NCBI GenBank assembly: GCA_021613535.1
Contig: CP075494.1
Location: forward strand, 16,182,001-16,246,000
DNA length: 64,000 nt
DNA from: Adineta vaga
Taxonomy: Eukaryota > Animalia > Rotifera
Reading direction: 5' to 3'
A program made the translations under genes and the position numbers. The notes beneath the pieces were generated by a model. The model searched no databases. It saw nothing but the letters and a program-made list of their open reading frames with translations, and was not told where the DNA came from. Each line of letters starts with the position of its first letter. The stretch's first letter is position 1. Shown here piece by piece: positions 1 through 64,000 of the stretch.

Positions 1-1521
1 GTCTATGATCCAAGCGTGATTGGTGCTTTTGATAAAGTATACACATCGATATTGTCTGTTTCAAATAAAATTTGTTCTCGAAAATCTTTTAGGGTTGTGC
101 TAAATTCATCAATCAGAATAACATTGAACAAACAATTGGTAGCATAAGAAAATCAGCAGTATTTTTAGCTCATTATTGTGATCTATTATTAAGAAAAAAG
201 TTATATATATATTTATTGAAAATAATAAATTTTTATTTATGATCTTTATGTAGAAGAAAAGGTGTGATAGATGATGATTGGGAAGATAAACTGAATAATA
301 TTCTAGTAAGGTATTCATTTATTTCCTTTCTAATATATGTTGTTCTGTTTTAGATTATTTTCAATTACATTGACGATAAAGATATTTTTATGAAATTTTA
401 TCAAAAAATGTTTGCAAAACGTTTAATTAATCAATCAAATGTATCAGATTCATTTGTTGACGAATCATTAATTTCACAGTTCAAAGTAAAAAAAGAAACT
501 TTTCACATTTCTATTAAGATTTCTTCTTGTTTCAATGTTTAGAGCAAATGTGGTCATGAATATACATCAAAATTAGAACAAATGTTCAAAGATATTCAAT
601 TAAGTAAAGATCTTACTAATGAGTATCAAAGATATCAGAAAAATACATATAATAATGAAATTGGTAAAGTATAATGACATAGAATAAGTATATGAACATA
701 TGAATTTGTCTTACTGTTTTTGTTTCAGATGATTTTTCTATGATGATTCTGACTTTAAATTTTTGGCCATTTTCGCAACCATCATCTATAATTTTGCCAA
801 TGAAAGTAAGAAGATATTTATTTAATCTGATAAACTTATAATATTAATTTTAGTTAAACAAAACATTTGATCATTTCACAAAATTTTATCTTATGAAACA
901 TAATAGTCGAAAATTAACATTACTTCATCAATATTCTCAAGGTGAATTACAAATGAATTTAAAAAACAAAAAATATCGATTAGAGGTAAGAATTACTTTA
1001 TGATTCATTGAAAAAAAAAACGAATTAATTCTATTGAAAAAGGTATCAATATATCAAATGATAATTTTATTATTATTTAATCAACAATCAAAATGGATTG
1101 TTGAACAAATTTATGATCAAACACAAATTAAATTAGATTTATTATTTGAAATTCTTTCTTATAGTTTTTCCTCGATACAAAATCTTGTTTAAAAGAAGAA
1201 AATCTTTATTTTGCAGTGATAAATTTCGATTGAATTTCATTGTTCCATTGAAATCGAATGAAACAAAAGATCTAAGTAAAACAATAGATGAAGAATAAAA
1301 AAGAACTTAAATATTCATTATTAATTCAAGAAGTTATTGAACAATTATATTCACGTTTTAAACCAAATATATCTTTGATTAAAGTAAATTTTATCGAATT
1401 TTTAATAATCAATTTAAAATCTTTCATTTTGTTTTCTTAGAAATGCATCGATATTTTAATTGAAAAAGGATATTTTGAACGTGATGCAAATGATAAAGAT
1501 ACTTTACATTATTTGGCTTGA
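1..1521 (+). pseudogene. Cullin (CUL1-like) C-terminal part, multi-exon, apparently disrupted
   Basis: Spliced exons translate to IIFNYIDDKDIFMKFYQKMFAKRLI (354-486), SKCGHEYTSKLEQMFKDIQLSKDL (from 543) and KCIDILIEKGYFERDANDKDTLHYLA* (1441-1521), which are cullin motifs. There is an in-frame TAA at 1296-1298 after TIDEE, a frame change, and the IVRIMK neddylation segment is absent. Confidence 0.85.
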
Positions 1522-1680
1522 ATATAATCGAATTCAACACTTCACTTTCGAAGAAAATTCCATTATAAATGTTTGTTTTTATATAAATTATAATAAACAT
1601 GAATCATGTATGCTGATATTCTCTTTATCTCCAAGTATTAGGACACAATTGTTGTGTTAATTACAATGAAATATAAAAAG

Positions 1681-1735
1681 TGAGGGTGTAGGTGTGAATC
1701 TCTCTTCTATATATTCACACCCACACCCACACCCA
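1681..1735. repeat. Telomere-like G/C palindrome
   Basis: TGAGGGTGTAGGTGTGAAT-ctctcttctatat-ATTCACACCCACACCCACACCC; 16-bp stem with 1 mismatch; 160 bp after the cullin stop. Confidence 0.9.
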
Positions 1736-1941
1736 GGATTTCTCTACACGACTTGCAAATGTAAAGTGAATGGAAGTTGGCGATCTATTGCTGGCAGTTG
1801 TAACAACTAAACATTTTCCTCATATTTATGTAGTTCCTCTCCGATTATAATGATCCTCTCTATTCAATAAAACTACCCTGAGTACTTATAGAATGAATTG
1901 ACGAATACATTCTATAAGAATATCTACCATCGTTCTTAATT

Positions 1942-2001
1942 TGAGGGTGATGGTGTGAGGGTGTATTCTCTCTTTAATAGTATCGCCCTCACTCACACCC
2001 T
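1942..2001. repeat. Telomere-like G/C palindrome
   Basis: TGAGGGTGATGGTGTGAGGGTG...attctctcttt...CGCCCTCACTCACACCCT. Confidence 0.85.
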
Positions 2002-2444
2002 GTTTTCGTGCTAAAACCAGATCAATTGTTAATATCGTACACTATTGCATTATAGCTATGTACAACAAATATTTGTGCATAGCTTATTTATATGGCGAAA
2101 AAAAGTGTGCTGAGTTCATCTGCATAAACGACCTGTTCTCTGCCTTTCGAAAAAAAAATTCAACTAATTTGGTTGAAGAGTCATGAAAATATTCAATTTT
2201 TTTCTCCCAGCCTATAGTGACTTTCTGGAAACTCTATATTATCTTTTTAGAAAATTGTGAGAAATGTTTTATTCGTTTTTTATTCTCATTAGTCTTAATA
2301 TAGATTCTTTTTATTTTTTAAAACGATTAGTTTATTTCTAGATTACATGTATAAAATCTCGATAAAAAAAGTATTGATTACAAAAACCTTTTGTTACGAA
2401 GTTATTTTGCATATATGCTGTTGAGCAACTTCATAAAATATTGT

Positions 2445-3443
2445 CTAATCACGATGTTCAATTGTTATCATAAAAGGTTCAGACGAACCATGTGTCCATG
2501 AACGGCAAAATTCATCCAGTTTTCGACGTACGTCAGCAGCTGATGATGAAGAATATTCGACGATTATTTCGTTTTTATCAATAAATGTCTTTTCACATAA
2601 CAGCTTTTCTCTTATATATGATTTGATTTTTTGTAGTGAGTTATTAATGGCATCAGGAGATAATGATGAATCTTTGAATTCTCTAATCTTCAAAATGCTC
2701 ACGGCATAATTACGTTTGTGTTCCAAAGGAGGGTGTAAATACATTTTTTCATTCGTCGTCTCGCTGCCATTTGAGCCGAGTGATAATTGTGATGAATTAC
2801 TAATTTGAGGATATGCTGATTGATGAATCTCTACAGTCGGACCTCGGTTAAAGCCTAAAAGTGGAGGTCGAGGATACGCGTCCATGATAGTTCTCTTAGC
2901 ATCTTCATGATTATGCAATGCGTGTTTCTCCATTTGATTTATTGTATGTTGATTACATTCAAAGATAACTATCTTTAAATCGCCATAAATCAGATAGTTT
3001 TCAGATTTTCTGGGCCATTTCGTCGATTTATCTATTGACAGATTCAGATCAAAGCCACATGACCAAAATAAAAGCTTTTGAGATGAACGATCGCAGCCGT
3101 TTATGCGACCAATAATCATATGTGATTTTCCAGCCGGAAGAGATGCTAAAGATGGCAAGGCATCATTATATTTGTTAATGATAAATGTTCTGATATCTTC
3201 CTGTGCTGATTCTGGTAAATATTTTCCCAAACAATCTTTAAAATCTTTTTGTACATTTGGTTGATTAAGATCTAATTGGAGAGGAATCGTTTTCATTTTT
3301 GGAACCGTCTCTAAATAGGCAGAAGTGCTTTCGAGCTCTTCTTGCATCAATCGATAAATAGCCGGATAGTCGCGAGACAACATCGAAGTAATACCATCAC
3401 TATGAAAAACGTGTCCAATTGTCGGATTCCATTGAGTAACCAT
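2445..3443 (-). CDS. Uncharacterised 332-aa protein, divergent paralog of 3949-4611
   Basis: Single-exon ORF. N-terminal FHSDGITSMLSRDYPAIYRLM resembles VYSDGISTHMRQHYPKVYELL of the neighbouring gene. A splice-acceptor-like tttttcag lies just before the ATG. Confidence 0.75.
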   Translation of the reverse strand: MVTQWNPTIGHVFHSDGITSMLSRDYPAIYRLMQEELESTSAYLETVPKMKTIPLQLDLNQPNVQKDFKDCLGKYLPESAQEDIRTFIINKYNDALPSLASLPAGKSHMIIGRINGCDRSSQKLLFWSCGFDLNLSIDKSTKWPRKSENYLIYGDLKIVIFECNQHTINQMEKHALHNHEDAKRTIMDAYPRPPLLGFNRGPTVEIHQSAYPQISNSSQLSLGSNGSETTNEKMYLHPPLEHKRNYAVSILKIREFKDSSLSPDAINNSLQKIKSYIREKLLCEKTFIDKNEIIVEYSSSSAADVRRKLDEFCRSWTHGSSEPFMITIEHRD

Positions 3444-3948
3444 GCCTGAAAAAGTAAAACTTGAAATGTATAGTTTAGTATTATAATGTTAAATATATAT
3501 ATATACTTGTACATGTACCCTTGAGTAATCAAAAGGAAATTTATGGTCGGTTTTTGCCAGCGTTATTCATTCATTCATTCAACCTTTTAAGTGAAAACGT
3601 AGGAAAAGAATCACTGTATAATCTCTTTCTGATATCAAGTGTATTGTATTAATCATTTCGATACCGATATCTCCTCTTGATGACATGACAGAACACGAAA
3701 GATATATGTTAGAAGCGAAGGAGTTACAAGTATATATCATAAATAAAATCATTCACTATTAGTAATAAAAGTAGGAAAGAAAGAATAAGTATGGAAAAAT
3801 TCAACATAAGATTCACAACACTTCGCGATCCTTCTATATGTAAATATAATCGAGATATATTAACTGATGTAAATCATCATTTTCAATCTTACACAGTCTA
3901 CTAGCTACACATATTGGTTTTTGTATCTTATTATTCTTCCTCCATATC

Positions 3949-4611
3949 ATGACATCGAACACTATTACCGATACGCAAAAACTTGCACGCATCGTATATA
4001 GTGATGGAATATCGACGCATATGCGTCAACACTATCCGAAGGTCTATGAACTTTTATGTTGGGATCTGAAAAACACAGCAACTGTTTTATGTATCGCAGG
4101 AGCCTTTGAATTATGGCAATTTACAAAAAGATTACGCTATGCACAATCCGGTACAGACAACATTAAAACATGGAGTGATTATAAAAAAGGCATTCATGAG
4201 TATCTCAAAAGTCTCAACGATGATAATCGTCTAGAACCAGCACGTGACATACTTGCAAATCATATCCACGACGTACATTTTGAAAAATTTCCAAAATGGC
4301 CATCAGTTTTGTCTGAATCACAAGAAAGTGATATTCATATCGATATCTCATCGACTTATCCTAATGATTCTTGGTATGTTGGTTGGTCGTTCATCGGATA
4401 CATTAAGATCTCAGATACTCGATCTGGACTATCTTCGTATTATACTGATTTCGAAGGTAAACCTGAACTGAAAATTTTATATTGCAACGAGAGAGAGTTG
4501 AAAAGATTTGAAGCACTCGCACAAAAAGATATGGAACAAGTCAAAACTATGATTCAAAGTAATACAAAAGAGCTAACATTCGCAGAATTACACGAAATGA
4601 TGTCACGTTAA
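3949..4611 (+). CDS. Uncharacterised 220-aa protein, divergent paralog of 2445-3443
   Basis: Single-exon ORF with the shared SDGI...YPxxYxL motif; AATAAA downstream near 4674. Confidence 0.75.
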   Translation: MTSNTITDTQKLARIVYSDGISTHMRQHYPKVYELLCWDLKNTATVLCIAGAFELWQFTKRLRYAQSGTDNIKTWSDYKKGIHEYLKSLNDDNRLEPARDILANHIHDVHFEKFPKWPSVLSESQESDIHIDISSTYPNDSWYVGWSFIGYIKISDTRSGLSSYYTDFEGKPELKILYCNERELKRFEALAQKDMEQVKTMIQSNTKELTFAELHEMMSR

Positions 4612-4793
4612 ACTTTTTTTCATCATGAAAATATGAATTTTTAAAAACATTTTCTATGTTTTCCATATTGAAAAATAAAAAAAGATATCTATTTGAACGA
4701 GGTATTATCAATTGGATACCATTTTGTTTAAAATAAATGAGTAATTTAAATAGCAGTATCTAATGGAAGCGTGTTAACAATAGCAGATGAAAC

Positions 4794-4864
4794 AGGGTGT
4801 GGGTGTGAGTGTGGGTTAAGAGTAGAGCCTGATCCACAGCCATCATCACACGCCCTCACCCACT
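4794..4864. repeat. Telomere-like G/C palindrome
   Basis: AGGGTGTGGGTGTGAGTGTGGG-ttaagagtagag...-CACACGCCCTCACCCAC; 183 bp after the stop at 4611. Confidence 0.85.
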
Positions 4865-5669
4865 ATTCACATAAACAAATCTTTCTCTCTTTCATTTCTA
4901 TCATACCTCTATTTTTTCGTTATTGAATAAACATGATGAAATCACTTTTATCGTTAACGCGGAAAGGAAAGAAAACCATCATAATCAATTTGATTTTCGA
5001 TCAACATTAAAACAAGATATTAATTTCATATGTCAACATTATCTTCCAAATCTTATTCATTTACATATATTGATAATAATAATAATAATAATAATTGTGA
5101 AAACAAATGTAAATTAATTCGAAAGATTTTAAGTAATATTCAGTATTTATTAAATTTAATTTATTGTTATATAAACATTTCATTCAATCAATATGAAAGT
5201 ATTATTGATCATTTAAAGGATATAAAACAATCGTTTATTATACATTACCTTATAGATTTACTAATTTTTCTTTATTCGATCATTGGATTAAAGCTGAATA
5301 TAAACATATCCAGAAAAAGATATTTCTTTATTATATAATTTAGTACATTCATTTGATTACAAAATTCTTTTAGTTAATCTATTATCTATGAAAAAACTTT
5401 ATAACTAATTACGTCGATTTATACCAAACAACTATTATGATCATATGGTTGTTCATATATACGATCTCAAGGTTTGTCTTGTTCTATGGAATATGATGCC
5501 TATTACTTTCAGCAAGACCAGATAAAATAATTCCTGGTTTAGTTACAAGTTGTTTACATGTTTATTCTCCTCTTTTATTATCATTTCAATGTTTTTACAA
5601 TGTATTATATATTCAAATGATTTTTAAATGGTCATCAGATCAATCAATTCACGTACTATATATTAATCT

Positions 5670-5733
5670 TGACGGTGTGGGTGACATTAATGGAAAACAA
5701 GGAAAACACATTCACATATATACTCACACCCTC
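5670..5733. repeat. Telomere-like G/C palindrome
   Basis: TGACGGTGTGGGTG...ACTCACACCCTC. Confidence 0.75.
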
Positions 5734-6239
5734 GCAGAAACCGAAATTCGCTCGTTACATGGACAACACATTTTTTCATTTAATACCTATTTTTTTGTAA
5801 TTATCATATATTACTAAGCGTATCGAGTGCAAAAATAACTGTCACGCATGATAAAATCAGTATTTTTCTTTTATCGTTCTCTTTTTTTTATTAATAAAGA
5901 TACGTCAATGGCAATTATGTATACATATAATAATAATAATAATCAAGAGAAGAAAAAAACTGTCGTTTTAACGTTAGACTAGATATAAACAACGTGCATA
6001 TTATCTTTACGAAAATATGAAAAATATTTTATTGAACTATCAGTCATACAAATGTAATTTTTGTTAAGAAAGTTTGTACTCAAAAATAAAAGGTCATTCA
6101 TATACATTTTCACTACATCACAAATAGATGACGTTGTTATTTACCTATTTCATGAGGGTTGCGTTTTTTGGCAATTAGAAATAATATATATCATTAAAAT
6201 ATCCTCGTATTCTTGTTAACTTGCTTTCTTTTATTGCAA

Positions 6240-9200
6240 ATGAATATGAATGCGGAGAACAATAAATCTACATCCGCCGAATACTCACAAACAAGAAAAA
6301 ACTCGTCTGAAAGTATCAATGATGGTGAATTATTTGTAATACAGAAAGCTAATAAAGAAAATATCATTAAAAATGTTAATGAAGTAAACATATCCAATAC
6401 AAATGTAAAAAATCGGTATAAAATCTTAGTTCTATTTTCATTATGATTATTTCTATTTTCCTCTTTTATTAGACATGGAAAATGTTGGTCAAAACTTTGC
6501 TATTATTTGCCTTTTTATTTATTTGCTATATTTATAAGTCTCTCAATTACAGTTGGTGTCGTTACTGTTTATTCAACTTCACCAAAACACATAAGTGAGT
6601 TTCTTAATGACTGAATTTAGTTGAAATTTAATATAAAATTAGATGAAACGTGTCAACCAACATTCAAGCCATCAGCTGAACGTTTAATTACTCATGATGC
6701 ACGTACTCGACAAGCTGCTGTCGGTGATCTAAATAATGATGGATATTTGGATATTGTAGTAGTTAATTCTGGCACTGATTCTATTGGAATATTCATCGGA
6801 TATGGTAATGGAATGTTTGCAAGTCAAATTACACAATCAACAGGTCTTAATTCTCGTCCTTATTCAGTTGCTGTTGGAAATTTTAATAATGATAGTTTAC
6901 TCGATATTGCCATTGCTAACTATGATACTCACAGTGTAGGTGTCATTTTTGGTTATGGTAATGGAAGCTTTATTGAAAGTCCAATAATAACATTACTTGG
7001 TGCATCTCGTCCTCTTTCATTAGCTATAGGACATTTTAATAATGACAATTTTCTTGATATCGCTGTTGTTAATTATGGTACAATGAATGTAATAATACTT
7101 TTAGGATATAATGATGGATCATTTCGCATTGAACATATTTTTTATATGGGTCATGATTCTATTCCATATTCACTTACGATTGCTGATTTTAATGATGATC
7201 AACATTCTGATATTGCCATTGTTAACTATGGTACTAGCGAGTTGATCGTGCTTTTGTCATCCGAAAATCAAACCTGGATTAATTATAAATATTCAACAGG
7301 AAAAACGTCTCAACCAATGTCAATTTCATTTGGACATTTTAATAATGATACGAAATTGGATATTGTTGTTAGTAATTCTGGTACTAGTGATATAGGAATC
7401 TTCTATGGTCATGGAGATGGAAGTTTTATAAATATGAAAACATTTTCAACTGGTACGGGTAGTCGTCCACGGTTTGTTCAAGTTGCAGATTTTGATAATG
7501 ATACGCGAGTTGAGATTGTCGTTGTTGATTCTGAATATGATAATGTCATTGTATTGAAAGGAGATAGATATGGAAATTTTAGTATAATAACAACACATTC
7601 AACTGGATATAATTCTGATCCTTGTGCAATTGTCACTGGTGATTTTGATAATGATAATATACCAGATATTGCTATTACCAATAATTATACAAATAATATT
7701 CTTATACTTACTTCATTTTATCGTTTTCCTCAGACAACTCAAACTATGTATTCTACTGGTTCATCTTCTAACCCAAATGCTGTTGATATTAATGATTTAA
7801 ATCATGATAATTATCTGGATATTGTTGTTGCAAATGCTGGTAGTAATACTATTAGTATTTTTCTCAATCAAGGTAATGGAAGTTTTTATGAACAAAAAAC
7901 ATATTATATGGGAAGCAGCACTAGACCGATCTTCGTTGCTACTGGTGATTTTAATAATGATAAACATATAGATATTGTTGTAGTGTTATTTAATTCAAAC
8001 AGAATACAAATCTTACTTGGATATGGTAATGGAACATTTAGGAATGGAGAGTCATATTCAACAGGATCTAGTGCTAGTTCATATACTGCTTTTGTTAGTG
8101 ATATTAATAATGATAAGAATGTCGATATTATTGTATCTAATTATAATAGTGGCAATGTTGGTTTATTTATTGGATATGGTAATGGAACATATAAACCTAT
8201 GGTTAAATTATTATCAGGATATTCTTTTTATCCGAAATGTGCTAGTGTAGCCGATATAAATAATGATTCAATAATGGATATTATTGCATCCGATAGTTAT
8301 ACTGGTGGCATTGCTATACTTTTAGGATATGGTAATACAACTTTTCAAGCACCAAAAATGATTTCAACTAATCGGGATCTTCCAAATTGTTTTAGTATTG
8401 GTGATATTAATAATGATCAACAATTAGATATTGTCTATACTGATACTTTATATTCACATCTTGGAATTTTGTTAGGTAATGGAAATGGAACATTTACACA
8501 ATTAGTTCAATATCTAACAAATCGTGGTTCAAAACCATGGTTTCTTGATTTTGGTTATTATAACAATGATAATTTCATTGATATATTAGTTAGTAATTCA
8601 TATGATGCAAGTATAACTATTTTTCTAGGAAATGCCAATGGAACATTTAATACACAAGTCGCATTTCCTACTGGATATCAATCCATACCATGGTCTGTCA
8701 AATTTGCTGATTTTAATAATGATAATCAAGAGGATATTGTCGTTGGTAATGATGGAACTAACAATATACTGATATTTCTTGTACATTATGAAGAAGATTT
8801 TAGAAATGAAACAAGTTATTTAACTGGCTCTGCTTCACATCCATATTCGATTAGTGTTGGTGATTTAAATAAGAATGGAAAACAAGATATTGTTGTTACT
8901 AATACCGGTAGTGATAGTTTTGAAATACTTCTTGATTATGAAAATGGAAAGTTTATGGAAAGAATTCTCTTTTCAGTCGATGAAGGTTCACATCCACAAG
9001 ATGTGATTATTGCAGATTTTAATAAAGATAATTTATCCGATATAGCCGTAGTAAATTTTTGGGGAAATAATGTACATGTATTTCTTGGATTTATCAATGG
9101 ATCTTTTCAATCTAAAACTACATATTCAACAGGATCTAAATCTCTTCCTAATTCAATTGCTGCTGGTGATTTTAATAAAGATAATAGAACGGATATTGTT

Positions 9201-10940
9201 GTTGTTAATTATGGTACGGATAGTATTGCTGTATTTCTTGCATCTGTCTTTAGTACATTTAAAAATTATCTTGTACTTGTACCTGGTTATCTTCCAAGTC
9301 CACTTAATGTTATTGCCGCTGATTTCAATAATGATGGTCAATTAGATATGGCAGTAACGAGCAATTATATTTACAATCTTGAAATATATTTAGGCTACGG
9401 TAATGGAACATTTTCCGATTCTATGTCATATTATACTGGCTATTATTCTGAACCATATGAATTGGCTGCTGGCGACTTTAATAATGACAATTATCTCGAT
9501 ATTGTTGTCGCTAATTCTGGTAGCAATAATATCGGAATTTTTTTTGGATATGGTAATGGAACATTTCAATCTCAAAAAACATTTTCAACAGGATCATCTT
9601 CTAATCCAAGCTCAGTGGCTATTGGAGATTTTAATAATGATAAAAACTTAGATATTGCTGTCGGTAATTATTATAGTAGTAATATATATTTATTTCTTGG
9701 AAATGGTAATGGTTCATTTGAAGGAAAAGTTGTATTTTCGACATATTATTCTTACAGTATAAATTCTCTTGCTGTTGGTGATGCAAATAATGATGGAATT
9801 CTGGATATTTTTGTACCTGACTACTATTACGATCAAGTTAACATTTTACTAGGATATGGTAATGGTAGTTTTCAAAAACCTATCATATTATCGACTGGAT
9901 ATTATTCTCGTCCTTTCTTAATTGCTCTTGGTGATTTCAATGAAGATAAGTTACTTGATATTGTTATTGCTAATTATCAGACTAGTACTACTGTTATCAT
10001 TATCAATTATGGTAATAATACTTTTTTATTACGAAATACTTATTTAGCTACTTCTCGATCAGAATTTGCTTCACTTGTCGTTGCTGATATGAATAATGAT
10101 GCAATACTTGATATTCTTGTTACGGATTATGATAGTCAAAATAGTAGTATAGCTATTTATTATGGATATGGTGATGGTAATTTTACATTACCTAAATTAT
10201 ATCCAGCTGCTGTAAATTCTCAACCAGTATCATTAACTACTGGTGATTTTAATAATGATAATAAAAGTGATTTTGCTGTTGTATATTATAATCATCAAAG
10301 TGTAAGTGTTAGACTTCAAGATGACAATGAACCTTTTGGAACACCAGAAATGATTTCTACTGGTAATGGTTCTGCTTCACAATCAGTTGTTGTTGATGAT
10401 TTGAATAATGATGGTCATCTAGATATTGTAGTGACAAATACGAATTCTGATAATATCGGTATTTTTCTTGGATTTGGTAATGGTTCTTTTAATAAACAAT
10501 TAACTTATTCAACTGGTAATGATTCTCAACCAACTTCAATTGCTATCGGTGATTTGAATAATGATGATTATATAGATATTATTATAATCAATTCAAATAA
10601 TTATAATGTTGGCATTTTTTTTGGTTATGGAAATGGAACATTCGATAATATGATAATTTATTCACTTGATATTAGTTCTGATTTATCATCAATTGCCGTA
10701 GAAGATCTGAATAAAGATAATTATTTAGATCTTATCATTGCTAATTGGGGTAGCAATAATATACATGTCGCTTTTGGACTTGGTAATGGAACTTTTGGTA
10801 ATTCAAAATTATATTCTGTTGGTTATAATTCTCGTCCACTAGGTTTAGCTATTACAGATATTGACAATAATGATCTAATGGATATTATCGTTGCTAATTA
10901 TGATGCTGATTATGTTGAAATTCTTTTGCAGAAATGTTAA
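6240..10940 (+). CDS. Type II membrane protein with a long array of FG-GAP/VCBS repeats (about 1530 aa)
   Basis: Exons 6240-6415, 6473-6594 and 6643-10940 splice in frame via GT-AG introns. Exon 2 encodes a TM helix (LPFYLFAIFISLSITVGVVTVY). Exon 3 has more than 25 GDFNNDxxxDIVVxN...GxGNGTF repeats. Confidence 0.92.
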
Positions 10941-11423
10941 TTGATACTATGAAATAGAAGTACAAAATAAAACTGACGTTTTTATTCTTTATTGTAAAGT
11001 TCAGGCAATGCAAACGTCGAGTGAAAATTTGTTTTTGTTCTTTTTTCCACATCTTCTGATAGAGTTTTAGAATCCGATCACGAATATCTACTTTTTAACC
11101 TTACCAAAATCTTCCTTCCAGTCTAAAATGCCAAATACTTCAGAAAAGTCAGTTTTAGACAAAACTGCAGCTGTTTACGAAATACCCGATATATTTTTAT
11201 TTTCCAACTGCTTTGTCCTTTTTCGACATCATAAATTGAATCCAAAAAAGTTCTCAGATCGACTCTAGCTTTAAAACTATCTATGAGGGGACGCTTCAAA
11301 TCTCACTGATTTTAGTATTACGAAGCCAATTTTGTAAACCTACCTAGTTTTTGAGGGTGGCTGATAAAGCACTAAATTTTATCTCATTCAACTCATCATA
11401 CCTGTTACGATCTGTGTTATACA

Positions 11424-11608
11424 CCCAGGTCAAAACGTGTCCATCCGATCCGGTTGATCCCGTATATTTCCGAAAAGAACCTGTTGGCACTCTATCGAAA
11501 TCCCAACCACCGGAATCCGACGTCGGAATAAATCGGAACCCATACACAATTGATCTATATCCTGTCGGACTCTGTCGAAATCCGTTAGTTAGGATTGATT
11601 CACCTGGG
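11424..11608. mobile_element. Non-autonomous DNA transposon/MITE with CCC...GGG ends (EnSpm/CMC-like)
   Basis: Termini CCCAGGTCAA / TTCACCTGGG (10-bp IR, 1 mismatch), flanked by CA on both sides (2-bp TSD). Internal CCGA/GGAAT/GGATC repeats as in 57627-58688. Confidence 0.65.
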
Positions 11609-12078
11609 CACAAGATCATATCTACTTCTTTCTTTCCGCCCTCAAGAAGTGATATATTTTTCATAGAGCACAATTTATATTTAGAAAATACATACAAAAG
11701 TAAAGAAATAAAAGTTTGTCCTCTACAAAAATTTGCGCATGTGATAAAATTTCATCTGACGGATGGAGGCGTTACATTCACTTGTAACTTATCTACATCC
11801 ACCCTTACATTGCATTATACCTATCCATATACTTGGCTACAAACTCACCATCACTCATACTCACATCCCATTCACCCTTGCTCCCCTCCTACTCACTACA
11901 ATCACTGTTGAATTATTTGATTACTGATTGCAAATATAAATCTTTATTTCGTACACAGGTGATTCGTGTACAAATAGTACGTGCGCATTTTTCAATGCGC
12001 AAGCATCGAGTTTCTTATGAATTGTCTCAAGAATAACGTTCTTATTATGGCAATGTAAGGTCAATAAATGGAACGTTT

Positions 12079-14307
12079 TTAATTTATGTAGAAGTTTTGA
12101 CACTGGAGAAGAACACCGACATTGTTTGAATCATAATTTGCCACAATAATATCAGGCATATGGTCATTATTCATGTCAGCTACTGCTACCGACCATGGCT
12201 TCTGACCGACTCGGTAAGTAGCTTGATTCAGAAATGTACCATTACCTGCGTTGATAAGAACACCGATGTTGTCTAAGAGAGTGTTTGCAACAATAATATC
12301 AAGTTTGTTGTCACTATTTATGTCAGCGACTGCTAATGACATTGCACCGATTTCAGATGCATAAGTAACTTGAGAAAGAAACGTACCATTGCCTGTGTTG
12401 AGAAGGACACCGATTGTGTATGGAGTACTGTTTATAACAATAATATCAGGCATGTGATCATTATTCACATCGGCTACTACCACTGGCATTGGAACCATTC
12501 CAACTGTATAAGTAGTCTGATTCAGAAATGTGCCATTACCTGTGTTGATAAGAACACCGATGTTGTCTGAGAAAGTATTTGCAACAACAATATCAAGTTT
12601 ATTGTCACTATTTATGTCAGCTACTGCTAATGACATTGGAGAGATACCAACTGTATAAGTAGTTTGATTCAGAAATGTACCATTGCCTGTATTGATAAGA
12701 ACACTGACATCGCTTGACGCAGTATTTGCAACAACAATATCAAGTTTGTTGTCACCATTTATGTCAGCTACTGCTATTGACCGTGGGCTGCTACCAGTTG
12801 CATACCTAGTTTGAGGCAGAAACGTTCCATTGCCTGCGTTGAAAAGAACACCGACTGTGTGCGTATCTCTGCTTACGACAACAATATCAGGTTTATTATC
12901 ACCATTCATATCATCCACTGCTAATGCTACTGGTCTGTGATCAACTGTATAAACAGTGGGATCTAGAAATATGCCATTGTCTGTATTCAGAAGAACTTTG
13001 ACGCAGTACCCAAAACCGTGTGCAACAACAATATCTGGTTTGTTGTCACTATTCACGTCAGTTACTATTACTGATGTCGGACTAGAATCAACTGCATAAG
13101 TAGCTTGATCTGGAAACCTACTGCTACAATCTATCAAACATAAAAAGTTTTTCCTTGCTAGCACTCTTAGGACAGTATGCGATCATCATATCTTAAATTT
13201 CGAAGACTTTATCCTATGTAGAATTACAGCGACCAACCTGCGGTCATATTATATTATTCTTGAGAATGTTCGATGTTCCGGAACATAATTTACAGCATTT
13301 ATCTTCCATTCTGCTCGTCTTCATGTGGGATATCTCCATCGAACTGAAAATCGATCAACACATCGAGCTTTTGTGTGTCTCCTGCTAAACTTGTTAATAT
13401 TTCAAGCACTTATTATACCATCAAGAAACGCTTGCCTGTAGACTTGCATAGCTCTTCCTTGTAGAAGAACTGTTCCGACTATCAGCAAACTATTTATCTA
13501 GATTAGGTATGTTATTTTCTCTCGTCATCCCATACTCATACTCAAGATTATTAAATGATTCAAACTTCTCACCTTCAGTTACTTTCGACCAAGTCTCACA
13601 CGGAAGCTTGTTAGCGCCGCCCATTCAAAGCTAAACTCTAGAACTCATATGTTCTATCTAAGAAAAGCATCTGTTAAAGAGAACGTATTTATTAACGTGT
13701 AAACTGCCTCCTGCCCTCCTCCAATGGCTACTCATCTGTAAGATATTTGAGGGTGTGGGTATCTCCTCTTCTTTCACACCCACCCTATAGTAACGAATAA
13801 CTTGTAAGCCTCTTTATTTATCCACGATTCGAAATAACCGTGAGTTAGAAAACTGCAAATAGTCTAGTACTACGTAGAAATCATTTAGCATATCGCTCAC
13901 TTTTTGCTGATGATCTTGTTGTCGGTGTTGTTGATGACGTTGTTGATTCTGTGTGAAAAATATGTTATTAAAATGAGACAAAAAGATTAGGTTAGGTTTT
14001 GGTCATAATTGAGCTCTTCTCGATCTATTCATAATGTATCCAGATTTTAATAAATTATAATCAATAAGCTTTCATGAATTCAGATACGTTATCTCACTAT
14101 CTTGATGCATGAATGTGGATGTCTATGTGATTATCATCTCTTATCCACGCACCCATACCCACACTCACACCCTTCTTGTCTGAGTAGTTGATGTTTCTAT
14201 TGAAGTAGAGTTTTTTGGTTCAGCCTAAAATAAATAATTGAAACAAAAGTCATTTCATATTGTTTTCTTTAAATTACCTCGCAAACTTCTATTCTATTGT
14301 GCTTCAT
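12079..14307 (-). CDS. FG-GAP/VCBS repeat protein (about 7 repeats, one beta-propeller)
   Basis: Last exon 12079-13130 has ADINSDNKLDIVVAN...GNGTFL repeats after a tttgatag acceptor. A Thr/Ser-rich mini-exon lies at 13901-13948 (ESTTSSTTPTTRSSAK). Putative first exon MKHNRIEVCE near 14278-14307; the 5' structure is uncertain. Confidence 0.8.
13748..13786. repeat. Telomere-like G/C palindrome (likely intronic)
   Basis: TGAGGGTGTGGGT-atctcctcttcttt-CACACCCACCCT. Confidence 0.9.
14110..14173. repeat. Telomere-like G/C palindrome, degenerate G arm
   Basis: TGAATGTGGATG...atctctt...CCACGCACCCATACCCACACTCACACCCT. Confidence 0.75.
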
Positions 14308-14445
14308 AGTTGATGTTTTGTTGATTGTTTAATACTGATTTAATACTTTTACAATGAAAAATCTACAAGAATTGAGAATGAACACAATAAAGGACGTGCA
14401 ACCTTTCTGGTATCTATACTTGTGAGATAGGACAACCAACTGATT

Positions 14446-14506
14446 TAGTGTGGGTATGAATAAATCTTATACACACTAATATCTCATTCAATCAATCACA
14501 CTCTCA
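14446..14506. repeat. Telomere-like G/C palindrome, degenerate
   Basis: TAGTGTGGGTATG...TCACACTCTCA. Confidence 0.55.
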
Positions 14507-15690
14507 AGATTAAATTCTTCTTGTCACGACGATAAGACAGAACGAATGGTGTTCGAAAAAATAACTATTCTGATAACGAATCTAACTCGTTATGAATGAC
14601 AGAAACAAATAAAGAAACGAAAAGTAAATGTTGTATGGCTATTATATTTCAAAATATAATTTACTTGCTTATAGTAAAATTATGATATATCAATTTAAGG
14701 AAATATGTTAACTAGAGACTGAACCATGTGAATAGAAGATGATGAATAAAATATCGGTGCAAACTCATTTTTTCTCAGGAAAACTAGCATTTCCTTACAA
14801 AATGTTGGTTTTCAGTGTTGTTTTGAATAGAAATCATAACATATCTTCTCTGACGCAGTATAGGATCCCATATGCTACTTAAATATTTCTTTTATGTTCT
14901 GTATTTACAGTAGATCATAATCCACATACCTTTTATAATTTTGTTCAACACTAATCTTGATAAAATGAAGCGAGCTCATTATTTTTTTTATATATATTGT
15001 TAAAGATTCAACAAATATTTCACCTATAAACAATTTGTATGTTGCTCAAAACGGTCAATAACTGTCAGTTAGTTGCGGATTATCATTCCGTAAGCGCGAT
15101 AATCGCTGATACTTTTTTCAATATTTTTTAGTGTTAAATTATGGTGAAAATCACGGCTCGTTATAAATGAAAGAGAGAGAGAGAGAGCATTAAAACCATT
15201 GGTGATAGCTGCATCGACTAATTTGGCTTGATTTACTTTGGTCTACGAATATTTATTAAAGATGACGCCATAAAAATAATCATCAGCTAATTTATTAACT
15301 AATGGAGAAGATATTACCAGTATCTAATATAATATGTTGTAACTTATTATAATCCACTTTTCTAAAGGAAAAATCAGAAAAGAACTGATGCAAAATGATA
15401 AACCGGTGGTAGCGGACACTTTTGATGAAAAAGAAGTGGTTTGGGTTATTTAGGCGAAGCAAATTGTTGCCTTCTCTAATAAATTACTAGTTTTCATACG
15501 CATCTAAAATACTTCTTCTATTCATTTATCATTTTTGTGCTCGATTAACTTAGAACGTTTCATTCAATTTCGACAAAGCATCATACAGAAAATGTAATCA
15601 TGAGTAGATTGTTAACGAATTGTATTTGATTTATAAGAGGTAATGAGATTTGTTACGGCTTGCAATTGACTATCATTTGAAAATAAATCT

Positions 15691-15776
15691 TGAGGGTGGG
15701 GGTGGTGTAGGATGGGTGTTATTTAAATACTGTAATCATTTCACATTCATGGTGAGATCCACACTCACACCCGCTC
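15691..15776. repeat. Telomere-like G/C palindrome
   Basis: TGAGGGTGGGGGTGGTGTAGGATGGGTG...CCACACTCACACCCGCTC. Confidence 0.8.
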
Positions 15777-16147
15777 GGTGTTTTACTTATGAGGAAAGGC
15801 CACCAAGTGTTCTCTCGCTTTTGAGTTCGAACTCTGCGCATCATGTAGTTCCTAATGAGTTATGAATAACCTGAAAAGATTTCGGACTAATAACTTATTG
15901 CTGATGTGATATTGCATTTTTACGGTAATTTCTAATAGAAAGGCGTGGCCGTTTTTAGGAACGCGATAAAAACTTATTTTCGAATTTCGACTTGACACTT
16001 TGCACAGAAATAGGACTTAATGACAATAGTTTATTATGAAAGTTTCAGACGTTTTCGTTGTTTCTGTCTTAAGGTACGGCTATGTAAAAATATGCCTTTT
16101 ACATTGGACCCTTGATTATGTTGCACAAACGGACTTCAGATATTTCT

Positions 16148-16199
16148 TGAAGATGTGGATTTGTATCTTCACAATACTCACATCAACACTCACACCCTG
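16148..16199. repeat. Telomere-like G/C palindrome, degenerate G arm
   Basis: TGAAGATGTGGAT...atcttc...ACTCACATCAACACTCACACCCTG. Confidence 0.65.
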
Positions 16200-16466
16200 A
16201 ACACAAGTAACGCTCGTCGTGCCGATTCACTTTACTCTCGACTGTGAAAGACAGGTATTTTCTGCGTGTGCCAATAGTGAGACGAATTGATGTAGCAACT
16301 CTAAATACGAAGAAACGATTCAAACTTTTTTCTCACATTGGAATAAAAAAAACTTCATTAATGTTGATAATCAATTATATTACAGGAAAATGACAAAAAA
16401 AACATAGATTCAAAAATTAAAAGAATTTGTTGAAATTTTAATTTTATCCATTCTTTCAATTCATCG

Positions 16467-17320
16467 TTATCTTGTCATGCAACAATTAAACATAATTATA
16501 AATATAATTTGATAAAAAGATATTATCATCTGTTCACTATTTTTATATGGAGCTGAACATTTCTTAAAATCGAATTTAATTGTACTTTTTTCTCGAATTT
16601 TATCACAAGTTTTTGATGTTGTACAATTATCCAAACTACAAAAAATAGATATTTGTACATAACGTGCTTGATTAGTTATATGAAATATAACTAAGCGTTC
16701 TATAAATACTGGATTTCAATTAGATTGCGTACGTCATGTTCCACAAATTTTACTTCTTGTTTTGTTTTCATAAATATATTCTGCTTCACATTGTGTACAT
16801 TCATTTGGATAATCTGGAATATATTTATCACAATATTTATTGGTCCGATTGGAATAAAATAAACATGCACGATTAGCATGAGCGCCATTTTGAAGTAAGA
16901 CAAGTTTAAAATAAGAAAATTCATCATTTATTGTTAATGTTTCTAATAAACGTTGAAGTATACTAACATCATTACATCTATCAGTTGAGCAAATCTATTC
17001 AAATGAATATGTTATTCGTTGATCTGCTGGTTCCGATGAAAAACTTTTTGCTCGGGCAGTAACAGATAGTATAAATGTGCTGATAATAAGGATGCATTTG
17101 TAAACATATAATTATTCATTAGAATATAAGTGTCATTTCGATGAAAAGACCATTGTACAGAAATTTGACATGGAAAATTTCTTCTTGATGTTTTACAAGA
17201 ATTTAATTCTGATGGAATATTATCAATTGTAAGTTTTCCATTGTATTCAAGTGCATTGGATGCATAACAGAGAATTTCACATGACGCCTGGTTAAATAAT
17301 ACAAATAAATGAAATAACAT
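16467..17320 (-). pseudogene. Secreted/GPI Cys-rich protein (Ly6-like CSTDRCN motif), frameshifted
   Basis: Signal peptide then ILCY; later ICSTDRCND, CTQC, CSLDNC and a hydrophobic tail. The reading frame is broken by stops and a frameshift near 17010 and by further stops near 16720-16740. Confidence 0.6.
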
Positions 17321-17545
17321 ATTTGATTATTGAATGTATTTTAGTTGATTTGGTATAAAATCAAGTGAATATATATAATGATAAGATAAATCATAATGTG
17401 TCATAGTGATATCAGATATATTTAGATAAAAAAATTACTCATTGTTTTTTACATAGGTGTGTTGTAACAACCGATACCATTGATAACAACAACAACAAAC
17501 AAAAATAAATAGTTAAAAGTAGAAGTATGAAAGAGTATAAGATCT

Positions 17546-17577
17546 TGAGGGTGGGCACCATTTCAACACCCACACCT
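17546..17577. repeat. Telomere-like G/C palindrome
   Basis: TGAGGGTGGGCA...ACACCCACACCT; 160 bp beyond the stop of the minus-strand gene ending at 17738. Confidence 0.8.
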
Positions 17578-17737
17578 ATTCCTGGAAAGTCATTAAGGTT
17601 TTAGTAAAATATCGGAGGCAATGAATTGCCAATTGTACAAGAATACTTTAAAACATATCGCGATTCTCTAGATTACACCCAAACTCTTGTATAGTTTTTA
17701 GTAGTCAAACAATTCTTTAAGTGAAATTGTTAAGATT

Positions 17738-19126
17738 TCAAGGTTTCTTTTTAATAAAGGTTCCATTTGGAAGAATTGTTTGATAAAAAACCACATTAGA
17801 CAGAAGCTGTTGATCTGTAAGTCCATGACAACCCGTCAAATTTACATTTGTAAAATTAGCTTTGTTTAATCTCGTTCCAAACATCGAACAATTTATCATT
17901 GATACTGTAATAAATTTGCATTGTTCGAGATTCGCTCCAGATAGATTAACTCGATCAAGTGATGCACCTTCAAATTCAGATGCAAGAAAAGATCCATTTC
18001 TCATATCACTATCGGCCATTGACAGAGAAGAAAATTTTGCTTCTATAAAGTTTGAATGTGCCAAACGAGCACGTAGTAACGACGATCGTATAAACTTACA
18101 ATGAATGCATTGTACACTAGATTCAAAAGAAATCTCATCTAATTTTGTATTTTTACCAAATACTGTTCCATAGATTATAGAATTTGTAAATATTGATTTA
18201 TACATAGTCATATGTCCTTCGAATCGAATATTTGAAATTATAACATTTGACCAATAGGTGTAATCAAGATTAGAATAGTTGAAAATAGGTGAATGTTTAA
18301 ATGTTGCTTTATTAAAAGTTGCATGGGTCATATCAGCTGCTTCAATACGTATATATTTATACTCGAGATGAGCAGTACTTAGATGGGAATCCATTGGATG
18401 GCCAAACTCTACTCCACTAAAATTTGTTCCAAAAAATATCGACTGTTCATGACTCATGTTAAGATCAAAAATACCTGCATCGAATAAACTATCAATCAAT
18501 ATTGTACGATGTTTGGAATCTAATCGACGTAGAGCTGCTCCTGTTTTCATTTGTAGTGCGAGTAAAAATTTATCAAATGAATCATTCAGTGAAGTACTAT
18601 GGAAGTCTATTAGTAATGTTGCTAAATCATCTTGATATTTGAATAAAACATTTTCCTGTTGATGATATTCTTCGATGAAAAGATCATCCCTATGATTTTC
18701 TTGAGCTGCACGAAATTCATAGATTCGTTCATTCTCAGATTGATTACGTTTTCTATCAGCAAGTTCATAATCTTGTATTCGTTGATCATTTATCATTGTC
18801 AAATCAAGGTCACGCTGTAATCGTGTATTTTCTTTATCTTCTTGACGTTGAAGACGAGCAGTTTTTCGATCTTCCTCACGTTGATGACGTGCTAATTCTA
18901 AATCATGTTGACGAAGTTCAGCGGCTTGTGCAGCATCTTCATCACGATTGGATTGAGCCGCATTCTGTTGTTGAATTGCTATGACCAACGTGAAAATTCC
19001 AATCATTATTGGAATCGCAGCATCTGAGAGTACTTTAACTATATCGGATGATGTTAAGCCACAACAACAAGTCTTTTTTCTTTCAGAACCATTGACATTT
19101 TCAGTATTGGTATGAGCGTCTGACAT
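17738..19126 (-). CDS. Membrane-anchored coiled-coil plus pentapeptide-repeat protein
   Basis: 462-aa intronless ORF: TM (IPIMIGIFTLVIAI), charged coiled coil, A(D/N)LxxAxF-type repeats, C-terminal LPNGT. Confidence 0.9.
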   Translation of the reverse strand: MSDAHTNTENVNGSERKKTCCCGLTSSDIVKVLSDAAIPIMIGIFTLVIAIQQQNAAQSNRDEDAAQAAELRQHDLELARHQREEDRKTARLQRQEDKENTRLQRDLDLTMINDQRIQDYELADRKRNQSENERIYEFRAAQENHRDDLFIEEYHQQENVLFKYQDDLATLLIDFHSTSLNDSFDKFLLALQMKTGAALRRLDSKHRTILIDSLFDAGIFDLNMSHEQSIFFGTNFSGVEFGHPMDSHLSTAHLEYKYIRIEAADMTHATFNKATFKHSPIFNYSNLDYTYWSNVIISNIRFEGHMTMYKSIFTNSIIYGTVFGKNTKLDEISFESSVQCIHCKFIRSSLLRARLAHSNFIEAKFSSLSMADSDMRNGSFLASEFEGASLDRVNLSGANLEQCKFITVSMINCSMFGTRLNKANFTNVNLTGCHGLTDQQLLSNVVFYQTILPNGTFIKKKP

Positions 19127-19149
19127 ATGTTTTGTTTTGTTTGAAATGA

Positions 19150-19392
19150 AAGAGTTATGAGTATGTAAAGCAATTCAAATGAAAACATTTTGACATGATC
19201 ATATATTTGTATGTTTGATTGGTATGTTGTTTATTAATTCTCATGATGTTTAGACTATTGCTAATATTATGATAAACGTGATTAAATTTAGTCATGTCAA
19301 TATATTTCATCAATCAATTTGATTTTCCACGAACAGATGTACAAATTATTGATCATGTCAAAATGTTTTCACTTCGTCTTTTCATAACTCTT
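19150..19392. promoter_or_regulatory. Palindromic bidirectional promoter region between pentapeptide paralogs
   Basis: Perfect 22-bp IR TGAAAACATTTTGACATGATCA (19180-19201) / 19350-19371, plus an 11-bp IR AAGAGTTATGA (19150-19160) / 19382-19392. Confidence 0.7.
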
Positions 19393-19415
19393 CAATTTCT
19401 TGTAAAATAAAACGT

Positions 19416-20807
19416 ATGCAAGACGGTGCTGCTAATACCGAGAGATTGAATGACCATAAAAGAAAAATCACTTGCTGTTGTTGTACTGTGGCGGTGCGTA
19501 GTACAGTATTTTTTACTTCGAAGGTTGTTGTACCACTGATTGTGGGTGTATTTACTGTAATTATTGCGATTCATCAACAGAATGTGGCTCAATCAAATCG
19601 TGATAAAGATGCTGCACAAGCTGCTGAACTTCGTCAACATGATTTAGAAGATGCACATCGTCGACGTGAAGAAGATCGAGAAGAAGCTCGCATTCAACGT
19701 GAAGAAGATAAAGAGAATGCCCGATTACAACGTGAACTTGATTTAAAAATAGCCCATGATAAACAATTACAAGAATATGAACTTGTTGAAAGACAACTTA
19801 ATCTTTCTCAAAGCCAACGTGAACATGAATTTCGATTGACTAAACAAAATCGTATCAATGATCTTATTTTAGAAGACGAACGTGAGAAAGAAACAATTCT
19901 TCTCAATTATCAATATGATCTATCGAGATTATTGTTGAATTATCAACATATGTTAATGAACTCATATGAACCTATTCGATTTACAATTCAAATGAAGACA
20001 AAAGCAGCTCTACGTCGATTAGATCCACTACGTCGTACTATTGTAATTCGAAATATAATGCAATCTGGTCTTTTAGATATTGATTGGGAGGGTTCAAAAT
20101 CATTTCTTTACAAATCAAATCTTAGTGGTGTTGATTTTAGTGCTTCACGGGGTTCAAATATTTCAGAATATGTTCTCAAATATGAAAATCTTAACATAGA
20201 AATGGCTGATGGTCGTTTTGCGATACTTCGTCATATAAGTATCACTGATCATCTTTCTTTTCGTCTTTCTAATTTCGACTATACTGATTGGTCATATAGT
20301 GAATTGACAGATGTAACATTTGCAAATTTTGCTACGATGAATCAAGCGAAATTTACTGGAACAAGATTTGTTGATGTTACTTACGATGATATCGAAATGA
20401 ATCATGTTTCATTTGAGCACAATGAATATTGTAAAGGTTGTATTTTTCTCAAATCATCATTAGAAGAAGCGAAATTGAATTATTCAATTTTTTCATCGTC
20501 ATTTTTTATGAATTTATCAATAACAGATGGTAATATGAGTCATAGTTCCTTTCTTCATTCTGACTTTTCAGATGTGATACTTGATCGAGTAGATCTTTCG
20601 GCATCTACTTTTTTCGACTGCAAATTTACACGAGTATCACTTGTAAATTGTTCATTATTCAAAACAACATTTAAAAATACATTTTTTGCCGGTGTTAACA
20701 TGACGGGATGCAAAGGATTTGACAAAGAACATAGGGCTAATCTAGGTGGAAGTTCCTATATTCTTCCCAATGGAACATTCTATCGAGGACATGAAATAGT
20801 CATTTAA
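19416..20807 (+). CDS. Membrane-anchored coiled-coil plus pentapeptide-repeat protein (inverted paralog)
   Basis: 463-aa intronless ORF collinear with 17738-19126 (QSNRDxDAAQAAELRQHDLE, QMKTxAALRRLD, LPNGT). Confidence 0.9.
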   Translation: MQDGAANTERLNDHKRKITCCCCTVAVRSTVFFTSKVVVPLIVGVFTVIIAIHQQNVAQSNRDKDAAQAAELRQHDLEDAHRRREEDREEARIQREEDKENARLQRELDLKIAHDKQLQEYELVERQLNLSQSQREHEFRLTKQNRINDLILEDEREKETILLNYQYDLSRLLLNYQHMLMNSYEPIRFTIQMKTKAALRRLDPLRRTIVIRNIMQSGLLDIDWEGSKSFLYKSNLSGVDFSASRGSNISEYVLKYENLNIEMADGRFAILRHISITDHLSFRLSNFDYTDWSYSELTDVTFANFATMNQAKFTGTRFVDVTYDDIEMNHVSFEHNEYCKGCIFLKSSLEEAKLNYSIFSSSFFMNLSITDGNMSHSSFLHSDFSDVILDRVDLSASTFFDCKFTRVSLVNCSLFKTTFKNTFFAGVNMTGCKGFDKEHRANLGGSSYILPNGTFYRGHEIVI

Positions 20808-20991
20808 ATGCATATCAAAGGACTGCCAGAATTTATTCAGAGACTCAAACCTTCGAGTCAGACATTCGAAGAAGGATTGAACATATGTAATGATTTTGTT
20901 GATTTCTGGAAACAATTTTCGTTTATATCAGTGAAATAAATTTATAATAACGATATAGCCGGTATTCGACAAATAATAACTAATTCACTAC

Positions 20992-21060
20992 GGGTAGGTG
21001 TGAATATGGTGTGGGTGTGGTTCTGAATATACCTGAGTCTATACTCTTAACACACATCCA
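20992..21060. repeat. Telomere-like G/C palindrome, degenerate C arm
   Basis: GGGTAGGTGTGAATATGGTGTGGGTGTGG...CACACATCCA; 185 bp after the stop at 20807. Confidence 0.75.
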
Positions 21061-21445
21061 TGGCCAATAAGTCATCAGTGTAATATCAATTTCATGCTTG
21101 AATAATCTTAAATTATTTTTACAATAGAAGAAGATTCTCTGACTATAAACATATATGTAAACTTTTAATATTTTATTGTATTTATTTGTAATGCTAGTTA
21201 TTCACATTCGAGGATTATAGCTCAGTTCTTTCTCATAGAAATCGTGTTATTAACTATCATTAGATTTGAGTTTCTCGACTTCGATTATCTCTCAGTCAAG
21301 TTTTAGGGAAAATTATGTCTTGTAGTTGAAACGTTTTTTTTCCATCAATCAGAGAAGTGCGGACACACAAACAAGCAAGTACAAGCGGACAGTTTATGCT
21401 TGCAAGACTCTTCTCCAGAAGAAAGAGAAAATCACAATTTCATCT

Positions 21446-21499
21446 AGGGTGAGTGTGGATGTTCGCTCGTAACTGACCTTTTACCCTCGCCCACACCCA
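21446..21499. repeat. Telomere-like G/C palindrome
   Basis: AGGGTGAGTGTGGATG...ACCCTCGCCCACACCCA. Confidence 0.8.
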
Positions 21500-21912
21500 T
21501 ATTTGTATTAATTTGAAAGAGATCAATAAATATCTTTGAAATCAATGATGTTCACCGTAAAGATATTTTAATTACATTTGAAATACTTATATATTCTTTG
21601 ATTTCATTGAAAAAGATTGAACATTTCTTCGGAAGAATTTTGTCAATAAAAACAAAGACTAATATTGATCAAATTTCTTTTTCTTTTAATTGAAAAATGA
21701 TATTTGATGAACACCGATATGTTTATTTTGTCGATCAATATATGAACTTCATATCAAATGTCCAAAACAAATATAAAGAATGTGAGAAAAATCTTTAAGA
21801 TTATTTGTTTTTCTTATGTTTTGTAGATGCAAAGAATTGTCAAAGAAAAAGTTTTGTTTAACAATTCTGATTGAAACGCTTCCATTCACTACTAAAAACG
21901 TTTCTATTCTAA

Positions 21913-24900
21913 ATGAAATTGATTATTAATTTCAACGTTTGTTTCTTCACATTGTTTCTAATTTATGGAACAAAAGGTAAGCTTTGAAATATTTTCTCAA
22001 TATAATCAATAAGATTTAGAATTCTTTTTTAATGAGACTTCTAAAAAATTTTCGTCCCATCGACAAAACCATTCGTTTTAAACAGTTGACGAATTTCCAA
22101 ACAATGACATTGATTTCGAACAGAGACAAACTACTTTTATTCTCGATATGATTTCAATGATAAAAGAGAAAGATCAAGGTGATTTCGATAACTATTAGTT
22201 GTAATATTATGATTTCAGATTGTAACACAACATTAATTCAGTCAAAGTAAAGATTGTCTTCACATCGAATTTCTACACTTTGAGATTGATTGAACAATCG
22301 ATGAGCGCGTAAATTTATGTACTTTCCAACGACAAAATCTCTTTTTAACCTAATCAAGTCTTTATCTCATCTATTTTAGCTATTCCATACAATCAGCCCA
22401 AACTCTGTTCTAACGCGTCATGGGATATCAATGCTACTACTTTTGCGTGGAACAATACTGTTGCTGTATATCCCTACTCAGTCTTTGTCAATAGAGATAA
22501 TACTGTGGTCTCTGTCAGTAGAAATAAGAGTGTAATCCTCGTTTGGTTTGATGGAAGTAGCAGTCCCTTAGTGACGAATAGTACTGTTCTCGATGACAAC
22601 TGGAGTGTTTTTGTTACAGATGACAATGAAATCTATTTTGATACAAAATACTCTTCAAAAAACTCTACAAATAATTTCACCATCTATCAAATAGAAAAAT
22701 GGACATTAAATGGAACGAAACTTTCGTCAAATCTCACAGTTACAAGTCAATGTGGCGGTCTTTTTATTGATTTGAACAACACAATCTATTGTTCCTTGTA
22801 TAGCCTTCATACAATCGTTAGTAAATCGTTGAACAATTCTGGAAGCAACTTTGATACTGTCGCTGGTAATGGTACTGCAGGTGGAACATCGATACAACTC
22901 AATAGACCTAGTGGAATGTTCGTGACCACCAATTTTGAATTATATGTAGCTGATTATGGCAATAGTAGAATTCAAAAATTTCAACTGGGCAACTTGTTAG
23001 GAACAACAGTGCCAATTAATGTATCGACAGGAAATAGCTCACTCAAGAATCCATCAGGAGTTGTCATGGATGCTGATGGTTATCTATTCATTTTGGACTC
23101 AGGGAATAATCGAATTGTCGCAGAAAGTGTCAATGGTTTCCGTTGTGTGGCAGGTTGTTCGCAAGTGAAGGGCTCAGAAGCGAACCAATTTAAGGAAGCA
23201 TGGGCTCTGAGTTTCGATAATCTAGGAAATATCTTTGTCATGGATACAAAGAACAGTCGAATTCAAAAGGTTCTTCTCGCTTCAAACTCATGCGGTAAGA
23301 CCATAACATGCAATTTCTTCGTTTATTAAAAATTTCGAAGACACGAACATACAGGAGAAAATAATATAAGCTTTTGAGCAAACAGATTTCCTCTGAACAA
23401 GTACTTTTCTCTAAAGATTGTTTAGGTTATGCTAGCATCTATAATTCAAAAGAGTTCAATAATCAATCGATCTTATCCATCATTATTTGCGAACAAGGAA
23501 ACACTTGTCGGGAAATGATTATAAAATTATTCTTGGTGTGAACAATTAGAGACCAATTTGTCATTCCTTTCTTCATTTCATTCACTTCTTTTTAACATTA
23601 AATCAGGCATAAAAACATTCTCTAGATAATACTAAGTTATAATATCGCAAATATATCATTCAAGACAAAGAGAGTATTATAAATAAAACGGTGAAAAAAA
23701 TATCTAGATAAAATCGTGTTTCCCTCATCATTCGCACAGCATCGTTCATATATTATAGACAATATGTGGGTGCGGGTTTAAAATACGGATTCTTTATATA
23801 ATATCCATGCCACACAGATATATACTATCACTCACATCTACAATCCAGATACAGTCTCATGTGATATTTTTTCCTTGCAATATTTTGCCCATGTCATGTT
23901 ATTTTTTGAAACGATTTGTTCACGATACTGCGTCCTGCAACATTCAGCCCCTTCATATTCTAGATCAACCCACGTCAACCCATTTACCAACAACAACTCA
24001 ATTATTGACATCAACCGAATTACCAACAACAACGCAGTCACCCACGTCAACCCAGTTACTAACGTCAACCCAGTTACCAACGTCAACCCTATTACTAACG
24101 TCAACCGAACTATTGGCGACTACCCAACCATTAACGACCACAGAATCAACTACAAGCATCACATCCACATTACCTTCGACAGCGATAGAAACCACCGGGC
24201 AGAGTACAACCGAACAAGCAGCTTCAACAGTCGACGAATCAATTTTAACAACACAAATCAAATCAGATGCGTCAACAGATCATCTGTGTAAGTTAGTTTT
24301 CTCGTACATATCATTAGGAAAGATGATTCGATTTCTATTCATCGAATAATATTTCTATTTTGCATTGATTAACATAAAGCAAAATAAACTATCACAGATC
24401 TTTTACTCTATAAGAAAATGTATTTTGTAAATTAGATCAACTGACTAGTGAATCTTTATCAACACTAATTTCTTCGTCTCAACTGAGTAAGTGAATTTCT
24501 CTTTTTTTCTATGTGATTGTTAGATTCATTTTATGTTTAGTTTTAACAAGTTCAACATCAACAACAGTTATTTCCACTACACAAACAAGTATTTCGAATT
24601 ACAAAGGTACAAAATTCTTTTGTTTATACATCACTTGTGCACATAAATCTTTCTAATTTGTTCATTCTTTTTAGAAACATCAACAATAAATCAAATTAAC
24701 ACAAGTTTATTATGTACGTCTATTATGAGTTTGATATTAGACATAATTCTAATTTATTTGTTTAGATTTAACTTCGAGACAATCTACAATAATGATGAAT
24801 GGTTTGATTTCTTAAATATATATTTTGTTTATTTAAAATTTCAAACAATTTTAGTAAATTCATCTCAAGATTCTTTTATTACATTAACTTGTGCTAATCA

Positions 24901-25596
24901 AGAGCAAGCAGGACCATTTTGTAATATTTCTATTCAAGTATGTGATATGATTAATCCATGTTTGAATAATGGTCAATGTATTAATGATAATCAAAGTCTT
25001 GAGGGTTATTTTTGTCAATGTTCGAATGGATTCGATGGTTTATTATGTGAAAATGATCATCATATATGTAAATCAAATCTTTGTTGGAATAATGGTAAAA
25101 GTTTTATAAGAAATCTTTTTGAAGAAAATGATGAAATGTTTATTTTGTAGGTCAATGTAATGAAACATCAAATAATACATTTGAATGTTTATGTATTTCT
25201 GGTTGGAATGGAATTTATTGTGAATTAAAATTAAATTTATGTGAAAATATAACATGTGAACATGGAGGAATTTGTCGATCATTATTTCTTAATTATACAT
25301 GTGAATGTCTATCAGATAGTTATTCTGGTCGACATTGTGAAACTATTTCACAAAAACAAATTATTATTGAAATAGCTGCAAAATCAATGACTTTTGTTGC
25401 TATTGTTACTATTATTATTGCTATAATGTTTTTCGTTCTTATGGATATACTTAAATATGTTTTCTCTATTGATGTAACGAAAAATGAATCAAATGAAGGA
25501 AAAGAAAAAACAAAAACTATACGAAAATCAAAACAACGACCTCAAACAATTATTCGATTTCAATATGTTGATCACACAACATCGGAATTTACATAA
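21913..25596 (+). CDS. Type I membrane protein: signal peptide, NHL propeller, mucin stalk, EGF repeats, TM
   Basis: ATG at 21913 starts a signal exon. NHL exon about 22380-23294 (LYVADYGNSRIQKF). Thr-rich exon about 23964-24286, then mini-exons. EGF exons 24854-25093 and from 25151 (PCLNNGQC...CQCSNGFDGLLCE). TM FVAIVTIIIAIMFFVLMDILKY; stop at 25596. Confidence 0.85.
23765..23846. repeat. Telomere-like G/C palindrome, degenerate, intronic
   Basis: TGTGGGTGCGGG...CACTCACATCTACAATCC inside the large intron of the NHL-EGF gene. Confidence 0.55.
23964..24140 (+). repeat. 18-nt coding tandem repeat (TSTQLP/TSTELL)
   Basis: Repeated acgtcaacccagttacc/ta units encoding the mucin stalk. Confidence 0.8.
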
Positions 25597-26141
25597 TTTA
25601 TTGTGTAGAAAGACAGAAGATTTATTATTTATTAATAAATTACTTGAAGAAATTAAGGAGATAATATCTAAAAGTATTACTGGTAAAAGTTTCAGCTCAA
25701 TCGGACAAATTCAGAGGAGGGGTTACGCGTATAACAACTTCACAGTTTGAAAGTTGGTCAAGTGTCTAATTTGTTTTAAACGATTTTCTGAATCTACTGA
25801 GTAGAAAATGAAGTGAGAGATGATACGCTTAATTATTATCAATTTTATTCGTCTTTTTTTTCAAAAAAATAAAAAGTCAAATATATTCCGTTAAGAATAT
25901 TTACATTTGATATAAAAATAATTCAATTAACTTAAATAAATATTTGTTATTCTTTGATATCTCTATTATCAAATTATCTATTCTATTCGTGATCTAATTA
26001 TGAAAAATAAAGAAAACAAAATATATTTTTTACTCGAATTAAAATTAATTAAATTTAATGAGATAAATATTTATATTAAGATAAGAACTTTTTTTCATAA
26101 AAAGATTTCCTTGACATTTATAGAGAGAAAAGAAAAGAGGA

Positions 26142-27183
26142 ATGTCGTTATCATTGAATTCCTCATATGCATATTCTTTAGAAAAAGTGTCAATTTATAT
26201 TGGAATACCAATTTTAATTGGTGGTTGTTTTGGTAATATATTAAATTTAATTGTATTTTTAAGTTTAAAAACATTTCGAGAAAATTCCTGTTCATTTTAT
26301 TTCATAATAATATCATTTGTAAATCTTTGTCAATTATTAAGTGGATTAATTCAACGTATTCTTTTAAATGGTTTTGATTATGATTTAACAATAATTTCCT
26401 CGAATATTTGTAAATTATTTCAATATAGTTTACAAACATTTCCTTTAATATCAATCACATGTTTATGTTTAGCAACAATTGATCAATATTTTTCAACATC
26501 AACTCGTTTTCGTTATCGAAAATTGAATAATATTCATTTAACTTATCGTTTATTAAGTTTTTTTATTATTCTTTGGCTTCTTCATGGAATTCCATGTTTA
26601 ATTTATTTTGATATAATTCAATCGAAAATAACAAAAAAATATCGTTGTCGAATAATAAATGAAAACTATTCAAAATATTTTATTTATTGTTATTCAACAA
26701 TTCTAACAGGTTATTTACCAATAATTTTAACAATTTTATTTGGTTTATTATCTTATTATAATGTTCGATATGTTTCATTTGAAAGTATTTCAATTATTCG
26801 AAGAGAATTAGATAAACAATTAACAACAATGGTTCTTCTTCTTGATATATTTAATATAATTGCATTAATGCCTTATCCAATTATAATTATAATAACATCT
26901 TTAACTAATATTACAAAAGATCCATCTATTAATTCAACAATTAATTTTATTAATAGTTTAACAATTTATTTTTATTATTTATATTTTGCAGTAAGTTAAA
27001 AGATTTTGTTTTTAAATTAACATTTTAACTTTATCTTGTTTTTCTTTTTTGAAGTGTCCATTTTATATCTTTATTTGTGTTTCTGAACGATTTCGACGAC
27101 AATTGAATTATGTTCTTTTTAAAATTCATCTTGAACGTTGGAGAAGACAAAGAATGATTGCAGCTCTAATTTTACCACGTTAA
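26142..27183 (+). CDS. Rhodopsin-family GPCR
   Basis: GNILNLIVF, CLATIDQY, ELDKQLTTM; intron about 26991-27054; last exon PFYIFICVSERFRRQL...PR*. Confidence 0.88.
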
Positions 27184-27274
27184 TTAAACAAATAACATTC
27201 ATCTTTTTCACTCACTTGATCCTTGATTGTCGAAAGCAGAAATATTTTTTCTCGTCTCAGTCACTCCCCCAAGT

Positions 27275-27334
27275 TGAGGGTGTTGCTTAGATTCAATTGT
27301 AAATACGCCACACGCACCCTCACCCACACCTTCA
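27275..27334. repeat. Telomere-like G/C palindrome
   Basis: TGAGGGTGTTG...CCACACGCACCCTCACCCACACCTTCA; 92 bp after the GPCR stop. Confidence 0.85.
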
Positions 27335-27736
27335 AGATGATGAACACGATTTTCAATGAATTTTTCTGTTTGTCGGTCTATCATAGGATTACAGTCATAA
27401 GCAACTTTATAAATCTATAAGAAACATGATACCACCAATTATTAATGTCATCTAGTAAAAATCTTGAGTCATGAAATAGCAATTCAATCATTGACGTCAT
27501 CCGAAAAAGAAACAAAAGGCAAAGCAAATATTTGCACAGTATAGAAGGACATTCACTCATAGATACGATTCTCTCTAATCTCACATTTTTTCATAGGAAG
27601 ACAATTAATCAGATTATTCAATTTATTAAATCATTTAGAAAAACAAAAAGAAATATGGAATATGAAATTATAAAAAATAATTCTAAAGGTTAAACGGTTG
27701 AAAGTCATTGAAAGACAAAAAAAATCGATCAACTGC

Positions 27737-28228
27737 TTATTTTGTGAAGAAAAGAACAAGAATTGTAGTTATCATAGCAACGATGATACTTGCTGTTCTA
27801 CCATGTGCATTGTTGCATAAATCTGTTGTGCAACAGCTCGTCGTTTGTGTTAAACCATTGGTAGTAGTAGTACTCGCAGAACAACTACCACTCGTAGCAT
27901 AGCTACGTTCGGCAGCTGCATTGTTGCTGGCATAAGTAATTTTCTATAAGAAAAGTAAGTATATGTAAAAGGAGAATCTTCTCAAATGTATACCGTGCAA
28001 TAAGCGGCAGTCGAGTCCGACGTAGCAATAACACCAGAACCGCCCTTATTGAATGCATATGCATTACATCCTTCTGTACCTGCTGTACATTTATAACAAT
28101 TAATAGCAATAGTTGAATGTAGAATAGCTATTGAAAATACATGAAGAAAATCAACTGAATTAATAATATATTTATTAAAACTTACCGAGTAGAAGAAAAG
28201 ATGCGAAGATCAATACGATTGAATTCAT
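27737..28228 (-). CDS. Ly6/three-finger-fold GPI-anchored protein
   Basis: 3 exons; signal peptide, INCYKC...YC...CCTTDLCN, then the hydrophobic tail ASIIVAMITTILVLFFTK*. Confidence 0.85.
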
Positions 28229-28771
28229 TCTTGATATATGTTGAATTGATTGTCGTTTAATGTATCTTTGTCGTAGAGAATCGATTGAAACAGTATGAAT
28301 TTATATTCGGAATTTTTGGTAAAGTTTTGTTTTCATATTGTTTCTAGGAGAGAGTGGGAGAGAGAAGAAACTTGTGTCCTGAAGGTTTCTATCCCTGTAC
28401 CATCTTTCTCATTTGTTTGATTATTGATTATTTAACGACTACGCATTCAGTTTGTTGTTTTTCATCATACATATTCACCTCTTCCACTACCTACGCATGC
28501 TTAATGTAAACAATGCTGTCTACAAAGGAGAAAAGTTTACTTGGCCCCCGGACAAAACTTTCTCAGCGTTGGCGTACAATTTTAGAGAACGAAAAATAAT
28601 CAACTGTATTTTCTGTGTACAAACAAAAGAAGGAGAGTAATAATACTACCATATTAACCTTAAGGGTGCGCAAAACTCTATGAAAAATTCCAAATATAAA
28701 TTCACACGGTTTCAATCGATTCTCTACGACAAAGATACATTAAACGACAATCAATTCAACATATATCGAAA

Positions 28772-29230
28772 ATGAATTCAATCGTAATGATTTTCGCATC
28801 TTTTCTTCTACTAGGTAAGTTTTCATAAACATATTGTTAACTCAGCTGATTTTCTTCATGTATTTTCAATAGCTATTTTGCGTTCAACTATTGCTATCAA
28901 TTGTTATCAGTGCAAGCTGGGTACAGATGGATGTGGTGCATCTACATTGAATAAGGTCGGTCTTGGTGTGGGATATATGACGGACTCAAGCGCCACTTAT
29001 TGCACGGTATGCATTTGAGAAGATTCTCCTTTTACATATAGTTACTTTTCTTATAGAAATTTACATATCCTAGCAATGGAAATAGTGCTGCGCGTTATTA
29101 CCTTACCAGTGGTAGTTGTGTTGCGGGCACTGTCACTACTAATGGTATAGCAGAAACGACGAGCTGTTGCACAACAGATCTATGCAACAGTGCACATGGT
29201 AGAGCGCAAATATCATCGTTGCTATGGTAG
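28772..29230 (+). CDS. Ly6/three-finger protein lacking the GPI tail
   Basis: Exons 28772-28814, 28873-29006 and 29057-29230; INCYQC...CCTTDLCNSAHGRAQISSLLW*. A net 1-nt loss relative to its paralog removes the hydrophobic tail. Confidence 0.8.
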
Positions 29231-29733
29231 CTGCAAGTCTTGTTCTTTTCTTCACAAAATAAGCAGTTGATCGATTTTTTTTGTCTTTCAATGACTTTCA
29301 ACCGTTTAACCTTTAGAATTATTTTTTATAACTTCAAATTTCTAACGAGAAATGATTAATAATGATATACAAATTCATTTCTTATGATCTTATATTTTAC
29401 TCTTCGACATAAAATAGTTGAAATTTGTCATCATTATTCGAACAGCAGTACCATTTATCTTGAGCTCACAGAATGTCATTTTTTCTCTTTCTTTTCTCCA
29501 CTATTCACCATGTATTCTTTTCGACCTTGATAATATTCGATTTTCACTCCTTCTTTTTTCTCTTGAAGGATTTCTTTTCTATATAACTTTCGTTATAATA
29601 CAGAAATATAAAAAAAGTATGCTTTATTATGATTGTATATTGCAGACTTAACATATTCTCAACTAAAAAAATTTCTATCCTTTTCTTATAGTTATTCTAT
29701 AGTAGAAAAAAAAAGACTAAATCTTGACTCCAA

Positions 29734-30639
29734 ATGAATTATTTCATGTTAACAAATTCATTTATCTTAATTATTTTATTTTTACCAATTATTTCTTCTC
29801 AATATCCATGTTTATGTTCATGTTGTCTTGGTGAAAACTGTCAATTAACTTCGATTGGTAATGTTTATGCTTCATCATGTTCATCAGATAGTTGTCGTTC
29901 GACGTGTCGTGAGAAATATTCTCAATGTTCAGCTGATATTCCATATGGACAATCAACAGGACAATGTTTAAGTGCAACAACAGTAACACCTATCAATGGT
30001 TCATTTGTTTGTAGATGCGATTGTTGTAATACAGGAAGTGCGACATGTTCTCCTGTCCTTATTGGTTATAGTACAGCTTTTTCATGTTCATCTGCGTCAT
30101 GTAGCGTTTCATGTAGTTCAACTTATCCACTTGTTTGTATTTCAAATGAAAATGGTCAAACTCAAGGTACATGTCAAGGATTAACAACAACAACAACAAC
30201 AGTTAGTTCATGGTTAGGTTATCCTTGTTCATGTTATTGTTGTCAATGGAATTCATATTGTAATCCAACAACTTTCGTTGGAAATACATCTTCCACTTTA
30301 TGTTCAACATATACTTGTTCATCAGCTTGTCAACAACAATATTCATCTTTATGTCCATTATCAACAAGTATTGGACAAACATTAGGTCAATGTTTAACTA
30401 TTTCAAATGGATCAACACGATGTCAGTGTACATGTTGTGGAAGTATTGCATGTTTAGATTATGATATATATACGAATAGTGATTGTACAACATGTCCATT
30501 GATGTGTTCATTATATACAAAATGTGCCAATACTTATCAAACAACATATTTATGTTATACAAATTCAACATATCGTCAACAATTCTCCATTTTATTTTTA
30601 ATATTTATTATTTTTAATGATTACACAACATTCATTTAG
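29734..30639 (+). CDS. Secreted/GPI Cys-rich protein with four CxCxCC modules
   Basis: 301-aa intronless ORF; signal peptide; CLCSCC, CRCDCC, CSCYCC and CQCTCC modules, the first three ending GQxxGxC; hydrophobic C-terminus. Confidence 0.85.
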   Translation: MNYFMLTNSFILIILFLPIISSQYPCLCSCCLGENCQLTSIGNVYASSCSSDSCRSTCREKYSQCSADIPYGQSTGQCLSATTVTPINGSFVCRCDCCNTGSATCSPVLIGYSTAFSCSSASCSVSCSSTYPLVCISNENGQTQGTCQGLTTTTTTVSSWLGYPCSCYCCQWNSYCNPTTFVGNTSSTLCSTYTCSSACQQQYSSLCPLSTSIGQTLGQCLTISNGSTRCQCTCCGSIACLDYDIYTNSDCTTCPLMCSLYTKCANTYQTTYLCYTNSTYRQQFSILFLIFIIFNDYTTFI

Positions 30640-31082
30640 TCAGTTGTAATCGTTTTTAAATAGTTTTTTTAAAAACAATTCTATTCTCGTAAGGTTAGTT
30701 TTCATAATGAAACAATGCTTGAAAAAGGTCTCGAAATGCGCAAAAACTGTATTTTATCATCAGATTGTCTAAATACGTCTCATATGATCTGTAGTTTGGA
30801 AGTTTCCCAAATGCTTGGTTTTGTAGCTAGTCAGAAGGACTATCAACAAGAAAGGACCTGATCTCCATACCTATTGATACTGATGATCGTTCATAGATCT
30901 CCTATAGATTGTCTTATTTCTCATGGTAATTTTGAAGCCCAGACATTCTAGACTGATTCATGTGTCATACACTTTTTGTAGTACAAATGATTTTACATTT
31001 ATGGACAATCTCAAGTGATTCTTAATAATAAAAAAAAGGTCAGATTTGTTCGTAAGTCAAGTTTATCAATATTGATTATCAA

Positions 31083-32485
31083 TTAGGTAATATTTATGAT
31101 ACGATTAGTCGGTTTATACCATTCTTTGAATTTTTGATAAAAACGTAAACTATTCCAGACAATTAACCGTAAACTAACTGTGAGTCCACCATAAAGAGCA
31201 AGTAATGATGTTACTACGTACAAAAGAGTGTGATGTTGTATGTTTTCATAGTGACATATGTTTGGAGCACAAGTAGAAAAGTATTTTTCATAATTAGTTT
31301 TATTTGTCCATTCTTCAATGAAGAGTTCATCCATAATCGTACCAATTGAACTATTTGGTAGAAAACGTGATAGTAATGAACGATTCAATGGAATAATAGA
31401 TAGATTAAATACAATGGGAGGAGAAAAATCTGTCGATGGAAGTGACCCATCCATTAACATATAATAATCTAAATAATTAATAATTGTATTGATACAACTT
31501 TGCGAAAAAAAACATTCTAATGAAGACATGCGTAATCCATCAATAGGTAAACAACCAACAACAAGTCCAGGTATGACAAGATCAAGTGGTCCTATTCTTA
31601 AAGATTGATTACAATCTTTTGAAACAACACAATTACATGTATCATTTGCATATTCATATGGTACACTTCGCAATATATATCCATTTGATGCATTTCCAAA
31701 TTCTAATAACCAATCAGTATTGAAAGCATTTGATAATAAACTATTATGGATTAGTTCAGTGATTAAATTATATCCACGTCGATAATTAACTGGTAGACGT
31801 CGAGTTATTTGATTAACAATATCAGTTATAGTTGATTCAAAATAAACTCGAGACATTGTCGTTGTACTAATTATCATTTGTTGATTAACATTTTTTAAAT
31901 AAGAAGTTACAATTGCACTTGCTTCTGCACATAACCATCCCATTATTTGATATTGTTTGCTAAGAAGAGGTCGATCAAATTGTAAATAACTATTCGCTTT
32001 TGGTCCATAGCCATAGAGAGTCGTTGTCCAATTTGAATTAATAAATGAACTTGAACATACCTGTATAGAACAGAAAATAATTTTAAATATGAAAATATTC
32101 TCTTTATGATTTTTTTGATATTCATTTGATTATCTATGACATAGGATCAATTACTTGTTTAATGAAGCTTAATAAAGTTCATTGTAGAACTTACTTGATG
32201 AAAAATCGGAGTAATAGTAGAAAAAGTATTGTATACCATAGTGATCTCTTCACATTGATATGTAAAGGTTTCTCGATACATTGCTTCTAGTTGTTCAAAA
32301 GTATCAAGTGATGGTTCTAATATTGTAACAGATACTGTTACATAAGATAGGCCATTGAAGAGTACAAGTACACTTATACATATAAGAAGTAATCCAAGAT
32401 ATATTCGAGTAGCAATAAGAACCATTTCTTGAATATTGACATTTTGAATAGAAGAACTTTCTTTTTTAAATAAATTCATTATCAT
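31083..32485 (-). CDS. Two-TM protein with a large Cys-containing ectodomain (bdelloid-expanded family, ENaC/DEG-like topology)
   Basis: Exon 32195-32485 (TRIYLGLLLICISVLVLF...PIFHQ) splices to 31083-32060 (VCSSSFI...GCLPIDGLRMSSLECFF...CAPNICHY...LLALYGGLTVSL). The 5' end may extend further. Confidence 0.75.
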
Positions 32486-32580
32486 TAATTCTTGTTTAAT
32501 ATTATTCCAATAGAAAGTGATTTGATTTCTTAAAACTATAAATAAGACAGAAATATACAAATGAATTCAACAGATAATTT

Positions 32581-33084
32581 CTAATCTTTTCTAATCTTTA
32601 CCTCTTTGTCTAATAATTGTTGTGCTATTATTATAAGGACAGGAGGAATATAATGAATAAGAATACGTTTGTATTTGTTCACGATTAAATGATCATGAAA
32701 AATGAGAATATGTCTTTCCAGTGTAACCCAAGCATAAAGCATACTTTCAACAATATAAAATGTCCAATCAATATATCCATAAATAACATGAAATAAAATT
32801 GATGGTGGAAAATTTTGAAAATTACGAAAATAATGCATCATACAAGTCATAATTGTTAGTTCATAGAAGAGATTAAGAACAAGAAGAACAATGATAATGT
32901 GATTGTGAAGAGCTTGACGAAGATTTCGATCGTAAAGAAAATGATATAAAGCAAACAATGAACAACTGATTGATGGAATAATCAAGAAAAGATAGATTGA
33001 GAATTGTATAGAATAAAAATCTGATGTAGAAATTGCCAATGAACGTATATTACTTGTAGAATTGTTGTCTGTACTTGTCGACAT
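32581..33084 (-). pseudogene. Truncated GPCR (TM1-TM4 only)
   Basis: PSISCSLF, LRQALHNH, WVTLERHILIFH, HYIPP, then an abrupt stop. Confidence 0.65.
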
Positions 33085-33364
33085 AATTAAATATTGAAGA
33101 AAAATATTGATAAGCACAATAATGTTTAAGAAGTAATGACACAGCGAGAGAAATTTTTGATGAACTTTAAAATAGTAGATTTATTCTGTATTAATTAAAA
33201 TAAAATTCTCATGATGTAAAATATTACACATGTGAATTTCAATTGGATATTTAAAAAATGCATTGTATATTCAAACTATTTTGACATCTTAATCTTGTAA
33301 CTCAACGTGTCAAAAAACATTCCACGACTGTTTTATTAGAGTTCTTTCTACATCTACATTCATA

Positions 33365-33406
33365 GAGGGTGTGAGTGAAGAAAATAGCATTACCCACACC
33401 CACCCT
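33365..33406. repeat. Telomere-like G/C palindrome
   Basis: GAGGGTGTGAGTG-aagaaaatagcatt-ACCCACACCCACCCT. Confidence 0.9.
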
Positions 33407-34094
33407 TACGATCCTAAACATCATCAGTAAATTCCATCTTACTTCTTCTAAACGTTTTCAATACTATATTTCTTATATCTCATTCGATGCGCCATGAAGA
33501 GCTCTACAAGATGGTGTATCTGATTTCTTAATTCAGACATAGTCACTTTATCCGACATGGTCCTTTAATTTACCCCAATTTCAGTCAATCGGAAAATGTA
33601 TGTTATGTTTTTAAAGAGCATTGACAGTGCTGACTCATCAACGTGATCGCTCGTCCATGATTGCATAGAGAACGAAAAAAGTGAGAAAAAAAGACAAGAC
33701 ATAGATATCAGGAGGAAGTAGTCTAGTTTCAAATGCTGTTCTTTTACTTTCGGTCTAAGGCGAGAGTGGGCGCGAAGGACGCAATTCGTAATATGAGACC
33801 GAAATAAGAAAGAAGGGTAACAACAGAACAGCAAGCGAAAAATAAAGAGAAAAATAGTGAGACAAGCAATAAACGGACATGGAAAAACGAAAAAGCTAGT
33901 AGTGTATAAATATAATCGACGAATGTACCACCAGCGTGACATTGAAAAACGAGTACAATCATCACAAAAAATAAGTTAGGTATGTGTGTTTATCAGAAAT
34001 TATCAATTATATGAGCGCAATCATGAGAAAATCTTTTAGACAGAAAATAATCTTCAGAAAGTGGTAGTATCGTCTCTCGTATATCAACACACAA

Positions 34095-36625
34095 ATGGGT
34101 AATAGTTCAAGTAATAACAATAATGGTATGCCAGTAGCAAGCTCTCGGTATGAATAGATAATTGATGATCATTGTTTTTCGTATCCATTGTTTTTAATAT
34201 CTGTCCCTCTGTAGATCCTGGCTTTCTTGGACACCGATATGGTTTATTAGTTGTGGTTCTATTATCTTGGGAATCATCGCTATGGTAGTCATCATATCAT
34301 TGTTTGCCTTATACTTGCCTAGCGCAGGCGATGACATATTGGTGGGAAACACCAATGAGGGTAGGAAGATTATTATTATCCTTACTCTTTCTAGTCTAGT
34401 TTCCTTTTTCAAGGAGCAAGGACCATTAATATGGTGTTTGTAACTGATTTTTATAGTATTGATACAACAAACTTCATTGAATATGATTCACTTGCTCAAC
34501 AAGTTTGCGTTTTCTCTAATTATAATGATGCGATCTGAATACTTTAGCTTTAGCTTAATCGACATCTTGGCTATACAAAACGAATACTGAATGTTCAGAA
34601 GTCTTTTTCTAGTAGCGGTACGATAACATCTACTGATGGCAGAAAAAAGAAGCGACAAACAAAGTCAGTTACTTTACTTGCATTAATCTTCTTCTAATTA
34701 AAAGATTTGTTACATTATGCATTCTATTTAGTAGTAATATATCTTGTAACGCTGAGAATGATGGAAGTTCTCAAGGTATAAGAACAAGTAGCAAATTGAG
34801 TATTGTAGCTTATGTCACTGCATGTGCGAAAAGTACGTGTCGTACCGATTATTGTCTACAAAAATGTGTAGCTGAAGTTAAATCGGATATTAAGTCGAAA
34901 TTTAGTTCGAGCACAGTTTTGCTTACAGTTCAGATAACCAACGGTACAAATATTTCAATTTCCTCTCAATTTTGCTCGTTTGGCCAGGTTGTTTCAGGTA
35001 AAAGATAAATTGTGATATATATTTTTCAACAAGATAATGTCTACATTAACTTCAAGGATTGCCAAAGTTATAGACCACTCCCCCTGTCTTGATAAGAAAA
35101 ATTTATTTTGTATTTTCAAAAGACATCTATGTGTCTACAATATATGTTCGTTAGATAGTTCGATACATGTATCACATGAACATGTGGTGGTCCTTTATTC
35201 TTGTCGGCGTGAGGGCGTGGGCGGGTGAGGATCTCTTGCATTCATCCACACCCACCCACACCCAAGCGGTGAACAATTGTCACCATTAAATCCCTCCGAA
35301 AATTTCGGAGCTCTATCAGAGGATAGAGCTGGTTTTGTAAAAATTTCTTTTCGTAGTAACTATTCTTTGAAACAACGAAAAATATGTAAATTTTTGATGC
35401 TCATCGATTGATGATGTGTTCAATGTACTAAAGTTTTCCTTTCAATAAATCAATACAACAAAATAAGTAAATATACAGGACGATAGCGAATTTCACGTTC
35501 TATCAAAATTTCTAATTATTTGTTGAAAAAAACTAATTTTTACGTCAATCAAAAAATCATGCCTGTGATAATGTAGGTATAAGGGTGACTTCATTGCATT
35601 CGATTTCGTTCTTGGTAATACCTAAGTACAAATAAAAATGCATAGATAGGAGGTGATGAAAACTCCATGGGACTTCAGAATATGCAATTGGCTCTAACAA
35701 AAATATTATTATAATAACAATAAAGTCAAAATACAGGTGGAAACTTTTTTCGGGAGATATAATGAATTTATATATTAAACATATAAAGAAAATTAGAAAT
35801 AAACACTTTTTAAATCAAAAATTATTCTTCAAATTGTCATTAAAATCGAGAAAAAGAATGATTTTCAAGAGTAATTTGAGACAGTTCTCGAGAAAGCAGT
35901 CTAAGGATGTTGACACTTGGCATCATCCAGTGCGAGAAAGTTATGAAAATGAGGTAAAATCTTTCAAAATGATATGACTTTTACTATTCAAATGAGCAAA
36001 ATTCCAAAGACATGAACTTTGAAATCAGCATGTGTGTGTAATTCTTCGAGTACATCCGAAAATGTAATGTGGTAGTACTATAGTGAGGGAACTACAGCTA
36101 AAGTATGATTTCTTTTTGCTGTTCGCTGGATTCTTTAAACATGAAGCAAAAATATTTTATAATAAATGTTTCTTTTGTGATTTATAAGCAATTACAACTT
36201 CAATTACGTCCACGACAATAACAACAACAACAACAACAACTACTACTACTACTACAACGGCTTTTTCTTGTGTTCAGTTTTGTTCTGGTTCTCGTGCTAC
36301 TCATACTACGGATAGTACTACTTGCGCTCTAGATGGACAATTTAATGGTGTTACATATGATAGTACTGTTGATGCCGTTAATAATGCTCGTTTTACTGGT
36401 AATACTTATTGCAATAGTGTTCCTCTCAATTATGGTCTGAATACTGCCAATGGAGGTATTGGTTGTGGAAGTTCTACTGTGACTTGTCCTAGTGGTTACT
36501 GTTGTGTTTTTGATACCACCGGTCCTGGTGTTAATAGTAATTCGGGTATAATTCTCCTTCTTGGCACTGCTACTAGCACCAATAATAATATTCCTCGTTA
36601 TGTCTGCGTTTCATCGTGTCCGTAA
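34095..36625 (+). CDS. Type II membrane protein: TM, RKKKRQ site, Cys domain, Thr stalk, Cys/Gly-rich tip
   Basis: MGNSSS first exon; TM IILGIIAMVVIISLFALYLP; RKKKRQ at about 34640; exon 34732-34997 (CAKSTCRTDYCLQKC); last exon about 36189-36625 (TTTT...CVQFC...CPSGYCC...YVCVSSCP*). Exact internal junctions are uncertain. Confidence 0.7.
35210..35264. repeat. Telomere-like G/C palindrome (intronic)
   Basis: TGAGGGCGTGGGCGGGTGAGG-atctcttgcatt-CATCCACACCCACCCACACCCA. Confidence 0.88.
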
Positions 36626-36760
36626 ATTGATGGATCACATACCTATGAATCAAAACAGTGCATATTGACACTCTATCATATTAACTGAGATTATATTGAC
36701 TTTTTTCGATCATAATACGTATTGTCCAAGCGTAACGCTGTTACATTTTTGGCATACTAT

Positions 36761-36817
36761 TGAGGGTGTGGGTGTGTGAGAGTTTGGATAAAGAAAGAAT
36801 ATCTTCACCCACATCCA
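36761..36817. repeat. Telomere-like G/C palindrome
   Basis: TGAGGGTGTGGGTGTGTGAG...atatctt-CACCCACATCCA; 136 bp after the stop at 36625. Confidence 0.88.
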
Positions 36818-37539
36818 ATAGATAATAAATACTATATTGTATTTCAATATAGTAAAAAATCAACAAAAAAATGCGGAAATCTCCAGTTTTATCCGAGAGT
36901 TATATCTAATTCAAAAGAGCATGAGAAAGATGGGCCATTCTAGAATGTCTATAGATAGCAAAATTATCATGAGATATTTTTTTCAATGAACATATGGCTT
37001 CTCTTGACTGTTGCATATCCAAGAGGATTTTTAGGTCGAAAATAGTTTATATTTGAACTCTCCGTCTTCTTAGTTCCTTTTGTATAATATATCATTTTAT
37101 GTCTCGGAAAATTCTCTATTGAATGTTATATAACATACGGAATTTTATTCGACTTTGATATAAAGATTCTCTTACGAGAAAGGCAATATAACAATTTTTC
37201 CCAAGAAAAAAACAGGGAAAAATCAGTATTTTTATAGTATAATTCAGGAAGGATTCGTTCAATGAGGCTCATCTTCGAACTCAATCGAGATGACGACGAG
37301 ACTAAATTGTGTACAAAATTTCATCTCAATTTGACTCTCCTTGCAAATATTATCATATAAACCGACGGACACACTGACCGATACTATAATGTGTTCTAAC
37401 GTTTTGAGTACAATAACCGAAAGAATGAACGTATTATTTTATTAAATGACATGGTGTGAATTTATATCGCACAGATACATCATTATACATCAAAACTGAT
37501 TATCAAACCTGTTTTTATTATTATTCAAAAATTCATCTG

Positions 37540-39320
37540 AATATGTTTATTTCGTATGGTATTAGAAATTTATGAGTACATATGATCAAGAAAGAACAGA
37601 ACAATGTACTGATGGCTTATATATACATTCGATTATATGTATGGAATGAAATATGTGATGGTAAACGAGATTGTTTAAATAGTAAAGATGAACAAAATTG
37701 TTCAATATTTGAATTACTAGATTGTCAAGAAGATTATCGATTTTTATATGGATTTTAGTCTATACCAAAATACTTTGTAATGGATTAATTGAACATAAAT
37801 ATGAAAATGAAACTGGATGAAACAGATTGTTATCTTTTTTTGGATCATGTGCATCACTATCAACAGTGTGTATAATACAAAATGGGATTGCAAGTAGAGT
37901 TGTAAGCCGTATGCGGTTGAGCTGTTGCCGCACCATGATACCTATATTAATATAAGATTTCTAAATATTTTCAGTGTCCAGAATCAGTATTTTTTTACCT
38001 ATAGTTTCTTGTTACAGCGTTCTGTATCATAGTTTTTAGTTTTTTTGCTTGAAAATTATACAAAAGGGAGACATTTTTTGAAAGAATAGCAGAAAATATT
38101 CTAGTCGTTATCGAGCGAGACGTACAGCTTACAGTTTGAATGACTTTGATAAAGTCAATTGTTTTAATTTCTATCAGCCAACTTTCAAAACATTTTGCCA
38201 ATTAAATGAACATGTTTACCATTGAATCGTGCAGATGATCAATTTAATAATTCATGTAATTTACAGAAAACTAATCATTTTCAATGTTATAATAATACAA
38301 AATGTTTATCATTAGATAAATTATGTGATGAAACAAATGATTGTCCATTTAGAGATGATGAAGAAGCAGCAATATGTCTTTATGGTTAGAGACATCATTG
38401 ACAAATTTTATGCTAAAAAGAAATTTTCTTTGTCAAGTTGATGTTTGTTTACATCGAAAATATCAATGTGATAGAATATTTAATTGTTTTGATAACGAAA
38501 CTGAATGGTTCTGTAATTTTAGTTTGCTAATTTATTTAATAGATAAAAAAAACTTTGTTTATGTCCACCAAATTTTTATGGTGATTGTTGCCAATATCAA
38601 TAAATAATAAAATTTCTTTTTTTCTCTTTATAATATACGAATACAAGTGAAATAATAGATTATGATGAAACTGTATATTTATCATTAAGGATAACATTAC
38701 AACTAAGTAAATATTATATTTATTTAGTTTATCCTGTTACAATGTCAACTATTGAATTTAAATGTGCTTGGTTATTTAGTATTCCAATTTCTATGGATAT
38801 TCTACCAGTACAAAGAGTTGTTAATCGTTTTGTTGTTAGATATTTAACGAATTTATTTTATCGTTATTGTTATCGTCAATATGGTTTGGTAATCAATGTC
38901 GATTTGAAATCCCATTGAATTTTTTTATCAATATCTATATGTTCATTGTCAAATATAGATCCAACAATGCACAAATAATGGTATATGATCATTAATGGAT
39001 GTACGTGATGGAGTTTGTTTATGTTTGGAACACAATATGAAGAATGAGTATGTCAAATAGAATCGTTACAAATTTCGTTAAAATTATCGAATTTTTTAAT
39101 TGAAGATAAAGATTTATCAGCAATTACTTATTCATATGAATTAATTTTTCAAGAAATAATTCAAGATTTATTATCATATGAAAATAATCGTTTATGGTGT
39201 GTTATTACATTTGATCAATTTAATTGAATGAAAAAATACTTTCCATTAATTTTATATAATGAATTTGTTAAAAAATAAACATTTGTTATATTACCATTAT
39301 TACTAAATAGAATTTACCAC
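37540..39320 (+). pseudogene. Degraded LDLa/EGF-rich receptor gene
   Basis: Fragments CDGKRDCLNSKDEQNC, FQCYNNTKCLSLDKLCDETNDCPFRDDE, CDRIFNCFD and LCPPNFYGDCCQYQ in broken frames with many stops. Confidence 0.6.
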
Positions 39321-40088
39321 GTTTAATATTTATGTTTTATTTTATTCGTTGTGTTATGAACATCTCATTTGTAAGAAAAATTCCATGAAAATACATAGTA
39401 TCAACGATTAAAAATAATCCTTTCATTTTTGACGAATAAGCATGGGATTTCTTACCAGCTATCAGTATAATTCTCAAGAGGGAAAGTGCACAGGTTAGGT
39501 GTCGTCACTGCCTATCTTAATTATGGATGTGCAGATGTCCACACTTTTGCCCTTAATAATTTCACAGGTTGTTCAATACTAGAAAAAAAAATTTTTCTCT
39601 TAATTTTTTGAACTATCTCGTGTTGATATTCGTATATAAAAAACAAAACTGTTTTCACAGTGAGAAAATTAATTAGTTACATGTTAACATACATCTCGAT
39701 AGAAAACAAAATCTTTGAGAAATCTATTTTAGTTGTAAGACGTTCTCTTCTCTGTTTTGTTACTTGTCTTAGAGTATGTTTCTGTTTCAAACTAACAGTA
39801 TTCCTTATAATCCATTACAAATATGAAAGATCGATATGTGTTGATTTTTCTCTTACCGATTTTGATAACGAGTAGAAAAATATCAAACCTTTCTTTGACT
39901 GTACTTTCAAGAAATTGTCGATGCATTCATGACATTTTTCTTTTGTCTTTGTTTCACTGAACTATATTGAAACTGTGGTAGTTGTCTTAAAATCAAATAG
40001 ACAGTTTCTGAGACAAAAAGCAAAAAAAATAGTTTGCTTCTATGATCTTACAATTACATCCCCCAAACAATATATCCATTTTAAGATA

Positions 40089-40134
40089 TGGTGTAGGTCA
40101 AGATATATCTTCTTCATCCACACTCACAATCTCA
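40089..40134. repeat. Telomere-like G/C palindrome, degenerate
   Basis: TGGTGTAGGT...atatcttctt-CATCCACACTCACAATCTCA. Confidence 0.65.
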
Positions 40135-40564
40135 AGATCACTAAATTTTTATTTTCATTTACTGATACTTTTGATTCAGAAAGAAGTTTTCATATTTCTT
40201 ATCCACTACCGTTTTCCTACTGTCTAAAAAAATCATGAACTATTTGCTTTTGTCGTCAGTGGAAGAAAACATAAAGATATGAAAAAGATCTTGATCGTTC
40301 ATTTGTACTCTGACAGAGTTCATGATCAGTTTTAGGTAGTTTCCTACTTTGCGTTGCAAGTCTTCTTCGATGGAAATATCTTTTTAAGCCTTCAGCAACA
40401 ATAATAACTCTTTACACATAAAAGAAACAAAGTCTGCCCTTTATATAGGAACAAACTTCGAGTAATTATTAATCCTAGTTTAATGAAGTAGTTATCAATA
40501 AAATCTGTTTTAGATGACCTTTATATGAGAATGAAAAAATAATGAATCTTAGGTTTCTATTGAT

Positions 40565-43386
40565 AGTATTTGAGAGAAATCCGTTGTTAATATAATATTC
40601 TCTGTGAAAGTACTGAAAAAGTACATATGATTAAAAGTAAAGAAGATGCTTTTTTCTACATTTGGATTGAAAAAGATAACTTTCATCATTTTACTGTTAA
40701 AACTAAAACACAATTAGTATTTTTATCTCTGTAAATTTTTCTTTGTTCTGGCTGAGTAAATTACTGGAACGATATCCACACGAGCTCCTCTTCTTTCACA
40801 AAAGATGCATAAAAAACTGAAACATTTCTTGAATTCTTTCCGAAATAATGTTGAAGTTAAGCGATGAACATAGAAGTTTATCTAAATAGAATCAAATTAG
40901 TTTCATTTCTCTAATAATTTACACTTACTGCATAATTAATACCCCAAAACCAAGTTAAAATTACAGATAAACTTGTGATAAATGGAACACTCAGATCATC
41001 GGAAACTAACACCACATAAACATACAGAATACGATAGACACCAATCTGAACAGTTGTAATGAAAAATATGATGACAGTTGTCAGCATGAGAAGAAATAAT
41101 TGATTTTGTACTCGATTGTTATGTCTCACTGTTTGTTTTCGATTTTGAACATGGTTTTGTCCTTGATGTATAGCCTTTTTCTGAAGACGTATCTTGATAA
41201 AAATATCAACAACGAAAAATAATATTAATGCAGCAGGAACAAGACAACTGATCGATGACTATCAATGACATGAACTTAAATTAATAAATGATCAATATGA
41301 AAATATCTTACTTGTAGAATAGGCCATGTTAGATAATAAAAATTGACAAAATCATTTGGGAAACCCAACATTGGTATACAGTCAAAATATGGCACGACAA
41401 AACCGGTCGATCCAAACAATGGTGTTAAGAACACGACATGAAGACCTATGGTGATACTATAGAGAATAACTATAGCTATCAAAGCTTTCTTTTGAGTGCA
41501 AATAGCAGGTGATTTGTATGGAAATCGTGTGCGAATCCATCGATCCATTGCAATAATGACAAGAATCCATGCTGAACAGAATTGACTCGCCTTCATAAGA
41601 AACTCACGCCAGCGACACATAAAATTGAGATCAATGCGTGTATCCAGTTGAAACTGTAAACCATAATTAATAAAATCAAAAATTAATGCAGATAAAAAGC
41701 ATATATCTGAGATAGCTAAGGCAATGTATAATGTGCCAGTTGAACTCGCTCTTAGTATTGGTCGAGTAAATGTAAGTAGACTAGCACTATTGCCAGTATA
41801 ACCAAGAATGAATAAACTCAGATAACCCCACGAATAAAATTTGGTAGCAAGAGGTGGAAAGAAATAGTCATCATAATCGCTTTTATAGCGTGACTGAGAG
41901 AGCACAACAGATGTATTTTCCATATTGTTGAAAACCAATTTATTTTAATTAATAATAGAATATAAAACAGAAGACTGCAGTAGACGTATATATATATTCT
42001 TTTTCTCTGTTTTCTTCTAATTTGTTTTACTCGTTTTTTTTAAATCTTTTCATAACTCTAGGTTATAATTATGTAAAGAGAGAGAGAGAGTGATAGGGAG
42101 AGAAGAAGCGATCATCCATCTTTGAACATTTCTCTCAAAAAACCACTAAAAGTATCTGACCGAGTAAATATCATATATTGATATTTATGTAGTCCTTAGT
42201 ACATCAATTCCTTCTATTTTGTGAACCGCACAGTTTTGTACACTCTTTCGAATGAGACATTGGTCGTCAAAAATGGATAAAATATGCTCAAGATATAGGC
42301 AAAATACTAGAGATAATTCTTTTCTTTGAGTATTCAGACCCCTCGCTGCTTCAATACCTGTAACTCCGTATCAGATTAACGTATAGAAGTCTTCCATAAC
42401 CTCAGTTTAGCGTGAGGGATGAAGTGACGAAGAAAATGATATATTAATTGCGACCATGAAATTGAGTTTTTTGATGGGCTCATGAGACTTCTCTTAACAA
42501 TTAGAAAATCTTAAGTGTTATAAATAGTATGATGCACACTGTTTTTGAGTTCTTTTGTTGGAAGGCTTTTCATATAAACATGTCATAATTATGCCATAAA
42601 CACGGCTTAAAATATCAGAGAAAAATTAGAATATAATTTATTTCAGATTATGATTTCTTGTAATGCTTATTCGTTCATAGAAAATTATTATGAAAATATA
42701 AAAATTGTAATAAACCCTTTGCTAATGAAACATTTGTGACAGAGTAAAGTTTAATAAAGTGAAAATGTAAATTTAGACGAACAAAAAGATCGTTATTAAC
42801 AGTGTTTTAGGGTATAATAATCTTTCAAATAATTCATTGTGGATCGTTTAGGGTACCTCATCAGTAAGGAAACAAATTCTAATTTTGAATTTTTTTCTTT
42901 CAGATCGCTATTTAGTTTTCATATTTATACGACAGATATTAAATTTTATACGTGAAATGTAAAGAAGGCAATGAAAAGTATTATATCCCTATCTTTGTCC
43001 TTATTTTGCATTCTATCCTTATGATTCTTTGTCCTTTTCTGATTTAGAAGAGTAAATAAGTCATTATTTCGTATGAGAACGATGTGACATTTGATATGAA
43101 GGAATAAACGGAAGCACAGCTTCATTAGCACTGGAGCATCTTCTATCGAAAATCATGACATGACAGATGTAGCATCTAAACAATATCTTTGTATTATAAT
43201 TAGTTCAACGGCGCACAATTTCGAAATAATCATCGGAAAGAAAATATATCTGATAGCTAGGCATGCAGTAATACCAAAACTCTTGGTTTTGCGATGGTTT
43301 TGACAGTTTTGGCATTAGTCTTGAGATGGTTTGGACAGATTTGATTCTATGCTTTTGAGATATTAGTACAACATGAATATTTTTAT
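40565..43386. repeat. Direct duplication, copy 1 (copy 2 at 58933-61597)
   Basis: Collinear near-identity over the GPCR, its introns and about 1.4 kb of upstream DNA. Confidence 0.92.
40723..41923 (-). CDS. Rhodopsin-family GPCR, copy 1
   Basis: MENTS start; GYTGNSASL, IAMDRWIRTRFP; introns about 41260-41309 and 40883-40926; ends INFYVH...KNLQR*. Confidence 0.88.
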
Positions 43387-43640
43387 AGAATAGATATCTA
43401 TCATATATTCTTACTAATTATCCTATATTTTTCAAGTTGAACTATAGACGTGTAATATTTTAATGCGTCTTAGAAAAATGTGCTTTCTTTTATCAATTTT
43501 GTGTTGATAAAAGTTAAAATATCACTTAAAAACTATCGATCAGTTCATCTTAAAAACACAGTGTGAAAAAAATACTTCTGACAAATTGAACGAAAACGTT
43601 TTATACTAATACTATCAATGATTTCCAGGAAGTTTGAATA

Positions 43641-43685
43641 AGGGTATGAGTGTGGGTGAAGAAGAGATACATTGACCCACACCCT
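43641..43685. repeat. Telomere-like G/C palindrome
   Basis: AGGGTATGAGTGTGGGTG-aagaagagatacattg-ACCCACACCCT; spacer core in reverse orientation (AAGAGAT). Confidence 0.9.
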
Positions 43686-43789
43686 ACAAATCACGTGATA
43701 TCATATCATATCGTTGGATATTTCTTATAATCAATTATTGATGTAAATTCGTGTGTCTGAAAGTAGAGATAAACTGTCATTTATTAGTT

Positions 43790-45178
43790 TCAGGGTTCAT
43801 TTGAATTAATTGTTCAGTTTTTAAAAATTTCAAAAGTTGTTGATTTTTTTCCATCTCTAAAATATCATTCAACGTCTGACCATGAAAGTTTGCTTTCTGT
43901 TGATAACATCCAATTTTAATGAGATATTGAATAAGTAAAAATCGACCACCATTAACTTTAAGACAAGTATATAATAAAAGATCATTTCCATCATCATCTA
44001 AAGAGATAGATTAAATTTTTAATAAATCCATTTTCTGTATTATTTAATAGATAAAATAAACATTGTTTGTTTGTTTGTAAAGAAAGATTCCATAGTAATT
44101 TCTCATTGAGAAATCTATTCAATAAATATCTTCCTCGTTGACTTGCAAGTGTTAAATCAAAAAGATGATTTCTTCGATTCGATTGTGTTTTATGAAATAA
44201 TCGATCAATTGAAAAAATCTTTCATTTGTTTTTTTCAATAAATTTATCTTCATTTTCGTTGTATATTCAACAAATAATAATTTTAAGACTTCTTTTTGGA
44301 TTGTTTGGAAATAAATATTATCATTCATAATGTATTTATCGAAACAAATGGATTCGAACCAATATTGATCATCAAATGTAGAAATTAAAGCTTGAATTGA
44401 GAAAAGAATAAGATCGATTATGATCTGATACAATTTTATATTGTATTTTATGCTTTTAAAATGATTCATAAGATAGAAAAAGCCATGTATATTCATGGAT
44501 ATACAATGATTATTGAAATAAATATATTTTAAATAATAAACATGTGAAATAATTAATGCTTTGAGCATATTAATTAAATGTAGATGAAGTAATCGAGATT
44601 TTGTTAGGACTAATTGTTGATGAGAAAACAAAATTGTATGAAAGAATGATTTGAAGAAAATATATTACATGTTTTCAGTGTGTAATCATCAATATAAAGA
44701 CTATTTGTGAATATTAAAGAACTAATTTGATTAATATTTGTCATATGAAGACTTTTTCAATTATTTAATTATTCAATTTGATTTCTGAGTTGACAACGGA
44801 GACGTTTTGTTTGCTGACGATTGTAATGAATGTGTTGAGATAGAAACATGGTCATTTTTAACTTAAATTCATTTCCTAATTGAATGTATTTTCTTTTAAA
44901 ATGATCAATAATATATTCATTGTTCTTTGTTGCTTTGATTGATAATATTAGATCTTAAAACACTGAAGAATCATTTATATGAGTGAAATCTTCATCAAAA
45001 CTTCTATTTAAATACAAAAAAACTGAGTCCAATAATGAGAACGTCGATCACAAAGGATATTATTTAGACGATTATTTTATCCAAGATATGTTTTTAACAC
45101 AGAATAAATATCACCAGAATATTCCATAATGGTCATAATGATTTCATCGGATAAATTTTCAAAACTTGTTATCAACAT
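43790..45178 (-). pseudogene. F-box protein pseudogene
   Basis: MLITSFENLSDEIIMTIMEY (F-box-like), then YLG*NNRLNNIL and further frame breaks. Confidence 0.6.
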
Positions 45179-45331
45179 ATTCGAAGTTACTTTTCCTATC
45201 GTCAAAAGAACGATTTATATAATTTTCGAATGACAAAATATGTTATTGCACCATTGATTGGCATATACATGAGTCATACATAGCGACTTGTGTAATACCA
45301 AAATATTTATCAGAAATTTTGAATTAAAAGA

Positions 45332-45434
45332 AGGGTACAGGTGTGAGTATATGAGTGTGGCGGTGGTTGAGGTTGAAGCGTGGGTATGGGTGCTACAGTC
45401 ATTTAAGATCTCTACCCACACCCACACCCACCCT
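45332..45434. repeat. Telomere-like G/C palindrome, long G arm
   Basis: AGGGTACAGGTGTGAGTATATGAGTGTGGCGGTGG...GTGGGTATGGGTG...gatctct-ACCCACACCCACACCCACCCT, ending about 10 bp before an acceptor/ATG. Confidence 0.9.
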
Positions 45435-45445
45435 TTTTTCATAGA

Positions 45446-48390
45446 ATGCAATGGTTTCTCAAAATCACTTTATTATGCTTATTTATATTATGGATTTTGG
45501 GTGTTCTTACAAGCTTCATATTTACGTTTTTACCAAGAAATGAAGAAACTGGTGCTGCTTCTATTGGTTTTACTGACGAAGCAAGTATGAAAAAGATATG
45601 ATGATATTATTCTACTAATAATCAAATATTTATTCCAGAATAGTGATGTAATCTACTTTTTTCATATTTTTGTAGCTTCAACTATTGTCAACCTCAATTA
45701 TGACACAGATGTTACAAATAATGGCTCATTAGTAGTTACAAATCTACTAGGACTTGCTGATCAAGTAAGATTATGTAAAAATTTCCATCTTAAATATATT
45801 TAATTGATTTTATTCTTCATAGATTGCTAAAACATACAGTGTATCTCGTAATATGGTGCGAGTGTTTTCAGCTCGATTTATTCAGAGTTTGATTTTGACG
45901 AGAAAAAAACGACAAAGGTAACTATTGCTGATCTCATAATATCGAAGTTAAAGATGAATATTGAGAATATTTATGATTTATTTACTTTAATAATTTGATC
46001 AGATTGTTTGATTAGATCTCAAATACGCATGAAATTACATCGCTTTCTTTTTAACAAACATAAATTTCGATGATTGCATTATAATTGTGCGCAACTGCGA
46101 CATAATCTTTCTGCCTCTCATAAATCTTGTGGCTTTTCTATATTAGATATATGACAGATCTCAGTACTCTGATCAGATGCTATCACTTATCTGGTTGAGA
46201 CTAAAAGAAAATTACTAGACAAAGAAGAAAGTTAAGACTTTTATATCATGCGAATTTAAGCATTTTCTTGAGATCCGCTAAGAACGAATTCTTTAAATCT
46301 TTTAATCACAGTAAAGAAAACACGAGGAAATAAACAAATAAAATAAGCGCAATAATAATTGTTAAAACGAAGCAAATAGAGAGATCAGAGCGCATGACAT
46401 AAGTTTTGAATCATCTGCTTTTAATAATACCATAATCAAAAATGCCTAGAGAGGGAACAGGTGATTCAATCTCATTGAAACAGTGACTTGCAAATCATAT
46501 TAGTTGGATTGCATTTTTTGCTTCTATTATATAGTACATCGGTCGCTAATAATACAAATATTCGAACGAAACTGCAACTTGTCATCGAAACACAATTTAT
46601 ATATCCACGTTCATGTGGTGGTGTAAAAATTTGTAATGATCGTTTTATTAATTCTATTCGAAACACGATTGAAAGAATCGATTCAGAAGTTCCTTTTACA
46701 GTATCATTAACGAACGGTAATATTTTAAATATTAATGTTGTTTTTCAATCGTTCGATCGAACAACTTCCACACCCACCACCACCACAACAACAACAACTA
46801 CCGATACTACTTCTACTTCAGCTACAACATCAACTACAACAACAGCAACAACTACTACAACAACTACAACAATACCACCAGGTCAGTGATATACTACAGT
46901 AGTTGATATTTAGTCATCGAAAAGGCATTACACAGAAATCACGTCCAATTCTGTATCGTTTTGTTTACTAAGTGCCTTGATTTTACTGATATTTTTTCTA
47001 CTAGATAGAGTATATACGGATGAAGGAGAAAATACAAAGTTTAATTTCAAAAAGAAGAATTGCTCTAGAGATATATACTTTAAGAATACCTTGAATAGTA
47101 GATTGGTTTCAGAGAGACACATATATTCTCAACGTAGACTTATTTGATATGAACTTATGATTGAAACACTTCATATAATGGAAAGTATAAATACTATGGA
47201 AATTACCTAAAATCCAAATTTTTGTCCTCTTCAAGACAATCATAAACTTTCTAAACTATTTATCGAGCTGAGTTTAGTATAAATTTATATTATGAGATAA
47301 ATTAAATATATAATTTAGTATAGAATAGTCTTAAAGTATTGTATCGATAGTATGAATTTGATAATGCTTTATACATATTAATCACAATAGACAGACGATA
47401 AACATAAGTTTTCGTGATTGAGTTTATAAATCGAATTTTCAATAAAATGAAGCAAGGATTCAATGAGAACATATTTCATACTTTCAAATAATGAATATAT
47501 CTTATTAAAATCGTTAAATGAATGAAGCAGATGTAAAGACAATATATGATTATTAGTCAATTTACAGAAATATGCAACAGTAAAGCAGACGATTTATTTT
47601 GAATTAATTCATCAAAAAATCAAAACCTTGTAGGGAGTTTGTTTCTTATGAAAACTGGTGTAAAATTAGTCTTTTACTCATAAAAACAAAGAAGAACTCG
47701 ATGGAGTTTTAAGAACATTAAATATATGATTCATTGATGAACATGTTTCTATATAACTATGTAAAAATTCTTTAAAGAACAATATTTTTTCTCACTTGTC
47801 TGCTTGATCAAGAATGGGCACTTGCAAGCAACTTTAGAGTAATTCGATTTACTCATGCAGATATTTTATTACCAGATGGGAACGTATTACTTATTGGTGG
47901 AAATCATTTATCTGATTATCTTCGTAATGTTGAATCATATGATCCAAAAACTAATCTTTGGACAGACATAGCAGCCATGGCTAGCAAACGACGTTTGCTT
48001 AGAGCATGCTTGTTAAAAAATGGACAAGTATTAGCTATTGGTGGGCTTTCTAGTTCGGGTGTTTATCTTGCTACCACTGAATTACTTAATCCAACATTAA
48101 ATTCTTGGAGCTATTCAGGAACAATGAATTCTCAACGAGGTATTCATACAGCATCTCTATTAGCAGATGGATATGTATTGGTTGCCGGTGGACGCACTTC
48201 TAGTGGTCCTGTTAATACTGCTGAATTATATGATCCAACAACAGATATTTGGACAACAATAGAAAACATGAGTTTCTCACGATATTGGCATTCATCAACT
48301 CTATTAGACGATGGAAGAGTATTAATTGCTGGTGGAGCTGATGGTACTGTTGTTCATAATAGCGTTGAAATTTATACATATGTAGATTGA
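45446..48390 (+). CDS. Membrane protein: TM, RKKRQ site, Cys domain, Thr stalk, Kelch repeats
   Basis: MQWFLKITLLCLFILWILGVLTSFIFTFLP; exons at about 45676-45763 and 45823-45917 (LTRKKRQ); 46535-46881 (YPRSCGGVKIC...TTTT); terminal Kelch exon about 47812-48390 (HTASLLADGYVLVAGG). Joining to the Kelch exon is inferred. Confidence 0.65.
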
Positions 48391-49005
48391 ATTATTAACT
48401 TTCATGATGTTGTTCAAATACTTGACTCTAAATTCTTTTTCTTTTTTTCTAATTTATCATTAATAAAAAATACTTATAAAAGACATATTTAATGAAAAGA
48501 AAAATGTATTTTTAATCAGTTTAAACTATCAATGTGGAATGGTTACTTCTAGAGAGATATAAATAAATAACGTTGATCTTTTGAATTTGCCAACCCTTTT
48601 CTGAAAGAATGATTTACCTAAAAAAACAAATGAAAATTAATGGATCTCGTAAAAATATTTTGAAGATGAATATTGATCTGTCCCGATAGCACATAATATG
48701 CAAAGTATATTCCTAATATTGCCACATTAGTTGATATTCAATTAAAATGTCTTCTAAATAGTGTTCAATTATTTTGATGTTTGATCACATTCTTGTATTC
48801 TTTTAGGAAGAAACATCGTTTTATTATGTTATATTTCTGCATCCTCTGATAAAATTTTATTTTAGAAAATTAGAGAACAGGAAAAGACACGAATTGATCA
48901 TTCATTTCAGGTAAGGAGTATTAAGATGTAATGCGTATCCCTCGCTTGTTAAGAATTCTAGAGATGGCAGGAAATTCATCCACACTATATTCTGTTTCAA
49001 TATCT

Positions 49006-49053
49006 AGAAGATGTGAGTAAGGAACAAAACCACCACATCTGTGCACACCCTCA
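49006..49053. repeat. Telomere-like G/C palindrome, degenerate
   Basis: AGAAGATGTGAGT...CACATCTGTGCACACCCTCA. Confidence 0.5.
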
Positions 49054-49609
49054 CTATTTAAAAGGTGTGAATGTGACTAGATGGATTATAGCTGTGAATG
49101 AATACTGTTACTTTTTTACCTCGATTTTCATCGAGGTTTAAAAGAACATGTTCTCAGAAATATTTCATACAAAGATTTTTTTCAAAGAACAGGATTTGAT
49201 AGGCGGATCTTGCATTAAATATTTTCTGTCCTCTTGTCAATAAAAAATCGGATTGAACCCAAATATCGTCTAAAACAAAAGCCGCTTTCCATAATTAGAA
49301 AAGGTTAATTTCAGGTAATACCCTTATATTGACTAAAACTAGATATCTAAAAGTATTTCAAATTAATTTTTCTTTCATGTTAATTATTGTATGAAAACGC
49401 TCTATTCATTTTAATAAATTTCTAGCATGGCAACTTTGTTGTTTTTACCAAATATTATACTAGATTTAATCAGTATCAATCTTTGTTGTGTGACTATTGG
49501 TGTATCATTTATTTTCATGTTCTTAATCTTCTCATTCGTCATCAATTAACACAATCCAAAGAAAATGTTCATTTTCTTCTTAATTTTAATATGTATTTGA
49601 GTCCATTTA

Positions 49610-49658
49610 AGGATGGGTGTGGGCGAGAATACCCATATCTTCAATCTCACCCACACCT
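49610..49658. repeat. Telomere-like G/C palindrome
   Basis: AGGATGGGTGTGGGCGAGA...atatcttc...TCTCACCCACACCT. Confidence 0.85.
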
Positions 49659-50102
49659 GTAGCTGTCACAAAGTGACAGGAGATATACAGAAGTACAGTT
49701 CTGTATCCATCATCACAACATATTCTTTTATAAGTTATAAATCAACACTAGATTTCTCTCTAACACGATTTAGAGGAAATCTATGTTTTTTTTTTATAAT
49801 CAAATGAGGACAGATTAACGTCTTTTTTCTCATGAAATATAAAAGTATGTTTTTATGTAATCACGTGTCTATGATGTGACATGAATTTTCACTTCATCAC
49901 TATAAGCTAGATGTTAACAATAGAAGATAGCGCCATCTGACAAAAAGAAAAAGTTGAATTCGATTTGCAAAACAATTTTGTTTTCTTCGTTATGTTGTTA
50001 AAAAATGCATGTTGAGTCAGCACATCTATACTTGAAAATTCCAACAACATGAAGACAGATATATAGACGATAATAATTATCACAAAAGAAATTTAAATAC
50101 AG

Positions 50103-51196
50103 ATGATGACGCAAAAGCATGTAATGTTATCTTACGAATGGACTGTACAAAAATTAGTTTTAAAAGTTTATGATTATTTACAACAAAAAGAAATACTATT
50201 ATGGATGGATATTAAAGCTGGTATATCTTCAGACAATCTCTATGAAGGGTAATGAAATTTAATCAAGTAAAAGACTTTATATCTACTCTCATATACATTT
50301 AGTATTAGTGAAGCAGTTGAAAATACTAATTGTTTTGTCTGTTTTATGACACCTGAATATCAAAATTCAGAATTTTGTAAACAAGAATTTCTATATGCAC
50401 AAAAACTTAAAATACCAATCATACCATTAAAACTAGTAGAAAACTAGGAACCATCCCGTTGGTTAGGTATTGCTCTATACAAATCTTTTTCAAACAGAAA
50501 TATTTTTATATTTTTTAGGTTTGATAACAGCTGGTTTAGTTTGGCTTGATTTTTATCATATAAATAATCTTTCGAAAAAAGCTAGTCGATTATATAATCG
50601 TATATGTAAAACAACAGAGATTCAATCACAATCTTCAGAAGATGTAAAAGTACAGGAGAGAGAAATGATTCAGAAACCAGCATCTCAATCATTACGCACT
50701 TATTCTTCATGTAGACCAAATAAAACATGTAAAAGAAATCTTTTCATATAGGTATTTTTATGTATTCTATCCTTTCTTTTATATTTCTTTAGTAAAACAG
50801 TGGGAAATGGATAAAAATGATGGTAATAATAGTGTCAGACATTCTCTTCGAAACCCAAACAATCAACGTTTGTTTGAAATATCTGATAAATCTACAGTGA
50901 AATATAATACAAATAAAAATCCGTTTCAAAACCAAATACATCGACCAAATAAAACTATACAACGTTCTATTAATGATATGAATCTCATTGTAAAGGAAAC
51001 TCGAAGAGAAAACATTGTCAGTACACAGAATAGAAGGATTCAACACAGACCGTTGACAACGAAACCATCGTATAATAGTTATAATGCACCATTTGCATGG
51101 AATCTACCAAGTATGAACGATGATAGTGGCAAAGAAGAAGAAGACGAAGAAGATGATGATGATAATGAACAAAATGCTTGTAAAGTTCGATGGTGA
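50103..51196 (+). pseudogene. TIR-domain (TIR_2-type) gene with a premature stop
   Basis: HVMLSYEW...LWMDI...|ISEAVENTNCFVCFMTPEYQNSEFCKQEFLYAKKLKIPIIPL; TAG at 50445-50447 where Trp is expected (EN*EPSRWLG). Confidence 0.8.
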
Positions 51197-51372
51197 TTTT
51201 TAAAATATTCAAAGTTGATATGATTCAGTTTAATAATATATGAGAATATCTATCGTTTTGAAATAAAAAAGAGAAGTTTTTTTTTCGTCTGATAATAATA
51301 TCGTAATAAAGTTAATTTCTTCGTCATAAACTAATACAAACTATAATACACATTCATAATCTATGAATGATA

Positions 51373-51790
51373 TTATTCATTTTTTTTACTGTTTTCTAAT
51401 CTATCACATTTTGTAAGTGTACTCAAACGATGAGCAATATTAATCAATTGACATTGACCAATACTGAAATTATCACCACTTACACCAATACACATTTGTA
51501 AATCGTTCGAATGATTATTAACAAATTGTTTTAATTGTACATCTTCAAGCACTTTCCAACATTGTTCATCAAAATATTGATCAATAAATCGAAAAAGACC
51601 TTTGATTAATGATGATTTCCCAGCATCTATACACATATAAGTAGATGAAAAGAGAATTTTTTTCGGTTTATCCATAAATAAAAAATATACCAGTTCGACC
51701 AATAATACCAATTTTTTGTTTTGATTCAATTATAAGATTGATATTTTTAATAGCAGATTGTAAATGAGAACGATGTCGTAGAGAATAATT
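51373..51790 (-). pseudogene. ABCC-type ABC transporter NBD2 remnant
   Basis: GIIGRTG, AGKSSL, FSIGQCQLI and IAHRLSTL motifs fused by internal deletions. Confidence 0.75.
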
Positions 51791-51826
51791 TCGAAATTTT
51801 ATTGTTCCATGAGTTGGGCGATTTGC

Positions 51827-51877
51827 TGAGAGTGTGGGTGCGAGACCACACTTTTAACCCACACCCTCATCCACCCT
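51827..51877. repeat. Telomere-like G/C palindrome
   Basis: TGAGAGTGTGGGTG...ACCCACACCCTCATCCACCCT. Confidence 0.88.
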
Positions 51878-53119
51878 ACCGAAGTCTATGTCTTCTTCGT
51901 GCCATATCTTTATTTCTTATAACTTGTCAAGATTATCCATTATGTGTAACAGAAGAATTAAGTATTTATAAGGCCAGTCTGTTATACTCACACCCACAGT
52001 AAATGCGTTTTTGACGCATCTAAGCGTTTCTAGTGGATAAGGCAGAACGTCAGTGCGTATCTTCACTCGTCCTCACATTTATTTCCACTCTTGAAAAATG
52101 AATATTCAGTAAAATATGGTCTTATTCGTTGTATGAACACCATGAGGCTTTCAAAAATCTTGATAACGTATTATTCTATGAGTAAGTCCACTATAGCGAG
52201 GTTCATTTCTAGAGAGTCAGCTTTTTGCAAAAAGTGCTCCGTTGCATTGAAAATCTCATTTGTATGGAACTGTTCACGATTAGAAGTTCTAATGTAGCAA
52301 AATATGAAACTTGTCTACCATTTCTTGTGAAAAATTGTTGGTTAATTGTGCAGAAAATGTTATAAAAAGCAAATTAGATGATCAATAAAAATTTCTTTTG
52401 GGTTTGACGGGCGTGAGTCATGAAATTTACTGTCCTTCACATCTTTGGTGTCTTGTATGGAAAAAGTGAGCAGTATAATGAGAGGTGATGTTGACCTTGA
52501 TTTCTGTTTTGTTTTAAAAGAAGTTGTACATGTGAGTTTTTTCAAATATATTGCAAGATTTTTGCATTATCTTTCTGTAAAAGTAAAATTTTTTAAGAAT
52601 GCAGATGAAATGTAAGATATCTAAGCAACGGATTCGCTTAGGTATGCGTTCCAACTCTGGTCACACTACTTTCAACTGGAAATGGAATAGCTTCATCGGT
52701 TTCCTTCGTAATCTCAATATCTCGCTCATCCACATCCTCACTCAGTATTAGCGGAGTATTACAGTACAGGAGTAGTGTTCTTTTCTTCTTGGATTTTATC
52801 TGGATAAAACCTGAATTTCTAAGAAAGTACAAAAAAGAACTGAAGTTGCTTTCAGGTGAGGACGCTTTTTCTGTTTTGTAGAAAGCTGTTTTTTTAGAGT
52901 ATAGAGTATGCGGTAGTTACTTTTAATATCTATCTGTCCTTGGATATTTTTTCTTCCTAGTGTAACAATAATTACTGAGATAAGCCTTGCATTCTTTTGT
53001 TTGCTCTTTTTTTCTTGTTTCTTATCTAATAGGTATAGACATAGATGATAAAGATGCGATGCTCGAGATGAAATCTATTACAAGAGTACAAACACTCATT
53101 GTGACTATCTTCCAACAAA

Positions 53120-53644
53120 ATGATCTCTATTAACGAGAAATCATTGCTTTATGTTATGATGGCAGCTATTGGACTTTCTACACTATTCTGCTTACTTGGT
53201 CTTGTAACACCAGGTTGGGGTGTGGATGTACGTTATAATGAGATCGTAGGCGCATTTGTTTTCAGTCCTAAAACACTTATAACGAATGCATTTGCTGGTG
53301 TCCTAACTATTATGTCATTGCTTCTCTTGATTGCTTGTATTACTGTATTAGGCCTAATCTTTACACATAAATTGAAACATCGATATGCACCTGTTGGAAT
53401 GGTTGCCTTATTGATTGTTACAACATTGTTCTTACTTGGCACGTTTTCATCGTTCTTCTCTGGAGCCTACACCTACTCGATCAAGTTGATGATAACAGCA
53501 TTCACATTTACGTATTTGACATCGATTATCGCAACCTACTGGTTAGTTATTGCATATGGTGATTTATCCAACATAATCACAAAACCTGCCAGTTATCAGC
53601 GTGATCCTGATGTAAACAAGAATGAGCCACCGGAAGCCTTCTAG
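53120..53644 (+). CDS. Four-TM claudin/PMP22-like membrane protein
   Basis: 174-aa intronless ORF with 4 hydrophobic segments, TPGW after TM1 and YTYS before TM4; AATAAA near 53675. Confidence 0.75.
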   Translation: MISINEKSLLYVMMAAIGLSTLFCLLGLVTPGWGVDVRYNEIVGAFVFSPKTLITNAFAGVLTIMSLLLLIACITVLGLIFTHKLKHRYAPVGMVALLIVTTLFLLGTFSSFFSGAYTYSIKLMITAFTFTYLTSIIATYWLVIAYGDLSNIITKPASYQRDPDVNKNEPPEAF

Positions 53645-53745
53645 AGTAGCAATGATATATTTCATTTTTTTCACAATAAAGTTGTGTATCAGAGGATTGA
53701 TACTATCGGCATGTAATTATTTGCTGTTAACAGTTTCTGTACTGT

Positions 53746-53775
53746 CGTGGATGAAGGCTGAACACCCACACCTTC
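53746..53775. repeat. Telomere-like G/C palindrome, short
   Basis: CGTGGATGAAGG...ACACCCACACCTTC; 102 bp after the stop at 53644. Confidence 0.6.
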
Positions 53776-53789
53776 TATAAAGGTACCAG

Positions 53790-54080
53790 AGGTTTTAAGT
53801 GATTCACATGAAGAACATTTAAATTTAGCTGAAAGTTATAAATGTCTTGCTACGATATATTATTATTTGATGAAAAAGCTCTAATAATTCATTTGGAAAT
53901 TATTCCAGATGAAGAATTAAATAAAGAAAAACTATATCATAGTGCAGGAAATATTAAATGAAGAACTTAACAAAGTTGAAGAAACGTTTAGTTTTTATCG
54001 AAAAATATTTGAAATCTATGAAAAAGTCTATCCTTACAATTGGGAAGAAGCTGTATTTAAGCATCAAAATTTACTAATGT
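53790..54080 (+). pseudogene. TPR-like fragment
   Basis: HEEHLNLAESYKCLATIY...KAL...EIYEK; no complete gene seen. Confidence 0.35.
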
Positions 54081-54736
54081 GAGATATTAATCGATGTTTA
54101 TTACGAATGCTTTGTATTATTAAGAAAACTGATGATCTGAACAAATTTGACGAATATTATCAAAAATATAACAAAGATCATGAAAGAGGAAAAAACAATT
54201 GAATAAGAATACGAATACGAAAGAAACGAATGGAAAAAACAATAGTATATGCTCGCGTTAGTCACTGGTAGAAGTACATAAATAACCTTGGTTATATATA
54301 AAAGAGAATGAAAAACAACAAGTCTCTTCACTCATATTGGTTTGTTCTAATACAAAAACGTACATTTCTTTATTCGTCCATTAAACGGAATGAAAGATCG
54401 GGATAATAAGAAGATATGCAAACGAGAGCTGTACAATATAATCACATATTATAAAAATTCAGACATTATTTTATTGATGATTAAATTGAGTGAAAAGAAA
54501 TAATCAATGAAGTTTATGAAGTAATTTTGTATAAATACTGGAGGAATTACGTTTTTAGTTTGCAATAACTCTTTTGTAAAATGTAGAATATTAATTTTCA
54601 TAAGTAGAAAGCAATGAGTAAAATAAGTAATATATCTCTTGAGATAAATTTATTCAATAACGAAATAAAATATCAGTGCGTATAATATTCATATATAAAT
54701 GCAAATGGAGAAAAAGCTGATTTATATGATTTAACG

Positions 54737-54993
54737 ATGGCTTCTTGTCGAACTGTACTCTTTGCTATTACTTTATTTTGTCTATTAATGCTTTTCAATA
54801 TTGGTAGAAAATTAACACATTTGATATACTCTACTTATTATGTTTTATAGGTGTGGAAGGTTCATGTAGCGCATGGTCACTAGAATTTGGCCGAATCGCT
54901 AATGGCCAATGTCGTGCCTTATGTCTTGCTCATGAAAGAAACGCTGGAACATTATCATGTGGCAAAAAATGGTGTTGTCTCTCACGTATTTGA
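54737..54993 (+). CDS. Secreted beta-defensin/big-defensin-like peptide (69 aa)
   Basis: Exons 54737-54803 and 54851-54993 give MASCRTVLFAITLFCLLMLFNIGVEG-SCSAWSLEFGRIANGQCRALCLAHERNAGTLSCGKKWCCLSRI*. Six Cys in the mature part with GxC and a terminal CC. TATA-like tatataaa near 54692; AATAAA downstream. Confidence 0.8.
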
Positions 54994-55090
54994 TGAAAGT
55001 TAATACACATTGTTTGACTAAAATCATAATAAACAAGCGCGATTATTCTTTTAAAATAAATTTATGAAATAAATCATTGTTATTGACATA

Positions 55091-55149
55091 GAGGGTGTGG
55101 GTGGATGGATGTATCTCTTTTTCTTTCATACCTTCACCCATCCACCCTT
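55091..55149. repeat. Telomere-like G/C palindrome
   Basis: GAGGGTGTGGGTGGATGGATG-tatctcttt...-CACCCATCCACCCTT; 98 bp after the defensin stop. Confidence 0.9.
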
Positions 55150-55676
55150 CTTTGTTTGATAATAAAAAAAGGCGCTAGTAGTATATTTTGCAACTGTTTA
55201 AAACTTCTTTTCATCTTTTGTTAGATAGTGTTAAACAAGTCACATCCTACTTTCTTTGCTCTGAACTGGTTCGTATTACATATATGTATGTTACTTTCTA
55301 TTATCCATCTGATTCTCGATTTAAAAGAATAAAAGGAATCTTGACAAAATACGGATGACAAAAGACCAGCTGCTATTGAAAAGCCATCGGCAAGCGATTC
55401 ACGTCTTCATCTAAGTGTTCGTCACTTTCCTTGTCTTACTCCACAAACATCGCAATCTCAAAGACAGTATGTTGTTTACGCATCCCACAGTGTTTTGGGT
55501 GGTTTTGACAGATTTTAGGGTTAAAGGATGGGATTTAGAGCAAATTTGATGTTTGAAATCGATAGAGTTCATCAAATTCTACTTGGAACCAGTGAGACCA
55601 GAATTGGAACACATATGTGTGCGAATTTGTTCAGGAAAATATCGAATCTGTATCTAAGGTGTCCTGCGTCCCGCCG

Positions 55677-55707
55677 ACACCCTCACCCGCACCCGCATCC
55701 ACACTCA
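55677..55707. repeat. Telomere-like C arm (G arm degenerate or distant)
   Basis: ACACCCTCACCCGCACCCGCATCCACACTCA; 130 bp beyond the FABP stop. Confidence 0.75.
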
Positions 55708-55836
55708 TAAGTTAAATGACAATTTGATTTGTTTAGAAGAAATGTTTATTTGAGAGGATAAAAGATTTCGTTACAGATGGGAAAAGATTTACGGATCAAA
55801 TATTTGACATAAATACGATAAAAATAATCGTATGAA

Positions 55837-56424
55837 TTAATCAACACGTTTGAAATAACGATGAGCTTTAACCGAACCACATGTTAAATCCTTTGAAAAA
55901 ACAGAAATGATTATAAAAGATGGAAAGAAATGAAATTTAACATACAACTTGTTGTTGACCTTGATCATTTATATAACGAACAGCTGAACATTCTTTTCCA
56001 TCTTTTCCTTTCATTGTATGTTCCATTTTATTCCCTTGAATTCGAACAATTGCCTAAAAATATTAAATGAAAAAAAAAGACGAAAAAAATATAAATTTCA
56101 GATCGAACTTTGACTTCACGTCCATCCATTGTTGTTTCTTCAAATTCAACATCGGGTTGAAACTCAACTGTTTTTGTTCTCAATGTACTTTCGGATCGAA
56201 TTGTCCATTTTCCGCCATTTTCATTAATAATAAGACGAGATTTCATATTTTTAACTGCCATACGTTTCGCCATTCCAACGCCAAGTTCTTTTAAAAATTC
56301 GTCCATATTTTCATCATTTATCTAAATGAAAAATAAGAAGAATGTCTCTAAAATAGATTCATAAGAATAAATTTACTTGATTCCATGTTCCTTTCAATGC
56401 TTCGATATCTTTGCTATTCGACAT
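55837..56424 (-). CDS. Fatty acid-binding protein (FABP/lipocalin family)
   Basis: 4 exons: MSNSKDIEALKGTWNQ / INDENMDEFLKELGVG...FEETTMDGREVK / AIVRIQGNKM...QQV / DLTCGSVKAHRYFKRVD*. Confidence 0.93.
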
Positions 56425-57089
56425 TTGTTGACGAGAAGATCTGTTAAAAATGCAACGACATAAAAGAAAACTAGGAGAAAATGAGCGTTTATATTGAAGT
56501 TGACAGAAAGGAAATCCGCCAACGTCAAGCAAAAGTACGTTCTTAGAGATGTTCTTCGACAGGAAGAAAAAAGTACGTTTCATGTCATAAATAAAAGAAC
56601 ATGTTACTAATAATTGTTCTTGTTTTAAAATCATCAGGTCACATTCAATTACTTTTTTTTCCTGTTCTTTAGATTATTTTCAGATAAAAAAATGACATAC
56701 TTTTATTTTATGTATTTATGTCTTTTATTTACACGAATTTGTTGACTTTTTTATGATTAACAGATAATAAAAGTATTTTTGAGTATACTCACAAACAAAT
56801 AAGTTGATTAAGATTTTCATTACATCGATGTCAATTAAAGATATTTTATTTTAAAACAAAATTTATTTTGTGATATGAGAGGTAAATTGTCATTCGTTTC
56901 TCTACGCCCAGTCTATTTCATACTACATTAAAATTACCGTTGCAAATTACTTTTTTTATAAAAGTTGTGACTTTTTTCAAAAACAAGAAAAAAGATTTGT
57001 TAAATTCATTTGAGACTTTAAAATTAATGTATTTCAGACACTGAAATAATCTCATCGAATAAAATTCGTGGATACAAGAACATTTTAGA

Positions 57090-57600
57090 ATTTATTTACA
57101 ACTTAAATCAAATCTGTGGATTCGATGATTTCCAATATCAACAACATAAAGATTTCATTAAATATTAAATGATAAATCAGCAGGGCAATGCAATTGATCT
57201 GATTTTTCTTCTTCTTCTTCATTTCCTTCAACAATAATTTCACCTTCTTGGTTTCTTTCACACCCACCCATTATTCGATCATTATAACTATCTGCAATAT
57301 CAATTTGACCAGAATCATCGACATGTATTCGATGAGGAGAATTCGATTGATTCAGATTATTTCCTTCACCATTTCTACCAGCAACAATAATTCCTTCTTT
57401 CGCCATTTTTTTTTCCAATTTATTGCACGATGAATTTTCTCAATCTGAAACATGAATTGATTGTTTATCATCAACAAATATGAATGTTGATTCGTTGAAT
57501 TGATTAAATTGATTTACCTTTCCATTTTCACCAGCTGTCTATCTTCTCACTTAATGTTTCTCCACATCAGTAACGTAAAGAAACCCATCTTTATCGAGCA
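57090..57600 (-). pseudogene. NHL-repeat pseudogene
   Basis: DKDGFLYVTDVEKH, IVAGRNGEGNNLNQ, IADSYNDRIM and LYVVDIGNHRIHRF in broken frames; the 5' side abuts a transposon. Confidence 0.75.
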
Positions 57601-57626
57601 GTTATCCTATCTGCGATGTTGAACAT

Positions 57627-58688
57627 CCCTGATCAACCAATCCGATGACCCGACAGAATCCTATAGGATTCCTAGTGACGGAATCGAATAGGAATCCGAC
57701 AGTCTGAATCCAATACACTTCCGATAATATTCGATGAATTTAAAAGAATCTGCAAATACCTAATTTCTTTGTATTTTCTCGGATTCAAAATCCTTTACTT
57801 ATATTTCCTATATGCTCGATTAGAGTATGATTTGTTTCGACTGGTTTAGGATGGAATGCTGATTATGTAGATTTTATAGTGGCTTAAGGAAGGGATGGAG
57901 GAAATGGATCGGTGTAGGAATGTGATTTATTTCTCTGGCTCTCAGAATCGTATGGGATGAAATGTATGAAAGAATGCCAATGTCAAAGTTGTTTTGTGGA
58001 AAATTAATCGAGTGTTTCGGAGAAAACTAAACATTTTTTGCGGGATATAGGTGGAAATGTGAGTTTATGTTTGCGTTTCTTCTGGGTATATCTTTCTGAG
58101 TTGTTGGGCATAGCTGGCAGTGCTAATTATTTTCATAGGCAGTATTGGTACATCAGTAGGTCGTGTTTGTTTGGGGAATGCACGAAGCTGGCAGTTATAT
58201 TAGTTAAGCAAATGTTTTTGGTGGGAATTTGTGGTTTTAGAATACGACAAAGGTACATATCTGTTGTTATGCTATGCGTAGGTTTTTGAAGAACCCTGAC
58301 TGTTGCCGTAGCTATAGTTGTCAGGGTTGTGGATGCCGTAGACTTTTGCTTATGATACTCACTGATTAATTTATGAAGTATGAAATAAGACAAATATGCT
58401 CTGGTTAAAATGTGAACGGTTCAAAAATATGAATTTTATTGGGAGTTAGGTAACATATATTCATAAATAGCGTCAAACAGTTTGGATATCGTATTTCACG
58501 TTCATCTAATGCGTCTTTTTGGTTGTTCATAATATTCATTTTGAGATTTATGTCCGAATTCGTCGATCCGACGGATTCCAATGCGATTCTGTCACCAGGA
58601 ATCCGATAAAATCCTAAAAGAACATACAGGATCCGGTAAAATCGTATGCTTTTCGATCAGATCCGAGTATGAGATTGGTGGGCCTGGG
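57627..58688. mobile_element. Non-autonomous EnSpm/CMC-like DNA transposon
   Basis: Ends CCCTGATCAACCAATC / GATTGGTGGGCCTGGG (12/16 IR), 2-bp TSD AT, subterminal GGAATCC/CCGAC repeats. Confidence 0.7.
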
Positions 58689-58932
58689 ATTTCGAAACTA
58701 ATTCTGACCTAGGAATCAATTTCCACTCATTCCTGGAATTGCGTCGTGTACTAATCGGTTGATCTCACTACACATAGCAATAGATGACGGTGAGAGGTGA
58801 GGATATGATTCCGGAATCGAGCGGAATTTGATCGTTAACCAATTTATCTAGTAATTGAAGCAGTACGGGATTCCGGGAATTGGTTGGATCTGACTCCGAA
58901 ATGTGCAAAATCGTGAAATAGTAACTATTCTC

Positions 58933-61597
58933 AGTATTTCGGAAAAATTGATTGTTAATATAATATTCTATGTGAAAGTACTGAAAAAATAGGTATAATT
59001 AAAAGTAAAGAAAGTCCTTGTATTCCATATTTGCATATTTGGAGTAACAAGAATAAATTTCATCGTTCCATTGTCAAAATTCAAAAGCATAATTATTATT
59101 TTATCTCTGTTAATGTTTCTTTGTTCTGGCTAAATTCATTGCTGGAACAACATCCACACGAGCTCCTCTTCCTTGACACAAGATCCATAAAAAACTAAAA
59201 CATTTCTTGAATTCTTTCCGAAATAATGTTGAAGTTAAGCAATGAACATAGAAGTTTATCTAAATAGAATCAAATCAGTTTCATTTCTCTAATACTTTAT
59301 ACTTACTGCATAATTAATACCCAAAAACCATGTTAAAATTACAGATAAACTTGTGATAAATGGAATTCTCAGATCATCGGAACCTAACACCACATAAACA
59401 TACAGAATACGATAGACACCAATCTGAACAGTTGTAATGAAAAATATGATGACAGTTGACAGCATGAGAAGAAATAATTGGTTTTGTAGACGACTGTTAT
59501 GTCTAACTGTCTCATTTCGATTTTGACCATGGATTTGTTGTTGATGTATAGCCTTTTTTTGAAGACGTAGCTTGATAAAAATATCAACAATAAAAAATAA
59601 TATTAATGCAGCAGGAACAAGACAACTGATCGATGACTATCAATGACATGAACTTAAATTAATAAATGATCAATATGAAAATATCTTACTTGTAGAATAG
59701 GCCATGTTAGATAATAAAAATTGACAAAATCATTTGGGAAACCCAACATTGGTATACAGTCAAAATATGGCATGACAGAACCGGTCGATCCAAACAATGG
59801 TGTTAAGAACACGACATGAAGACCTATGGTGATACTGCATAGAATAACTATAGCTCTCAAAGCTTTCTTTTGAGTGCAAATAGCAGGTGATTTGTATGGA
59901 AATCGTGTGCGAATCCATCGATCCATTGCAATAATGACAAGAATCCATGCTGAACAGAATTGACTCGCCTTCATAAGAAACTCACGCCAGCGACATATAA
60001 AATTGAGATCAATGCGTGTATCCAGTTGAAACTGTAAACCATAATCAATAAAATCAAAAATTAATGCAGATAAAAAGCATATATCTGAGATAGCTAAGGC
60101 AATGTATAATGTGCCAGTTGAACTCGCTCTTAGTATTGGTCGAGTAAATGTAAGTAGACTAGCACTATTGCCAGTATAACCAAGAATGAATAAACTCAGG
60201 TAACCCCACGAATAAAATTTGGTAGCAAGAGGTGGAAAGAAATAGTCATTAAAGGCGATTTTATAGTGGGACTGAAGGAGCACAGCAGATGTATTTTCCA
60301 TATTGTTGAAAACCAATTTATTCTAATTAATAATAGAATATAAAACAGAAGACTACAGTAGACGTATATATATATTCTTTTTCTCTTTTTTCTCCTCATT
60401 TTTTTCTCATTTTCTCTTCTTATCATAACTCTAGGTTATAATTACGTGAAGAGAGAAGGAGCGATTATCCATCATTGAAGATTTCGCTCGAAAAAATCGT
60501 TGGAAGAATCTGACCGAGTACATATAGGAACGAGACGTTGGCCGAAAAAAAACGATAAAATATGCTCAAGGTATAGGCAGAATACTAGACATGATTCTTT
60601 TCTTTCAGTTTGTAGACGCTTCATTGATTCAATACTTATATCTTCATCAGATGACAGTATAGAAGTCTAAAAAGTCTTTCAAAGCCTAAGTTTTGTGTTA
60701 GAGATTGAGTGACGAAAAAAATGATATATTAATTGCGACCATAAAATTGAGTTTTTCGATGGGATTATGAGACATCTCTTAACAATTAGAAAATCTTAAG
60801 TATTATAAATATTATGACGCACATTCTTCTTGAGTTCTTGAAATGCTTTTCATATAAACATGTCATAATTATGCCGTAAACACAGCTTAAAATGTCAGAC
60901 AAAAATTAGAATATAATTAATTTCAGATTATGATTTCTTGTAATGCTTATTCGCGCATACAAAATTATTATGAAAATAAAAAATTGTAATAAACTCTTTG
61001 CTAATGAAATATCTGTGACAGACAAACGTTCAATAAAGTGAAAATGTAAATTTAACCAAAGAAAAAGATCGTTATTAACAGTGTTTTAGGGTATAATAAT
61101 CTTTCAAATAATTCATTATGGATCGTTTAGGGTGCCTCATCAGTAAGGAAACAAATTCTAATTTTGAATTTTTTTCTTATAGATCTCTATTTAGTTCTCA
61201 TATTTATACGACAGATATTAAATTCTGTTGAATGAAATGTAATGAAGTCAGGAAAAAGCGTTACATCCCTGTCTTTCTCCTTATTTTTCATTTCATCCTT
61301 TTAATCCTTTGGAAGAATATATAAGTCGTTATTTCGTATGAGAATAATGTGACATGTGGTATGAAGAAATAAAGGAGAGCGTAGCTTCATCAACGCTGGA
61401 GTCTCTTCTATCTAAAATCGTCTCATGAAACATGTAACATCTGCACAATATCTTTGTATGAGAATTTGTTTCCAAAGCGCACAAATTTGAAATAATGATC
61501 GGAAAGAAAATATGTCTGATAGCTAGGCATGCACTAACACCAAAATTCTTGGTTTCGACTGAGTTTTGAGATATAAGTACAACACCAATATTTTTAT
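58933..61597. repeat. Direct duplication, copy 2 of 40565-43386
   Basis: Collinear near-identity with copy 1. Confidence 0.92.
59101..60301 (-). CDS. Rhodopsin-family GPCR, copy 2
   Basis: Same exon structure as 40723-41923; first exon about 95% identical in amino acids by eye. Confidence 0.88.
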
Positions 61598-61754
61598 TCC
61601 CTCGACTGAAACGAGTGTCATATGAAAAAAAGGTTTGCATGTATGTATGCAGAGGTGTAAGATGATCTGCGGCGGCTAGAAAATTTATAAAAAGAAAATT
61701 TTTTTTCAAATGGAAAACATCCTTTTTTCCTTTTCTGGAAGAAAGGGTTATAGC

Positions 61755-62281
61755 CAGAGTTGCCAGACGTTCCGGATTTTACGGAACTCTTCCGGCTTCC
61801 GGATTTCTTCCAGATTTTCGACTTTTACATCTAGTATCTCTGGATACAGATGATGAGAATGATACAGATTTAAAAGTAATACTTTTGGAAAAGAAATTCA
61901 ACCTGATCAACTGTGAACGATGTTTTTACCGATTGAGTTAACGCCTTCACGTTCATCCCGTTTACATAAATTAATTTATTTCTTACTATCGATCCAATGT
62001 AGTAATACATTTGTTGAAAATATTATCTCACGAATGAAACATTTATTCGATGATAAATGAAATCGATTGTCAGCAAAATTTGTTAGATCTCAATTAAAAA
62101 CTCCTTTCAATTGTTTCTTATTGAGTAAAGAAGTTTGAATTCGAATCTTTTCATCGAAACCAAAATTGCTCAAGTTTATTTAGTCTAATGAAAACAAATT
62201 GTTGAAAAAATGTGTTAATTTAATCTTGGAAGACCTTTTCGGCATTTTCCGGATTTTTTACTTTTACATCGGGCATCTCTG
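61755..62281. mobile_element. Non-autonomous hAT DNA transposon
   Basis: TIR CAGAGTTGCCAGACGT / ACATCGGGCATCTCTG; perfect 8-bp TSD GTTATAGC (61747-61754 and 62282-62289); subterminal TCCGGA repeats. Confidence 0.88.
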
Positions 62282-63772
62282 GTTATAGCATCATAAATAC
62301 CGTCGTTAAAATTCGTAAAGTTTGTTTGTATAGTCCAATCAGATTGCAGCGTTTTATAAATCAATAAAAACTTAACGATGGTCATCAGGAAAGGGTCGAC
62401 TTGTGGGTTTTCGGGGTCGAGGAACTCGAATCTAATGTTAATTTAAGGTGAGTCATTATTTGTGACCTATTTTGCTCCGTCTCTCCCAAGAAATTCAATA
62501 TTTGACGGATTTTTGTTCAAATTCGATCAAAAGTTATCGATAATAATGAATTTGAACCTGATACTATTTACGACTTCCGACGTACAGTATTTAGTAATAA
62601 CTCCATAAAAAGCTGTAGTTCAATTAATCGGGAAAATATATACGAGACTTACATCAATTTTGAATAAATAAATTTGCGTCACCGAATACTAGACGTTAGA
62701 TCATCTGATATAGTTTTCCGAGAAATATGTGGATAAAAATTGAATGAATGCTTGTGGTTTTATTGTTGGCTCTAGCTAGGCATTAAAAATAGAAGTAACA
62801 TTCCAGACATGAGAAAAACTAGTCTAGTCGAATATTCTCTAGTTCTAGCGACTCATAAAATAGTACCTCGTCTATTTAGGTTCTTTCCGAGAATCATAGT
62901 AATACAAAGTCAGTGCCTTTTGAAGAAAAGACCAAAGGAAATTCACTTATTTGTTTTGAAACTGAATCAAAAGTAGACGAAACAATGAAGGCGTTCATGT
63001 TAACGGCTAGACGTTGATTTAGAGAGTGATACTTCAGAATATGGATTTGAATGACTTTCACGTGGTTTGGACGTTTCTTCGGAGGCACTTAATCGATGAT
63101 CTGCGAGAACGAATCTGACAAAGTTCTGTTTCCTGGAAATGAAAAGGAGAATGAAATATACAGTAGAAACAACGCGATCAGATCCATGAATATTTATAAA
63201 CAATACTTGTTTTTGATCTTCTCTTTCTGTAAACGATTTAATGATAACATGAAATGGTGAAAAGATGAAAAACACTTGTAAAAAGCTTTTATGTGTAATA
63301 AGTGCTCCTGGTCATAATGTTTGATGGATAAACACTTAGACTGTGTTACTCATAAATATAATTTGTAAGCAGAGTCATATATGTGACGAAGTTTGAATTA
63401 CAACGAATGGTAACCAAAATAAAACTATTCCTATCTATTTCTGTGTGAAGTATAATCGCATATAGATAATATTCTTATTCTATGGGGGAAACTCTAGATG
63501 AAGTTTCGTGATTTATTTTCGAAATGATATCAAATAGCTGAATGCGTATTTATATTCGAATTCAAATTAGGCAGCTCATGTGCTTTTCACACATTACCGG
63601 TAAGGTTTCTTTTTTTTATCAAATGATAAACCATTTGGATAAGTCAATTGATATGATTCATTTCCACCAGCAATAATTTCATCTTGTGAACAACCTTTAC
63701 ACCAACGCATAATTCGATGATTCATGTTATCTGAAAAATAGATTCGTTCTAATTCATCTACAACAACACCTC

Positions 63773-63818
63773 GAGAGTGTGGGTGTGGATGATTAGCTAG
63801 TCCTTACCCCACACCCAC
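63773..63818. repeat. Telomere-like G/C palindrome
   Basis: GAGAGTGTGGGTGTGGATG...ACCCCACACCCAC. Confidence 0.85.
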
Positions 63819-64000
63819 GTCTTCAGGAGAGACCGAAATAGAGAGTCATCTGGATGAATTTCACCCAAGTCATCTTTGTGGTAGTTAAACCAATAGGAAA
63901 ATCGCATTTCGGAACATTCTGAATGTGATAGAATGCACGGAAATACCGGATATTAGAATGGAATTTTCATTCCTTGTACTGACATCTATTCAATAATGAA

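What the first reader, a model, noticed from the sequence alone, without database searches (positions are those of the whole stretch)
1681..63818. Dispersed family of head-to-head telomere-like palindromes punctuating the gene landscape
Seen: about 26 two-armed elements, at 1681, 1942, 4794, 5670, 13748, 14110, 14446, 15691, 16148, 17546, 20992, 21446, 23765, 27275, 33365, 35210, 36761, 40089, 43641, 45332, 49006, 49610, 51827, 53746, 55091 and 63773, plus half-sites. All read G-rich arm (TGAGGGTGTGGGTGTG-like), 10-50 nt spacer, then C-rich arm (CACACCCACACCCTCA-like). They stand out in about 70% AT DNA, always in G-then-C polarity and never in a coding exon I could model. Arm length varies in roughly 6-nt units and the flanks are unrelated, so they do not look like copies of one conventional MITE. 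Established (from memory): bdelloid telomeric repeats are TGTGGG (Adineta vaga) and TGAGGG (Philodina roseola), and G-then-C is the end-to-end fusion orientation. Inference: a genome-punctuation system built from telomeric DNA. Options are (a) binding sites for a telomere-repeat-binding protein acting as insulator or terminator, (b) pre-positioned break/telomere-seeding or re-ligation sites for desiccation-induced breaks, since a cut in the spacer leaves both ends with a correctly oriented G-rich 3' seed, or (c) scars of telomere-healed fragments rejoined end to end. I know of no description of this element.
Basis: partly seen in the sequence, partly recalled or inferred. Interest (0 to 1): 0.93.

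Follow-up and report, generated by a model that had tools for sequence, protein, structure and literature searches.

The report
Telomere-armed hairpin repeats in a rotifer
The window holds about two dozen copies of a very short hairpin repeat whose two arms are made of the animal's own telomere repeat; it is a genome-wide family shared by several bdelloid rotifers, and looks like DNA that spreads by copying rather than a proven gene-punctuation system.

Summary
All 26 listed places have a G-rich arm, a spacer and a C-rich arm. About 19 are clear and 7 are degenerate. The window has 20 G-then-C pairs against 1.0 expected. A strict two-arm pattern occurs 708 times in the 100.8-Mb genome against 5 in reversed polarity, mostly within a few Mb of contig ends. 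First readers of this scan noted the same palindromes in at least eight other windows of this genome.

The elements are not independent scars. The spacers fall into families: T1 has 149 copies, T2 189 and T3 223, each against about 20 in controls. Both orientations occur equally, and the core-to-arm junctions are fixed. Arm length varies by hexamer number, and the two arms of one element do not co-vary. Outer ends match ATCTTG+AGGGTG to a graded extent, even in copies with perfect cores. No target-site duplication is visible.

None of 44 elements lies in a long ORF. They show no preference for 3' ends or gene boundaries and are not introns as a rule. The same architecture occurs in Adineta steineri, Rotaria and environmental contigs.

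Best reading: short non-autonomous foldback repeats with telomeric arms, probably copied into DNA breaks by telomere-repeat-primed synthesis. No function is shown.

The parts
1679..1736 (+). clear element, CT-rich (T2-type) core
   Evidence: DNA hairpin -15.9 kcal/mol, z -5.4
1942..2001 (+). clear element, T2-like core
   Evidence: hairpin -12.8, z -4.8
4794..4866 (+). clear element with T1 core at 4816-4832 (1 mismatch)
   Evidence: listed among T1 hits
5670..5733 (.). element with long (about 40 nt) spacer
13748..13786 (+). clear short element, T2 core
   Evidence: many other genomic contigs match its arms (loose ends at 13751/13783)
14110..14177 (.). degenerate G arm, strong C arm
14446..14509 (.). 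weak element, both arms eroded
15691..15776 (.). element with 34-nt G arm and about 40-nt spacer
16148..16204 (+). degenerate element; its C arm abuts the 5' end of a 135-nt dispersed repeat
17546..17580 (.). short clear element with CTTGAGGG end
20989..21062 (-). strong G arm, T1 core in reverse, eroded C arm
21446..21502 (.). clear element
23765..23850 (.). G arm clear, C side weak
27275..27334 (.). clear element, right end CTTCAAGAT
33365..33411 (.). clear element
35210..35266 (+). clear element, T2 core
   Evidence: hairpin -14.3, z -3.0
36761..36818 (-). clear element, T2-like core reversed
40089..40135 (+). weak element, T2-like core
43641..43686 (-). clear element; perfect T2 17-mer on the minus strand
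   Evidence: listed
45330..45438 (.). compound element: long G-rich stretch, then C arm
49006..49057 (.). degenerate G arm, clear C arm
49610..49660 (+). clear element, T2-like core
51827..51883 (.). clear element
   Evidence: z -3.4
53746..53776 (.). very short, weak element
55090..55153 (+). clear element, T2 core
63773..63819 (.). clear element
   Evidence: z -4.7

Best explanation
These are copies of a few families of very short (about 35-110 bp) non-autonomous foldback repeats. Each has a short conserved core flanked by inverted tracts of the species' own telomeric hexamers, so the G-rich tract always comes first on either strand. They are most likely selfish or neutral DNA that accumulates in non-coding DNA near chromosome ends. 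Shown: the family structure, the fixed core-to-arm junctions, the variable number of hexamers, the variable outer ends, the absence of visible target-site duplications, the exclusion from ORFs, and the presence in several bdelloid genera. Inferred: new copies arise by template-directed synthesis at DNA breaks. A 3' end carrying, or aligned by microhomology to, telomere-like sequence would be extended on an existing copy or on its transcript. The enzyme could be a repair polymerase, telomerase, or the reverse transcriptase of endonuclease-lacking Penelope-like elements. The new C-rich end would then be joined to the other break end.
For: Polarity is 708 against 5 genome-wide and 20 against 1.0 expected in the window. 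Core families at up to 2 mismatches, with reversed-pattern controls: T1 149 against 18, T2 189 against 24, T3 223 against 21, of which 41 are perfect. Forward and reverse counts are equal: 78/71, 96/93 and 111/112. In 20 T1 and 20 T3 loci the core meets both arms in the same register, while arms range from about 6 to more than 50 nt and flanks are unique except for one duplicated pair. The arms of one element pair no better than arms taken from different elements (z=0.6). That argues against selection for the hairpin and against snap-back origin. Upstream of the outermost AGGGTG, the match to ATCTTG falls off gradually (G 56%, T 52%, T 52%, C 30%). Copies with a perfect T3 core still end at different points. 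That looks like variable start or stop on a template, not decay of a fixed terminal repeat. No direct repeats are seen beside 16 elements with both canonical ends. One copy of a 135-nt repeat is cut short exactly where a G arm begins and does not resume after the element (locus L005). The same architecture and ATCTTGAGGG ends occur in A. steineri, Rotaria sordida, Rotaria sp. Silwood2 and nine AT-rich metagenome contigs. Known precedents: endonuclease-lacking Penelope-like elements attach to G-rich overhangs through (ACACCC)n or (TCACCC)n tails (PMC6431247, PMC8557442), and telomerase-made repeats plus telomerase-RNA copies are inserted at breaks in vertebrates (PMC8537989, PMC2246262).
Against: No empty site, polymorphic insertion or new copy was seen, so mobility is inferred from family structure only. 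No RNA data could be laid on the region, so a transcript template is unsupported. Hexamer slippage in a conventional terminal inverted repeat could also give variable arms. The only true telomere junction available (C4 left end) does not start with CTTGAGGG. The L005 truncation is a single case.
Confidence: 0.5

Rival explanations
1. They are ordinary miniature inverted-repeat transposable elements (or mini foldback elements) moved by a DNA transposase that recognises the ATCTTGAGGGTG ends. On this view the telomere likeness of the arms is mimicry or coincidence, and arm length varies by replication slippage.
For: There are inverted ends with a shared terminal motif in Adineta, Rotaria and metagenome contigs. 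There are several core families with the same ends, as in MITE families served by one transposase. Flanks are unique. Terminal-inverted-repeat transposons dominate the small transposon load of A. vaga (PMC8494291).
Against: No target-site duplication is visible. Ends are incomplete and differ even in copies whose 17-nt core is perfect. Arms differ several-fold in length within one family. No partner with a transposase was looked for or found.
Confidence: 0.17
2. They are functional cis-elements. They could be paired binding sites for a telomere-repeat-binding protein acting as insulators or terminators. Alternatively they could be pre-set break or telomere-seeding sites, because a cut in the loop leaves both ends with a G-rich 3' seed.
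For: The architecture, polarity and end motif are kept across bdelloid genera. The elements are excluded from ORFs. In several window cases they lie 50-100 nt after an AATAAA. Two pentapeptide-repeat gene clusters, one in the window and one in A. steineri, are bracketed by a C arm and a G arm.
Against: Density per kb is the same in convergent, divergent and tandem gaps. Many intervals of 200-600 bp between elements hold no gene (table). There is no compensatory pairing between the arms. T1 core copies differ from their consensus by a mean of about 1.3 of 17 positions (from the mismatch counts), similar to the arms by eye, as expected for decaying repeats. Elements are not kept beside paralogous segments.
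Confidence: 0.13
3. They are independent scars, each marking two broken DNA ends that were healed by telomerase and then fused head to head. On this view the segments between them are captured fragments.
For: G-then-C is the fusion orientation. The arms carry the same unit mix as a real telomere. The two arms of an element are independent in length and sequence. There is one truncated repeat abutting a G arm.
Against: Conserved cores with fixed junction registers sit between the arms in hundreds of loci. Arms abut long open frames less often than nearby control positions do, so genes are not cut at them. There is no significant compositional change at the elements.
Confidence: 0.07
4. They are structured spliceosomal introns or introner-like elements. 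The G arm would supply GTGAG-type donors, and the C arm a pyrimidine tract with an AG.
For: A few copies read GT...AG, for example 1680-1736. One A. steineri copy lies at the 5' end of a predicted intron of an FG-GAP gene.
Against: Open reading frames on both sides are no longer than at shifted control positions (median 25 against 28 codons). In the A. steineri and Rotaria loci where the element pairs were mapped against called gene ranges, every clear copy but one lies between gene ranges; in the other A. steineri loci the clear telomere-like arms are also intergenic.
Confidence: 0.03

Closest known systems
Foldback (FB) elements and MITEs (from memory; a foldback-like insertion in bdelloids is mentioned in PMC2861651)
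   Same: Inverted arms are built from short tandem units whose number varies between copies and between the two arms. There is a small central part of a few types. The elements are non-coding and dispersed, with unique flanks.
   Different: The arms are the host's telomeric repeat. The elements are only 35-110 bp long. No target-site duplication is seen, and the ends are variably incomplete even in young copies.
Interstitial telomeric repeats inserted at double-strand breaks, including TERC-ITS (PMC2246262, PMC8537989)
   Same: Short telomere-like tracts lie at internal sites, are inserted in one step without duplication, and are sometimes joined to a short templated non-telomeric piece.
   Different: Those are single tracts in one orientation and are rare (41 TERC-ITS loci in 22 vertebrate species). 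Here two opposed tracts flank a core, there are hundreds of copies per core family, and the rotifer telomerase RNA is unknown, so the origin of the core is untested.
Athena/Terminon endonuclease-lacking Penelope-like elements of bdelloids (PMC6431247, PMC8557442, PMC3846280)
   Same: They have C-rich reverse-complement telomeric tails, (ACACCC)n or (TCACCC)n, that pair with G-rich overhangs. They are subtelomeric. They offer a ready enzyme for priming on telomeric 3' ends.
   Different: Those elements are kilobases long, encode reverse transcriptase, carry a hammerhead motif, and are capped by telomeric repeats in direct rather than inverted orientation. No Rfam hammerhead match was found here.
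Telomere-bearing elements (TBE1) of Oxytricha (from memory)
   Same: They are transposons whose inverted ends contain the host telomeric repeat.
   Different: In TBE1 the C-rich repeat is at the 5' end of the element, which is the opposite polarity. TBE1 encodes a transposase and makes a duplication.
Bacterial REP/BIME palindromes and integron attC sites (from memory)
   Same: They are short intergenic imperfect palindromes scattered between genes.
   Different: No one-per-gene spacing was found and no associated recombinase was examined. Here the centre is conserved and the arms vary, which is the reverse of attC.

Membership tests
MITE / terminal-inverted-repeat DNA transposon | terminal inverted repeats with a defined end | tested here: met
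   The shared end is ATCTTG+AGGGTG and its complement, but the match is graded.
MITE / terminal-inverted-repeat DNA transposon | target-site duplication of constant length | tested here: not met
   No direct repeats are seen beside 16 elements with both canonical ends or in the T1 and T3 loci.
MITE / terminal-inverted-repeat DNA transposon | autonomous partner with the same ends and a transposase | not tested
   Arms are too frequent for a simple paired-end search. The window ORFs scanned with Pfam (19 ORFs of about 125 aa or more, not all ORFs) show no transposase.
MITE / terminal-inverted-repeat DNA transposon | empty sites in other haplotypes or species | not testable with these tools
   Records of this genome are left out of the look-ups. 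No close paralogous flanks were found.
Foldback elements | arms made of tandem short units, variable and unequal | tested here: met
   Arms carry 1 to about 15 or more hexamers and are unequal within elements.
Foldback elements | 9-bp target-site duplication | tested here: not met
Telomerase-made interstitial telomeric insertions (ITS / TERC-ITS) | repeat identical to the species' telomere | tested here: met
   TGTGGG, TGAGGG and TGGG units occur both in the arms and in the C4 terminal array; see also PMC8494291.
Telomerase-made interstitial telomeric insertions (ITS / TERC-ITS) | adjacent piece copied from telomerase RNA | not testable with these tools
   The rotifer telomerase RNA is not known to me and was not identified here.
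Telomerase-made interstitial telomeric insertions (ITS / TERC-ITS) | single tract in one orientation | tested here: not met
   Two opposed tracts are the rule.
Endonuclease-lacking Penelope-like elements (Athena/Terminon) | hammerhead motif next to a C-rich telomeric tail, and a reverse transcriptase gene | tested here: not met
   No Rfam family matched at the gathering threshold in the window, and none matched at E up to 10 around 16100-16420. No reverse transcriptase domain was found in the ORFs scanned.
End-to-end telomere fusion scars | nothing conserved between the two tracts, variable junction register | tested here: not met
   The core families have fixed registers.
Spliceosomal introns / introners | flanked by coding exons in one frame-compatible strand | tested here: not met
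   Flanking open frames do not exceed those at control positions; there is a single predicted exception in A. steineri.
Gene-cassette array (integron-like) | one element per gene boundary, associated with a recombinase | tested here: not met
   Density is equal across gap types. Many gene-less short intervals exist and the GC partition gives p=0.066. No recombinase was examined.

The most novel reading that the evidence does not exclude
The elements are the genomic record of a bdelloid break-repair route. In it, broken chromosome ends or incoming DNA fragments are first given telomeric repeats. They are then bridged by a short templated core copied from an RNA or from another element, using telomerase or a Penelope-like reverse transcriptase. 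If so, every palindrome marks a healed break, and the route could also be how foreign DNA is stitched into subtelomeres.
Probability: 0.2. Interest if true: 0.9.

Novelty: new variant of a known kind. Interest (0 to 1): 0.6.

Why it matters
Bdelloid rotifers survive massive chromosome breakage and carry more foreign genes than any other animal, yet how broken or foreign DNA gets joined is unknown. Published work counts TGTGGG hexamers near chromosome ends. In the papers I could read, I found no mention that these hexamers are organised as hundreds to thousands of head-to-head hairpins with conserved cores. If these are only a foldback repeat family, they still need to be added to rotifer repeat libraries. 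They inflate 'interstitial telomere' counts and break short-read assemblies. If they are made at breaks, they give a countable, datable marker of telomere-primed repair that can be tested in existing irradiation and desiccation lines.

Tried and rejected
1. Intron hypothesis. This was my first guess, from GT...AG readings. The best splice models and open frames on both sides are no better than at control positions, so I rejected it as a general rule.

2. Terminator or 3'-end hypothesis. Several window elements lie shortly after an AATAAA downstream of long ORFs. In 264 kb, however, the density is equal in convergent, divergent and tandem gaps. Rejected.

3. Cassette or compositional segments. 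The partition at the elements gives p=0.066. Not supported.

4. Selection for the hairpin, or snap-back origin. There is no excess of within-element complementarity.

5. ORF truncation at the arms. The arms abut long open frames less often than controls do.

6. RNA evidence. The one run search found only DNA-like contig sets, and the laid contigs gave no transcript information. A 'joint' from 13760 to 14151 rests on 22 nt of arm sequence and is a cross-match to another element.

7. Rfam gave nothing at the gathering threshold and nothing meaningful around the 135-nt repeat. No tRNA was found.

8. Exact-protein look-up of a window gene was not on record.

9. Paralogous segments were searched for empty sites, but similarity stops short of the elements.

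10. A gapless inverted-repeat finder misses most elements, because the arms are out of register.

11. The N4CMT methylation motif paper had no bearing.

12. The Terminon paper (requested as PMC5850863) and the 2007 Athena paper could not be read, so an earlier description there cannot be excluded. The 2005 paper that I recall as first reporting foldback elements in bdelloids was not turned up by a search of the held library.
Full report
WHAT THE WINDOW IS

The window is 30.7% G+C. It lies at 16.18-16.25 Mb of a 16.93-Mb contig in a genome of 100.8 Mb in six contigs. It encodes animal receptors of the 7tm_1 family and an EGF-domain piece. It also encodes genes of bacterial flavour: a 1439-aa FG-GAP/VCBS protein, a second FG-GAP gene, and a divergent pair of pentapeptide-repeat genes. 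The best named relatives of two of these proteins are from Adineta ricciae, A. steineri, Rotaria and Didymodactylos.

THE OBSERVATION

- A simple composition rule finds 20 G-then-C pairs in the window. The expectation is 1.0 (maximum 5) in 100 simulations that keep trinucleotide statistics. The five C-then-G pairs are accidents of neighbouring elements.
- I count about 19 clear and 7 degenerate elements.
- As single DNA strands, thirteen of them fold into hairpins of -5 to -16 kcal/mol, with z-scores from -1.3 to -5.4.
- In the whole genome a strict pattern (two exact 9-mers, 8-38 nt apart) occurs 708 times in the G-then-C order and 5 times in the reverse order.
- The listed places crowd towards contig ends. 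On contig 1 there are none between 2.2 and 11.5 Mb.
- First readers of this scan noted the same palindromes in at least eight other windows of this genome. Those are unchecked notes, not support.

THEY ARE A REPEAT FAMILY, NOT INDEPENDENT SCARS

The spacers are not arbitrary. Three cores recur:

- T1, a 17-mer beginning TTAAGAG, has 149 places at up to two mismatches, against 18 for the reversed pattern.
- T2, CT-rich and ending in TTCAC, has 189 against 24.
- T3, containing TTAGATAGATGTA, has 223 against 21, with 41 perfect copies.

Each core occurs equally in both orientations. I fetched twenty loci each of T1 and T3. In them the core meets both arms in the same register, so the core and inner arms were copied as one piece. 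Flanks are unique except for one duplicated pair. In the window, two elements are T1 and about a dozen are T2-like.

WHAT VARIES

Within one core family the arms range from about 6 to more than 50 nt, through different numbers of hexamers, and the two arms are often unequal. The arms of one element are no more complementary to each other than arms of different elements (mean local score 9.85 against 9.70, z=0.6). So nothing suggests selection for the stem, or an origin of one arm as a copy of the other.

The outer boundary is graded. Next to the outermost AGGGTG, the preceding bases match ATCTTG with falling frequency: G 56%, T 52%, T 52%, C 30%. Copies with a flawless T3 core still end at different points. 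That is not what decay of a fixed terminal repeat looks like. It is what variable starts and stops on a template look like.

I saw no target-site duplication. One copy of an unrelated 135-nt repeat is cut off exactly where a G arm begins and does not resume after the element (locus L005).

WHERE THEY SIT

I analysed 264 kb: the window plus twenty 10-kb stretches from two subtelomeres.

- None of 44 elements lies in an ORF of 150 aa or more, although such ORFs cover 33% of the DNA.
- Their density per kb of gap is the same between convergent, divergent and tandem ORFs (0.31, 0.29 and 0.23). The impression from the window that they follow poly(A) signals therefore does not generalise.
- They are not flanked by open frames more than shifted control positions are, and they abut long open frames less often than controls do. 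They are thus neither introns as a rule nor break points inside genes.
- Cutting the window at the elements does not explain G+C significantly better than shifted cuts (p=0.066).

OTHER SPECIES

Annotated loci of A. steineri, Rotaria sordida and Rotaria sp. Silwood2 carry the same G-then-C elements. Many share the CTTGAGGG and CCCTCAAG ends, and some have CT-rich cores. Some Rotaria and A. steineri copies have a near-perfect G arm of about 100 nt beside a shorter, eroded C arm. All but one lie between called genes. The exception sits at the start of a predicted intron of an A. steineri FG-GAP gene.

A 21-kb A. ricciae locus had none. Nine AT-rich metagenome contigs hold well-formed copies, six of them with the (A)TCTT extension before GAGGG. 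The architecture is therefore a bdelloid feature, not a quirk of one assembly.

RELATION TO REAL TELOMERES

Only one of the twelve contig ends finishes in a telomeric array (C4, left end). That array mixes TGTGGG, TGAGGG and TGGG units, as the arms do. Its junction with unique DNA does not begin with CTTGAGGG. This is one case against the idea that this motif is simply how telomerase starts.

HOW IT MOST LIKELY WORKS

Shown: these are copy families with a conserved core and telomeric arms of free length, no visible duplication, variable ends, and a non-coding, end-of-chromosome distribution.

Inferred: new copies are made by template-directed synthesis at DNA breaks.

- A 3' end that carries telomeric repeats, or aligns by a few bases, pairs with the C-rich arm of an existing element or of its transcript.
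- That end is extended through the core and the second arm.
- The product ends in C-rich repeats and is then joined to the other end.

This accounts for the fixed inner junctions, the free arm length (any register of pairing between repeats), the graded ends, both orientations, the lack of a duplication, and the L005 truncation.

Enzymes with the needed habits are known in bdelloids. Endonuclease-lacking Penelope-like elements prime on G-rich overhangs through C-rich tails (PMC6431247, PMC8557442, PMC3846280). Vertebrate telomerase has left telomeric repeats plus copies of its own RNA at old break sites (PMC8537989, PMC2246262).

I hold this reading at about 0.5. An ordinary transposase-driven MITE with slippage-prone arms is the main rival (0.17). 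A functional role, as protein binding or as a break or seeding site, is neither shown nor excluded (0.13).

NOVELTY

[quoted passage not shown] I found no description of the head-to-head arrangement or of the cores. Two key papers on Athena and Terminons, requested by id, were not held, and a 2005 transposon survey that I recall was not found by search, so priority there cannot be excluded. I class the finding as a new variant of a known kind: foldback or MITE-like repeats, or break-site telomeric insertions.

LIMITS

- No RNA data, no empty sites and no population data were available.
- Gene positions rest on ORFs and on other species' annotations.
- Family counts are lower bounds at two mismatches.

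Noticed in passing
window 16203-16336 (+): A 135-nt dispersed repeat with a constant 5' end. At least 40 scored copies (88 candidates) occur genome-wide at 82-95% identity. In other copies it runs on into TTTTCTCAC followed by C-rich telomere-like repeats. It is reminiscent of the 3' tails of Athena/Terminon elements, but no hammerhead match was found in Rfam. In the window its 5' end touches the C arm of element 16148-16204.
   Followed up: partly
window 17738-19126 (-) and 19416-20807 (+): A divergent pair of pentapeptide-repeat genes (462 and 463 aa, 42% identical to each other). The best named relatives are in Adineta, and other hits are on unnamed metagenome contigs. The pair is bracketed by a C arm (17562-17580) and a G arm (20989-21024). 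A three-gene cluster of the same family in A. steineri (L032 10001-15256) is bracketed in the same way.
   Followed up: partly
window 6621-10940 (+) and 12079-13164 (-): Uninterrupted FG-GAP/VCBS ORFs (1439 aa with 27 FG-GAP_3 stretches, and 361 aa). They belong to a large family in this genome, with paralogues at 64-69% DNA identity. These are typical horizontally acquired gene candidates.
   Followed up: partly
window 23940-24131, inside ORF 23807-24349 (+): A run of C-rich near-repeats (units such as CGTCAACCCA) that encodes a repetitive protein with no Pfam match. It is not a telomere-like arm, but it trips composition-based arm finders.
   Followed up: no
window 55915-56006 and 61734-61814: Two unrelated inverted repeats with 11-12-nt perfect arms (AAAAGATGGAAA... 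and TCTGGAAGAAA...) and 60-70-nt loops. They are not telomere-like.
   Followed up: no
G000 contig ends (L054-L065): Only 1 of 12 contig ends (C4, left) actually terminates in a telomeric array (about 110 nt). The other eleven end in unique sequence, although the assembly paper reports telomeric repeats at every scaffold extremity.
   Followed up: partly
L066 16037-16233 (Rotaria sordida) and L069 11987-12143 (A. steineri): Elements whose G arm is a near-perfect array of about 100 nt, while the C arm is shorter and eroded. This suggests that the two arms can differ in age or in mode of synthesis.
   Followed up: no
L078 and L084 (C2:15.53 Mb, C4:0.38 Mb): Two T3 copies share about 60 nt of right flank by eye but have unrelated left flanks. 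The similarity did not reach the BLAST cut-off. It hints at recombination or rearrangement at the elements.
   Followed up: no
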